Below are positions 1-64,000 of a stretch of 64,000 nt of DNA, one piece after another (the first letter of the stretch is position 1; each line of letters starts with the position of its first letter). This stretch comes from Marsupella aquatica. Lineage: Eukaryota > Plantae > Marchantiophyta. The notes beneath the pieces are model-generated. The model was not told the DNA's origin. It saw nothing but the letters and a program-made list of their open reading frames with translations, and searched no databases. Where the stretch lies: assembly GCA_973895155.1 (NCBI GenBank), contig OZ316894.1, forward strand, positions 13,759,580-13,823,579, written 5' to 3'. The position numbers and the translations under genes are program-made.

Positions 1-984
1 GCTTCACACCAAAGTGACCCAACTTCTTGTGCGCATGTTGCACCAAATGTATTCATGAATTGTGATGGTTTTGGTACCACCAATACCTTATCATCACACA
101 CTACCCTCAAAAGATGGTTTCCTTCCCATCAAAACCTCTTGGCTCTTTGCAAAACCCTGTCACGCTCCTTGGCATCAAGACTGCCATCGATAGAACCACT
201 GCAAAAGGTATTCCAAGACTCTCTCATCGTTGTGAATATCTTGCTGTCCAACAACAATCTCACCAACATCCATATTTGCAAACTCATCATGTACTCCATC
301 CAATGAGGTAGCGTCCACAGATTCACTACTGGCACCCAACAAAGGAAGGCGGATGCATGTCATCCTGGCACCATCTCCTTATCTGACTCATCATGCCATT
401 TGGCTCCATTCTCATCCTCTTGACTGGTACATGGATTGCGGCTCAATCCATCTGCACCCAAGTTTACCTTTCCAGGCCTATGCACAACCTGGAAATCATA
501 CTCTTGTAACAACAATGTCCATCGCGCAAGCTTCCCTATAAGTTTGTCAAACTTCATTAACCACTTGAGAGGTTGATGATCAGTGATCAAGGTGAAGGGA
601 TTACCAAACAAGTAGCAGCGAAAGTATGCCATAGCCCACACTGCTGCCAAACACTCTCCCTCATAAGAGCTATACTTAGCCTCGGCTAAATTGTTTGATC
701 TATTGGCATAAGACACAACAAACTCATTCCCCTCATCATCCTTCTGAGTCAACACTACTCCAAGTCCTACTCCATCAATTGCTATCAGTGTGTAGCTAAA
801 ATGGTCTCATTGAAATGGGTCTTCTCAAAATAGGGGATGATGCCAATCTTTCTTTCAACTCTTGAAAGTCATGCTCCTGGTCATCACCCCAAATCCACTC
901 ATGATCCAACTTAGTGAGTATGGTTAAAGGTTTAGCAAGTTGGCTAAATCCTTTAACGTACCTCCTGTAGTAGCTTGCCAATCC
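1..984 (-). pseudogene. Ty3/Gypsy pol, 3' part (RT end, RNase H, start of integrase) of the outermost element
   Basis: Motifs GLASYYRRYVKGFSQLAKPLT, YSSYEGECLAAVWAMAYFRCYL and TDHQPLKWL..LARWTLLLQEYDF. Frameshifted. Joins 29814 across the TSD to restore RVCVFLGLASYYRR. Confidence 0.9.
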
Positions 985-1408
985 GAGGTTTTTTGCCGTG
1001 ACAGGAAACAAGAAACAGTAACAGGAAACAGGAAATGGTAACAGTAAAATAAGTGAGGAAATTTACACAATATTTGTGACATCCATCAATAAAAATCCTG
1101 TATAAAAATGCTGAGTATGTTAGTAGCGCCTAGCGCTACTTTAAAATGTGTGTCACAGAATGTGTGTTACATGGTAGAAAAAACACAAAGCCGGACAACG
1201 ATACCTATTCTGCCTTCAAGCTCTAAAATCTTAAGAGATACCGCGAGCAGAAAAACGGCTAAAGAACTGGGATGTAGTAAGCTCGCAAGAAAACATGGAG
1301 AACTGACACTACAACCTAACACCTTCAATCTCCGATGGCGGTAGCATCGGGCACTACTATTGCAAAAGTTTTTAAGAAGACTCCATCTTTCCAACAATCT
1401 CAGGATGT

Positions 1409-2267
1409 TGTCCGAGTGACCGGTATATTATTGGCTCATTAGAAACCATAACAGCAGTTGCAAACTGAGCTCCAAAATGATAGGTTAGATGTTGCCTCAT
1501 AGATGGTTTGTCTAAAAGATGGACTCTAATCAAAAATGGATTACGAAGGGGAAGATCAGGGATAACTCTCTCTCCTGGATTCATGATGGCTCTCCTATTC
1601 CTTTGCTATCCGGGCCAAAGGACACTCCACCCCTATATTCCCAAAGAAACCTTATTCCCTAAGGTCCCATCTATAAGTCTACCACTCATTCCTTTGCTAT
1701 CCGGGCCAAAAGACGCCCCACTACTATGTTCAAGGCACAAAAGAGCTTCACAACCTTGAATGATAAACACTGCAGAATGAGGGGAGAGTGCCCCTCACCA
1801 CTTTATTTATAGTGCACACCAAGAGGGCATGGATCAAGCCCAAGCACTTGGATGAAGGCCAAGTGGCAAGCATCAAATACCTAAGAGTGTGCTATACTAT
1901 TCATAGTTGGTGAAACTACTTTTAGTAGGTGGAACTACCATGCATTGGTGGAACTACTGTGCGTTGGTGGACCTACTGTGCGTTGGTGGTCCTACTATGC
2001 GTTGGTGGACCTATTATGCGTTAGTGGACCTACTGTGCGTTGATAGAACTATTGTGCGTTGGTAGAACTACTCATATACATTGGTAGAACTGCTCATATG
2101 CATTGGTAGAACTACTCATATGCATTGGTGGAACTACTGTAGTCCGTTAATATAGCTAAAGAAGTTAATAAAGTCTAAATTTAATAATCTAACTACTAAA
2201 CTACTTATATAATCTATAACATATTAAAACAAACAATTTTTTTATAACTTAAGAAAAAATCACGACA
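1409..2267 (-). repeat. 3' LTR of Gypsy element 1, with an internal tandem array of about 19-21-bp units (TTGGTGGAACTACTGTGCG-like, about 1906-2141)
   Basis: Near-identical to 7404-7415 plus about 7740-8584. Begins TGTCCG and ends CACGACA. Purine-rich PPT-like tract on the minus strand at 2268-2285. Confidence 0.92.
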
Positions 2268-2389
2268 CATCACCCCTACCAAACCTGTGCATCCTCCTGT
2301 GTGCGCCACACCTAGAATCACTATATGTCTTCTTCATCTAAAGCCTCATAGTCGTCTGGTTCAAACTCTTCCTCTGTCATAAATCGAGT

Positions 2390-3760
2390 TCATCGTTTAA
2401 ACAATTTCACTCGCTTCCCTGCATAGGGATTGCGATGAATTGCTCCATCAAGTTCTCTTACCACATATGTTGCATTAGGATGAACCTCCTCCACCATAAA
2501 TGGTCCTCTCCAACGACGTGCAAACTTCTTCAGAGTAGAATGTTGCTGTTCCAACCCTCCCTCATAGATCAAGACCCAATCTTCATTTTGGATGGGAATT
2601 GGTCTCAAACGATGGGTCTTGTCAAACCGTTCTTTATTCTTCTCACGAGCCTCCTTTAGCCTTAGTAACGCCTCCTCAATCTTCTCCTTGGTCTGGCTAA
2701 AGTGCTCAATCCTTCGCTCCAGCAACTTTTCTCGGGAGATTCTATCTTGCCATTCAATCATCCTCCAACTCTGAACATTTTCCTCAATTGGCATCAAAGG
2801 CAAATGTCCAGAGACTAATTCGGCAGGCGTAATTCCTGTTGTGGTAGTGCATGCCATTCGATCTGCCAAAAGAGCAAACGGTAGAAGATTGGGCCAAAGC
2901 GATGGTTTTCCTCGGCAAGATTTCACCAAGGCATTCACAATTGGTGGGTGCCCTCGCTCAATCTTTCCATTCCCTTTTGGGTTGTAGGCAGTAGTAAGTT
3001 TGAGCTTGATGTTGAACCGGTCAAAAAATTCTGCAGCCTCTTCAGAATTCAACTCTCCTCTATCTACTCTCATTTGCACAAAACAACCATGACGTGCTAT
3101 AACGTCTTCAAGTATGAACCTGCATACTGCTTCTGTAGTGTTAGAGGTCAAAGCCCTTCCTTCAACATAGGAAGATAAATCTTCTCTTGCAAGGACAAGG
3201 TACTTTGCCCCCCTAATTCCTCATGGCATGTGCACCACATCTACTGCCCACTGAAAATATAAAGAAAGAGGACTAGTGGGATTAAGTCCATCTCTAAACC
3301 GAACTTTAGAGTAATATTGACAACTCTCACAAGATCCAACATAGGATTTTACATCCACATACATGTCTGACCACCAGTACCACCTTTGAACCCGCTCATA
3401 GGTAGCTCTAACTCCTCGATGTCCTGCTTCAACAGCATCATGAGAATCCCATAAGACTCTCTTCTTCTCTTCATCTGTATCAAGAACTCTACAAGAAATA
3501 TGTTCTTTCTTCAAAGACCTTCTCCATAAAACACCATCCTTTAGCATGAACTTGTAAGCCTTCTTCCGTAATTGTTGAAACTTCTCTTCTATCATTTCAA
3601 CAGGCCTTTGAAGAGTACTAAGGTACATTCCAATCAAGAGCAACTCTCCAGAATAGAGCTCCTCTTGAAATGTTAAGACCTCAAACTCTCCATTCATGAC
3701 TTGAACTGCCTCCACTTCATTTTGATCATAGCGGGCAATATGTGGTGACAAAGTTTGCAC
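2390..3760 (-). pseudogene. Gypsy integrase (zinc-binding region, core, GPY/F-like end)
   Basis: GHRGVRATYERVQRWYWW...CESCQ, WAVDVVHMP, VDRGE, TTAYNPKGNGKIERGH and RWRGPF, split by stop/frameshift lesions. Confidence 0.9.
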
Positions 3761-3769
3761 ATATTGCCT

Positions 3770-5504
3770 GAATAGAGGTCACCACATGAATAGATGGCTC
3801 TACCAGCAAATTCTTCCGCAAACTCATCTACTATAGGTCCTATTCCAGTATTGCGAATAGTAACTTTGTTAGGTGATTGCATGTCCTGAATAAATCTAAG
3901 TTTACCATTTTTTTTATGAATAGTAAACCAACGATTAGAATAAGGTGCATCTGCTCTTTCCAAAATCCTAGTGGAAAGCTTCTCCTTCAATAGATCAATA
4001 AGTTTAGGTAACAAAACCTTGGGCACTGGAATGGGTTTCAAGTCCCAAGGAACATGTGGAATAGTGAAAATTACCATAGGAATAACAACACTAGGATCCA
4101 CACATCCCATCTCTTTAGGACAAAAGGCAAAAGCCTTACCATGCTCACCAATCATTTGACGAAACTCCTCTCTCTCTTCTTTTGTCAACAACCCATCATC
4201 ACCAATCCTTAGTTGATTAAGGGTCTCCTTCGTGAATTTGTGGCCAATCTTAGTCCGATCTCTAAGACTGGTCTCTTTACTTGCCTTCTCCAAAATCTCC
4301 CTAGCATCCAAAGGTAAAGGAATTGCTGCTAGTCTCACTTTCTTTTCCACTGTTTTGTACTTGGTGTTGACCTCAACAAATTGAGACAACTCGCCATACA
4401 ACTCATGATTGATTTCCATATGAGCTTTCCCCTCTGAAAGGTCACCTTCAATTATTTCTTTCAAAGACACTTCTACTCCTTCTTCATCTAGAAGGCCTTC
4501 AATCTCTTCAATTTCCTCTAGCAATCCATGTATTTGCATAGTATCCTCAATCCTTGCAATTTTCTTTTTGAATTTTTTAGTAGCTTCACACACTTTCACA
4601 TAAGAAATTCGACAATGCAAGCTTTCACCTTCAAATGAGTCACCAGTGGGTCATTGGCGATGGCGCCCCGCCTTCCTGCATTGCTTAACGAGACGCCTTC
4701 CGGAAATCCTCATTTCCCTCCTTTGGGTTCAGGTCCTCTCAACTCCTTCCGATTCCTCCAATGTCCAGGTTTCACTACAGGAAATTGGATAACCCGCAAT
4801 TCATCCCGACTCCTTACCTTTGCCATATGAGTGTCATCTGGTAGGACCTTGTACTCCATTCGAGCTTGAGTAATGTAAGGCTGCTCTAGAATGAGATCAT
4901 AGGGCAAGCTATCATGCACAAAGATGTTAGTTGGTTCTATCACATGACCAACCTTCATTGATACTCCAGGGCATCCTCCCCAAAGCATATTCTTTGAACG
5001 ATTGATTGAGTTGACAGACCATTGAGTATCACAATCAATCATCCATTGCCCAAGATCATAGATGCTTCTTGACATTAGATTCACCTCAGATCCTGTGTCA
5101 ATTAATGCTCGAGATTTGACCTCCATTCCTACAAGCTCTACCTCCACAACTGAGCAAGTTCTTGCCCAAAACGGCTCCAAGATGGACTCCTTGTCGTCTC
5201 CTGAATCAGGATTCTTCATAGCTGAAGCACACATGACCCACACACTTTGTGAGGCCTTGAGCACCTCTTCACGACTAATTTTTGCCATATCCTGGGTCAC
5301 TGCAAATCCTGTTGTTGCTTTCACCAATGGTTTCCACCTCTCCAATACCTCAACTCCTGACATCTTTGGTTCAGGAACTTCCTTTGTTGAAGACCCTAGC
5401 ATCTGTGGTCTAGGGATCTTCTCCGCATTCACTTGATACACTTCACACTTCACACTCCACACTGGTTTGAGAAACAATTGAACCTTCTCCATCTTCATCA
5501 ACAT
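3770..5504 (-). pseudogene. Gypsy protease and N-terminal half of RT (RT C-terminus and RNase H deleted)
   Basis: ALIDTGSEVNLM (protease). PYSNRWFTIHKKNGKLRFIQDM...GDLYSG, followed by an abrupt jump near 3770 to the pre-integrase region. Confidence 0.85.
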
Positions 5505-7296
5505 CAGAAAAAACCTCTATTCCCAAGGCATGAGGTACTTCCTTGTAAAATCGTTTTCGTTTCACCTTTGCAAGTAATGCATCTTGAGCCTTGGAGTTCA
5601 TGCAAGCAAAAAACTCCTCATTGGTGACTCTGCTCACCTCCGCTTTCCAAAACTTCTCAGCAACTTGATCATACGCAATGTGCTGCTCAACATCTCTTCC
5701 AATGACCCAACTAGGTCCTTTCTTTTCCACCTTCTCTTTTTTTACCACTTCCATCTCCTTTGAGGATGAAGGAGTCGAAGTAGGCTCCTTTGTTGTACTT
5801 CCTCTATCTTCAAATCGAACACTCCTCCTTGTTGGGACTCTTGATGATGGTTGCAAAATAGAGGGTCCAGGCTCAACCTTTTGTTTTCTTTTGGCACGTT
5901 CTTCCAAAGGTTCCGACAACTTTTGTTTCTCCTCTACCATAGAATCCCATAGAGATCCCACTTCTGCAGTGAAAGAAGAGATCAACACTGGATCACTCCA
6001 ACCTGACTTCCTCCTTACAAACTCTGCTAGTCTCTTCTTGTCTGTCTCTGTTGACGAAGAACTCCCAAAGAGGGTGTAAACATCTGCTTCATGCTCATCC
6101 TGATCTCCAAAAGCTGTTGCAATGGCTGAAGTATGATGTTCAATCATTCTTCTCTCCACCAACACCTTCATACCGCCCTTATTTGTGTTTACTGGAATAA
6201 GCTCTACTGAATCATGATAAGCAAGCTTTCTTATGCCATCATGATCAATGAACTTGACTATTCTCTCTCTCAGAGCAACATAAAGCTCCCCACATTCATG
6301 CCTTGAGTGCTCCTTACTATCACACCAAATACAATTCCAACTCCTTGCTCCGCCAATGGAACTCCCGGCTCCTGGACCACCTCTTGACGCTAGTCTTGAT
6401 GTACCTCCTCCCATCTGCTCGAAGGCTTGGGTGGCAAGAATGGTAAGATTTTTCATGAGTTCAGACAACTCATCCATTTTGTCCATGCTTTTCTCACCCC
6501 TACCAGTTGTTGACTCTATTTTCTCCATTCTCCTCATAGAAGTCATAGGTGCAACCGCATCTAGAGCACCTTCATGACTCAACTTCTTTCTTCTATGCTT
6601 TTGGCTGACCCTAAGCACAACAATCTCAATCTCCTCCCAAGTTGGTGGACTGGCTCCACGACTTGGGTTCATCAATTCGAGAGCAAGCTCCAACTCGTCT
6701 TGAAGCTTCTCATCAGCAGCTCGGATAAGTAAAGTAGCCTTCTGTACCTTGATAACTTCAGAACCAATCTCAGGAAGCTGATTGAACTTCTTCGTAAACT
6801 CCCTTATCAGTTCTTGAGGTCCCAACTTCTTGCTTCTATTGGCCACTCAATCAAGGAAAGATGCTTGAGTAACCCGATCTGGATCTTCAAGCTAAAATTC
6901 TTCTTTCATCTTCAACTCAAAGACCTTCCATGCTTTCTCCCCAGTAGCTCCATCTATCAAGATAGTAACAATTCCCTTGAGTTCAGGTTCTACTAAAGAT
7001 ACAAACTCCTTGACTGCAACTTCTACATCAATCTTATGAATTGTAGCCTCCGTCCAGTACCCCTTGAGATACTTGGTTATATTTTGCCCATCAAATTCTC
7101 CTTGCTTGGTAAGAACCGAGTGTAGGTACTTTGTGGTCCTACCAAGCAACTCCTTCTTCTTGTTCTCCTCCATCTCCTTCTCCTTCATTCCATGTAAGTA
7201 AGCAGCAATCAAGGATGAAAACCTCTCCATGTCAGTTGGATTCATCTCAGTTCCCATGATTGCAATTCTTTCCTCTTGACTTAATAATATAAACAA
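5443..7296 (-). pseudogene. Gypsy gag
   Basis: GEFDGQNITKYLK motif and a CIWCDSKEHSRHEC zinc knuckle, broken into two ORFs, located just after the PBS. Confidence 0.8.
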
Positions 7297-7381
7297 GTTA
7301 AGAACTCAAAGTTCCAAAACCATATCTCTCTCCATCCATTAGAACTCAAACATGCACAAGCTAACTTCCAAATCCAGTGGT

Positions 7382-7399
7382 TCCCCAGTATGGTCGCCA
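7382..7399 (-). promoter_or_regulatory. Primer-binding site (TGGCGACCATACTGGGGA, tRNA-Arg-like)
   Basis: Starts with TGG, 4 nt inside the 5' LTR boundary at 7404. The tRNA assignment is from recalled plant tRNA 3' ends and is tentative. Confidence 0.7.
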
Positions 7400-7403
7400 C
7401 TTA

Positions 7404-8584
7404 TGTCCGGGTGACTGTGTTTTCTGGCAAGAGCATGTTGGCTCTTTTGAAATTAACCTTGCATGCTCATAAGTTCTACACTAAAATCAAAATGATAATT
7501 CTAGTAACAAGGGTAGTGGGTATTAAGAAAGGTTCAGGTGAAACTAAAATACTGTTAAACCTTACTTCACCATACTTGCGGACCAACACATCACAAAAAT
7601 TAGTTTTCTTACGATATATGATCCTAATATCTCCAAGAGAAAATGAAATAGGAATATCATCCGGACTCCTATTCAGATCCATGACTTCAATAAAGGACAA
7701 AGATGATGCACTCCCACTTCTCTCAGTACGACACCACTGGGTATATTATTGGCTCGTTAGAAATCATAACAGCAATTGCAAACTGAGCTCCAAAATGATA
7801 GGTTAGATGTTGCCTCATAGATGGTTTGTCTAAAAGATGGACTCTAATCAAAAACGGATTACGAAGGGGAAGATCAGGGATAACTCTCTCTCTTGGATTC
7901 ATGATGGCTCTCCTATTCCTTTGCTATCCGGGCCAAAGGATGCCCCACCCCTATATTCCCAAAGAAACCTTATTTCCTAAGGTCCCATCTATAAGTCTAC
8001 CACTCATTCCTTTGCTATCCGGGCCAAAAGACGCCCCACTACTATGTTCAAGGCACAAAAGAGCTTCACAACCTTGAATGATAAACACTGCAGAATGAGG
8101 GGAGAGTGCCCCTCACCACTTTATTTATAGTGCACACCAAGAGGGCATGGATCAAGCCCAAGCACTTGGATGAAGGCCAAGTGGCAAGCATCAAATACCT
8201 AAGAGTGTGCTATACTGTTCATAGTTGGTGAAACTACTTTTAGTAGGTGGAACTACCATGCATTGGTGGAACTACTGTGCGTTGGTGGACCTACTGTGCG
8301 TTGGTGGACCTACTGTGCGTTGGTGGACCTATTATGCGTTAGTGGACCTACTGTGCGTTGGTAGAACTATTGTGTGTTGGTAGAACTACTCATATATATT
8401 GGTAGAACTGCTCATATGCATTGGTAGAACTACTCATATGCATTGGTGGAACTACTGTAGTTCGTTAATATAGCTAAAGAAGTTAATAAAGTCTAAATTT
8501 AATAATCTAACTACTAAACTACTTATATAATCTATAACATATTAAAACAAACTATTTTTTATAACTTAAGAGAAAATCACGACA
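7404..8584 (-). repeat. 5' LTR of Gypsy element 1, with about 320 bp (about 7416-7739) absent from the 3' LTR
   Basis: Direct repeat of 1409-2267 apart from the extra segment. Confidence 0.9.
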
Positions 8585-8588
8585 ACGT

Positions 8589-9050
8589 CGATGAATGACA
8601 CTCATCATCGACTCCCGCATTGAAGCGATCCTTGTCTTGGCGAAATCCATCCTCCTGCTCAGCGAAAAAATGCGGTCCTAGAAAGAGATTCCTCAGCCTG
8701 CAATTTGGAATGTTGGAGTCAGAAAATCCGACTCGCCCGGTCCATTGTTGAATGCCCCTAAAAAATGCCGTCCGTCCAACCCTATAGACATCAAAAGGAT
8801 CCGGATCGTGAATAGAGAACCGATCTTTGAAAGACCGGGGAGGAGATAAATCAGGGCATGAATCTGGTTTTGCTCAAAGGCTTATCCCCTCATCCGAGGC
8901 CAGCCATAGTCGATTCCTCTCAGTTGAGGTGACAGGGCGAAGAGTCTCATCGATGGGGACCTCTGAGGCCAGAGAATCAATTGAAGCTTTGCCTTCCAAC
9001 TTTGTGGGGCCGGAAGTTCTCTCACACAAGACTTGCTTTCCTTTCTCCAT
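8589..9050 (-). pseudogene. Possible third, small MULE cargo gene of unknown function, continuing at 1408 to about 1325
   Basis: ATG at 9050 (MEKGKQVLCERTSGP...). The reading frame can be followed across the Gypsy-1 TSD only by assuming one frameshift and CGA>TGA stops. No recognised domain. Confidence 0.3.
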
Positions 9051-9452
9051 GGTCTCTGGATCAATGTCTATGCGGCGCTAAATGCGAAAGAGCTCCTGGA
9101 AATCCTCAAACATTGGCGATGTCAAACGGAGAGGGTGTGAAATAGAAGAGGGTGTCGAAATGCCTACCGTTGCGAAGGAATTCAACCTAGGGAAACAGGT
9201 ACACATGGTAGTCAAGGTCATAAAGGATTTTCATCGTACATCAGTCCATGTACTTGCATTTTGGAAAACATTACACTACACTTGACATCAGAGAAAGATA
9301 TGCGGAAGCTAATGCCTTTCCCACTTTGTATTTATCTAAAATTGATGCGTACAATAAGTAGTGCCCGGCGCTACTATTTTGGAGGAGGTAATTTGTTTTA
9401 AAATCATGAATATATAACTAATCTAATTTAAACTAACCCAATCCAATCTAAT

Positions 9453-12400
9453 CTATTCTCCAGATTCTGACTCACTACTCTCTGATCTATCCGTACTCTC
9501 TGCTTCATCGTCGATAAATTCATTTCGTGCCATATCATCGACAAATGGATGACGGATGAACTTTCTATCCAAACCACGTCTCAATCGTAAGCCCTTATTC
9601 TCCCAGGTCAGGGTTCTTCTACTCTCTTCTTTGCGAGCGGCATACTCTGCGTGTGAAGGCAATACAAATGGTTTCTCAGGGGTAATTAGGACTTTGCTCA
9701 AAAATTTCCTTCGCAGATTGAACCTCTCGCGAAGATTCCACTCTGACCTGCGAGTCAGTTGAAACACTAAGTACACTTCGAGAGAACCAGTAATTCAAGT
9801 ATACAAGATAAAAAGAAAACGGAAAGTTAAGTAATGTAAAGGAGCTTACAGGCATTACTCAGAAGAATCTGCTTCTTCCGTTTCTCCTTCTAAATGCCCC
9901 CCATCCTTTTTCTCTCCTTCTTTATGGACATCAATCCCGGCCTCTTCATCAGCTACATCGTCTTCTTCTTCTTCAGAATCAAAATTGAGAACAGATCGAA
10001 CTTTATCTTTCACTTTTTTCTCCATGTCTTTGCTCGGACCAGCCTCACTCGATTCTTTCGGGAGGAGCAAGTCAGTGTATGTCCTCTCAGCAATAGAAAC
10101 AAATTCCTTTCGATTCTCAATCCCAAGGATGAAACGGCCACAAAAATCCCCAGCCACAAATGTACTTCCTGACCCAACCGTCCAGTCCATAATAATATCT
10201 CCCGGATGAGAGATTAACTCCAGGACAGACTGCATGAAGCCAACCGGTAGTCGTGCATTCCCTGCAAATGCAACTTCTGGAACATGATCCTTCTTCAGAG
10301 TCTGCAGTCCAATGAGGTTTGTGATTGAAGGGTCCTCGGTTGAAGACAAAGGCTTGAACTTTGAATCTTTGGGGACCCTAACCTTTGATGTAACTCGACT
10401 AAAGATATCAAGTTTTAAGGTGAAAACCTGGAAAATAAATAGTATTCAATATGAGATTTGGTCACATATATTAATAGCGCCAAGCGCTAGCAAATGATTC
10501 TCTTTATTCAAAAGGACAATTACCTGACAATCGCTTTTGGTCATGTACATTGGGGCATCCATAACAACGTTGAGTGTTTTGAGGCACTGGAACTTCTGGG
10601 AATCTTGGCTGGCCAAAATTACTTGGGAGATCTGGTCATACTCCCCAGTGTGCAAAACTGCTAACAACCCACGTCGGCAAGAAATGGGTCCATTGCCCTA
10701 AAGAAAGAGCCAATCATTCGGTGATCCGGTACATTCCACTTTGGTGATTTTCGGTGAAGCAAAGAAGGTCGTAGACCTGTCGGTAGGTAGACGAAACCCG
10801 CATCCACCCCAAAAGATCTCAACTTGCCTCCCCTAACTACCCCTTTCTCCCGGAGACCAAGTGTCACTAAGTCTTTTCCCCACTTCTCGACATTCGTCAC
10901 CCACTTGGGTTTAGTCTCTTTTGTAAAAACAGATTCAAAAAAGTCCATTAGACTGGAGTCAACAAACATATGACGGCAAACTTTAGACTTGAATTGACCA
11001 ACTTCTCGTTGGACGCCTGTACATGCATACAATTCTCTAGAAGAAGAACCGAGATCAAGATTTTTCTTCTTCTTTTTTTTGTTGCTTGTGGCATCAACCG
11101 GACGATCAACGTTGGTATTTGCAGGAGGAGTCTGCTCTTGGGTAGCATCAGCAGCCTCAATGTTTGCTTCAGATTGATCAGGGGTAATGGTCGTCTTTGC
11201 ATCTTGAGTTTCTTCTCCCTCTGATTTCCTTCCCCCTGAAGAGAATCGAAAAGGTAAGAACACTGGGAAAACTATAACAGCGCCCGGCGCTAGCCAAACA
11301 TTTACTTTCTAAATTCTTGTTTATGAGTATACATTTAATAGTTAAAAGTAGCAAACTTACTCAATGCAAACATAGATTTAATAGTTAATCAAACTTTGCT
11401 TTTAACTATTAAATCAATGCAAACAACTAAGTGAATTTCAGAGGAAAAGATCAAGAAGAACTGCAAAAAGTCATATAACTTACGTTTTCTTCCGGATCTC
11501 GTGGACGGGCTATTCAATCCTGTATCAACTTTTACTTTTGCGCGAGGTTTTCGGCTCCTGTCAACATGTAAGACTTCAGTCTCACATATTTTTTGAAGCT
11601 CCACTCCAGAAGCTTCAACGTCTCCCACCAATCCTTCCTTCATTTCAGACAACCATTTCCGAGGAACTAAAGATTTGGACAATTTCAAAAAGGCATCTTT
11701 CTCAGATTCATCAAAAGGTGTATCCCACTTATCAGTATCGAGGTACCAGGGATAGTTTGTTCGCTCCCAAACAGAAATGTCACGTGGAGGATTGGCTCAT
11801 TCTGCAGGATACATCGAGTAAACCTCACTGAAATCATCCCCATCCATGACCGACCACCTCTGGAACATAGGAGGATAAGCCCAGAAATATTCAGGAGAAT
11901 TGCTCTCCATGGACAAGAAGAACCAATAAAGGTATCTCTTTGCCCGTTTCTGGTTTCGGGAAGAAAAATCTTCTTTCTCCCCATACTTTGACGCCCACAT
12001 TGTGTTAAAAAACTTCGCCTTGATTGTATCTCCGTAACTTTTGAAATCATTGCAAATCATCTGCACTAAAGCATCAAAAGTTTCTACACCTCCTGTGATA
12101 AGTCGTTCCGGAGGCATGACAGATTGAACTTGTCTAAGAGCAGTCTGCAACATCCCCATTGAAATTCCTTCGATCCAACTCCACATGTGCCAAGTGTGAC
12201 ACCATTGTTTAACAGGTTCGTCGTTCACACTTGGCGGATGGAAAAATTGCTTGCAAAGTTCGGGCATGCAATGCGCCACAAGAAGAGTGGAACGCAACTT
12301 TGGGTCCAAAGCTAAGACGGCAGTAAAGAGACGAGCATGATCCATCGTGCAAACCACAGCGTCTGCTTTTTGTTCTCGCTTGTTTTTCTCTGTCAGCGTG

Positions 12401-13462
12401 TACATTTCCGCACATGTTGACAGAAAATCTTTGAATTCGGGGCTAAGGAGTGGAGTGATCTTTGAGGTCTTCACGCTCCATTCTTTTGTGGCCTCCTTCA
12501 TCATTGCGGCATGACGCTTGGTGACCTCCTCCTTTGACCACGGCCTCCCTTGAGTGTTTGCAGTCGCCATGTCCAGTTTGAATTGCACAGAGTATGATTT
12601 GATCTTGTTCTCGCACAAGATGTACACAAGGGCCTCCAAAGGCATCTTCTTCGTATACCAAGAGCCTTTCCTTGTCTTTGCGCGAATTGCCTCAAAGCGT
12701 TTGAAGTTTCCGGCATCAATTATTGTCTTGTAATAATCAAGGTCATGGGACAGAATCCGACTAATTCTATCAGCATCGAGGATCCACGACGGTTCTACAA
12801 TGTCTTGCCCCAATCTGTATACAACCATAATTCATTAGCGCCATACGCTAACCAAAATCTCACAATGGAAAATTCGTCCAAATCAAAGAAAATGACCAAA
12901 CTTACTGATTGACACTGTGCATGGCGGCTTCAATCTCAATAAGAGAACCTCAATCTCCCTTGAACATAGTGCATAGCACACGAGGGTGGTACTTGATATT
13001 TTCGGGGTTCTCTTTTGTTACCTGCGACCAGGAATACAGACGATGATTCCCATCAAACACACAAAACATCTTATCTTTTAAGACAAGGAAATCTGGATCT
13101 GCTTCACAGTCCGCTTCAAATTTATCATTCCAGACAGCATCCCAACTCTCGCGGATTTTGGGGGTACAAAATTGGATGACGCCTTCAGAATCAACGGGTT
13201 GCACGTAGAATCGCATCCCAATGGAGGAGTTGTAACTGGAACTACGAAATGATTCTTTAAGCTTCTCGATTGAAGCACTCTCCTTCTAGAGAGTCCGCAC
13301 AACTTCCATATTGACCAGGCGACAAAGCGGTATACGCGGAGGGTCCTTGGACTTACCTCTAAAATCAGTGCCGAACGACATTGCATGTTTGGCAATCACA
13401 TCTCCCATCGCTAGCGACCCTTCACACCCGTCCTCCATGATGAAATCACTCAAATTCTCCAT
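9453..13462 (-). pseudogene. Spliced ParB-like domain plus beta-class N4-cytosine/N6-adenine DNA methyltransferase-like fusion gene (MULE cargo)
   Basis: Approximate exons 13462-12906, 12814-11484, about 11235-10524, 10427 to about 9851, and about 9747-9453, with GT-AG junctions. N-terminus IPLCRLV..VRTL..IEKLKESF...FYV...VFDGNHRLYSW...AAMHSVN is ParB/Srx-like. C-terminus has VDAGFVYLPTG (motif IV position), FLA(D)DGLLAVLH, and LPVGFMQSVLELISHPGDIIMDWTVGSGSTFVAGDFCGRFILGIE (motifs X, I, II). Stops and frameshifts present. Confidence 0.75.
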
Positions 13463-14046
13463 CACACCTCGTCTCTGCGTTGGGAAAGTCTGCGCAGAGT
13501 TCCGAAGTGAATGCGATGCAATCGAGCAAGTAACGTGTCATGTGTAAACAGAACCAACGAAAGATGTCTCCGATGTTTGAGAATTACCCAGGGAAGTGTT
13601 GTCCATCTCTAGATAAAGAGTCTATGGCCCTAAAATTTGGAGAGTTCTCAGCCACTCACAAAGGTCTGCAACGTTCTGCTGCAACCAGATAGATACGACC
13701 CACATCCAAAACAGCCAATATGGAGACCGTTTTCCCGCAACAGAATGACACAACCGCAAATCACACAGCAAGATCAGATCTGTCAAATTGACCTTTGACA
13801 GGAAAAAGATCCAAAAAAGACCGACAGCTGACTTAAATATGAATGTTCCATGATGAAAAATATAAGGTAATCGAGCAATCGAACCAAAGAGAAAGGGACA
13901 CTTGGCATATAGTACTGACGTGGTTACTCAAATCTAACAAAGAATCTCGTAATTAACATTCATTCAAGAGGTAAAAACGGTCACACGGGCATAAAGTTAC
14001 CGTTACAAATATCCGTTGGACAGACAACTCAGAGGATAATCATTAA

Positions 14047-14330
14047 TAGCGCGCGGCACTATCATAAACATCACTCCTTCTAGACCAAAAAGTATACATA
14101 TTTTCTGGTGATTCGACCATAAAATACAAGCAATACGCTGAGTTTCTATAATAGCGCCCGACGCTATTATTGATTGTTGTAGAATCTCTTGTTTTTTTGT
14201 TTTCCGCAATAATAGCGCCAGGCGCTATCAATGTAGAGTATCAAATAAAGTCACGTTTTCAGAATTTTGATTTAAAATTTCACGCTTTTGAACGACGATC
14301 TGGTAGGGTTTTTGCTAGCGCTTGGCGCTA
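14047..14330. promoter_or_regulatory. Cluster of four TAGCGC-N3-GCGCTA palindromes in the divergent intergenic region
   Basis: Copies at 14047, 14152, 14213 and 14316, between the ATG at 13462 (-) and the ATG at 14548 (+). Confidence 0.7.
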
Positions 14331-15057
14331 TTATTCTTCGTTGTGAAAATATCCGTTAAATTAACGGAAACATTTTGTTTTCAATGGTCATCCGGCGCCA
14401 TTTATCTCAAATTTATACGTTGAGTGAATGGTAAAAATCTAAATATTTTGTGCGTTTGTGTGTGGTTTCTTCGTTCTTGATGATTTACTTGAGGGAAATA
14501 ATAAACCCAGGCTAGAAACACCCTTACCATTTTGCCATTCTGTCAGAATGTCACGGGTTATTAGGGTAAAATGTCCTCAAACAGGAGATGTGATTAGCGT
14601 TCCTGTGACTAACGGAGATGGTAATCAGCGTGTTAGTGAAGATTATCTTTGTGGAAGGTTTGATGTTAGGAGGAAAGACATTGAAAGCTTAGGGACAGAT
14701 GCCGAGGAGGTAGTGAATTCTTTTTACATTTTTGGTCAAAAATGGTGGGAACTGCACTGCGGTGTCGAGTACGCGCTTTTCCTCCGAGGAAAAGTAGTGA
14801 AACTAGAGATGGGGGATGCACCAACAGAGGTCATTGACCTCACGTCTGATGGTGATGACTCTTTCCCTGTCTCTCAATTTCCAATGCATCAATGTAGTAC
14901 CTCAACGGAAGATAGTGGAGGTGACAAGCTTCTTAAATCTCCTTCTCTTCCTATAGTTTATAGAAGGAGTGCGTTAGACGCTCTTTTGAAATTGACTGGT
15001 CAAAGTGAGCTATCTCGATTTGTAAGATCAGAGACTTTCAAGCACGAGCAAGTAGAA

Positions 15058-17121
15058 TGTCGCGCCACTAACCTGGGCCTTAAATCCAGTTTAGTGCCAT
15101 GGTGCGACCTCGACCACCAGTAAGGGTGAGGGTTCGGGCAAGGAGGTGTGTAGTGACCTCAATTAGCCCTAAGTCGGGCTAAGTCGATATACTTACCGGT
15201 ATAACACCTGAATAATTCATACTAGTCATAGGTATATTTGTTTTCCACCGCTGGAATATTCCCTCAATTAGTGACTCGGACTAACTCCCGGCTTGGGGCC
15301 TTTCAAGCCATCGACACGACAGGACCTTGTGACATACAATGAGTGGCAATCCCTACCATTAGACCGCACCCGGTACGTCCCTTAAAATGGCGCCTTTACC
15401 CAGACAAAGCATACACACAACACCAGTTACTTGCAAAAACATTAGGGGGAAAAGACTATATTTACTCAGCGAAGCATCAGTTTACATGGTTGACTCGACT
15501 TCAAAGGGGGTTAGCAGGCCCAACGGCAGTCGATGCCCAGTCTCTACGAGGCCCTGCCTTGCACTTGCCCAGCAAGCTCGACTCTGGCTCTCACTCCTTG
15601 GTGCACTCTGACCCTGCTCAGGCCGGGACTCCCCGTGCCTCACCTTCCCTCTGCTGAGATAACTAAGCCTTCTCCCCTTCCTCGGCGGAAGGGGAAGCCT
15701 AAATACTACAATCGCGGAGGAGAGCCAGAGGATACTGCCTTCCGGGATACTACCTACTGACTAACTACCTACTGACTACTGGCCGCGCCGCACTGACTGG
15801 TTGACCATCGACGACAAGGTGCCGACCGGAATGGCAACGGCCAAGCCTACTGACTAATTCTAGTCTGTTGATGGACTCCATCCTACGTTGGCGGATCCTA
15901 ACTGATCCGGCCCTAATTCTTCTTACTGCCGCTAATCGACGCCTAATGACAGTCATTCTGTCATTACGCCTAACCAAAAGATGCCGCTGACTTAACTGCC
16001 TCGCACGGCGCCTGCTTCCACCCTTCGCTAACCACCCCTTACGTGTGTGCAGTGGTTGGACCAAGGCTGGTCCCCTTGTCGGGACGAGACCTCGAGCCGC
16101 CTTGATCAGAGGTGGGCCCAGGTTTTCCCCGTTGGAGGATGAGCAGGGTAATGCGGTCCTGCAAGGCCTTATTGTCCCGTACCGCCTCCTCTGCCTCATT
16201 TGCAGCTTCATCGACCTCGGTCTGGAGCCGCGCTACCTCCAGATTGAGCTGGTCGATGGAGTTGCGATGGATCTGGTCTTGTGCTAGCAATTTATCTCGT
16301 TTGGCGGAGAGACTAGCCACCTGCTGTGCTGCCTGCACGAATTGTTTGTTGAGGTCGGTCAGGCTGGTAACCCGAGCCGAAGATTCTGAGCGTAATTGAA
16401 GCACGGTGTCATCCAGCTTCTTGAGTTCGACCTGCGCTCCGCTTAACTCCTGGTTTAGTCCGTCCCTCTGTTCGACGGTGCGGACTAACTCCTCGCGTCG
16501 GGTTGTTGCCTCCTCCTCGAGGTGCTCTACCAACATCTGGAGGCGCCCGATCTCATTCCCCTTCGCCATGAGTTCTTCTTCCAGGCGGCTTACAATCCGT
16601 GGTTGGTGCTCTAACATGAAGAAGGCTGGTTGAAAGTACGCTGAGACTTGTTATCCGATGTACGTCGCCAGCTCCCCAGACATAGTCTGGCTAAACTTCT
16701 GGACCAGGTCGTAGGCCATGGTCCCCAGGGCTACTTGGTAGTCCTCCATCCTCTCGGGTACCGGTGGTTCCTCGGCAGGGGCAATGAGCTCCTCCGTAGT
16801 CAGCGCTGGGGAGGGGAAGGTCTCTTCAGGTGGTGGAGGGATTGGGGGTGGTTGTATTGCGGGTAGCGGAGGCTCGACGGAAGGGAGCGGCGGAATTTCC
16901 ACAGGGGGCGGTGGTGGAGTATTAGTCGGGGCTTCCGGCTCGGGGTTTGCCCGAGGGATGGTAGTCTGCGTAGTCGGGGTTGCCTCCTCTGGGGCGGGGG
17001 TGACATTACCCGGGGCTGAGGTGGCCATATTCTTTCCTCTGGCCTCCCGCCGTGCCTTGTACCAGGCGAGGATAATGGCGATATGACTTCCCAAGTAAGT
17101 CTTCCCCCCAATAGCCGTACC
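15058..17121 (-). repeat. 3' LTR of element 2, truncated by a deletion that also removed the integrase end
   Basis: High-identity copy of 22434 to about 24498. The junction to integrase has filler sequence and a 29-bp tandem duplication (17139-17196). Confidence 0.88.
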
Positions 17122-17138
17122 TACTGTCGTACAAAAGT

Positions 17139-20100
17139 CTCCGACCCATTTAGTCGAGTAGTCGATACTCCGACCCATTTAGTCGAGTAGTCGATAGCAA
17201 GAAGGATGTACCGGCAACGCCGACCTCGGGTTACCGGAGTGAAAGGTCCTATATAATCGATGCCCCATTTCTCAAACGGGGCAAGGGGGAAGATTGGGGT
17301 AAGAGGATGATTACCCGACCTGCGAGGTTTGCCTGCGCGCTGACACAAGTCGCAACCTCGGATAAAATGGGCTACGTCGTGATGGAGCGTAGGCCACCAA
17401 TAACCTGCATCCAAGATTTTGTGAGCCGTGGTGACCGGGGCGAAGTGTCCTCCTGCCTCTTCCTCGTGCATAGCTTGCATGACAATGATCGTCTCGTTAT
17501 AATCTAGGCATCTGCGGATCTTCCCATCGACACCTTCCTTATGCAGATGTCCGCGGATCATCATGTATGGTGCGGCCTTGCGCAGAAAGACCGACGCGGC
17601 CTCTTGGTTTATGTTACTTGGAATGCGGGCCGTTAAGAGGAAGGTGATTAGGTCCCCGTACCACGTTGGTTGGTCCGTTTCTACGCGGAATAACTCTTCA
17701 TCAGGGAATGCGTCATCGACAGGTGCATCGTCTGATTCCCCTTCGATCCTCGAGAAGAAGTTTGCATTTACGTGAGCTTTCCCTGGTCGCACCCTGACTT
17801 CATAGTTAAATTCTTGGAGCAGCAGGACCCAACGGGCTATTCTCCCCGTTAAGTCTGCTTTGTTTACCATGTACTTCAGGCTATCATGGTCAGTATGGAA
17901 TACTACCTTATATCCCAATAGATAATGGCGAAACTTTTTACACGAGTAGATGATTCCCAAGGCCTCTCGATCGGTGGGCGAATAGTTTTTCTCTGCGATA
18001 AACAATTGTCGGCTCGCAAAATAATGGGGTGGTCACGTTTTTGGTCGTCCAGTTGGCTTAGGACTGAGCCGATGCAGAACCCAGACACGTCGACATACAC
18101 ATGGAACTCCTTGTTCCAATCGGGGGTAGTCAGAATCGAAGCCATCGTTAGCTGGTTTTTTAGTTCGTCAAAGGCTGATTTCCGACGGGGAGTCATTTCT
18201 ATGACCGCGTCTTGCTTCATCATTTCTGTGAGGGGTAGGGCTATCTTAGCGAAGTTCTGAATGAATCGTCGGTAGTACCCCACGCAGCCTAAGAAGGATC
18301 GCACCGCCTTCTGGTCCGCTGGGTAAGGGACATTCATCCACGCGGCCACCTTCTCTTGGTCCACCTCGATCCCCCATTTGGACACTCGGTGTCCTAGTAG
18401 CACTCCTTCCGTTACCCCGAAGAAGCATTTGCCCGGGTGTAATTTCAACCCTACTTCTCGGCATCGCTCCAAAGTCCGCCTCAGGTGTTTCGGGTGTTGG
18501 GCAATTGTTCCGAAGATGGTGAAATCATCTATGAATACCTCCAAAAATTCTCGTAAGAAGTCATGAAAAATATTCATAATGATTCGCTGGAACATAGCCG
18601 GAGCATTGCATAAGCCAAAGGGCATCGGTCGGAACGCGTAGGTTCCCCACTCAGTTATGAACGTGGTTTTGAGCTGGTCCGATAGTCTGATCCAAATCTG
18701 GTTATAACCCGAATATCCATCCAGGAACGTGTACACCTCGTTCCGGGCTACCATGTCAAGGACCATATCCGTGTAAGGAAGCGGGTAATGGTCCTTCCGA
18801 GTAGCATCGTTGAGCTTCCGATAGTCTTGGCATATTCAAATTTTGGGTTTTCCATCGGGCCCGACCTTCTTAGGAACCACCACAATGGGGGATACCCATT
18901 CACTAGATAAGACGGGGTAGATTATGTCCACCACGATCAGTTGATCTAACTCCTCCTTTACCAAGATGGAATGTCTTGGGTTTAGTCTTCGTTGTCTCTC
19001 TCGGACGGCATGCGCACCCAAGTTTAGATCAATGACGTGTTCGCCGTAGGCTGGTGAAATCCCGGTTAAGTCTCGGTGACTCCATGCGAAGACGTCCTCA
19101 TATTCCGATAGGAGTTCTTGGATGGCCTTTTCCTCTGGCGCTCGTAGGCCATAACCGACCTTGAATGTTCTCTCCCTCCTTGTGGTGTAATTGCCATAGT
19201 GCTCCTTGCGGATTACATCCACATGGTCTCTCGTGGTCCGGTCAAGATGAGCCTCCAATTCCTCTAGTCTGGTGCCATCGTAGGCCACGGGTTCCCAGAC
19301 TGTTGGCTGCTCCCTTGGGAGCTCCTTGGGTTCCTCTATTACGGACAGAATCTCGGGGCTCCAGGTAACCTTTTTCTTTGTGGGAGGAGTGGCGGTCTGA
19401 GTAGCGTTTTCTTCGGGTAAACCGGGCAAGGCAAGCCGGCCAACTGCCTTCTTAGGCCTCACTATTCCGGGGAATGCTCCGCCCGTCGCCGCATCATCTC
19501 CTTCTGGCCTCCCGGGTGTTTTGATTTGGGCCGCTGGCCTGGGCTGGTTCAGAAAATGGGTTTCTCGGACAGCACTTACCCCGAAGACTTCCTCTTCATC
19601 TAGGCGAGAGATTAACTCCACCATATTCACCTCTTCTTCTGAGATGTCCTCCTCCGAGTCATATTCTTTGGGTCCCTGGGGCATTTCGCCCTGGTAGTCT
19701 TCTTCCTTCCATGATACCGTCGTAGTCGGGTTACCGAATCGTAACTCCTTCCTTCCCCAGTCAGTCACGACTCGGGCACCGTATAACTAGGGTCTGCCCA
19801 GCAGTACTGGATAAGAAGAGGGTCGGACTGATCGCATCACTAGGTAATTTAGAAAAAACTCGAGGCCTCCAATCCACGTGGATATCTTGGTTAACGTCCC
19901 CAATGGCATGATCCTGGCGCCGTTTGCTAACCGAATGGCGCGCGCCGTGGGTTGATAAGACGTATATCCCAACCTTACGGAAGTGTCTTCCGTCATGATG
20001 TTTACACCGGACCCGCCGTCTACCGGTACAAACCGAACAGTACAACTCGCTATCTCGATAGAGACTTCCGGCGCTCCTAAGTCCTGGTAAATCATCATAC
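17139..20100 (-). pseudogene. Gypsy pol (PR, RT, RNase H, partial integrase) of element 2
   Basis: VPVDGGSGVNI, SEWVSPIVVVPKK, YTFLDGYSGYNQI, FIDDF, NYSPTDREALGII, GHFAP...CDLCQ and WGIDYIGP. Confidence 0.92.
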
Positions 20101-22319
20101 AGTTGGCTAAGGTGCTTACCCGAGGTAGCCGTCGCCTCCTCTTTCCTATCAGCATCTCCTTGAGTTGTTGCCGATACTTCGGGTTATCCTGTAATAGTTG
20201 TTCGACAGTGGTTGTAGCTGCACAGTTCTGAACATCCTTTTTGATGTCGTATTGGTTAGACGGTGGGGTCGCAGATTTTAATGCTTCTGCTTCCTTGACT
20301 TCAGCTTGCAAGGCAGTCTCAGCTTCCTCGGCTTCTTCTGCTGCCTTTGCATCGGCAATATCCTTCTTAATGGCTTTTTCGTGCTCTTGGGCCTCGTAGG
20401 CTTCCAATTGCTTTTTGACCAGTTCCTCTACTCGCGGGTAAAATAGCTTCGGGTTATCCCGTTGGTAGTCTTCTAGCTCGTCGGGTTCCATTGGAACATT
20501 CTTATTCGGGACCGCCTCTTTCTGCTGGGCATCCTTCCGAACTCGTTCTTTGTACTTGTCTTTCTTGCAGGATGACCGAGTAGAAATGCGATAGCACTCA
20601 TCGTCCGCGTGTGTTCCCGTTTGCTCAACTACTTCTATGAGGTCAATCCACTCGGTGGAGTCGTCCTGCCATTCCATTGTTACCATTTGTACTACTGCAT
20701 CCGTAATTGGTGGGGCCGCAGGTTGAGCAGCTCTGACGGCACCGGCCTTCGCGGCTAGCACCAAGGGGCAATTTGACGTGGAATGTGCTTCGGTTCGACA
20801 GACCTGGCACAATGGAAGCGCTCTCCCATCCCCTTGCTTCCGTTGCTCCGTGCACTCTCGGGCAAAGTGACCAGGTTTCTCGCAATTATAGCAAACTGGG
20901 GTCCGCCAAACTCCGGGTTTAGGTGGGATACTTGGATTGCTGACCATCTGGGGGCCACGCCCATTCACCGGGTATGGATAAGGGGTATGGAACCCTGGAT
21001 TATGGCCGCTTAGAGTGCGAGGTCCCGTCATACTCATCTAGAACACCGCCTCACCTGGATCCTCGAAGAAGTACTCCATCGTGCATTCCTCTGGCTCGGA
21101 CTGTCCGGGCTCCAACTCTATCTGGTGCACACAAGTATTCCATCTTGGACATTCTTGCACCACATGTCCCGACTGATAACACTTGGAGCACCAAGCATGT
21201 GCTCGGATTTCCGGTGGTTTCTTCTTGTCCGGAGGTTTTTCCGCCAAGTGCACCGATAGTGCCTTCAGCCGGTCTGTGATTTCGTTTAGCTTTTCTACCT
21301 CAGCCGCCTTTGGGTCCGCGGTGACGACTTTGGCTCGCGGTTTATGTTTACCCGCATCTGACCGTGATCCCTTCTTTCTTCGGTGGTTACGAGACTCTGA
21401 CACGGTCTCGCTGGAGGATGAGCCAGTTGTCGTTGGGCTACTAGACAAGGAATCACTAGACTCTGAATCAGAGTCTGACGAAGAGCTTGCCCGACCCTTC
21501 TTCTTATGGCATCATTTCTTCTTCCTTTTTTTCTCGTCGTACTCAGAGTCGGAGTCGCTGAAGGTATGATACCTCCTGCTCTTCGTATGCTTGGTCCTCC
21601 TATTAAGCTGAGAGGCGTAGTGCGATTCCCTGAAGGATTCGGCACTATCAATTGCTTGTTGCAGAGTGGTGGTCTTCTTTTCTAGTACCGAGAATGCCAT
21701 CCTCTGGGGTAGCGCGTTGACCAACCCAATTCCTCAGCAGAGAGTCATCTGGCTTAGGTCGAATCTTGGCGGCAACCTTCTGGAATCGCTGCAGAAATTT
21801 GCGAAGTGAGTCATGCTTACCCATTTGCATTTGTCCGATTTTTGACAGGGCCCGAGATTCGATCCCGACGGGCTGAAACTCTTGTAAGAACGCCGTTTGG
21901 AACTGGCCCCATGTGAAACCCGAGGGTTGTAAGTTATACCACGGGTGCGCTTCTCCTCGTAGCACGCCTGGAAGAATGGTTAGCTTAATGGCTTCCTCAC
22001 CATTTGCCTTGGTCGTGGCCTCGAACTTAGCTATCCATTCATCAGGGTCGTCCGTGGGTCGTCCCTTAAAGGGTCGATAAGTAAACCGGGATCGCTGAGA
22101 CACGTTCTGAGCCGCAGGGGGCCGCAACGCACCTGGTACCTGCGGGGCTGGTGGAACCGGTGGAGTTCCTCCCGCCATTGGTGCTTGGGTACCCATCACA
22201 ACACGCGATCCTGCTTGGGAAGCCGAGCTCCCCGCTTCGCCGGATGCGGTATTCTCTTCCAACCTTGATGCTCCGTCCGGTTGTTGTAAATACGCAGAAC
22301 GTGATCGGGTAAGGGGCAT
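20100..22319 (-). pseudogene. gag of element 2 with three CCHC zinc knuckles
   Basis: PFKGRPTDDPDEWIAKFE capsid-like motif; knuckles CSKCYQSGHVVQEC, CYNCEKPGHFAREC and CQVCRTEAHSTSNC; frameshifts present. Confidence 0.85.
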
Positions 22320-22397
22320 GCCCCTTCCTACACGTCGAGTACAAAATCAAAAGTTACTAGCTCACTACACGGCTCCACTCGTAAGGAAAAATGAATG

Positions 22398-22416
22398 CCC
22401 CCTTCATCTAGCGCCA
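22398..22416 (-). promoter_or_regulatory. Primer-binding site (TGGCGCTAGATGAAGGGGG, tRNA-Asn-like)
   Basis: Lies between the 5' LTR and the gag ATG, 17 nt from the LTR edge. The tRNA assignment is tentative. Confidence 0.6.
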
Positions 22417-22433
22417 AAAAACCGGTCGCCGTA

Positions 22434-25400
22434 TGTCGCGCCGCTAACCTGGGCCTTAAATCCAGTTTAGTGCCATGGTGCGACCTCGACCACCAGTAAG
22501 GGTGAGGGTTCGGGCAAGGAGGTGTGTAGTGACCTCAATTAGCCCTAAGTCGGGCTAAGTCAATATACTTACCTGTATAACACCTGAATAATTCGTACTA
22601 GTCATAGGTATATTTGTTTTCCACCGCTGGAATATTCCCTCAATTAGTGACTCGGACTAACTCCCGGCTTGGGGCCTTTCAAGCCATCGACACGACAGGA
22701 CCTTGTGACATACAATGAGTGGCAATCCCTACCATTAGTCCGCACCCGGTACGTCCCTTAAAATGGTGCCTTTACCCAGACAAAGCATACACACAACACC
22801 AGTTACTTGCAGAAACATTAGGGGGAAAAGACTACATTTACTCAGCGAAGCATCAGTTTACATGGTTGACTCGACTTCAAAGGGGGTCAGCAGGCCCAAC
22901 GGCAGTCAATGCCCAGTCTCTACGAGGCCCTGCCTCGCACTTGCCCAACAAGCTCGACTCTGGCTCTCACTCCTTGGTGCACTCTGACCCTGCTCAGGCC
23001 GGGACTCCCCGTGCCTCACCTTCCCTCTGCTGAGATAACTAAGCCTTCTCCCCTTCCTCGGCGGAAGGGGAAGCCTAAATACTACAATCGCGGAGGAGAG
23101 CCGGAGGATACTGCCTTCCGGGATACTACCTACTGACTAACTACCTACTGACTACTAGCCGCGCCGCACTGACTGGTTGACCGTCGATGACAAGGTGCCG
23201 ACCGGAATGGCAACGGCCAAGCCTACTGACTAATTCTAGTCCGTTGATGGACTCCATCCTACGTTGGCGGATCCTAACTGATCCGGCCCTAATTCTTCTT
23301 ACTGCCGCTAATCGGTGCCTAATGACAGTCATTCTGTCGTTACGCCTAACCAAAAGATGCCGTTGACTTAACTGCCTCGCACGGCGCCTACTTCCACCCT
23401 TCGCTAACCACCCCTTACGTGTGTGCAGTGGTTGGACCAAGGCTGGTCCCCTTGTCGGGACGAGACCTCGAGCCGCCTTGATCAGAGGTGGGCCCAGGTT
23501 TTCCCCGTTGGAGGCTGAGCAAGGTAATGCGGTCCTGCAAGGCCTTGTTGTCCCGTACCGCCTCCTCCGCCTCATTTGCAGCTTCATCGACCTCGGTTTG
23601 GAGCCGCGCTACCTCCAGATTGAGCTGGTTGATGGAGTTGCGATGGATCTGGTCCTGTGCTAGCAATTTATCTCGTTCGGCGGAGAGACTAGCCACCTGC
23701 TGTGCTGCCTGCACGAATTGTTTGTTGAGGTCGGTCAGGCTGGTAACCCGAGCCGAAGATTCTGAGCGTAATTGAAGCACGGTGTCATCCAGCTTCTTGA
23801 GTTCGACCTGCGCTCCGCTTAACTCCTGGTTTAGTCCATCCCTCTGTTCGACGGTGCGGACTAACTCCTCGCGTCGGGTTGTTGCCTCCTCCTCGAGGTG
23901 CTCTACCAACATCTGGAGGCGCCCGATCTCATTCCCCTTCGCCATGAGTTCTTCTTCCAGGCGGCTTACGATCCGTGGTTGGTGCTCTAACATGAAGAAG
24001 GCTGGTTGAAAGTACGCCAAGACTTGTTGTCTGATGTACGTCGCCAGCTCCCCAGACATAGTCTGGCTAAACTTCTGGACCAGATCGTAGGCCATGGTCC
24101 CCGGGGCTACTTGGTAGTCCTCCATCCTCTCGGGTACCGGTGGTTCCTCGGCAGGGGCAATGAGCTCCTCCGTAGTCAGCGCTGGGGAGGGGAAGGTATC
24201 TTCAGGTGGTGGAGGGATTGGGGGTGGTTGTACTGCGGGTAGCGGAGGCTCGACGGAAGGGGGCGGCAGAATTTCCACAGGGGGCGGTGGCGGAGTATGA
24301 GTCGGGGCTTCCAGCTCGGGGTTTGCCCGAGGGACGATAGTCCATGTAGTCGGGGTTGCCTCCTCTGGGGCGGGGGTGACATTACCCGGGGCTGAGGTGG
24401 CCATATTCTTTCCTCTGGCCTCCCGCCGTGCCTTGTACCAGGAGAAGGATAATGGCGATATGACTTCCCAAGTAAGTCTTCCCCCCAATAGCCATACCAC
24501 CCTGAGCCCACTTCAGCTCCCCCGAGAATCTTTGGTAGAAGAATTGGGCCCAGTTTCATCGTTTGTACTGTTCCACCTGCACGATCGTGCAGAGGGAAAT
24601 CTCGGATCGTGGCTCAATCATGTGTAGGGTAGTCCGTATGAAGTTAAGCTGCTCCATACAGGTTAAGTTGGTGCACGCCCCCTGCTTGTATCCGTTGTCC
24701 GTCTTACCCTCGGGTTTGAAGTGCCGTGGCGTATACTCCTTATCCCAAATTCGGATTTCCACCGGCACCGGCTCGGTTGGTAGGCAGAAGATTTGCGTTA
24801 ACCGATGCTCCATGAGTGATAAGGCCTACCCCGAAACCTTGGTGGTCGACGCGTCAGTGTCGAAATTGGAGATGAACTCACAAATCTCCTTCGGCCCGGT
24901 GGCGCACGGCCTCCATAGCAAGTGGGCGAACCGCTCCAACTGATGCTCCTTGAGATAGTCCGCATGTTCGAGTTTCTTGATCGCGATCCAGACTACTTCA
25001 GGGACGCGGATTACCTGTAATAAGTTGGACTTCGGGTTATCCGGAGGCCGTCGGGTCTGGTTGGTCAAGGGGTTTGCCGGGGCAGGTGCAGGCGCGGCGT
25101 CGGTCCGTGTTGATTTGGGGGCCGTCGTAGTCCTTGGCCGCTTACAAGGACGCTGTTCGAGTTGCGGACTAGCTCGCTCGGAACCCGAAGAACACTCCGT
25201 ATTGATTACTGGACGGACTTGGGACTGGTTCGGCGGTACTCTGGTGGTCATCGGTTGAGGCGCTGGTGGTATCGGGGTAGCCATATCCCAGTTGAAGGCG
25301 TTGGAGCTTTCCCCGAGGAACGTAAGATTACGCGCCGCTTCCCGTTGTCTGCTGATGTCTTCCTGGCGCTTTTCGGCTGCAATCTGCTGGTCTAGGTACC

Positions 25401-26282
25401 CCGGAATCTTGTCGAACTCCGCTTGAGTAAGCTGCTGGTTGCCCTTCAGCTTAAAGAACTTCGCTGGAACCTCAAGAATCGCCTCAGCTACCGATCTAAG
25501 CCCTTCCTTGCTGAGATATAGTTCGGTGATGTAGTCTCGCAGCTCGTTGTAGCTGGAATCCCTGGTGATGGCTGTCCTTTCGCAATTAACCAGTGCTACC
25601 TTGGTCACCAGCCTCGCGTATCTTCGTTCGTAAGCGGCTTTCTCGGGGCAAGAGTACCAGTAAGTCTCAGAGAACTTAGCACCTACCTCGCCAAATAAGG
25701 TCCAAAATCCCAAGGCTATGAGGGTCATACTAACCTCGTAGTCCGGTTCGTTGAGTCCGCGTTCCCACCCGGCTGGTCCTCTATCTCGTGGAGGCCTCGC
25801 TCATCCTGACTAAATCTCGCCACATTCCGCTCTTCTCCCTCGATAATCTCCTTGTAAAGGTCGACTCGATTCGATCAGCAGGGCGAGTGGGTGGCAACGT
25901 CCACGAATTCAAAGAAAGGTAGACATGAGCAAATGGCCCGCAGCGCCATCGGCTCCTCTCTTATGGAGGTGCCAGGATGAGCCCGAGCGTGAGAAGGCCA
26001 GGGCGTTTTGGGCATTGATAGCGAGCTGAAGTCGGCGCCTCGGTCCAAGCGTGATTCTTCTAACTGATTTTTACTCCGCTGCCGCCACCGTACCTCGGTT
26101 GCGCGTAATAATCCCCTTCCTTAACTCGTAATGATTCGATCATCTTAACCTACTCCTAATCTAATCATAATGGCAACAGACGGCTATACGTGCTATTCTA
26201 CACTATGGCTACGGTTCTAATGACCATATAAGTCCTAATCTACGACCTGGGTTCGGTCAAGTAACACGTTACCCGTGTCACA
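22434..26282 (-). repeat. 5' LTR of element 2 (3.85 kb)
   Basis: Bounded by the TSD-adjacent CA at 26282 and by TGTCGCG at 22434, which matches the element end at 15058. PBS is adjacent. Confidence 0.82.
23415..25728 (-). pseudogene. LTR-encoded accessory ORF of about 770 aa (plant-retroelement accessory-ORF-like domain, Pro-rich linker, coiled coil)
   Basis: ORFs 24826-25728, 24556-24813 and 23415-24500 join through two in-frame stops and one frameshift that is absent in the 3' LTR copy (HIAIILAWYKARR). Motifs EICEFISNF...TKVSG...IFCLP and NWAQFFYQRF. Confidence 0.7.
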
Positions 26283-29200
26283 TAGAATTTCTTCCCAAAA
26301 CTTACAACGGCAATGTCATATTTGAGCTTCCGCCTGTCGATTGTGTGGGTTCAAGGGGAAGCGTCTCCTTAACATGGACCGTTCGAAGGATTGCTATCTC
26401 TGGACTCGAATTCTTCCTACTTCTGCGAATGTTTTGCCGAAGAAGATGCGGGAGTTTGGTAAAGTCAGCTGTAGCGGATCACTTGAATGCCGAAACAAAT
26501 CATGCGAGTTTTATACCAGAACAAATGGTAGGAATTGTAGCTCCTGGGAAGGGACCCCCAAGTTGGGAGGCCAACATTGTCCAGGAAAGTTGATTGATTC
26601 AGGAGGGATTGTTTGTCGATATTGTCTTCAACTTCCGTTCTGTTTGGACTCCTGTTCCGCAAAAATGTTTTACATGTACCCACAAGTTCTCCTGGATTTG
26701 GCGACAACGCAGCATATGTTACGCCTTGCAGTGCATATGGGTGTCCATAACCATCCGTGTCAAAAGGTCTGGTCGAGAAGTTTGGAGATGATAGCTGTCG
26801 AAGAGATTCGGAAAGAGCATTTGAAGAATCCTTCTTCCTCGCCTAGTGTTTTGAAAAATGCAATCACTGGATCTCTTAAGGATGCACTAGATGAATCTAT
26901 CGATGACATCTCGAAGATGGAAGAGAGTGAGATTTGGCAATCACTTATGCTTGTTTCGACTCCACAGAAGTTCTCTGCCTTGTTTAAGAGTGTCCGGAAA
27001 GATCAGGCCGGGCGAGGAGACCTTGAATATCTGGTTCGGATGCAGAAGAATGTCAGGTTCCCTTTTGTTCAAAGGTATCTCCTTCCAGGGCAAGGCTCTA
27101 AGGAGGACCAAGCTCATATTTTCAAAATGACGATCAAAGGGCATGGATCCGAAGTAGATTTGTTGCGACAGATGAAAAAGGGTGGACCCCTCGAAGGTGC
27201 GTGGGTGAGTTTTGATGTCATGAAACGAATGTCGAAAGATTGGAGTACTTTTAGCGCCCATGTTTATGACCATAACTATCGAGCTTTATGTACAATATTT
27301 ACGTGTGAGCTGAAAGCGGAGGACACTGAATCTCTCGAGAAAGCATGGAGATTAATGATCGAGGTCGCTTTAGAAAATGGGGTAGATGATGTTCAAATTC
27401 ATGGATTCATGGCTGATAATGCTCAGTCGGGGTGGCGTGCAGTTAGAAACGTTTTCTTTGGGGGCCATCCAAATCCGGAGAAAGAGAGATCGGATGCTTT
27501 TCATTTTTACCAATCTTTGCACCGCCATTCTATCGAAGGAGTGCTTGAAGACAAACGTTCTGAGCATTGCCTCCTCTGGGATAAGCTCATAAATGCATCA
27601 ACCTTTGTCGAAGCTTATAGGATTTCCCGAGAAATTGATTTGTGGTGGAGATCTGGAAATTGCATTCCCGGGAAGCTTCGGATGCTGCATGGATGGATCT
27701 CTTGGTGGGTTGTAAGATGGCGGCAGTGGGGAAATTTTATTCGACTTGTAAGTACCACCATTTTTTCACTTACTGAATAGACACTTCCATACTAGCGCCT
27801 GGCGCTATTATTAACACCTTCTTTTTCTTGATGATCTCAGCGTTTTGGTTAGCGCCTGGCGCTACCTTTAATTCATACATATTGTTGAAGAATATCAACA
27901 TAACTTCCAAATGTAGATTTTGAGATTTGACGAACTCTGGCCGTCCTACAGAGCAAAAGTGCACAAGAAGGAGGGATGATTCCTAATTGCACTGGATCTG
28001 AGGCAGTTCATGGTATCATGAAAGCTTGGCAAGGGAAGAAAACTGTCGGATTATTCGAGGGTTGTAAAATTGACCACAATCGTGCAATCTCTCAAATTGC
28101 TGCTTATACTGCCTATCGGGATGGGTTACATAGAGGAACAGGTCCTACGGTATTTGAACTAGCTTTCCGTTCAGTAGACCTGGCTGGATCCCCTTGATTG
28201 TTCGAAGAGGCTTCTAATTTGCCACTAGCTAATGCGGCAGAATTTGATTTGGAAAGAAGTACTCCATTGAACGGTGATTTTGTAACCAAATCTGTCAAAA
28301 GAAAAGGTCCAGCGACAGGGAATGTCTCGGCACAAGACTCCCATCGTCATGACACCATTCTGATAACAACACCGAATACACGGGGTATGAAACAGAGAAA
28401 TCTGAACTCGACTCAGTTTTCTCATATTCCACCAAGTGTTCCTGAGACACCAATCGATTTGACTGGGAGTGAGGGCCCGAGTGACATGCCGGACGCATCT
28501 GCTTCTGGTCCAGGTGTAGAATCTTCCTTATTACCAGAAGTCTCTTTGGACCAAATTCCAGTCCTCCCTGACACGTCGCTTTTGGAGTTGGACGTTGAAC
28601 CTAGGTCTTGGCATCTTCATCGAATTTCAAGACTTGGGCCTGGTCCTCAATGTAACGGGACATTGTCAAGTAGATGCGATCGTGATGAGTGTCGAAACCG
28701 GATTAAGAAGGTTGGATATCCTTCTAATGCTGGTGTGATCAGAATTGTTGCGAAGGGACATCGCCTGTTCAGGAGTGAACCTCATGCCGAGTTCGTGTGG
28801 TTTTGCCCCAATCACAGTTGTTGGAAAAGCCGCCCACGTCGAGGCATTGCTAACCTGCCTCCTTATCCAGTTTCCTTGCCAGTACTAAAAGGAACACATT
28901 TGTTAAACTTGGAGTTACGTTTCCTGGAAGAACAGGGTGTTGCAATCTCCAGACAACACCACCAAAGCATGTCTGCCAACCCTACGCCTTTTGACTTGAG
29001 AATCAATATTGATGTTTTTCCTGAGAAGATCAATATGGCACAAATCAACATCCGTGTTCGAACTAGGAATGGGCGCCCAATGAACCCCAGATCAAATCTT
29101 ACTCAGGAATACCATAGAAGGATCGAATTTGCTGCGAAGGAAACAATGACTCTTATCACAGAATTGGATGTTTCCTCGGGGAACTCATATGGGAAACGAT

Positions 29201-29813
29201 TACTCATCCAAACATACGCTCATCTAAGGACGGCAAACACTTATTGGGTGCAGATTTGCGTATTCCCTTGTTGCTCTTGTGAGGACTTCTTTCGCCAGCA
29301 TTCTCGAGGAAGACCTTTCATGCCTTGTAAACATTTGTACTGGGTTTACAAAACAATCTTCAAGCTTGATCCGTTGGATTTGGTCTTACCAAGCCAGCCA
29401 ATTTTGACTGTTGGAGAACTCCAGTACATCATAGGAAGGAGGAATTCGCATGGTTTAGAGTAATTCTTAGCAGTCTACTAGACGTTGAACGGGAAGTTTT
29501 GGGTTGCCATTTTTAACGGTAACAAACATTTTGTTAGCGCTCGGCGCTAGTAAAAGGCGGGCATTTTGGAATGTTGTTTTATCTGGCAACAAGTATTTGG
29601 GTAGCGCTCGGCGCTAGTAAAAGGGACTTCCAATATTGTTGTATTCAGCCCTAAAAATATTGGAGTTCCGATTGAACTTGCTCTCCTTTTTGTCCAGAAT
29701 TATGTCATGTTTTGTTGATGATAGTAGGTAATCTCCTGTTTTGTTGCACTCTTTTTCCTGTTATGAGCATTACTGTTTCCTGTTTCCTGTCAGGAGGTTG
29801 GGCCCGCCAATCC

Positions 29814-30069
29814 CAAGAATACACAAACTCTACTCACATCAGTAGAATGGAGAATTTGTGTAATAGCCTCCACCTTAGTTTGCTGCACACCCAATCCCCA
29901 TGGGTAGATAGTGTGGCCCAAATATTCAATCTGGTCTTGGAAGAACTTACACTTGCCAGGATGGAGTTTCAACCCATGTTCTCTCAATCACTCCGACACA
30001 ATCTGCAAGTGCTGCTGATGTTCTTCCACAGTGGAAGAATAGACCAACATATCATCAATGTAACGTACA
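29814..30069 (-). pseudogene. Gypsy RT core of the outermost element
   Basis: YIDDMLVYSS at about 30033-30062, and LKLHPGKCKFFQDQIEYLGH...RVCVFLGLA continuing into 984. Confidence 0.9.
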
Positions 30070-30560
30070 TGTCACGCCGTAAGCTTTGTCCTTACACGGA
30101 TTTTAGCTTAAATGGGCATAATCTTCATTAGTTTTGAGGGGTTTGGGCAAGGAGGGATGTGCAAACTGAACCTTACTCCTGTAATCTAGCGCTAAGTGCA
30201 CCTAGTCCTACTTATAGAAATGTCATGGGTATAGTTTGTGTTCCGCCGCCAAAACACACCTTAAGTCGATAGTTGGATCGACCCTGGCATAAGGGCTTCT
30301 AAGCCTTTGTGCTGTCCGCCTCCGATCCGGATCCGATGATACGGGTATCCAACCCAGGCTCGCAACCACTATCCGCAACCGACACCCCGTGCACGGCTTG
30401 GACAATGCATTTGGCCAAGCATTCTCTACCCATATACGAGATTCATACATGCAACTGAACTCACACGCATACAATCTTGGTTTACACAAAAGAAATGGTG
30501 GGAAAAAACTTTACTTCAGAATCCGTCATACACACATACATGGTTGACTAGACATCTCTT
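30070..30560. repeat. LTR-like fragment resembling the end of the element-2 LTR
   Basis: Starts TGTCACGCCGT and contains GAGGGGTTTGGGCAAGGAGG, compared with TGTCGCGCCGCT...GAGGGTTCGGGCAAGGAGG at 22434. Interrupts the RT. Right boundary approximate. Confidence 0.5.
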
Positions 30561-30639
30561 GAGTAAACAAGCCATAATGAGGGGGCTGATTGGGGAAAAA
30601 AAGTTTGGAGGGGGCTGATCAAGTAAAATTTCTCCTAGA

Positions 30640-31154
30640 GGGGGTCTATTGAGCATATCCCTCTGATGATCACCCAAGAGTGGCACATTCTCCAAAATGT
30701 AGGTTGGAGATTGTGTCTAATGCAGCTGGAAATGACCTCGGAAATGACACAACACTTGTAACATCTCCCAAAACAGTGTTGATCGTGGATCATGAAGTCC
30801 ATGTCCAACTTTAGCTCTAGATTGGCAACCAACAATCACAAAATCAATGGGGCCAACACAATCCAAATAATCCACCCCCAATGATGAAATATCAGCAAAC
30901 AATGCATGCTGATAGCCGTGAATGGCATCCACTGGTAACAGGTGTGGAAAACGATCCACCAACAATGCGACATGATGCAATGAGACTCTCCGTGTTGTCT
31001 TATCTATCTCCACATACAAGTAATGACGCACTGAAATTCCTGCCTGAAGAACAACCAATCCTATGCTAAACCCACCAAATAAATCCAACAAACAAATACC
31101 CTCTGATGGATACTGCCATGCAATAGGGGTGGTATCCAAAGGTGAAAGAGTCAT
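30640..31154 (-). pseudogene. C5 cytosine DNA methyltransferase domain (degenerate, truncated) within a Gypsy polyprotein
   Basis: Ordered motifs I LLDLFGG, II YVEID, III ADIS, IV IDFVIVG-CQSRA (damaged GxPCQ), V GLHDPRSTLF and VI YILENVP (30684-30692, in another frame). Confidence 0.8.
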
Positions 31155-31559
31155 CAGTCCACCTGTAGGAGGCTGCTATGCTCCTAGCTATGGTGTAAAA
31201 GCATGACACCATGCATCATGTATCAATCGTGTTGTTGTTTGTGGCAAGGCTTGGCTAGTGCCCCACACTGGTGGCATAACACTACCCATAGGTAACCCAT
31301 GCATGACTTGCTCCTCATGTGACTCCCTCACTACCAGAACATCTACAGCATGTGCATTATCTTCAATCAAATCATCAAGATCAATGATCACACCATTGAA
31401 TGCTGCCAAAGGCAATGATGAGGTTTAGCGCCTCCCATAGGTTCACTAAATTGCACTGGCAATCTGCTCAATCTAGCATCTCTTGATTGCCAATCAAGTT
31501 GGTATGAAACTAATTCATCCCACAAATCAAGAATAAATCCCATGGGGTACAATACTATA

Positions 31560-31830
31560 TATCCCACCAACACATCATAGGACTCTTCCTTAGTTAGATT
31601 AGCTCACGCCTGTATGTGGGAGCTATCCTTTGCATGACCCTCCTAAATTCTTAAGTCAAGTGGTCATCTGGTGATGTGCTATGTGGGTGTAGGTCCCCCC
31701 AATGAAGTCTGAATTGGAAAGGGACACTCCTCCAAATCATTTGGACGCAATCCCAATCCTCGTATTGCAAACTTACCCAACATCAAGGGTTGGGCATCAG
31801 TATCCAGTAACATTTTTATGGCTGGTATAC
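31560..31830 (-). pseudogene. Retroviral-type aspartic protease relic upstream of the DNMT domain
   Basis: MLLDTDAQPLMLGK at about 31775-31813, and YDVLVGYIVLYPMG matching the protease C-terminal D.l.G motif. Confidence 0.6.
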
Positions 31831-33367
31831 TTGTAGTATTACACTAAGGACATAAATCAACATTTAAGGTCCAAAACTTGGTTTTTGTTCCCATGGAAGA
31901 ACAAGTAAGGAATGGTTTTCTATCATTTAACACTTATGAATGACTAAGGTAATAAAAACACAGGTTTGAGCCTTTTACTATGTTTGCTCAGCAAAACATA
32001 GATATGAATGTTTGCTTAACATTGTAAATAAAAATAATAAAATGGAGTATTGATGAAGTATCTTCTCATCCATACTTCATTTGATGTGATTTAGGTGGTA
32101 TATCCATAAAAACATTTATGGAAAGGATTACAGTACTAGGATGATTATTGAAATGTTGTCAACATGTCTCAACTTTTCATTCCAAAGGTACTCAAAAGAA
32201 ACTAGTAATCAATCACTTCTGCATCCAATTGGTACTCTGTGTCACGAATAAGGAGCATCATCATTATCAAATTGAAATCATAAATCATTGGTAAGTAGTC
32301 CTTCTTAGCTTCCCGTGCTCATGCAAGCAAGGTCACGCCAACAACTACGCATCAAGAACTCAAGAAGACGGTTGTCACCACTTAAGGAATTTATTCTCTC
32401 ATATTTTCTGAGATTAAACTTCGTACAAATAATTTTACTTCAATGATCTAAACTCTCAATCATTCAGACCAAAGAAGGGAGAAGAACTCCTTCTGCATTT
32501 GCAAGCTCCATACAAAAATACACAAAAGCTTTACTTTGCAAAGGTGATTCCAGTGTTGCAACACATGCCATAGGCATTTACTTTATTTTTTCACACTTGA
32601 AAATGATATAAATATTACTATATATAGGCCAGCAAGAGCCCAAGGAAACTGAGATACTGAAAGGACATGCCCTTTCATATTTGAAGGGTCTTGAATAAAA
32701 CTTAAAGACAATCATCCTTGAAAAGTGGAAAAATAGAAAAATGTTGAAAACGGACATTGCTGAGAGCGTTGGAATGGAGTGGACGCTTCTCAAGGCGTCA
32801 ATGTTTGGGGCGAACGCTTTTCAAAGCGTCGGGGTTTTTGGTCAAACTAATAAACAACAACTTTTTCACAATTTTAATTTCTAAACTAAAAGTCAGAATG
32901 AGATGAAACTTTTCTAGGGTACTCTAATATGTATAATCTTTATGCTGGCAAAGTTTAGAGGGATGATTCTACTTCACAATGACTACCTCCTGAAAAAGTT
33001 TAAAATTTTTCTGATTGGGATAATTATTTAACTAAAATAGCAAAGATCGGCTGATCTTGATAATTGCACACATAGCTCATTCTTGCTGAAGAAGTGCTTT
33101 GGAGTTCGGTTCTTGAATCTTCTAGTCTGCATTGTTTCTCCAATGACGCCCATTATTTCTTTTTGCATGGTAGCATACAAAAAGCAAGGATTTATATTAA
33201 TTGTCGATCCTTGTCCAATACAGACAATAACCTTTGATGAAGCTTAGCATTAGGTAAAGTGTTTAGTTGATCTAAATTGTTACAAAAGGTACGTAACTAT
33301 ATTGCACCTTTGAGTTAAAAAGTTCAAAGTTTATAAAATTTCTATCATTTCTAACTAATGTACTGCA

Positions 33368-34511
33368 TTACAATACTACTCCAGTAGGCTCAACTAATCG
33401 GAAGATACCACTTCGATTATCCAATGACACAACGTTAGGTTTAAACCTAGTCCTTTCAAATGCAAGGCATTTTGGCAAATCCATCAACTTTGCCGCTACT
33501 GCATGCCATGTCTCACTAGTAGCAGCAGGTGGTGTCAACTCTACTACTCCAAAATTGCATGTTGTCTCTACATGAGAAGCCAAAATTGGAGTATCCTTGT
33601 ATAATGTGGTTGCCAATCTGATCACATCAGCTGGGCCAAATCCCAATGTCAGCATATTTGTTGTTGAAAATAATGGGGTGTGCACTATGATGGTAGTCGC
33701 CCCTAGCAAGGAACCTGTTATCCTTGCTGCAACATCATGTGATTCTGTCAACTTGCCCACACTAGGGTTCATCCGAATCGGGGTCATAGAGGCAATCGGA
33801 ATTGTCTCTAACAATGTCAAAGATTGAGGAAGCTTTATCTGACAATGTGCATCCCCCCTCTATGGATCTAGCTCCACTACTGCTCCTCAAGGCTCAAGAG
33901 CTTTGGCTGCTCTACATGTCAAAGTTGTTGATGCATCAATGTGTGCAGTGCCACACATGAATCTCATGGTGGCAAGATCCCCATCAGCCCCATAAGATAT
34001 GGAAGCTCCATAGGATCTGGAAGCCCATCACCAAAAGCAGGTCTCACTTGAGAACTAGCCATAGCAGCTAGTTGTTGCTTCAATTGAGCAATCTTAGCAT
34101 CTTTAGGATCTGTGGTCATAGTAGGAGCAACTTTACTTCCTTGCCTCCCTGCATGTTGCATACCATGGCCATGACGACCACCTCTACCTCCTCTTCCCTG
34201 ATCATGTGAGCGCTATCCTCCTCTCCGTAACTCAAGATGGAGTGAGAAATACCTATCCTTGGTGTGTCCAGAAGTTCCACAATGATCACACTATCGTTGA
34301 TCAGGTGCTGAGGCCCCTCCTGGCCCTCTATGATCAGGGCAATATCATTGCGCATGATCCCCATCATAGGTCTAACATCCTGATTGATGTTCAACATAGG
34401 AAGGCATAGGTCTCTAACTGGTAGATTCCTATGTAGTGGGCTTCTCCCTCTGGTTTTTATGTGCAATAGGCTGTGATGTGGGTGTAGATGCCTCAGGGAT
34501 TTCACTTCCAC
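33368..34511 (-). pseudogene. Degraded retroelement gag-like relic
   Basis: Low-complexity broken ORFs with a CDHCGTSGH-like knuckle near 34265-34290. No intact domain. Confidence 0.3.
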
Positions 34512-35293
34512 AAAAATGATATATCACGTGCGACCAAGTATAGGGCGAGGTATAGGGTCATTTTATTGGTTCGAAGGGAAGACTTAAGAATTTTCTGATA
34601 AGAACAATAGGGTCTTTTAAATCAAATTTTGGGACTTATAAGAACATTAGGGTCCTTATTATAACCAAAATTTTGGAATATTATGAGAATATTCCAACTT
34701 TATAGGGGTCAAAATAATTTTCCTGTTTCCTGGCACAGTGTAAAGTCTCCTAGCACTACATCAATTTTCTCTCGATTAGAAATAAATGCAACTCTTGGGG
34801 GGCACAAATATATGTGGAATGGCCTCTTTAAGTAAATTTAGGATCATTAGCCAATTTGCTTTGTTTTCAGACGACATCCAAAAATATGCTAGCAAAATGA
34901 TAGTGTTTTTAGCATCCAAGGTGGTGGCAAGCAGCAATATGCTAGGCAAGCATAAGTTCCATTTAATGCAATCATGGGCCTACAATGACAGAATGCTTCC
35001 TGATGCAAAAGGGCAAACAAATAGCATATCAAGATGACCATCAGTGCCCTATACTTTGCAAATCTTGTGTGATCCTGCTCAAGAATGTGATGGCAATGGG
35101 CTGGTATCAAATGGAATGATTTTGTCTTGTCTCCATCAAATCGTTGAGCAGCATGGGCTACATGGTATTTGATCTCCGGACTAACCCACGCTTGAGCAGA
35201 ATCTTGCAAGAAAGACACTTGGGTCTGCCTATTCTTCAAGAGAATGCTCGCAATAACGTCCACAATATTGTTGGCTAGTCTATCAGAATTTCT

Positions 35294-36666
35294 ATGCCTT
35301 TTGTTGTTGGTAATGCTCACCACGCTCACAAGTGTGTTGCAAAGCAGGTAATTGCTAGATTCAACATGGGGGATAATAAGCCTGTAAATACCCATTTGGC
35401 TCCACACTTCAAGTTGTCATTAGCTTTCTATCCTACGGATGAGATAAAGAAGGGGCTGATGTCAAAAGTTCCTTATGATAAGGTAGTGAGGAGTTTCATG
35501 TATTTGATGACTTGCATTAGACGATCTTGCTATGGCTATGGGCAAGGTGAGTAGGTACATGTCAAAATATAGGGAAAGTACACGGGGAAGCAATGAAGTG
35601 GATTATCCGGTACTTGGAGGGTACTATGGATCACGGTCTATTGTTTGATGCACATGCTGATAACGTTAGATCATTGATGGGTTGTGTATATGATGACTAT
35701 GCACAAGATCTGGACCAGAGGAGATCAACAACAGGGTATGTGTTCACACTTGGCGGTGGATGCATCATTTGGAGGTCTACTTTGCAAAAGTGTATTGCCC
35801 AGTCTACTACAAAAATGGAGTATGTTGCAGCAGCAGAAGCAATTTGGTTGGATAAACTAATCACTGAGATGAGATTGCCACAAGGGAATGTAAAGCTCCA
35901 TTGTGGTATATAGTCAATGCGCTCCACCTTGCTCTGAACCAAGTGATGGACAACAGAGTGAAGCACATTGACGTCATTTTATCAGGCAAGTAGTGTCTGA
36001 TAATATGTTTGAGCTAGTCAAGATTGAGGTAAACTCAACCCGACTAACACCTTTACCAAAGTGATTCCTTTGGAGAGTTTTTCTAGACACCGTGATGTTG
36101 CAGGTTTTGCAATTGCATCACAAATAGGGTTACTTAACATTTGTGTAGATACTGATTCATGCTCTTGTTCATTCCTTGTATAGGCTACAACTTAGTTTTG
36201 GTCTACTCTTGTTTAAAGAGGGAAAAACCGGTTTAGTTTTTCTTTTCCGGAACTTCCCGCTGAGCAATCATATTGGTTGCAGCCTTACCCGACCTTCCCT
36301 AGACCAGGTCAAGGGGGAGATTATTAGGATTTACTCTTAGGTCTAGAGTTACGATTGTACCGCAGTTAGGGCTAACCTTAGTTGCAGACTAGGTTAGATT
36401 AGTCATGTTGTACACATACTATACCCAAGCAATGTTTGCTTGGAAAGTGGGAACTCAGGCTCATTGTAACGGAGCCAGTTGAGAGATAGGGAGAGTTTGT
36501 GCTGTGGATGCTTGGTATGGTCGGTCGGCCTAGAGTGCAGTAAAGCTCTTTTGTGTTCCCGTGGACATAGCCTCATGTGGAGGTGAACCACATATATCTT
36601 TGTGTCGATACTTGTGCGTTGGATGGTTTATGGGCTTGCCGTTGCGATTGTCGTTTATGCTCAACA
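35294..36666 (+). mobile_element. Ty1/Copia relic: RT end and RNase H, PPT and 3' LTR
   Basis: MSKVPYDKVVRSFMYLM, MKWIIRYLEGT, DYAQDLDQRRSTTGYVF and AQSTTKMEYVA. PPT AAGGGGGAGA at 36311-36320. LTR at about 36322-36666 ending CAACA. Confidence 0.85.
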
Positions 36667-37910
36667 AATAATGCAACCCTGAAACAAATGAAGAAGAAGA
36701 AGACAAAATTTAGAAGGGGAAAAGAGCTACCACTTCTCTAGTATGGTGAACTATTGGGCTAACTCAAGCAAATGCGTCAAGAGTTAATGGTACACATCTA
36801 GTGTCGAACTAAATCTGCAAGTGCCTGGGACACGGATGTCCTTTAAGGGGGCAAGCCTATGTGGAGGCACACTAGCACTAATGGTGAGAGATCAACCAAC
36901 AATAGATGCTTGCGCTTGAACACACTATAATGTCACAATGCATGGTCAAAACAGAAAGCAAGGTTCTGATGGGCTCCAGGGTTCCGTGATTGTTGCCAGC
37001 TGTTTGTCAAAGAAGCCCATCAGATTGATGATATACTCACCCAAACATCTCAAAAATATGGGAGAGGAAGCTACTGGATGAAGCAGATGCAACATATTTT
37101 GCCTCTTGTGTTGTTGTGGCCCATGTGGGTGTTTGGGCCTGTCATTATTGTGCTATCCCCACAATGGCTTGGCACAAAGGGTTGGCCACCACAATGTCAC
37201 CAAAGATATGCCAATCATCACCGACCCAGATAATATCAATGTTTAACTCGATGCGCTTTGGAGGGGCTGTCAATCTGAGGAGTCCTTACTCTCAAGATTA
37301 AATTCGAATTCGGTAGTACAGAAGCGAGCACAACAGTCCATATGCAGGCATTGTCATTTTTAGCTTTTCAAGCGAGAGAAACCGTGTTTTCCTCACATTA
37401 GCAGACGGTGGTCAGGGGTTTTATTTGCTGTGTGATATAGGGAAAACAGATATATCACAAAACCTCACTATGTAGATGGATCGGTCGTTTCATTCTGACA
37501 AAGAGTGACAAGCGTACTTATTTCCTCGGCACTCTGCGCTGCCTTACTCAGTCAGCCGAGGGTGTTTCCGCCTAGCTTCATGAACAGGAGCAAGTGCAGC
37601 AGCCGGCACAGGAGTGGGATTACGGCTGGGAAATTCATTGAGACGTTTGCCACGGCACTGCAAAACAAGAGAAATGAGAAATCTAGATCTCTCGCATTGC
37701 TGCCTGCCTTTCATCTGTCGATGAGGAAGGGAGGACGTTGTACAATCCACTTTAATTTGATCAACGTACTATAGGTGTAGCCTACTTTCTCGAAGGATTT
37801 TCTCTGTGGTCTCTGGTAATCGAGGAGTTCTCTCTGGTGCATGCTAATGCACTGGGGAAACGTGGAGTTGAGCAGTTTAGGCAGTTGGTTCGACAAGTGG
37901 CTATGAAATC

Positions 37911-40029
37911 ATGGCCTCTGGTAAAATGAAGGTCAATTCTGTCGATTGGGGAGTACAGGGCTGGTCCTTGCTCTTCGCTATCGCTTTTGTGTTCGGAAGC
38001 TGCTCACATGCTCAGTCAGGTCGGGATAGCCTCCCTCGTTCGAGACTAGTGTTAGCTCTTGAGTTTCCCAATTTGATTGAAAATAATCTTTGTATGTGTA
38101 GATCTCTTGAGATTTAGAATGGGTAGACCAAATGAACTTTCCTGCAAGGCCCTCACGGTTATGAGCAGAGCGTCGGCAAGGCAGAAAATTAGTCAGAGCT
38201 GGCGCTGAAAATGAGTCGTACTAGAAATTTTGTTCGATGCAAACGTCCAGTCTTGGAGGGGCAGGTCAACAGCAGACCAGAATTTGGAAGTCAAGAGGAA
38301 GATTCTCAATTTTATACCTCGGGGACGAGAGTGGCATTAATTCCCATCAAGTTATTTCTCAGGTAAACTGTCTCATTTTCAGATTTCTGTATTTTTGGCA
38401 GGGCATAAGGATGGTATCTGTAAGTTCCAGGGTGGGAGATTTCCCAAGTTCTCCCTAGAAGGTCATCAACCGCGAAAGGCGTCAAAAGGACCAATTGACC
38501 TGACACTCTGTAAATATTATAGAAAGAAAACATGTTGTGATGTGGTACAGACTCACGGTGCTTTACTTTCTCTTCAAAGATTGGCCACTGCTGGAGAAGC
38601 AAGCAAGGAATGCCTTGAACAGTGGGAAGTTCTTGAGTGCTCCATTTGCAATCCACGTGTTGGTGTGACCCCTGGTCCTCCACTTCTTTGTCCTTCCTTC
38701 TGCGAATCCGTCTTTTCAGCCTGCTATGGAGCTTTTTTCTCCACAGAACCATTAACTCAGGTATTTCCCAATTATTATTGGGTTACTGGCTCGATAGCCC
38801 TTTTGAGTTGGTTGAAAGAATTTTGAATAGGAATGGAGATGTAAAGCCGTCATAATTGCAATTTCCACTGTGACCGACTGTGCCGGGATACTACTATAAT
38901 GCACTGCAAGCGTTCTTTTGAATGTTGTTCTGTCAATCCATTGAGACAACCTAAGTTATCCTTTGTTGCTCAACGCAGGTCCTGATGCCCTGTTCGCCAA
39001 GAGACGTACTTTGTGCTAAAGCCCATGAATGGGCTTCCAATAGCTCCGCATTTTGTGAGCTTTCTGGTTTCGCTGTGATGGATTCTTCCCAGAACTTGTA
39101 CTCTTTGAAGGAGAGAAGTTGTTTTGATGGGAAAGCTGAATCAGCCGGCATATCCATGGATGATGTTGACAATAGTCAGAGGAGCCCACGTCGAGATCAA
39201 CATTACAATACGATGGATATGCTCAAAAACTGGACGAAGAAGATGAACATGGCTGTGCAGATAATGTGGGCCATTGGGGGACTCGTGCTAACTGCAGGAG
39301 CTTGGCATTTTAGGTGTGTCTGGTTATTCTGCCAAGATAAGACTTAGTTGATAGATGATGGAATTTGGTCACTCAGGTCAACGAGAGTGATTGTCCATGC
39401 ATGTTGAGGAGGGGTAGTTAATTTTCGCGGAGTGCAGAGCCATACCTGGTCACGTATGAAATAGAGGACTTGTGTTGTTACATGTATGCACACTTTTTCT
39501 GTTGATAAAGGGTTCACCTTATCCTTAGTCTAGTTAATTCTTTCCGAAAGGCTGTTACATTATATTATTTGGACTCAGTTCATTAGATTTAGGGTTTGTC
39601 CGCAGAACTGGTCAACAGTAGGGGTACGAGCGGTTCAAAATGGTAGTAGGATAGAGGTTTTATATGTAGGTTTGCTGGTAGGAATATGTTTGTACACAGA
39701 AATGCCTTTGCTTTACGATCTTCCCAGTCCTCTTGATAGTGTAGAGTCGTTCTCTGGTGAGTTGTGATTCGATGTCTTATTTTTGTGATGAATCAAATGA
39801 AGGAACTGTGTTATCAGGCAGATTTAGAGTTCTGGGAGAGAAATTCGTCCTAAGATTGATGAAAATTATGCTGTGCAGACAAAGGAATCTGGTGAAACGC
39901 AACGCTGCGGCAACTGTGCTAAGGAACAAGCTCCTACAGGAAGAAGCTAGAGCACGCCAGCAGGCTTTGTATAAAGGGTCGGGTCCGAGGACGAGGTCGG
40001 AAACAAGGCATTCAACAAAGACGGGATAA
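37911..40029 (+). CDS. Folate-receptor-like cysteine-rich protein (signal peptide, TM helix), 4 exons
   Basis: Exons 37911-38019, 38402-38760, 38979-39313 and 39879-40029, GT-AG and phase-consistent. Motif LTLCKYYRKKTCC...ECLEQWEVLECSICNPRVG...LCPSFCESVFSAC, and TM segment IMWAIGGLVLTAG. Confidence 0.85.
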
Positions 40030-40971
40030 GTGCAAGGAAGGTATACATTAACTTCAGTCCACGCGTTCTCGCTCGCCAGCAGAAAGATGAAAATTGAGGT
40101 GTGGGGGATGAAATTTTAAGTTGATTGTAGTGGAGAAGGTGCCTGTTTATCCGTGTTCTCTCAATCTTGCTCTTCCTTGTAACTCGTGCATTATAAATCT
40201 CAACCAATGTGTATTGTCGGTGGAGATAGCTTACATTGTTCAGTTGTTCAACCGACCGTATATCTTGAAGAAAATCCTGTTTGGACTTAAGTATTATTTT
40301 CTTTGATACTGTCCCCTTTTTGCAAACTTGATAATAACGGTCACAATTCCAACGCTCTCTGAAATCTCTGTTTTTAGAAATGATGCCATGGCCACTATTC
40401 ATGCAAGCAGGTATCGAAATGCTGACGACCATTTTGATAGCCTGTTGGGCAGCTTCTTGGTTTGTAAGTGTCTATACATTTTCGAAGTCAAGGTCTCAAT
40501 GAAGAGGAAGGGTAACCAGCATGACCGGTTTTAAAGGGCACACACAATCTGCCTGCTCCCAGAGAGTTTCATAGAGGACGTCGCTTCCAGGACTGTTATC
40601 TCATTCGTCTGCTCGCTCTAAGTAAGAGGTTTGACCGCTGGATATAGCCATCCGACAGAGGCATGGAGACAAATATTTTTTTTCCAGTATTAACCGAATG
40701 CTATTTTGTTACTGTGGACATCAGTTTCAGGCTGTAGCGTTTTCGCCTTAATCAGTTGCCGAAGCATCCACATCTACGTTTATCTTGCCGTGGAAGTTAT
40801 AGTGAGGATATGGAATGGCATACATCGAAGGAAAGATGGCCTGACCTTGGCTTTGAAACGTAGTAGTAATGACTGTTAAATGTTCAAACTCGGCACGTTG
40901 TCGTTTGGTCATCTGTAACTGAATAAAAATGCAGATCTCATGCAGATCTCATGTCTTGTCTATCGCCTCTG

Positions 40972-40990
40972 AACCCTAAACCCTAAACCC
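40972..40990 (+). repeat. Short plant telomere-type repeat / telo-box (AACCCTAAACCCTAAACCC)
   Basis: About 2.5 CCCTAAA units. Confidence 0.55.
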
Positions 40991-43600
40991 GCTGCATGAA
41001 CAACTCAATAAGTGAGTCGATAATCTTCATGCTGAGATTGAGCTTCTCTAACATGGGGACTGGAGATATGCAAGAAGACATTGCAGAAGTCAAATCTATG
41101 GCCCACGTCTTGCCACAAACGAACACTACTTAAGGATATGACTTACCCAGGGAGTTCCCTTCGGGGTAGGACTTGGAATGGTGAAAGACGATAATATTCT
41201 TTCAAGGTTTTAGAGTTGATACAGCTTAATTACATCAAGAACTCCTGAGAGAGAGCGAGAGCCTCTACGCATTTTATGAGGGCTTTGGTATTTGGAGGCG
41301 CGAGTGAAATGTCAACTAGGCAAGAAATCGGTCGTCGATGACATCCGATGGATAGTGAGCTCGTTACCTACGACAGTGGCATTAGCACTTTGTACCACTT
41401 TGTAGTTTGGTGGAGAAAGACGCCTTTGCTAACTCAAGAAACTGGGGAGTGGAAGAGTTAGACTCACCGGTGAGTCTTAGGTGAGTGATCCTGACTCTTT
41501 GTTTTGCCCACTTCGATAATTTACTCGAATCTGGAAGTCCACGGGTTTAGATACTTCAAGACAACAGTTTGATGTCGCTTTCCTGCTAGGGAACACGTGG
41601 AGAAATTTGCTGCAGCGAGATTCTTGGGGTAGAGATTGTCTGTTGGCAGGAGGTCGATGGGTCAGGTAATCAGGAAATGGGAACATGAATATAACGATGA
41701 AAAAGAAACGAGGGGTGTTCATAAATGGATTCATTGGTATCAGTGCAAAATTTGTGATTACATATTGGCTTATGCTAATCTTAAATAGGTCATTCAATTC
41801 TGAGTACGGGCTTCATCCCAGCGCCAACAAATCCACACTTCATCCTGGGCAACGACACCTTCCTTTCCATAAACCCTCGTTGCTCCCTGCGGTAGGCTGT
41901 ACACACAACTAATGAACAAACTAAGACGGTTACGCTTCACGTTCACCCAAAATTTATATTCATAAGCAAGGCCTCTTCGCTTAGAGAACTTCACCCTTGT
42001 CCACAAGAAAGTGCTCCTATCATCTTTACACCTCAGTTGTCACCAGTACAAACGGGTAACCCCTTCCCCCACCACGGTGATTGGGCAGTAAAGGAGGGGA
42101 AGTCCTTTTCACTGCATTCTTAGGCGGCCAAAAATTAAGAGTGGCTCTTCGGCGGCTGGACCTGCTTTAAGCTGTCGGTAAGGCCCGTCCAAGATCGAAA
42201 GTTCCCGGCCAGGCCCCTTGCTTTGACACTTTCTACTATGCTCTGTATGCCATTTGTCCTAAAGGACCTGCCGTTGTGAAGAAACTCACCTACCGAAATT
42301 ACTGCGTATCACTTACAGCTGCGTTTTCTGTCGACAGTTCCAGTACATACTGCAAGCCAAACTCCATTGCAAATCTACAGCATAATCTGGTTAGCTACAT
42401 TGAGTGCTGTAGCCTTGATCTTGGAATCACATCTCCTGGAATCGCCTAGATCAACTACTTCCTGCCAACCTCGTTTCTACCTCGATTCCTATGCAGGGCT
42501 AAATCCTTTTGCGATTGGCGCCATAAAGCTGCACACTAATCATGTTGCTCCACCACAAAAACAAAACTTTTAGCTTGATCCATCGCCACAACTTGAACGC
42601 CATTGCTGCACGCTGATATCAGGAAAGTGTCACAAGGAAGCCATCAAACTCACATCCAGAGTGCCATTTTGAGTCTCCATTTACACACCAAACATGACTC
42701 ATAACCAGCAACTGTGGTAGAAAGCAGGTTTAGAACAAGGGATTCGCTGCTGCAATGGGCAAGACCCGTGTACCACGATGGAAATAGAGCTCTCTTAGGA
42801 TGGAGGGGTCTTGGTACAAAGTAGATCAAGACTGCATCCATCCAGGGTTTTGGACTCAGGATAACATGAGCGTTACGCTGTGCCACGAGGTTATCTCATA
42901 CGTAAATTGGCGACCCATAGAGAGGGTGGCTGCAGAAAGCTCAACAACATTCGATTAGGGAGGCACAGCCAGACAGGAGATCCATCTAATGAGATCCAAT
43001 GGCAAGTGAGGAAATCCCACCAGAAAATAATTTAGAAAACTATGTCAAAGTTGGCATCATTCATAACCGACCTAAGATCCACTAAATGCTTCGGTCGTAT
43101 TCTGTGTTTTGATCCCGAGACAAAACATCATTACATCAAATGCTGAACCTGGTACAACAGAACAAATTGACATTCGATGGGTCACATATCACATCAATAA
43201 ACTCAAAGCGTTTTGAGGTTGATTAATACCACAAGCAATCCAGAGTTGACTGGGAGCACTACAACTTGCCTGCTTTATTCCAGTGATACATACAAAGGTA
43301 GGAAAGTAATCCTACAACTTAGGACTCAATAAGGTAAAAGTGTCCCAGAAAAGAAATCCATGAATTCTTAAGTCATGCACCTCGTATGACGACAGGGCCA
43401 TGTACCCAAGGTTCACAGGCTCTCCAATTGTGTATTCATTTATCCCAGGGAAAAACGCTTGAGTAGATTTAAAGTTCCAATTACAGGGTTATGAAACAAA
43501 TGAAAGATAACAAGACGAAACTAAGCTTGGTAAACCAAGCTACTAGAATAGTAGACACATGCAGCGACTCAAGTTAATTCTAAGCCTGACCTAGATCAAC

Positions 43601-46600
43601 CTACATAAACATCATCAGCTCCGGTCTGCTGTATACATTATTGCCATCATCCTCTAGGACTGGATAAGCAGCTACAAGGCCATCCTGAGATCCAATGTAA
43701 AGAGCATTGTAGATCTTCCAGTACACTTCCCTGACTTTCCTTGCAGGATGGAATAATCCTTGCAAGCAATAACTCAGTAAAATAGCTGGTCCAAGGGCCA
43801 CTCGCATCCCCTCTATGGCTTCCATTACAGCATTGATAACATGTGGTGATGTCTCAAATATATTCGGCCAAACGAAATTGAGCAGATGGATCAAGGCATC
43901 TTCACAACCTAAACCTGCGACACCTAGTGCCATATGCTTCACAGCAGAAGCTGCTGTCTGTCTGTGCACGAGATCCCTATCCATCAATGCATCCTCCAAT
44001 AGAGGAGTGACCGCATAAATATAATCCTTGCCCATCTCTCCGATATACTCAAACAAAAAGGAAAGGGATTTCAGGACACCATTCTGAACATTCAGCTCCG
44101 GGACCCTGTATTCATTCATTAGAGCAGGAAGCACAGTGAAGGGAGAACAAGTCTCCGCCACAATTGCTATAGCCACTGTAGTACAGACACGGTTCTGACG
44201 CTCCTGTACTTTCAAATTGTTCAAAAGAGTGGCCAGCACATCTTGTGGACCGATTGCCTTTGCAATGTAGCCAAAAGTGTTAACCGTGGCCCTCCTAATT
44301 CCCTTCTTGTGTGCTTTCAGCATTTCCAGTAATTCAAAACAGATCCTCATCCACTCACGGGCAGGAACAAACTCAGCTCCACGATCAGCAATTCTTCCCA
44401 CTAAGTCGATACAATTCTCCTGTACCTTCTCATGCCTGTTTTTCAGGATGGGCGTCAAACGGGGAAGTAAATCCTTGATTGGAGGAGTCATCTTGGTCAT
44501 ACCAATCACGTTCACTATAGCCTTGAGTGCTCCTAAAATGGAACCCAACACCTCTGGATACTCCTCTCCAAGATACTCATACAGAACTACTCCAAGATGC
44601 CCCATCAGCTGCTCTTCGTGACATTGCTTCATGACCACAGCAATTCTAGCGATTAAATCTGCGGCTTGTTGGCGTACCTTTGCGCTTTTATTGTTCAGGC
44701 GCCACTTTATTGTACCGCAGATCTGAGGCAAGTAAGGCTTCACTCGTTGACCTAGGGCATTTACAACTGTACCGAACCCATTAAGCATAACATTTGCATC
44801 ATCACTGGTTTGTTCCTGGAAAGCATAGAGAATTCCATCAATAAGTAGCTCTTCAAGCCGCGCATCGATGTCGGAAGCACCTAAATTCGCAACAACCTTC
44901 TCTATTGTCTCCATCACCATCCTTCGGTATGGCTCACTCTCATCCTTCAAATCCTCCACTACTCTGCCCACAATGTCGGAAACGCCAACTTTGTTTGCGA
45001 TTTCAACTGTCGTATCCACCAATTGTCTGTAATTTCGACGATCGAGAGCCATTCTCCGAACCCAAAAATTACGGAAAAACTCGGGAAGAATCTCCAGCTT
45101 GATGTAATCTGGTTCTACTCCCTCTGTACTAACACACTGCTTGACAACCTTCAAAACGATCTTCTTCATCTCCTCATCCGGGGACTGAAACTCTCGAATC
45201 AGTATCACCATGACCTCTTTCGTGTAGTACGAGGCATACATTGCATCCATAAGCGGAATAATGAAGCCAATTGCCTTCAAGAAAGCTGCCAAAACCTTAC
45301 CACGATGAGACCTTATGCCCTTCCAGAGGGGCTTTAGCACAGAGTCAAAACTTTCGATGCCGTAAGGTGCTGCAGCCTCTGCCAATGCTGCCAATGAAAG
45401 AGCAGTGATCGTTCTCACTTTTTGATTTTCGTCATTCAGCCCATGTTCAATGATCTCAACAAGGGACCTGAGATGCGGCAGAACTGCGCAACCCATCAAA
45501 ATTGCAATCTGCTGCACGATTTTGATACCAGTGTGACGGGCCTGCCAGGACTTCTTACTTTGACAGACGGCTTTGAGAAATGGTAGCAATGCAGGTATGC
45601 CCAGTGCCGAGGCAACCACGCTGAAGGCTCGCGCCGTGGTATTTCTGACGTATTCATCGATATTATCAATATCAGGCCTCATGGCGGCGATCATAGTAGC
45701 CAGCCCTGCAGCTTTACTGAGATTGGAAATGATCTCTCTACCTTCCACACGGGCATAGTAATCTTCATCAATGAGAAGCGGCTCAATGACCACCAGAATT
45801 TTATGAACAAATGGACGCACAAGTTCATCTAACTTATAAAGAACTCTGTCGATAACCTTGACCAACAAATGGCGCTCCTGATCTTCAAGGGTTGGAGACA
45901 TCAGCAAAGGAAGAATTTGATTGAACAGTGGACCAGCTCCAAACTCTCGGGCTTTGTCTGTCAACTGCCTTAGAGCAGTTTTCCGTTGAGGCGGTGTGCC
46001 ATTTTTCACCTTCAATAGAAGCTTCATTATCTTCCGCTCCTTACTTTCTTCGGCACTCATCTCTTCTTCTTCCTTCTCACTCAAAAGAGCTCCAAAGTAC
46101 TGATAATCTTCAGGCTTCATGAAAGGCAGCCCACCTGGTGCTTCCTTCGGCACATCAAACTGCTGCGTTCGGTCCTCTTCAGGAATGGCGTACAGTGGGG
46201 TTCCACCCAAGGGAGTTGGAGTCGCAAGCAATTTACGAGCAGGAGTCCGAATCGGAATGTATGACACTGGCGGATCCAGAATTTTGTAACCCTCCATGGG
46301 AAACATGGAATTTAGTTCTTCATCTGAGAGAGGACGATTCCTTTCTTCAATGTCTTTCTCCCACCTCAGCATGTTGTACTGTTCTGGGGTCATAGGACCC
46401 CGCAGTGCAATATGTCCTGGAGTCGGAGTGGCTAATTCAATTCCGCCCACGGGAGTAACCCCAGGAGTGAACGCCGAGGGTGTTGCAGCACCCAGCATGG
46501 GTGTAGCACTCCCCATCGTCGCAGGCGTTTCATCCCAACGAGACCTCTGCTTCTTAGGAGTAGGAGTAGCTAGTCCAGGAACTTTGGGAGTTGCATCCCA

Positions 46601-47446
46601 AGTCATACCTGCAGGAGTAGCACCAGGCGTGGCGCCAGCCGGAGTGGCATCAGCATCAGCCAAACGCCCAGGAGTAGGAGTTTCATCCCATCTGTTCCTT
46701 CTTGCAACGTTGGGTGTGGCATCGACGGGGACTCGCCCGGGAGTTGGAGTGGCATCCCACCTACTGGGCCCTGGAGTAGCATCGGGAGCATCCCACTCTG
46801 AGGCAACCTTAGCCTTCTTAATCTCATCCTGCTCTTGTGATTGATCCCATCGATTTCTCCTCTTCACACCTGCTGACGTTGCCGCGGATGGCGGTGGTGG
46901 AAGGTTAACGGGTTGAGCATGTGCTACGGGCTCCTGAGCTTTCCTTTCAGCTTCGTCCTGCTGCTTCTTAGCAATGAGCCTCAAAGTTTCCTCTTTATCT
47001 CGCTTGAAGGTTTCTTCCCGCATGACATCAGCATAGGTTCTGATAGAAGCATCCGGCGTTTTATCTCCCATCGCGAACGCATCGTTCCTCGATGGAGATA
47101 AGGCCCGATTGAGACGTCGTTTCCGGTAATCATCCTCTCTGTCGATAATCCGCTGAGGCTTCTTAAAACCCAAATCCTCATCTGTCACTTCACCGCGAGG
47201 AAGATCAGCTAAGACATTCTTCGGTGCCGTATACGAAGCCAATTTTCGTGCAACTTCCCTTTCCATAGGGTCTTGCACGTCTTCCTCAAAATCATTTGCA
47301 GGAATTGAGCTTTCGTAACCCTCAAATTTACTACCGGCTCCATACAAATCCTTATCAAAGCTCACAGACGTGAGGGCTGCCGCCTCCTGCTCCTTCTTTC
47401 GCCGCACTTCCTGCATCCTGGCGATGTCGGAATCCATGACCTCCAT
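43601..47446 (-). CDS. SF3B1: Splicing factor 3B subunit 1 (U2 snRNP), 1281 aa, uninterrupted CDS
   Basis: RWD-TP repeats, [55 protein letters not shown] repeats, and a C-terminal YSRPEL. Probable start is the ATG at 47446. Confidence 0.98.
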
Positions 47447-48206
47447 TTTGAGAGCTGACGCTTCACACAACAATCCCGGTAACAAAACTCCACAAGATAT
47501 CACGTCCCGACGAACATGAAACCTAGACCGCAAATGAAGGCAAAGAACTACAGAAGTTAGACACGGTAGATTGTTCGTCTCGCGAACCCTCCAAAGCCAA
47601 CTTCAACGAAGTCTAATCGAGCCCTAATAGAAATGCGAGGACTCCTTCGACAGTCGGCAGTAAACAATAATAGAATGAGTACAGCAGTAGAAGGTGGACC
47701 ATGCTTTCCCGGTGAACGCCAACGAAGCGGCTGGTCCGGGACCTGTTCGGATACGAAATGTGACTCCCAAGTCACTGGTCTATCCTTGAATACTACCCAC
47801 TACTAGTCTAAAATACAATTTCAGCACAAACATGACATGAAGGATCTATGAGAAATAAGTGCATGTTTGTGACAATTTTTTGAGCAAAATTTGGGTCAAA
47901 ATGTGAGCGTAAAAATAACCAAAATACAAACAACAATATAGAACGTTTTTCTAACACTAATGAGCATAAAAATAGCCAAAATACAAACTTTTTTCAACAT
48001 TAACCTTTTTACTTACCTTTGAATTTTCTGTAAATTCAAATAATTGATTTAATAATGTGTCTTCACATTAAATTTAGGTGACCATGTCAGTGTTTAATAA
48101 TGAATGAAAGAGTTTTAAAGTATTCGTCACTCTTTAATGATGAATGAAAGAGTAATAAAGTAACTACCGTAAAATAAGTAACTACTAAGGACACTTATTA
48201 GATAAT

Positions 48207-49834
48207 TGTCACTGGTGGACCTTGTCACCCAGCATCCTCATCAATTCGAGTACCCGTGCCTAAGTCCCCTTGGTGCCCAAACCCCTACATGGAACTCCTT
48301 GAGTAAGCCACTTGGTGCCCCCAACACCTCCTGAGACAACTTCCATACGAAGTCGTATTTCGCTCCTTAACACGACCGTTGCTCAATGGTCCTCACTGTC
48401 TGCACAAGCAACCAAACACATTGATAAGTAACTTATCATGATCCAAGATTATCAACATTGTCTTGCCTCAAACTCAATAGTTTTAGGTAAGTAGGTCAGC
48501 AAATAGAACCTCTTGGGCCCACGTGGCCTTGCCATAAGCTGAAACTAAGGCCAGCACTCACTCTTCGTCCAGAACAACCCCTCTACTAGGTGTCGCGTGA
48601 GCTTTCCCACTTTCTATCCGTACTAGTTGACCGCCCTGCCTCCAGGACATGCTCGTGCCCCAAATAGGTACCTTGTCCCAAAGCTTGTCCCAAACACCTA
48701 TGCAAACGGCAAGATGAGTTTTGGTCCCAACTCTAGCAACTATATCTAAGGCTCCCACTCAACTGAGAGCCTAGGGGCCAAATGCACTTGGACCTCAACA
48801 TCCATGCCTACTCTGCATTTTCTCCCCAATGCAAGCTCCTATGGGCAATTGAACGCAGCTTGGCTATTATTTTGGCAAGATTTGGCAAGCGAACGAGATA
48901 GCCCCCACAAATCTCAAGAACCAAAGGCACCCCTAGACCTAGTTGAGCTCAAGAGGAAGTATCGCTCCTTGAGAACTTTCCAACACATCCGAGAAGTCCT
49001 CCAATCCAACGGACTTTTCGTTGAGAAATTCTCGTCATTTCCAATTCACGTTTCCCCTTAGTGGCGCTATTGCCGCGCTTCACAACTTGGGCTCGCCCTT
49101 AGCCTACAGGGAGACACCCCTCCCCTCATATATGCCTCAAGAGACGTGCCACCCCCGGATTAACGTAACTAGTACCCTATATTTGGCTTCAACTTGAACT
49201 CCAACCCGATTGGCATGAGCACGCAACTAACTTGTTATGCCCATAACTTTCTCATTAGACCTCCATAAGTCAAGTGCCTTAACCCCTTGTGATCGGGCCA
49301 ACCCAATGCTCATGCCTTGGCCCTCAAAACCGGTTGTAAGTTTGAGGGTCTCAAACGGCTACACCTACACTGTGTCATATCTCATGTGTCAAACGCCCAT
49401 TAATTACGCATTCAGAAGTAAACTTCTTGGGCCCAAGAGGAGCTCTCCCTGAAGCCCTCAAAACTCAAAGTCCATCCAGAGGTCCGGACGGCCCGCTTTT
49501 AGCTCGGCCCTTTCCATGACCCAACCAACTCCCAATGGTAATCTAAGTCCTTAGTGTGCTCCCAAGTGTGTATCACCAGCTTAGTGCATTGCTTTTGCTA
49601 GTGCAACGCTTCACTACCCACTAGCTTGTTGTTAACCATTGGAGTTGACTATTAGCCAAATCTCCTGATTAACCATCCAACATGTCTTCAAGCTTCATTA
49701 ATGCTCTTTTGTTTGTCAATTAAACATTGTACTGTCTCAATTTGATTGATTTCTTATGCATGTTTTGTCTGCTACCCAGCCTTTCCAACAATCAAGTAGT
49801 GTCAACTTGTGCGATTACTCGAGATATTGGTGAC
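48207..49834. repeat. Possible solo LTR or LTR fragment
   Basis: Begins TGTCACTGGT, which recurs at 49835. Non-coding and more GC-rich than its flanks. No TSD confirmed. Confidence 0.3.
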
Positions 49835-50184
49835 TGTCACTGGTTGTAGACCCCACATGTCACCTAGATTGAAGGTTAAGTTTCAATCTAACTTTCAACT
49901 AATATTTCTTCAAAGAGGACTTCTAAACCCATTGTGGTAGATTCCTCGATTTCTATTTCTTCTTTCTCAATAACTCTCTTTCATCTTTCAATCATTTGTC
50001 TGTATTCATTTGGTGCATTTTGTATCCCAAATGGAATGTACTTGAATTTAAACCACCAAGCAAAGGTGGGTTTTTTTCATGTCCCACTATTTTGGGCCTT
50101 CCTCTTACAGAATTACTTGCAATTTTTTTTCTTATTATTCTAATCTTGCAAGGGTTTTCTTAATGGAAGGCAATTGCAATCTCC

Positions 50185-50480
50185 CCCTAGGGAATCACTT
50201 AGTGTAAAGCCCCTAAAACACGTGAGAACAAACCAATTAAATTTGAAAAATTAAATTCAAAATTAAATTCTATTAAAAACACCCTTGTACCCTTATTATA
50301 CGACTTTGTCAAATTCTTAAATACTTTGCTAAATATAAAAACTATTAGTTTTGCCAGAATTGGATTTTTAAATACCTTTAGTATAAGTTTGTGATTATAA
50401 TTTGTGAATTTATTTTTAATTTAATTAACCTTCATTTGTTCACACCCCATTCTAATAATCCAACAAGTGATTCCCTAGGG
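50185..50480. mobile_element. 296-bp MITE (hAT-like by TSD length)
   Basis: Perfect 16-bp TIR CCCTAGGGAATCACTT and 8-bp TSD CAATCTCC (50177-50184 and 50481-50488). AT-rich interior. Confidence 0.9.
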
Positions 50481-51496
50481 CAATCTCCACATGCAATATA
50501 ATTTTTACTCTTCCTTTGAAACCAAATCCATATAAACTTCCATTATCAAATGTTAGCGCTTTTATCTAGCCATCTTTTCTTTACAGTCAACTCTTTAACT
50601 TTAATTATTGGCATTCAACAAATACAAGCTCTGTAATCAAATTCTCCCTGCAGTTCTGTAAATAGGTCTCAATTGCATCTTCCATTCAATGATCACATCA
50701 ATTTCTTTTGCATGGTTTTTCTTCCATGGGCTTCCATCTCTACCTGCAGGTCTAGCAATCCGACACTACCTCTTCCTGGCTGCCTCCCTAGTCTCCTGAT
50801 CTTGCAAAGTTTGCACAACAAAAACCCCTTCACACTCCTACTCACACTAACCTATACCCTTCATACAGACAAGATTCCTAACTTCTCCTAACCATCAATA
50901 GTTGTATTTGCCAAACTGTTTATTTGGTTTCTATAAACGTTTTATTCAACTAAGGCTATTTGATAATTGTTAACTGATTCTACTTATCCATCTACAATTC
51001 TGGTTGACAATTGAATAGTGCAACTCTTCACTTGTTGTTCGTCAATTACCCTTACTTCTGAGCTGTCATTCCCTGGTTCATCGGACTCTGTCTCTATTGT
51101 CTCAAGCTTGAGTTTATGCATTGTCATCTCCACCTGTTCCACTCTTACGGGCACTCTTACTTCACTGGTTCCTTCTCCTGTTTGTCAATATGTTGAGTTG
51201 GTTCTCATCTTATGAAACCCTAATATTTGTTTAGTCCCCTTTCTCTTGTCTTCCATAACTCTCACTACCCAACAATCAATCATTGTGTGACAGTAGTTCC
51301 TTTCATGTTCGCTAACTTGTTTCTGAAATTCATGTCCAATGATTCCAAACAATTGATAGCCAACTTCTTCCCACACTTGATAAACATCATCATTAATTTT
51401 CATAAAGAAATTGTACATATATTGTCCTGAACCGATTGGCTGACAAAAGTGAATCACCTGATTCCGCCTTGGTGCCCCTGTACTTTGTTCTTCCCT

Positions 51497-53205
51497 CATT
51501 AGTAGAAAACAATGTATTTTATGACCGAAACAATGACTATTAATCAGGTTTTTTTAACAAAACAATGACGTAATCGTTCTCGTCTTTCCAGACGCGTCAC
51601 AACGGACATTTTGGTCACGGTCCTTTTGGACAAATGACGCTAAAAACATGTGGTCATTCCATACTATCCTAAATGACCATTTTTATGATATGGTCATAAA
51701 TGCTGAACGGTCCAAAATGACGACACAAATCACCATTGACGGTCAATTGTCGTTTACCATCGACGGTCCCCATACCCAATTACACAACGACACATGGCAA
51801 TCAAAAAACAAATAACATTGGTCATTTTGGACTTGTCCAAAATGACGTACATTATATAACAAATCAAATAGTGATACGTGGTTCAAAGAGGATTCACCAT
51901 TTGGCAATATATTTGGGTCATTTTGGACGTGTCCAAAATGACTACGATATAAACAAGTCATATTGAGACACGTGGTTCAATTGGGAGGAGACACGTAAAG
52001 ATACACATTAGTCATTGATGACATGTCTTGAATGACATAAATTGAGTCATAGTGGACTTGTTTATAATGACCATGAGAACGGTCATTGTATATGTCATTC
52101 TTTGAATCATTTAGTCTATGTCTTTAATGACCAGAGTTGAGTCATATTGGTCACAAAGATAGTTGTGGATAATGACCATTACATCAGTCATTCTAGCCAG
52201 TCATTCAGGTGAAGTATTCAATGATTTGGAGAAATTCAAATTTAAGTGATCATGATAGATAAAAATTCATGTCAATCAAAAATCATACATTACAAAGCCA
52301 TTCAATAGATTTGCTGAATGAAAACTTAAAGAAACATTTGATATATATCACAAATCCAATTGACATTCATACAAGATACCTTCATAAGTCTCACAGTAAC
52401 TATTGAACTCAATGCAAATTTATGAAACAAAATTACATTGACATCAATAATATTAGATTGTCAATTGTTACAACTTGACATACCAATCACTCTACATGTT
52501 TATAGAAAAATAGAGTTGTCATTCTATCATGTCTAGTGTTTCTTGACAAAGTGCTATTTCTATTGCTTCTTAAGCAATCTAGAGTTCCATAGGGCATTCA
52601 TCCCTTTCACATCAGATAATTTAGACTGGTTCTCCCCTGCATTGGCAAATGGCAATGCCACATCTACAAACACTTCAATCACACGCACTCGCAAGAAAGG
52701 GCTTTCAAAATCTGCACAATGAAACTTATCTTCTCCTGGCAGCCTTGTCACCTCACCTTCTGCCACTATCATGGAATTGTCCACAATGCTCTTCATCTTC
52801 ACCAAATCTCCTCTTGCAAACTGTGAACAACACATTTTGTTAAAAATGCAATAAACAGAAATTGAAAGATAGAAGAACACTCAAATCAAACACACATTTA
52901 CCTTTGCAATGGGGTTAGGAGACTGCATTGGTTTCTTTTGTGTAGGTGATGCATTTGCTGATGATCCTTTCTTCCTTTTCTTCTTTCCCTTTCTAGTTGA
53001 TGGAGTGTCATCCTCCTCACTTGGAACAGGAGTTTCTTTTGGCAACTCAGATGATTCTGGGGTTACATCTGGTGTCAACTGAGTCAACTTATCCTCTGGC
53101 AACTGAAAGGCATCTGAAATGGCTTCTTTGGGCAACTTAGACGGCAAAAGGTTCACTTCCAATTCAGTTTGCTTTAGAGTACTGTTAGCTGTGTCAGTTG
53201 GTCTT
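51497..53205 (-). mobile_element. End of a CACTA/EnSpm element with subterminal repeats and tnpA-like 3' exons
   Basis: CATTAGTAGAAAA (degenerate CACTA) at 51497. Many AATGAC/GTCATT repeats to about 52210. Exons about 53205-52902 and 52820-52560 encode VAEGEV...RVRVIEVFVDVALPF...KLSDVKGMNALWN (TNP1/EnSpm-type C-terminal domain). Confidence 0.75.
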
Positions 53206-54099
53206 CCCTACGACACAGGAGGCTCCCCTACCCATATTTGATAATAAAAAACCCTATGATTCTTATAATTCTTAAAATTGGATTAAAATAACCCTAATTT
53301 CCTATCCTGAGGCAACTTGGGATGGATCATCGCCTGGTTAGCTCCTGCTTTAGACTCTGGGTACAATTTCCCGATGCTATGCAGGGACAAGGTGAGAACT
53401 TTATTCACAGCCTTGACCTAGGTTTAGTTCAGGGCCACTGCATTTTTCTCCTTTGCTAGTTGCTGCATTTTTCATTTTTCATGATTTGATAGTGTGATTG
53501 TTTTGAAGTCGTAGCCGTGGTCTAAAACTGGTCTATAAAAAATGAATTCGAAAGTTCATTGTACTTCTGACTTTCTTATGCGCAGCGAATGGAGCTTAAA
53601 ACATGAGAATCAAGCGTTGGCAATTGACAGCCATCGCTAAAAGTTTGTTGTTGAGTGAATAGACTGTCTTGATCAGATAATAGTATAGGATGGTTTGCTG
53701 GAGTTTTGTTGCTCTCTGTGCTTTGTTGTGCACATTGTTGTGTTTGCTCTGTCCATTTTAAAACTTGAGAGCCAAATGAATGCTTTGCTGAAACTCAATT
53801 GCTATTTGTTCTGTGTTGCCCTTACAGATTTTAAAAAGGCAGGGTGAGTGAGCACTACTGTACGGCAAGCGAAGGCATATAGGTTGCAATATTTGCGATT
53901 GCTTCCAATTATAGGCCAAGGTTATTTGTGCTGCTCAGTCCTAAATGCTTTGCAATCCATAAAGCATTGGTTTATGCTGCACCCTTGTGGTTACATGTCA
54001 TATTTTATGCTGCACCCTCATTCTTTTGTGTCATGCTAAACCCTGTTATTCCTTCTTGTTTCACAATCTGATGTATATAGGGTCTGAGTGTGCAGGGCC

Positions 54100-54759
54100 A
54101 TGGCTCGCAATAAGCAGAAGGCCATGAATCGTTGCAGAGGTGAATCCTCTCAAGCACCTCAATTGTCCTTATACTCAGACATTGAGATTAACCAGAATAG
54201 TCCACATGTATGTGCAATTTGTGATGAGGGAGGGGATCTCATTGTTTGTGATGGGCCTTGCCACCGACATTTCCATAAGAATGTTTCCTGTCCTTTGGGT
54301 CAGCAATGGCTATGCCCAACTATATCCCTGGCTGATGGCCATGTTGGAGAATGGCTTTGTGTTGATTGCAAGAATGAGGAACATTCTTGCTTTAAGTGCC
54401 ATGTGTCTGGAAAAATTGGTGAAGAGGTAAGAAAATGTCCAGACCCTCTCTATGCCCGGTTTTACTGTCGACAGTGTTTGGTTCCTGGCACACCATCATG
54501 TGGACTCCATATTTGTCTTACTTGTGGACAGGGGCCCAATGATGGGGCTAATGGCTTTTTGGTTCAGTGCATGAGGTGTCCTAAGGCATGGCACAAGGAT
54601 TGCCTGCTATTTATCCAGCAGAGGGGATTTGCCCATGATCGAACAATTTGGGATCACTTAGCGCATGGGCAGCCCAAGAAGGGGATGTTTTACTGTCCTG
54701 ACCATGACATTGACCCTACACTAGGCACTCCTGCTAGGAGCCACATATCTTGGATTTGA
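54100..54759 (+). CDS. EDM2-like tandem PHD-finger protein within the CACTA region
   Basis: VCAICDEGGDLIVCDGPCHRHFH...WLCVDCKNEEHSCFKC...CGLHICLTC...LVQCMRCPKAWHKDCL...IWDHL...YCPDHDIDPTLGTPARSHISW follows the composite PHD region of plant EDM2-type proteins. Open 219-aa frame. Confidence 0.75.
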   Translation: MARNKQKAMNRCRGESSQAPQLSLYSDIEINQNSPHVCAICDEGGDLIVCDGPCHRHFHKNVSCPLGQQWLCPTISLADGHVGEWLCVDCKNEEHSCFKCHVSGKIGEEVRKCPDPLYARFYCRQCLVPGTPSCGLHICLTCGQGPNDGANGFLVQCMRCPKAWHKDCLLFIQQRGFAHDRTIWDHLAHGQPKKGMFYCPDHDIDPTLGTPARSHISWI

Positions 54760-55721
54760 TTGAGGCTGGATGGAACACAAACTTGAGATAGAGCTTTTTG
54801 ATGGTTTCATGTGGACTTAAACAATTTTCAGAGTGCTAAAACATGTGGACTATTTATATGCAGTTTGATGAACTCCTCATGTATACACACTCTATGACAG
54901 TGCATTGCGGATTGAGGCAATTAATTTTGAGAAATCAACTTTACTATCTTTTCCAGGGTAGGATTCCGATTTTCATGCATGTGCTTTGAGTGTGACTTGG
55001 GTCATTGTTGATGTCTAAACTTCACTTGTAAATTTGTCACTGGTGTCACAAACGTTACTTATTCCGGACCTGTCTGCTCACATTCCTAATAGGCAAACAA
55101 ATACTGGAAATGATGAAAGCACAGAGATTTACGTTCATAGTATCATTCTGATGACACTGTATGTGATGCTCTATTTGTATGCAAGAAGGAGAAGGTGCCC
55201 CACTATAGTGGATTTGAGAAACTGGGCTCTGTGGGTTTGAGCAATTGGACTGTGGTTGGCATCGGTTGTAAAACTGTGACGGTAGGCCCAATTTTGTATG
55301 CATGTCACACTGATTCAGTTTGAAAATCATAGTTTGAATACAATTTCAATCAAGCTAGCATGGCACAATTGCCACAGAATACGTTAGGTGTGGGTAGAAC
55401 TCCAAAGTTGCCGCTCTTCCATCCAGCTAGAGTACAACATCATGATGATGCTTTGTGGGTTCGAGAACAGAAGGCCTGCCACAAGAGTGGGGACCATAAG
55501 ATGTACTGCCCTTGTGTGAACTGCAAAGGGAATTATAGGACTAATCGGAATACTGCTAGACTACACCTTATTAAACATGGTCGGTACCCTGCATGTCGAG
55601 TGTGGGTGGGAGAGGGACAGGACTCTTTTGATGAAGAGTGGGGTGTTGACTACATGTCACAACATGGCCTTGAGGCATTGAGGGTAGCAAACCTTCAGTA
55701 GGCAACCTGTGCACAACAGCC

Positions 55722-55840
55722 AACTGTAGATGTTGAAGAACATTTATTTGTAGATGTTCCAGAGTATCCAACTGTGGATGTTCCAAAGTATCTAACTGTG
55801 GATGTTCAAGAACATCCAACTATAGATGTCAAAGAACATA
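55722..55840 (+). repeat. 24-bp coding tandem repeat (TVDVxEHP-like, about 5 copies) in the CACTA transposase N-terminus
   Basis: Degenerate ACTGTGGATGTT..A.A..ATC.A units. Confidence 0.7.
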
Positions 55841-57398
55841 TCAGGGCTCTACTGGAAGAAACATTGTTGAGAACCAGTGAAGAATCCCCTGAGCATGACC
55901 TAGATGATCAGGACCGTTTTGACTTGGATTTTGTACTTGGGGATGATGAGAGTGAAGGAGGTGCCCATCCTGTAAACCCCCTTGAAACCTCCAAAACTCC
56001 TATGGAGACTGATCCTGCACAGTTATCTTTAGATGCAGCAATGCAACCTTTGTTCCTAGGCAGCAAAATAGATGTTGTGTCATTCATGTTGCTTTTGCTG
56101 AACATCTATCATGGCCATGGATTCTCAAACAAAGGAGTGAATGCATTGTTGTTTTTGATGGGGGAGCATGGTATGCCTGTAGAGCATAATCTGCCCAAGA
56201 ACTTATATGCTGCAAAGCAGCTATTGAGAAAGCTTGGCTTGGATTATGAGAGAATCCCTATCTATGAGAAAGGTTGCATGCTCTTTAGGGGTGAGAATGC
56301 CAAGTTAGAAAACTGTTCAGTGTGTCAGCAGCCCAAGATGAAGAGAGTGGGGAATTCATTACAGGCAAGGGAGGTGGTGCGATATTTCCCTATAATTCCC
56401 AGGTTGAAGAGATTGTATGCCACTGCTGGTACATCTAAACTCATGACTTGGCATCATGAGAATAGAAGCACAGACAACATGGTTCGGCATGCAGCAGATT
56501 CGAAGGCTTGGAAGCATGTGGATACAAATATTGATCGGAAATTTGCAGCTGAACCAAGGAATGTGTGATTTGGGTTGGCACTTGATGGGGTGAATCCCTT
56601 TGGGAATAATTCCACAGCTTGGTCTACCTGGCCAATACTGTTGTTGAATTACAATTTACCTCCTTGGCTTACCACCAAGAAGTTCTTTGTCATGCTAGCT
56701 ATGCTGATTCCAGGACCTGATTCAGTAACAAAGGAACAGTTGGACATAATATTGGGCCCATTCTATGAGGAGCTGGAGCTGTTGTGGAAGAAAGGAGTGC
56801 CCTGCTTTGACAAATTGCCACGCCCAGGATTGTCTCAACACTTCAACCTTAGGGCTGTGCTATTGTGGACAATCAATGATTACCCTGGATATGGTTTAAT
56901 ATCTGGACAACAACACTCTGGATACAAAGGATGTGTCATCTGTGGGCCAAAATGTGTGGCACGTGGTTCTAAGAACTTGCAGAAATTAGAGTACAGTGGC
57001 CACCATCGATGGTTAGCAGCAAGGCATCTTTTTTGTAGACCAGACAGTGCACAATAATTTGATGGTGCAATTGAGAGTCGACCTGCACCGTGTAGAATGA
57101 CAAGCTCTGATAGAAAGAAGTGGGGAGACGAGACAACAGAATATTTGAAGAAGGGAGGAACCAAGGTTGAGGATGAGAAATGCCCCATAAAGGTGCATGG
57201 AGTGAAGAGGGCTACTGGTCTGTACAAGTTGCCCTATTGGAATGTAAGACTCCATACTACTACAATGAATTTCTGCAATCTCTTCATATGACTTTGAAAT
57301 ATATTCTCTTCATATACTTCCTGTAGCCCAGATTTTGTAATTGTTGTATTCAATGCACTAATTTTTGAATTGTGTCTACTGCACAAACTACTGCCCAG

Positions 57399-57732
57399 GA
57401 GGTGTTTACAAAAGACAGCAAACAGGAAACAGGATTTAATAACAGAAATTGGTAACAGGAAAAAAAACTGGTAACAAGAAAATGGGTGGAAAATTTTTTT
57501 TAATTTTTTTTTCAGTCGACCAGTTTTTTTTGCTAGCGCCCGGCGCTGCTAATAGTAGCGCCCAAAGCTAGCCAAAAATGTTGCATTGTTAATTTTTTTT
57601 GGAAATAACATGTTTTAGGAGATATTTTTAAATTATCATTTTCCTGGTAACAATGATTTTTTCCTGGTAACAGCATATTAAAAACAGAAAAAAATTCCTG
57701 TTTACTTGTTTCCTATCTCCGTCACTATACCC
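57399..57732 (+). mobile_element. 334-bp non-autonomous relative of the ParB-MTase MULE, inside a CACTA transposase intron
   Basis: 8-bp TSD CTGCCCAG (57391-57398 and 57733-57740). GAGG...CCC ends, CAGGAAACAGG and GGTAACAG subterminal motifs, and two TAGCGC palindromes (57534 and 57556). Confidence 0.85.
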
Positions 57733-59780
57733 CTGCCCAGTGATGCCAAAAGTTGTATTCAATGCCCTAATTTCTGAATTGTGTGTCCACTGCAAAAACT
57801 ACTCATTAACCATTGTCTAGATCCCATGCACTGTGAGAAGAATCTTGCACACAACATTGTGCACACTATCATTGGGACCAAGGACACTCCTTCTGTGAGA
57901 GAAGACATGAAGCTCTTACAGGTGCGCCAACACCTATGGCTTGTACCCAATCCAGCTCCCAAGCGTAACGATGACAAATTGTTGATGCCCCCAGCCCCAT
58001 ATTGCCTGAGCAAGAAGGAAAGAACAAGGTTCTTGGAGGTGTTATTGACCTTGAAAGGGCCCACTGGTTTTTCAAGTTCTTTGGCAAAGTGTGTTACAAA
58101 ATCCAAGAAACTCTCTGGGTTGAAATCACATGATTTCCACCAACTCATGCAACAGATTCTCCCTCTAGCAACAATGGGATTACTTGATGAAGGGGTTCGC
58201 TTGGCCATAGCTGGGGTGAGCAATATCTATCGCCAGACCTGTACAAAGGTGTGGGACCCTTCAATGTATGAGAATTTGATGATGGATGTTGCATTCATTC
58301 TGTGCATTTTGGAAATCCATTTTCCACCAAGCTTCTTTGATGTCATGACCCATTTAATGATTCACCTAGTGGAGGAATTAGACTTGTGTGGCCCAGTTAC
58401 AGGCAGATGGATGTACCCAATAGAGAGGAACCTGAAGGTATTGAAGGGTTATGTATGAAACAAGGCACGTCCAGAGGCTTCTATGGCTGAAGGCTATGTA
58501 TTAGATGAGTCTTTGGGATTCCTTTCTAAATACATGATTGATGCAAAGGGAGAGGGAAAACGAACCTGGGAGTTGGAGGAGGATGCTGGCGTTGCAGACA
58601 TTGTTTTGGAAGGGGCTGCAAAGGCGATAACTTTGGATTGGTCTGAAATGATGGCCATGCATCATTATATATTGGAGAATGAAGAGACAGTGGCTCCATG
58701 GTACAGGTACATAAACCCTAAACCCTCCTATCCTTAGGCATATGATCATAATTATGTTGCCCCATTGTGTTTGTATATTCATGGTGGATCGTGCACTAAT
58801 GTCTTCACTATTGTTGTTGCCATGCAGGATATATGATGCTACCAATGAGACTGTTACCAAACAAAGAGTGGATTTTTGAAAGGAATGGATGAGGAAGCCT
58901 GCCAATCAAAGAAAACCAGTGGAATTTCCCGCTGACTGCCAAGAATTGCCACCTTTCAAAGAATGGTTTCAAACATTAGTCAATACCCATAATTTTGAGA
59001 AAGAGTCTGAGTGGTCATTACTATTTGCATACTCCACACCATCTAGTTTGAAGGCACAACTGTATAGGGCATGCAGAGCCTATGGGCACCATTGGAGGAC
59101 TATTCCATCCTTGGGGTGTTTGAGTGATTGTGATTCTGGTGCTTTCAACACTTTTGATTCTGGGATGGCTTCTACATTCAATGAGAAGCGAGTGGACAGG
59201 TCTGGTGCAACCATAGAAGAATCTGTATAGTATGTAGGGGCCTTGACAGATATCTTGGTACTGAATTACGGCAGCTTGAGGAAAGAGGTGATTCTTTTCA
59301 AAGGGAAATGGGCAGATCCATCCTGGACTCCTAAATCCTCTGCCAGTATGAGGTATTCCGAGTCTGGTCTTTGGCAGGTGAATTTCCATAGAGAACTGGG
59401 TGTGTCCAAGAAAATGGATTACGTTTTCCCAAAGCAAGTGGAGCAGGTTTTCTTCCACCCCAATGAGAAGGGGATAGCATGGAGAACAATCCTCCACAAA
59501 GAATCCAGGTCCACAAGGGTGGTAGGTGATTACACAGACGTTGATTTCCATACTACAATGGAAAACAATGCCAAATTACACATCAAATTGGCTAAGGCCT
59601 GTAGGTCCAGAGCAAATCCAGGACCAAGTACTGGTCCCAAACGAGGCAGAGATGCAGAGGGATCTGCAAGAAAGGGCAGGCCTAAGCAATGAATAGGTTT
59701 TAGGTGTGTGAAGTCCATAGATGGACTACATGTATGGACTATATATGAAATCAGACTAATGGTTTACCCATTTGTGCAGT

Positions 59781-62112
59781 TGGTGAATGCAGCCTGTGAA
59801 AGGAAGATTGCAGGGGTTGTCACATTCTGTGAATCCTTATGAGGAGGCCCAAAAGCGGAACATAGAGCATAATGTCAAAATTATGCATGATCTAGGACTG
59901 GGGCCAGACTGCATGCTGATGTGTGTGTTAATATGTCTGTTGCAAATTGATTCAGTAGATGAAGTTGTCAGGTTCATGTTCTGTTTTCATATTCCAGATT
60001 GGTCTCATACTAGTATGGATCCTGTACATAAGTACTAGTGTTACGGTGTTGTAGATTTATTTTGCATGTATGTTTGATCTGCATTGGTGTATGTTGATGA
60101 TTGCTTTGTTCCTTAGAGGCCCAACCACACATGTACAATGAGAGAGAGGAAAGTCTGCTTTGGTGAAAGGTACTTCAACTGAAACATTGCCAAAGAGGAG
60201 GAGCTCTAGACTATCAGAAGTTACCAAGGTGATAATGGCAAAGTGTGGTGATGATGGCTATGGTTCTCCTTCTGAGTATGACACTGAGGATTCTGACATT
60301 GGAGGGTCAAAACCAGAGAGTGAACAACAGGTAATGCTTGAACTTCATCATCCTAATAGGAAGGGATCCTCATCCCTTTTTCAAATTATATGTTGATATG
60401 CTTACGTTGTCCATGATGTAGGTACAAAAACAAAATCATGGTCCTAAGAAGACTGGGCCTGGTGGAGGTGGGCTGGTGAGATGTTGGAAAGACCCAGACA
60501 CTGGACTCTTATATGAAAGTGAGTGGATTGTACTGTTCTACTTTTCAGGTGTGTTTGGAAGTTGATATTCTACTTGGAAATGAAATTAATTGAAGTGCTT
60601 TGGTGTTGTGTGTTTGTTTAGTGGTTCCATCAGCATCTGAAGGCAGATCAGGTCAATCTGATGTACTACATTCCAGAGGATCTTCAAGTAATACACAATC
60701 TGCTCGTCATGCATATGCAAGAGCATTTGCTCAACTTTTCAATCATGTACATATTTTTTGATTGAATGCATGTGTGTGCATTGCAGGCGGGGCCTCTGAG
60801 ATGCGCAGGGAACGAAGGCATGCTAAGAAGCAGTTTGATAATACTGCCAAACAACAAAGGGATTGTGGAGATTTGCCCAAACACATTAAAGTGAGTATTT
60901 ACTTTTTTTGAATGTAGATTTAGACAAATCTGATCCTCTCTGTTGTTGTGTGTATAAAACCTGGACTCGGCATAAATTCCAGAGTTATGAATTGACATTG
61001 TCTGTGAAATGCAGATTTATGACAATGATATTGATGATTCTGATGGCAACAAACAATACTGGCTGGAGGAACTTTGTGGCAATGTACTCAGAGTCTTTGA
61101 TGTATCAAAGCCAAAATGGACTGATCATCCACAAGTTCATACAACCACAGTGTGGAATAACATGGCAGCTGAGTGGAAGTATGTGGGTGGGGAATTTATT
61201 AAGACCAAATTCCAGAGTCATTGTCATGGCATATTGAAGAGAGAGCGCCATAAAATGCATGTTTACTGGAAGAAAGTTTGCAATGAGGATCCAACCAAAC
61301 CTGGGCCATCTGGTGTTGATCCAAAGAAATGGGCAGCTTTGGTATCTCATTTTACCAGTCCAACATTGATATCTTTGAGTAAACAGATGACTGATAAAAG
61401 AGCACGAGTGCAAGATACCTCTCACTTTGGAAGAGGAGGGCATGCTGCAGCAGCAAAGAGAATGGTAAATTGTCTATCATTTTCACTATCAATTATGTCT
61501 TGTTTATGAATCTTGATGAAAACAAACTCTGTGATTCTCATTCATTGTGTGTTTGAACAGAAGCAGAAGAGAGGATCAAGCCCAGGTATATCTGACCTGA
61601 AAGAAAACCATGGTAGTCAGGGTTCATTGCCAAAGGTGACAATGAGCCCATCATTGGCAAGTGCAGAAGGTCAGACTGGTAGTTTTGTGGGAGCAAAGGT
61701 GAGCCCATCATTGGCAAGTGGGGAGGGTAAAAGTGCTAGCTTACTGGGGCAAGGATATAGACATGGATCAGCTGTGAGTATTGTCATACTAATTTGATTT
61801 GTACATCATTCTCCATTTGACATAGTGTTGTGTCATTTGTAAGTTTGACATTGAGAATGTTGTGTTGGTTTGTGGTTCATTTACAGACCCCACATTCAAA
61901 AGAAGAGATCACTGCCATTGGGGTTATGAAATTGGATGTTGCTGAGTTGAAAGGCACTGTGAGGGAGTTGACAAACATGATGACTACGTGGATGGCACAT
62001 CACACCAGTAATGCACAAGTTCCAACAGTTGTGCCTAGGCACAGTAAGTTGACTACAGCTACCAAACAAGGTAGTAGAAAGCGATCTCTTACTTTTTCAG
62101 GCGATAATGAAG
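59781..62112 (+). pseudogene. CACTA second gene (tnpA/Ptta-like), multi-exon
   Basis: NPYEEAQKRNIEHN and LKRERHKMH...PSGVDPKKWAALVSHF...SKQMTDKRARV..TSHFGRGG. Many short GT-AG exons; boundaries approximate. Confidence 0.65.
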
Positions 62113-63710
62113 GTAAAATTCTCTATCATGTATACACTATCCATTCAATGTAATTATTGTGATGTGTCTATGTCATTGCATGTTTATAATGTTCTTGCAT
62201 GTATTAAGTGTGATCATATGTTGCTAGTGTATACATGTTGCTAGTGTATACATGTTTGTATACACGTACTCTCCTAACGTGACAAGACTTCTTCTAGATC
62301 ATTCTCTGTAACAAAATTTATTCGTTTGAAGTAAAAGACTGAAATCATTTGATGGCAAATTCTCCCCTTACTTAATCAAACCTCGCTTGGGGTGGACAGT
62401 GGGGTATAATGAAGTAAGACATTCCCACTGTTGAGCAATCTCTTTGAGATAGTAAAATTTCTTAGGTCTTTCTGAACGAGGACTTTTCCAGCACACTAAA
62501 AAAAGATTGGCAAAACATCAGGCTGACTTTCATGGTCAGACACTGCCAATAAAGTTTTGAACACAACAAACACAGCAAACATTTCCAATAGAATTTTTGG
62601 GTAAAAGGGTGCAGCATCCTGATTTTCCTAAACTCCATGAATTTACTAGCAGATTCTTATGTTCAATTAGGCAGCATTAAACAGACCAGCCTTCCACTCA
62701 GGCAGAAACAATCCTAGCCCACTCAAGCATTAAATAGGGTCGAGCCAAAAACTTTTGGCATCAATTTCTGAAACACCAAAAATGCCAATGCTAACACGAT
62801 GAAATACTAGAAGAGATAGAAAAAGATACAGTAGCATTTGAGGCAATAATTGCCAGATGACAAAAAGAGAAGACAATAACTTATGAAAACTGAACACAGC
62901 AGACACAAAAAATTGATGCTAAGGAGGAATTGAAAGAAAAGTGCCTTCAAACCTACTCTAGTGAGTTGCGATTCATGAATTGACAAATCAAAGGAGTGAG
63001 CACTCCAAAAGACTAATAGTTAGCATCGACAGCACCGATGCCACTACAGACATGCCCTGCCTGATACAAGGAGTAGAACCATATTGGGAGATACTACAGG
63101 GTATATATTGATCAGAACGATGATTGAGTTGCTAAGGAAGGGAGATCCTCAGACACAAAAGCAATCAGCAGACAAATTGTCGCTTGGCAATCATACATCA
63201 ATAGCAGTCAGAAAGGAACACTATCATTTGGAGCTTTATTTTCTTTTTGCAATTATAAGCTTGAGGTGTATGGTGTTCAATGATTCTGCAAGGCGGTCCT
63301 CGCTTGCCTCGAATAGTTTTTTGAAATGACAATCAAACAATTGATAGGACGAGGCTGCTCCTACCATCGCGGAGCAAGCACAGGCCACGAAGGAGAGCGC
63401 CAAGGGGCAGGCTGAGTCTACGAAGGTGACCGCAATGGACAAGGTTGCTCCCATGATCAAGGAAAAGATCAGGGCCGCGATGGAAGCAGGCAAGAAAGAG
63501 GCTGCATAGTTGGGGGAGACCGTCCAGTCATGGAGGGAATGGGCGATGAAGTATGTATTGATCTGAATCTGGCTTCCAAAGTGTATGCAAACATTGCTTA
63601 TGAGAGTTCCGGATACAAAGATATAGTAAGGATGGTAGTTCTTATCTAGATAAGAACATATGGTGATGTTGGTCGGGGTGATTTGGACTCATGATATATC
63701 TAGTGAGCTG

Positions 63711-64000
63711 GAGGTGTTTACAAAAGGCAGTAAATTAACAGCAAACAGAAAACTATAACAGGAACTGGAACTGGTAACAGCAAAATGTCCTGTTTTGGGA
63801 GCACATTTCTCCTGGTATTGTGGCAAAATTTAAAAAATCCGTTCCTAAAATACTGATAATTATGCGATGCCGAATACTAGCGCCGGGAGTCTACAGGCAA
63901 AACAATCACAAACGCATCATGCCGAATACTAGCGCCGGGCGTTCAAACCCAAAATAATGAAACATTAATCGCCCAAACGTGCCGAATACTAGAGCCGGCC
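63711..64000 (+). mobile_element. Left end of another member of the GAGG-ended MULE family (runs off the window)
   Basis: GAGGTGTTTACAAAAG is identical to the start at 57399. GGTAACAG motif and three TGCCGAATACTAG(C/A)GCCGG repeats carrying the palindrome half-site. Confidence 0.8.

Follow-up and report, generated by a model that had tools for sequence, protein, structure and literature searches.

Thirteen palindromic sites in the non-coding DNA of a liverwort Mutator-like transposon that carries a ParB-fold passenger gene

The transposon and its two genes

We analysed a window of 64,000 nucleotides from the liverwort Marsupella aquatica (contig OZ316894.1). Its main feature is a Mutator-like DNA transposon with 10,428 bases of its own DNA, which was inserted into an older retrotransposon, in the part encoding its reverse transcriptase, and is flanked by the 8-bp target duplication GCCAATCC (977-984 and 29806-29813). 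The terminal inverted repeat (999-1021 / 29770-29792) is imperfect, at 96%. Two genes, a passenger ("cargo") gene and the transposase gene, lie head-to-head with 1,085 bp between them. The features are listed below with window coordinates and, where one applies, the strand.

985-29805, Mutator-like DNA transposon, own DNA 10.4 kb without the two nested retrotransposons
1014-1047, plus strand, left-end cluster of terminal repeats AACAG(G/A/T)AA, candidate transposase sites
1422-8584, minus strand, nested LTR retrotransposon 1, LTRs 97.8% alike, left edge within about 10 bp either way
9453-9770, minus strand, tail reading frame resembling the final exon in some Riccia models of the cargo
9855-13462, minus strand, cargo gene, four inferred exons (13462-12906, 12814-11484, 11235-10524, 10427-9855) with GT-AG introns
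14548-29463, plus strand, transposase gene in segments 14548-15057, 26283-27747 and 27952-29463, split by retrotransposon 2
15058-26282, minus strand, nested LTR retrotransposon 2, target duplication TAGAA
29755-29792, minus strand, right-end terminal repeats AACAG(G/A/T)AA, candidate transposase sites
57399-57732, non-autonomous relative of 334 bp inside a CACTA transposase gene, 8-bp target duplication CTGCCCAG
63711-64000, plus strand, left end of a third relative, with repeated units, each containing a half-site or a degenerate one (63878, 63930)

Members of the MULE superfamily have long terminal inverted repeats and target duplications of 9-11 bp. Here, the duplications were 8 bp in both elements (the 10.4-kb transposon and the 334-bp relative), and the inverted repeats were short and imperfect. 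The transposase contained D-D-E motifs and an N-terminal cysteine-histidine region that looks zinc-binding and presumably resembles GCM; we take the C-terminus to be a SWIM-like finger. There were 19 homologs, and the first Atlas match for one of them, P0152, was MULE (0.94). Pfam gave no match for the transposase, with no transposase family in any of 20 rows. The window transposase gene has frameshifts and stops, and the window cargo gene is broken by several stops and a frameshift.

Of the eight copies of AACAG(G/A/T)AA in the element's own DNA, seven were no more than about 60 bp from an end. The AACAG word was also crowded at the ends of both relatives, and the 334-bp relative also has the shared GAGGT left end.

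Palindromic sites in non-coding DNA

The preliminary description of this DNA had reported thirteen palindromes of the form TAGCGC-N3-GCGCTA. All thirteen were found to be real and to lie where it had placed them:

1124-1138, palindrome 1, left end, exact
9359-9373, palindrome 2, downstream of the cargo gene, exact but for a single CpG transition
10475-10489, palindrome 3, cargo intron 3 (10428-10523), exact
11278-11292, palindrome 4, cargo intron 2 (11236-11483), first base C
12836-12850, palindrome 5, cargo intron 1 (12815-12905), one mismatch
14047-14330, palindromes 6-9 (14047, 14152, 14213, 14316), between the head-to-head genes
27793-27864, palindromes 10-11 (27793, 27850), transposase intron (27748-27951, inferred)
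29535-29616, palindromes 12-13 (29535, 29602), right end, within a tandem duplication of 67 bp (77% alike)

Eight sites were exact (starts 1124, 10475, 14213, 14316, 27793, 27850, 29535 and 29602) and five had one mismatch (9359, 11278, 12836, 14047 and 14152). Exact sites did not arise in 100 shuffles (mean 0.00, largest 0), and at two mismatches or fewer the window gave 16 matches, where shuffles averaged 0.60. A look-alike with three mismatches at 1342, in a decayed reading frame, may be due to chance (10 such matches in 64 kb). The single mismatch of palindrome 6, at 14058, was private to the window copy, with G in all four runs at full depth. A further site is present in related copies between 11352 and 11411, a stretch occupied by an inverted duplication in the window copy. 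At 27850, most related copies have C as the first base.

All 13 sites were outside the inferred exons (P = 2e-8 to 2e-6, with a non-coding share of 25-36% of the element's 10,428 own bases), as the earlier account had it. A site was present in 4/4 introns and in 8/9 non-coding compartments of the element, and 10/13 were more than 1 kb from either end, up to 4.7 kb. Neither nested retrotransposon contained a site with 0-1 mismatch, again as described, and the flanks were indeed AT-rich (26-36% GC) around the CpG-rich palindromes. Confinement to the transposon was true of these 13 only, as three more copies were found in the two relatives, at 57534 (one mismatch), 57556 (two mismatches) and 63930 (two mismatches).

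The half-site was longer than first described, with the consensus WWTRN-YAGCGCY, so that the extended site is WWTRN-YAGCGCYNRGCGCTR-NYAWW, 25 bases in all. The arms had been called conserved and the 3-nt spacer variable; the spacer was Y-N-R at 12/14 sites and the first arm base tolerates C. Position -2 was a purine and position -4 was W in 28/28 half-sites. Neighbouring sites (27793/27850 and 29535/29602) have spacers and flanks in common.

RNA hairpins, DNA cruciforms or neutral leftovers of local duplication could in principle produce such palindromes, since six-base GC-rich arms around a 3-base loop are able to fold and the likeness of the two neighbouring pairs would fit duplication. We also saw no extra conservation of the site among close copies, where the transposase intron varied at 4/24 arm positions and 11/133 other positions. 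Against this, the six arm departures from consensus were all unpaired transitions with no compensating pair changes, the same word recurs kilobases apart in unrelated contexts, and sites occupy the ends and the promoter region as well as introns. The purine at -2, always kept, could form a Watson-Crick pair across the centre in only 5/14 sites, which points to protein reading and argues against a hairpin. We consider such an origin very improbable. The base pattern instead points to sites that behave like protein-read half-sites. In diverged copies the site was retained within unrelated flanks, with record 25 (organism C) matching at two sites only.

The passenger protein and its known counterparts

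The cargo protein is ordered as a ParB-fold domain, a helical region, a linker and a circularly permuted N6/N4 methylase-like domain. We found 118 homologs and made the alignment with Riccia and fern proteins; all named homologs were from Riccia and Adiantum. The tail frame was 31% identical to P0124 over 71 residues (pairwise E 5e-5).

In the structure model of the Riccia homolog P0042 (mean pLDDT 76), the best match among 48,161 chains was KorB (Z 8.0, rmsd 2.6, 95 residues), followed by PadC, Pnob8 ParB-N, SerK, Srx and SbnI; the six best all have the ParB/Srx fold. On a second look, ParB and Noc matched with Z 9.2-8.1. Whole-chain matches extended into the DNA-binding part of ParB, at rmsd 7-9, and the 6s6h match (Z 4.7) was at noise level. 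Foldseek returned nothing at or below E 0.001. In alignment A4, the G of GxxR was kept in 117/123 rows and its R in 106/120, and the N of Box III in 96/102. By this model and alignment, the cargo has a ParB-type N-terminal fold with the nucleotide-binding residues kept. Its nucleotide motif, DGNHR, scores weakly with DGQHR proteins (5/30 members, best E 0.001) rather than with canonical ParB, so CTP binding and spreading are used here as analogies only; nucleotide choice is described as not predictable from sequence (PMC12704722). Comparison of the helical region with 26 bacterial ParB proteins by hhalign detected no similarity to the ParB helix-turn-helix (score 10.0, inside the shuffled range of 8.3-15.6), though the same comparison also missed the N-terminal domain.

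Pfam detected N6_N4_Mtase (PF01555) in the window cargo (E 5.6e-9), the sole Pfam family for full-length relatives, and PHROG methylases matched the cargo family to E 2e-8. The SAM-binding motif I was present (DWTVGSGST in the window, with a match to DpnA). Active enzymes have motif IV as [DNSH]PP[YFW], with a base-stacking aromatic (PMC4738411). This aromatic residue was lacking in 21/22 relatives showing the motif, 20 of the 22 being from one Riccia genome; they read D/N-h-P-T/S/I-G, the exception being fern P0116 (DVPFG), and the window copy has YLPTG. The name ParB-MTase given earlier is borne out for the ParB-type fold, whereas the loss of the aromatic makes local 4mC or 6mA doubtful. The Pfam scan of the element's reading frames found no ParA-like family, so this is not a partition system: the palindromes cannot be called parS sites in that sense, and the cargo would work at most like ParB.

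Passengers with ParB and methylase domains, and inverted repeats near them, have already been published for brown and red algal transposons, where the idea of ParB landing sites was put forward as a proposal (PMC12477816, bioRxiv 10.1101/2025.02.11.637652). The accessory protein of Sola1-1_Ec32 in Ectocarpus (about 1,100 residues) combines ParB-like and N4/N6 methylase domains, is encoded on the strand opposite the transposase and was proposed to bind and modify its own element (PMC12477816). Our cargo is alike in domain content and layout; it differs in its land-plant host, Mutator-like rather than Sola transposase, site in every intron and eroded catalytic motif. The word "palindrom" is absent from the main text of that paper. 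PAG3 of Plavaka elements in Bostrychia is likewise a ParB-like protein that a eukaryotic DNA transposon encodes as an accessory; inverted repeats are its proposed sites and VANC is the model. There, the ParB domain is joined to a 2OG oxygenase, the methylase has a gene of its own and the repeats form tandem arrays beside the ParB accessory gene, unlike the single sites spread over the element here (bioRxiv 10.1101/2025.02.11.637652). We found neither the land-plant family nor its element-wide single sites in print.

The parallel with VANC that had been drawn for site placement held. VANDALs are also Mutator-like elements with an accessory gene, and their motifs lie in introns, intergenic and terminal non-coding parts, were gained by tandem duplication and are used by non-autonomous elements, all with parallels here; their motifs are also family-specific, for which two of four distant loci give a sign here (PMC5735166). 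In contrast to our palindromes, the words that VANC reads have 8-9 bases, are not palindromic and form tandem arrays. The protein here has a ParB fold and a methylase-like domain, and binding and demethylation are proven for VANC only (PMC5735166).

The predicted fold also likens the cargo to KorB, VirB, BisD, Noc and DndB, which have the ParB/Srx N-terminal fold with GxxR (structures 8qa8, 7bm8, 6sdk). That group is described in orphan use on mobile DNA, repressing or unsilencing genes from palindromes (PMC10770331, PMC4507180); DndB comes closest in its active-site word (DGQHR), and its own promoter contains palindromes to which it binds. These proteins are prokaryotic, with helix-turn-helix and clamp proven there, and our palindrome is odd-centred and of another sequence than their sites. 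Phage ParB-N6/N4 methylase fusions (PMC12704722; A0A0F6WDY6) have the same two domains in the same order and are the likely source of the cargo, which differs from them in having some 500 additional residues between its two domains, in its spliceosomal introns and in the loss of the motif IV aromatic.

Candidate readers of the sites and their possible role

We consider it likely that the 13 palindromes are family-specific sites for a dimer of the element's ParB-fold passenger, which would coat and regulate the whole element. The loading-site reading in the preliminary description gains from the ParB fold, the half-sites, the VANC-like placement and a different word in another subfamily; it is held back by the undetected helix-turn-helix and by the transposase as a possible binder.

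The latter is the main rival, in which the palindromes are sites of the transposase itself, for end pairing or for family switch-on and demethylation, as with AtMu1 or MURA. The N-terminal cysteine-histidine region looks DNA-binding, and both relatives, one partial and one non-autonomous, retain sites within 135-220 bp of an end; retention by the 334-bp relative is what transposase sites would predict and weakens the case for the passenger. So does the report that AtMu1c transposase alone binds common motifs and lowers methylation, with no accessory gene (bioRxiv 2026.08.24.746577). In the same report, the AtMu1 peaks were at the terminal repeats, whereas most sites here are over 1 kb inward, and the separate AACAG repeat already occupies the ends; this combination supports the passenger. 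The inverted repeats of Plavaka, whose transposase is unrelated, likewise go with ParB accessory genes (bioRxiv 2025.02.11.637652). On balance, we regard the transposase as an unlikely reader.

Distant loci were informative on the link between motif and cargo subfamily. Two of four (L002 and L003, with 40% and 37% identity to the window exon) have in cargo intron 1 another imperfect palindrome, whose sequence ends in TCGCCGAG; they have 15/19 bases of it in common, a level reached by 1/200 shuffles. The expected co-variation was seen in part: intron 1 of L004 lacked such a palindrome, and no full site was seen in L001, the closest of the loci, in the DNA covered (60 bp of intron 1 and about 420 bp upstream). 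These two negative results, like the missing extra conservation in close copies, count against the passenger, and a change of motif between subfamilies fits either element-encoded protein. It fits less well with a fixed host factor. Plant factors commonly read CG-rich words in AT-rich DNA, and four sites lie in the shared promoter region, so a host DNA-binding protein might keep the element expressed or unmethylated with the cargo as a bystander. The host sequence from 29.8 to 54 kb (24 kb, with an SF3B1 gene) had no site with 0-1 mismatch, and the other word in L002 and L003 suits a fast-changing element-encoded reader better. We rate recruitment of a host protein as improbable.

The CpG content also bears on the passenger as reader. 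CpG observed/expected was 0.72-0.80 in the element's DNA, and CpG was lost in the host retrotransposon (0.27, 0.17), nested retrotransposon 1 (0.36) and CACTA (0.14, 0.18), which supports that reading. Nested retrotransposon 2 was as rich as the element (0.87) and 25/52 differences between its LTRs were CpG transitions, so CpG retention is not special to the element and DNA in this copy has been methylated.

If the passenger, rather than the transposase, binds the palindromes, it would do so as a dimer, with a nucleotide as its switch. Once loaded, it would most likely serve to hold the element open in the face of host cytosine methylation, modelled on VANC in Arabidopsis and on ParB-like VirB against H-NS, and the methylase-like domain may serve as a non-enzymatic SAM- or base-binding module. 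In the fullest form of this proposal, which we regard as rather doubtful, a phage-derived ParB clamp in plant nuclei would load at family-specific palindromes in every intron, close on nucleotide, slide over the flanking exons and shield the whole transposon from host cytosine methylation, with the dead methylase reading bases or SAM. Were the clamp real, many unrelated eukaryotic transposons would have taken up a portable anti-silencing module that is addressed by sequence. Whether eukaryotic transposons use ParB-type loaders against silencing is directly testable: the 25-base consensus is a precise site that can be ordered, the cognate protein family is available in liverworts and ferns, the second subfamily with its other site is a built-in specificity control, and the host plants are close to the Marchantia toolkit. 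If the answer is yes, a new tool for targeted epigenome change would be gained as well.

The passenger might alternatively control the two promoters in the manner of KorB or DndB. The transposon copy in the window is dead, so that any present use of its sites would need protein supplied in trans.

Palindromes of the transposon and their placement

We counted the palindrome TAGCGC-N3-GCGCTA and its mismatched forms across the window. Eight exact copies were found (shuffle mean 0.00), and sixteen with up to two mismatches (shuffle mean 0.60). The thirteen copies listed in the preliminary description, eight exact and five with one mismatch, are real; the other three of the sixteen lie at 57534, 57556 and 63930. 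The palindrome set is a real feature. The elements and frames concerned are listed here.

985-29805: Mutator-like element between two copies of GCCAATCC, inserted in an older retrotransposon, within its reverse-transcriptase region
about 9113-8585 and 1412-1140, minus strand: remains of a third reading frame, which nested retrotransposon 1 interrupts
54088-59700: CACTA element (Transposase_21, DUF4218), CpG 0.14-0.18; a frame encoding NSD-like PHD fingers comes before it
57399-57732: 334-bp non-autonomous relative inside the CACTA transposase gene, with the left end of the Mutator-like element, two sites and a separate 8-bp duplication
63711-64000: left end of a third relative, containing repeated units, each with a half or degenerate site

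All thirteen listed palindromes are non-coding under the inferred gene models, in which introns were defined by GT-AG ends and homolog alignment (P = 2e-8 to 2e-6, for a non-coding share of the element's own 10,428 bases of 25%, with two doubtful frames taken as coding, to 36%). They occupy 4 of 4 introns and 8 of 9 non-coding compartments of the element. No palindrome with 0-1 mismatch was found in the 18 kb of nested retrotransposons or in the host stretch 29.8-54 kb. The proposed restriction to non-coding DNA, with the nested retrotransposons empty, therefore held. Confinement to the transposon was true of the thirteen only, since 57534 and 57556 belong to the 334-bp relative and 63930 to the third left end. 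The repeated units there look as if sites multiply through local duplication. The decayed third frame may end at the first palindrome; no Pfam match was found in the part scanned.

A pattern scan for the paired site gave 0 matches in viral contigs. Two matches in one actinobacterial genome were GC-rich repeats in an unrelated context and were rejected. The full 25-base consensus, an extended form of the site, had one match in a viral contig, similar neither to the window nor to the proteins, which we took as chance.

At its ends the element has a short imperfect inverted repeat composed of AACAG(G/A/T)AA words; of 8 such words, 7 are no more than about 60 bp from an end. Its cargo gene (minus strand, ParB-fold and methylase-like) and its transposase gene are arranged head to head. 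The plus-strand transposase carries D-D-E motifs and has 19 homologs at 39-62%, one of them named, from the liverwort Calypogeia fissa. The first Atlas match of a homolog was to MULE clusters (0.94). Pfam did not recognise the transposase, and neither transposase nor cargo sequence profiles matched the PDB. Both genes are broken and two LTR retrotransposons (LTRs 2.1% and 2.5% apart) are inserted; the window copy is therefore dead. Its family is both large and varied: cargo-side contigs numbered 508, 1,074 and 1,528 in sequencing runs X1-X3 and 102 in X5, many of them less than 95% alike. Named relatives came from a liverwort and two ferns, which points to a seedless land plant as the host. 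No loci related to cargo or transposase were found among the viral contigs searched, nor any related locus among the prokaryote genomes; among metagenome contigs, 4 of 42 candidates were related loci, all under 2 kb, and a word search with cargo exon 2 alone returned no longer relative.

Form of the site

Read toward the centre, the half-site is W-W-T-R-N-Y-A-G-C-G-C-Y (14 sites, 28 half-sites). Position -2 is a purine in 28/28 half-sites, while -2 and +2 are complementary at just 5 of the 14 sites. Six departures from TAGCGC occur among these sites, all unpaired transitions. Since the purine is constant without being paired and the departures are unpaired, each half is kept separately, the pattern of a site read by a protein dimer rather than of a hairpin. 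A hairpin or neutral origin of the palindromes is very improbable.

Relatives partly support the separately kept half-sites. At 14058 the base is G in all four runs, which makes the mismatch there private decay of the window copy. Some related copies have an extra site between 11352 and 11411; in cargo intron 2 of the window, an inverted duplication (11316-11431) stands where related copies carry this further palindrome. Some diverged contigs retain a site amid unrelated neighbours, with joints made at 80% likeness that are to be read with care, and in one contig from another organism the match to the transposase intron is confined to two sites. In close copies of this intron, 4 of 24 arm positions vary versus 11 of 133 other positions. 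Sites thus show no extra conservation on a short time scale; mostly dead copies would be expected to behave this way, but the result lends no support either.

Cargo protein and candidate readers

Among 1.84 billion representatives, 118 are relatives of cargo exon 1. Full-length Riccia sorocarpa models (e.g. homolog P0122, 1,207 residues) align to window exons 2-4. Past the cargo stop codon, a minus-strand tail frame (9453-9770) resembles the final exon in some Riccia models, a hint that there is an alternative last exon.

A structural model of the cargo homolog P0042, built from 138 sequences, was confident across residues 152-556. Its best six matches among 48,161 solved chains were KorB (Z 8.0, rmsd 2.6, 95 residues), PadC, Pnob8 ParB-N, SerK, sulfiredoxin and SbnI. 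In a second comparison ParB and Noc scored Z 9.2-8.1 with high rmsd, and Foldseek ranked ParB and Noc top, without significance. The Z values are middling, yet all six best matches share one fold, in agreement with the DGNHR motif. Weak profile matches were to DGQHR, DndB and DUF1015. By eye, the helical region is like a ParB helix-turn-helix with an insertion; a profile test did not back this resemblance. A single-sequence model of another homolog, P0145, was unusable (pLDDT 37). Among cargo rows G is conserved in 117/123, R in 106/120 and the Box III N in 96/102, so the protein likely binds a nucleotide, judging by sequence. Sequence does not predict which nucleotide a ParB-type protein takes (PMC12704722).

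In Atlas, residues 160-700 of P0122 gave a weak look-alike score (0.82) with DUF3723 proteins, which we treat as a lead only. DUF3723 proteins are accessory genes of fungal Starship elements. Our literature search found no paper with both DUF3723 and ParB.

At its C-terminus the cargo has a permuted N6/N4 methylase domain whose SAM motif is intact. In motif IV, 21 of 22 relatives (20 from one genome) lack the stacking aromatic, and one fern member retains DVPF; catalysis therefore appears doubtful in most of the family. Marchantia DN4MT1 was set aside, as it has TSPPY and the accessible part of its paper mentions neither ParB nor transposase.

We predict that the palindromes are probably sites for the cargo protein. 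ParB-fold regulators bind palindromes (PMC4507180; PMC10770331). The cargo is favoured because 10 of 13 palindromes lie more than 1 kb from either element end and the ends have a separate repeat. It is also favoured because two of four distant cargo loci (L002 and L003) have another palindrome, an imperfect one, in cargo intron 1.

L002, 883-905 and 978-1000: palindrome ending TCGCCGAG, cargo intron 1, distant subfamily
L003, 742-765: palindrome ending TCGCCGAG, cargo intron 1, distant subfamily

These share 15 of 19 bases in introns otherwise unlike, equalled by 1 of 200 shuffles, for a window length picked after the match was seen. Set out as 8-base arms around 3 bases, the TCGCCGAG-type palindrome has a GCG/CGC core and an odd centre like the window's site. 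The cargo is favoured further because, in elements of red algae whose transposase is unrelated, inverted repeats lie beside the ParB gene (bioRxiv 10.1101/2025.02.11.637652).

It is possible, though unlikely, that the transposase reads the palindromes instead. Non-autonomous relatives retain them, the AtMu1 transposase by itself binds motifs and causes demethylation (bioRxiv 2026.08.24.746577), and the other two of four distant loci lack a complete palindrome within the short sequence covered. Reading by a host factor is improbable.

Palindromes with such a cargo are a variant of a kind already published, though untested. An accessory gene with ParB and an N4/N6 methylase is described in Ectocarpus Sola1-1_Ec32 (PMC12477816). 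In Bostrychia Plavaka elements, ParB accessory genes come with tandem inverted repeats (bioRxiv 10.1101/2025.02.11.637652). Self-binding is proposed in both papers and tested in neither. The land-plant form is new as far as we found: the literature gave no account of this family, its site or the eroded methylase, and supplements or subscription papers may contain one.

Possible consequences of binding

The name parS does not fit in its original sense, as the palindromes are not partition sites. For motif placement VANC is the proven model (PMC5735166). The job we favour for bound cargo protein would be anti-silencing, as suggested by analogy with VANC and VirB and by a weak CpG signal. CpG observed/expected is 0.72-0.80 in the element versus 0.14-0.36 in neighbouring repeats, consistent with a lineage that has evaded CG methylation. 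We call the signal weak because retrotransposon 2 is equally CpG-rich (0.87) and because 25 of 52 differences between its LTRs are CpG transitions, so DNA within the dead copy has been methylated. The SF3B1 gene also reaches 0.67.

15058-26282: retrotransposon 2, GC 53%; other repeats of the genome are CpG-depleted
43601-47602, minus strand: SF3B1 gene, apparently intronless, in a single open frame of 1,333 codons

The right LTR of retrotransposon 2 seems near 3.8 kb, of which merely 2.07 kb matches on the left. Alternatively, the bound cargo could control promoters as KorB and DndB do. By analogy, the cargo might act as a sliding clamp, a tentative reading that we hold unlikely; it would account for single sites 1-2 kb apart in introns.

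The CACTA element may have a palindromic site of its own.

51820-52071 and 58626: different palindrome of 26-27 bp, GTCATTTTGGAC-TTGTCCAAAATGAC type, four or five repeats upstream of the CACTA genes

Follow-up and report, generated by a model that had tools for sequence, protein, structure and literature searches.

We found that a DNA transposon of the liverwort Marsupella aquatica carries, head-to-head with its transposase, a cargo gene whose product joins a likely ParB/Srx-type N-terminal half to a beta-class amino-methyltransferase fold, and that a 15-bp palindrome, TAGCGC-N3-GCGCTA, the likely candidate binding site of the cargo protein, recurs in the non-coding DNA of the same element. 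The window, i.e., the whole stretch of DNA analysed, comprises 64,000 nucleotides of contig OZ316894.1. In the reading that we prefer, with a probability of roughly 0.45, the cargo protein is a helper that would bind the palindromes via its ParB half and coat the element, which would thereby be expressed or shielded, while the methyltransferase fold would act as a SAM-binding pseudo-enzyme. The copy in the window is dead, a decayed cut-and-paste element, with four premature stops and one frameshift in the cargo gene and a transposase split by an LTR element.

The Element and Its Transposase

The whole transposon (985..29805, no strand assigned) lies between two 8-bp copies of the target-site duplication GCCAATCC (977..984 and 29806..29813, both on the plus strand) and is made of 10.4 kb of native DNA and 18.4 kb of inserted LTR elements. 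One LTR retrotransposon (1422..8584, minus strand, LTR pair 97.8% alike) is an insertion not native to the element, and another (15057..26288, minus strand) sits inside the transposase with TAGAA duplicated at its ends; two contigs from run X4 cross its insertion site and continue into the downstream transposase. The termini are GAGG... (left) and ...CCC (right), and the ends are short imperfect inverted repeats containing TGACAGGAAAC, with no long terminal inverted repeats; a separate short repeat (ACAGGAA-like) marks the subterminal regions. The window also holds a short non-autonomous relative of 334 bp (57399..57732, no strand assigned), whose ends are of the same type and which has an 8-bp duplication of its own, CTGCCCAG, and a third end of this type, which starts at 63711.

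The transposase begins at 14548 on the plus strand, where its 5' part (14548..15056) is cut off by the LTR insertion, and continues in a remainder (26289..29463, plus strand) with a Cys/His zinc-finger region, a DDE-type core and a SWIM-like finger, one intron from 27749, a frameshift and a premature stop. The conserved D, D, DxFH and E that were read by eye together with the Cys/His fingers are motifs which we take to be MULE-like. No match bearing on the transposase class was obtained in Pfam, PDB sequence or plasmid searches, and the one named match among 19 came from Calypogeia. MULEs without terminal inverted repeats exist, e.g., VANDAL, and target-site duplications of 8 bp are also made by hAT and Zisupton. 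The putative MULE-like label is based on motifs identified by eye and on the duplication, which is 8 bp in both the main element and its short relative, within the range of 8-10 bp of Mutator/MULE transposons (PMC5225508).

The Cargo Gene

A gene had been placed at 9453..13462 in the preliminary description, and this minus-strand gene is real, with an ORF start that is probably 13606 and not 13462; its multi-exon structure, inside a transposon bounded by target-site duplications and opposite the transposase, was likewise borne out (five exons, 8-bp duplication, head-to-head). The gene runs from 13606 to 9453 and is predicted to be spliced at four GT-AG introns (12905-12815, 11483-11236, 10523-10428 and 9858-9748), giving, once a single N is put in at the frameshift, a model of 1202 aa that has premature stops at residues 23, 107, 219 and 573. 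Exon 1 (12906..13606), with three of the stops, would encode the ParB/Srx-type domain, and exon 2 (11484..12814), with the remaining one, a helical middle region of about 410 aa, the start of which weakly resembles the ParB/SopB DNA-binding part. Exon 3 (10524..11235) contains a disordered linker with a basic stretch, followed by the opening half of the methyltransferase fold, exon 4 (9859..10427) contains the beta-class motifs X, I and II, and exon 5 (9453..9747) contains a conserved acidic tail that a Riccia-only tail profile matched with E 1.3e-5. The frameshift, near 10671 in exon 3, is a lesion of the window copy, since other copies carry an extra base there (in runs X1 and X2 at the entire covering depth, and in X4 at 373/475).

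The ParB-Type Half

The motif VFDGNHR, which had been proposed to stand in a ParB-like context, is present at 13060-13040 on the minus strand (DGNHR at 13054-13040), and DGNHR or a close variant is found in the window, in most homologues covering the site and in locus L020; a conserved upstream Arg and downstream Asn accompany this GxxR motif. Structural comparison was done on the predicted model of homologue P0113 (mean pLDDT 74), for which KorB, PadC and pNOB8 ParB took ranks 1-3 of 48,161 chains in a wide search (Z 6.1, 5.6 and 5.5), and sulfiredoxin was 7th. Match scores for the N-terminal domain were Z 6.1-4.8, and the top matches all include residues ~17-177. KorB superposed with an rmsd of 2.8 over 93 residues, pNOB8 ParB aligned over 221 residues, and the DNA-binding domain of SopB gave a weak match (Z 4.2). 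Of the structure and profile matches that had been expected, PF01555 and the beta-class fold were obtained, and ParB was recovered by VIA and not by Foldseek (no match at E<=0.001 for the 906-aa P0113 model) or Pfam (no ParB_N match in the cargo); a ParB-like PHROG match was weak (E 0.3). The Atlas look-alikes of the region are DUF3723 clusters, ParB_N clusters (ParB_N on 11-32% of members) and DUF6551. Because the structural ranks, the Atlas look-alikes and the conserved DGNHR agree, the modelled N-terminus likely has a ParB/Srx fold, at moderate scores, as Z below 8 can reflect a common arrangement.

The Methyltransferase Half

The C-terminus of the cargo, as modelled, is a beta-class amino-methyltransferase fold. 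PF01555 scored 36.7 bits on exon 4 against a cut-off of 26.7, and a profile made from 16 Riccia sequences alone matched the methyltransferase region of the window model with E 3.5e-21. The predicted model of homologue P0112 (mean pLDDT 54) resembles beta-class enzymes along its length: it matched CcrM in Foldseek with E 1.2e-7, as one of 94 matches at E<=0.001, and VIA gave Z of about 10 to MboIIA, HpyAVI, BceJIV and CcrM, a Z of 10.8 going with an rmsd of 3.9 over 174 residues; bdelloid N4CMT is among the structural matches too. In VIA, P0112 pairs from residue 19 onward with CcrM 19 and MboIIA 18, and D30 lies next to CcrM D31. In phages, the methyltransferase domain gave three weak matches, covering motif I only.

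Motifs in the permuted beta-class order had been described, and this order stood: motif IV (model residue ~827) precedes motif I (~996), and HPGDIIMDWTVGSGST...GRFILGIE lies in exon 4 (10427-9859). Motifs X, I and II could be kept as described, whereas motif IV is YLPT (10789-10778) and not the canonical (D/N/S)PP(Y/F/W). The defining catalytic motif is given as [DNSH]PP[YFW], whose aromatic residue stacks on the target base, in the available parts of the sources (PMC4738411, PMC10406627). In the homologues, it reads D[LM]P[ST] in 15/16 aligned sequences, SVGT in the Calypogeia one and DCPM in locus L015, and a pattern search matched 17 of 130 collected proteins, all with D[LM]P[ST]. Across the four lineages examined, the stacking aromatic is absent from the fourth position and there is only one proline. 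The 18 models with D[LM]P[ST] all come from one genome; as these Riccia models diverge to ~50% identity, the altered motif is not the decay of one copy.

These data bear on the possibility that the cargo actively writes N4C/N6A marks through a variant catalytic loop, its ParB half directing it to its own copies, a hypothesis also published for Ectocarpus. It would fit the retention of the whole beta-class fold, motifs I (DWTVGSGST) and II (GIE) of the window that are near canonical, the motif IV Asp kept in all 18 Riccia models, contigs of run X5 (a third organism label) that accumulate over motif I and DGNHR, and the GCGC that occurs twice in the palindrome, a plausible target. The family-wide absence of the aromatic stands against it, as does the change of the Riccia motif I to DFAGGWG (the D and G of motif I and the E of motif II are kept), and inactive transposon-borne methyltransferases exist, e.g., that of DIRS1, according to the part of the report available (PMC4738411). 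DNA methylation by the cargo protein is therefore doubtful, as motif IV is without its stacking aromatic throughout the family, while some activity is still conceivable because the Asp has been retained along with the residues on the SAM side, and because the second position works via its backbone carbonyl. Overall, we consider an active writer unlikely, and the earlier proposal of epigenetic marking with 4mC/6mA is not supported.

A Palindrome Confined to Non-Coding DNA

With up to one mismatch, TAGCGC-N3-GCGCTA occurs 14 times in the window, where 0.02 occurrences are expected (100 shuffles). Thirteen copies, without strand, lie within the element (span 1124..29616): one near the left end (1124), one behind the cargo gene (9359), one in each of three of the four cargo introns (10475, 11278, 12836), four in the shared promoter (14047, 14152, 14213, 14316), two in the transposase intron (27793, 27850) and two near the right end (29535, 29602). 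All 13 are in non-coding DNA, which makes up only 3.3 of the 10.4 kb of native DNA (P ~3e-7), and none was found in the 7.1 kb of exons or in the 18.4 kb of LTR insertions. The fourteenth lies in the non-autonomous relative, which is annotated with two palindrome copies, and the relative and the third end at 63711 have palindrome copies or half-sites.

The spacing of the site varies in the wider family. The closest locus, L001, whose transposase is 64% identical to the query, carries in the corresponding transposase intron three palindromes (two exact, one mismatched) with the same arms and a spacer of 2 nt. In L010 and L020, the TAGCGC-N3-GCGCTA motif is absent, and another palindrome, CATATG-N8-CATATG-like, occurs within a 136-bp tandem array, and around it, upstream of the cargo. 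Such a placing of sites recalls VANC21 sites in VANDAL21 (PMC5735166) and the inverted-repeat arrays beside the red algal PAG3, as far as the available parts of those reports describe them.

The palindromes could instead be sites for the transposase or for end pairing, the cargo aiding transposition by bridging or condensing the element, or having another target, with no role in silencing. An element whose ends are only short imperfect inverted repeats might use such help, the copies or half-sites in the relative and at 63711 suit it, and bridging and condensing of DNA are described for bacterial ParB in the parts of the literature available to us. On the other side, the ACAGGAA-like subterminal repeat is already present and suits the transposase, and the sites in three of the four cargo introns and in the transposase intron lie well away from the ends. 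We regard this explanation as rather improbable.

Homologues, Copies and Linkage

A search with exon 2 found 101 proteins among 1.84 billion representatives, and a word-index search with the same exon among longer proteins found no match. The named homologues (18 proteins looked up) belong to the liverworts Riccia sorocarpa and Calypogeia fissa, and when long proteins were searched with the methyltransferase region, all 16 matches proved to be Riccia models, from several contigs. Full-length Riccia homologues of 1207 and 1244 aa are collinear with the cargo model, with identities to it of ~35% in the ParB part and ~25% in the other parts. The window family is also multi-copy, since runs X1, X2 and X4 yielded 586-1165 contigs each, with identities from >99% to <90%. 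In 40 of 1400 variant rows, 30 variants are exonic, 13 of them silent and none nonsense; this set is a biased sample and is not taken as proof of selection.

Linkage was followed in 27 loci from the transposase alignment, among which eight distinct elements come with 4.4 kb or more of upstream DNA. A ParB-type gene is head-to-head with the transposase in three of these eight (L010, L020 and L015, with iE of 6e-15, 7e-19 and 1e-4, respectively), and no cargo was found in the other five. L010 and L020 are 92% alike, and L015 is ~70% alike to both; L015 has the middle region too, with the methyltransferase start weak and in order (iE ~0.5 twice). The Riccia model P0065 fuses a transposase start to the middle part of the cargo, indicating that the two are adjacent in Riccia as well.

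The capture by chance of a gene, host or foreign, without function for the element would be compatible with the pseudogene in the window and with the five related elements lacking the cargo. It is largely refuted because the linkage of cargo and transposase recurs, even where the transposases are 27-34% identical to the query; moreover, there are many dispersed Riccia copies, the named homologues are all multi-copy models, and the palindrome of the element lies inside the introns of the cargo itself. We hold such a capture to be very improbable. Linkage to the transposase and a multi-copy family had been anticipated and were found; single-copy host genes unlinked to the transposase, the alternative that had been named, were not what the homologues proved to be.

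Proposed Mechanism

What goes beyond the anatomy we infer as follows. The cargo would be a self-recognition helper, the ParB-type half of which would likely bind the element's own palindromes of 15 bp, presumably in dimeric form and like ParB on parS. Binding at the ends, in the shared promoter and in most introns would let the helper coat the element, and the bound helper may keep it expressed or protect its CG-rich sites against silencing by the host, much as VANC acts for VANDAL. The half with the methyltransferase fold would likely still bind SAM but has probably given up standard DNA methylation, and would serve as a scaffold, dimer surface or decoy and not as a writer.

CpG ratios of the window copy (0.72 in cargo exons, 0.73 in transposase exons, 0.20 in CACTA, 0.36 and 0.87 in the LTR elements) are ambiguous, as one LTR element itself stands at 0.87. 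The cargo-bearing L010, L015 and L020 are strongly depleted (0.23-0.28), and these copies were therefore not protected for long. This depletion counts against the helper, together with the absence of the cargo from five of eight elements. The fourth cargo intron has no palindrome, which also counts against it, and the palindrome in the non-autonomous relative fits a transposase site equally well.

In a more elaborate version, which we consider speculative and improbable, bryophyte transposons would have a eukaryotic ParB/parS-like system in which a nucleotide-switched clamp loads at palindromes in ends, promoter and introns and spreads across the element, the SAM-binding pseudo-methyltransferase blocks or diverts host silencing, and the site spacing co-evolves between families.

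Comparison with Known Systems

The preliminary description left open whether the concept was undescribed, and it is not new: the same architecture, orientation and hypothesis have been published for Ectocarpus, where, in the available part of the report, Sola1-1_Ec32 encodes a 1104-aa protein of ParB plus N4C/N6A methyltransferase opposite the transposase, with self-marking proposed (PMC12477816). The cargo resembles this protein in its fusion, its size (~1100 aa in Ectocarpus) and its strand; compared by description only, the hosts and elements differ, as that element is a Sola-1 of a brown alga with a 4-bp duplication, and ours a putatively MULE-like one of a land plant with 8 bp; that text gives neither the catalytic motif nor binding sites of the Ectocarpus protein.

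Red algal Plavaka elements carry the accessory genes PAG2/PAG3, with homologues in Chondrus Mutator elements too, and share with our family a ParB-like accessory protein near inverted-repeat arrays and a PF01555 methylase in the cassette, according to the portion of the preprint available (bioRxiv 2025.02.11.637652). They differ in having separate genes, one joining ParB with a 2OG oxygenase and the other a fusion of SET and methylase, and their repeats, as described there, are tandem arrays, whereas the window palindromes are single sites spread through introns. For green algae, the red algal preprint cites Iyer et al. 2011.

VANC of the Arabidopsis VANDAL is likewise a transposon-encoded helper with a short non-coding motif that differs between related families, and the sites of VANC21 are found in introns, between genes and in non-coding terminal regions; its motif is 9 bp, asymmetric and tandem, in contrast to the 15-bp palindrome of the window, and anti-silencing is shown for VANC, whereas it is a conjecture for the cargo protein (all from the accessible text of PMC5735166). 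The folds differ, and Pfam gave no match to the VANC protein family in the cargo. Marchantia DN4MT1 and bdelloid N4CMT share the eukaryotic beta-class amino-methyltransferase fold, but, as far as the available parts of their reports go, they are host genes with an intact SPPY and shown activity, have no ParB domain and are not transposon cargo (bioRxiv 2021.02.12.428880, PMC8885841, PMC10406627).

With bacterial ParB/KorB and parS/OB, the cargo would share the N-terminal fold, the GxxR motif and a palindromic 15-bp candidate site; it differs in a long domain insertion, a far larger helical middle and the fused methyltransferase fold, and no ParA partner was seen with it. DUF3723, the conserved cargo of giant mobile elements, the fungal Starships, in the part of the source available (bioRxiv 2021.12.13.472469), is the top Atlas look-alike of the ParB-type region (0.96; PF12520 on 31-47% of members), a resemblance at the level of the language model only, with no Pfam match of the cargo to PF12520.

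Significance

A literature search, with most subscription papers and Repbase outside its scope, found no description of such a gene in a land-plant transposon, nor of the altered motif IV or the palindrome. The cargo is a land-plant, probably pseudo-enzyme version of a known algal kind of accessory protein, and what is new is the host group, the putative transposase type, the altered catalytic motif and the candidate binding site. Binding and marking of their own element by helpers of ParB plus methyltransferase have been proposed in print, with no tests reported in the available parts of those sources. As the family offers a candidate 15-bp site, a natural spacer variant, full-length liverwort homologues and the prediction of an altered methylase, the idea of self-recognition becomes directly testable in land plants, and binding rather than marking may be the conserved job of these helpers.

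Discussion

Residues 155-340 of P0111, a protein bearing the ParB-type region of the cargo, have as their top look-alikes in the Atlas the DUF3723 clusters, together with one unnamed cnidarian cluster. DUF3723 is conserved cargo of the fungal Starships, and it may itself contain a ParB-type domain. At the other end of the cargo protein, a disordered stretch precedes an acidic C-terminal tail (LPxYA ... PFVDD-like), which is kept both in the window (9453-9650) and in the homologues from Riccia; the tail probably serves as a short linear motif that a host protein recognises.

Within the inserted LTR element at 15057-26288, a pair of 2-kb repeats (15057-17121 vs 22433-24498) is 97.4% alike and contains a coiled-coil ORF, and the left repeat appears truncated. 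Immediately to the right of the transposon, in apparent retroelement DNA, a fragment on the minus strand (30717-31175) with an LLDLFGG motif looks like the N-terminal beginning of a domain of the C5 cytosine methyltransferase type. An intronless minus-strand ORF of 1333 codons (43601-47602) resembles the splicing factor SF3B1.

Two further members of the family's end type are present in the window: one (57399-57732) that is short but complete, is flanked by an 8-bp TSD and sits within an intron-like gap of a CACTA transposase, and a second (63711-64000) that extends past the window edge. The CACTA element with its neighbouring ORFs (52560-62150) was recognised by matches to PF13963 and PF02992; beside it is a divergent ORF pair (52560-53207), and directly upstream a PHD-finger gene with an NSD-like PHD (54088-54759). 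This CACTA element may be another transposon with chromatin-reader cargo.
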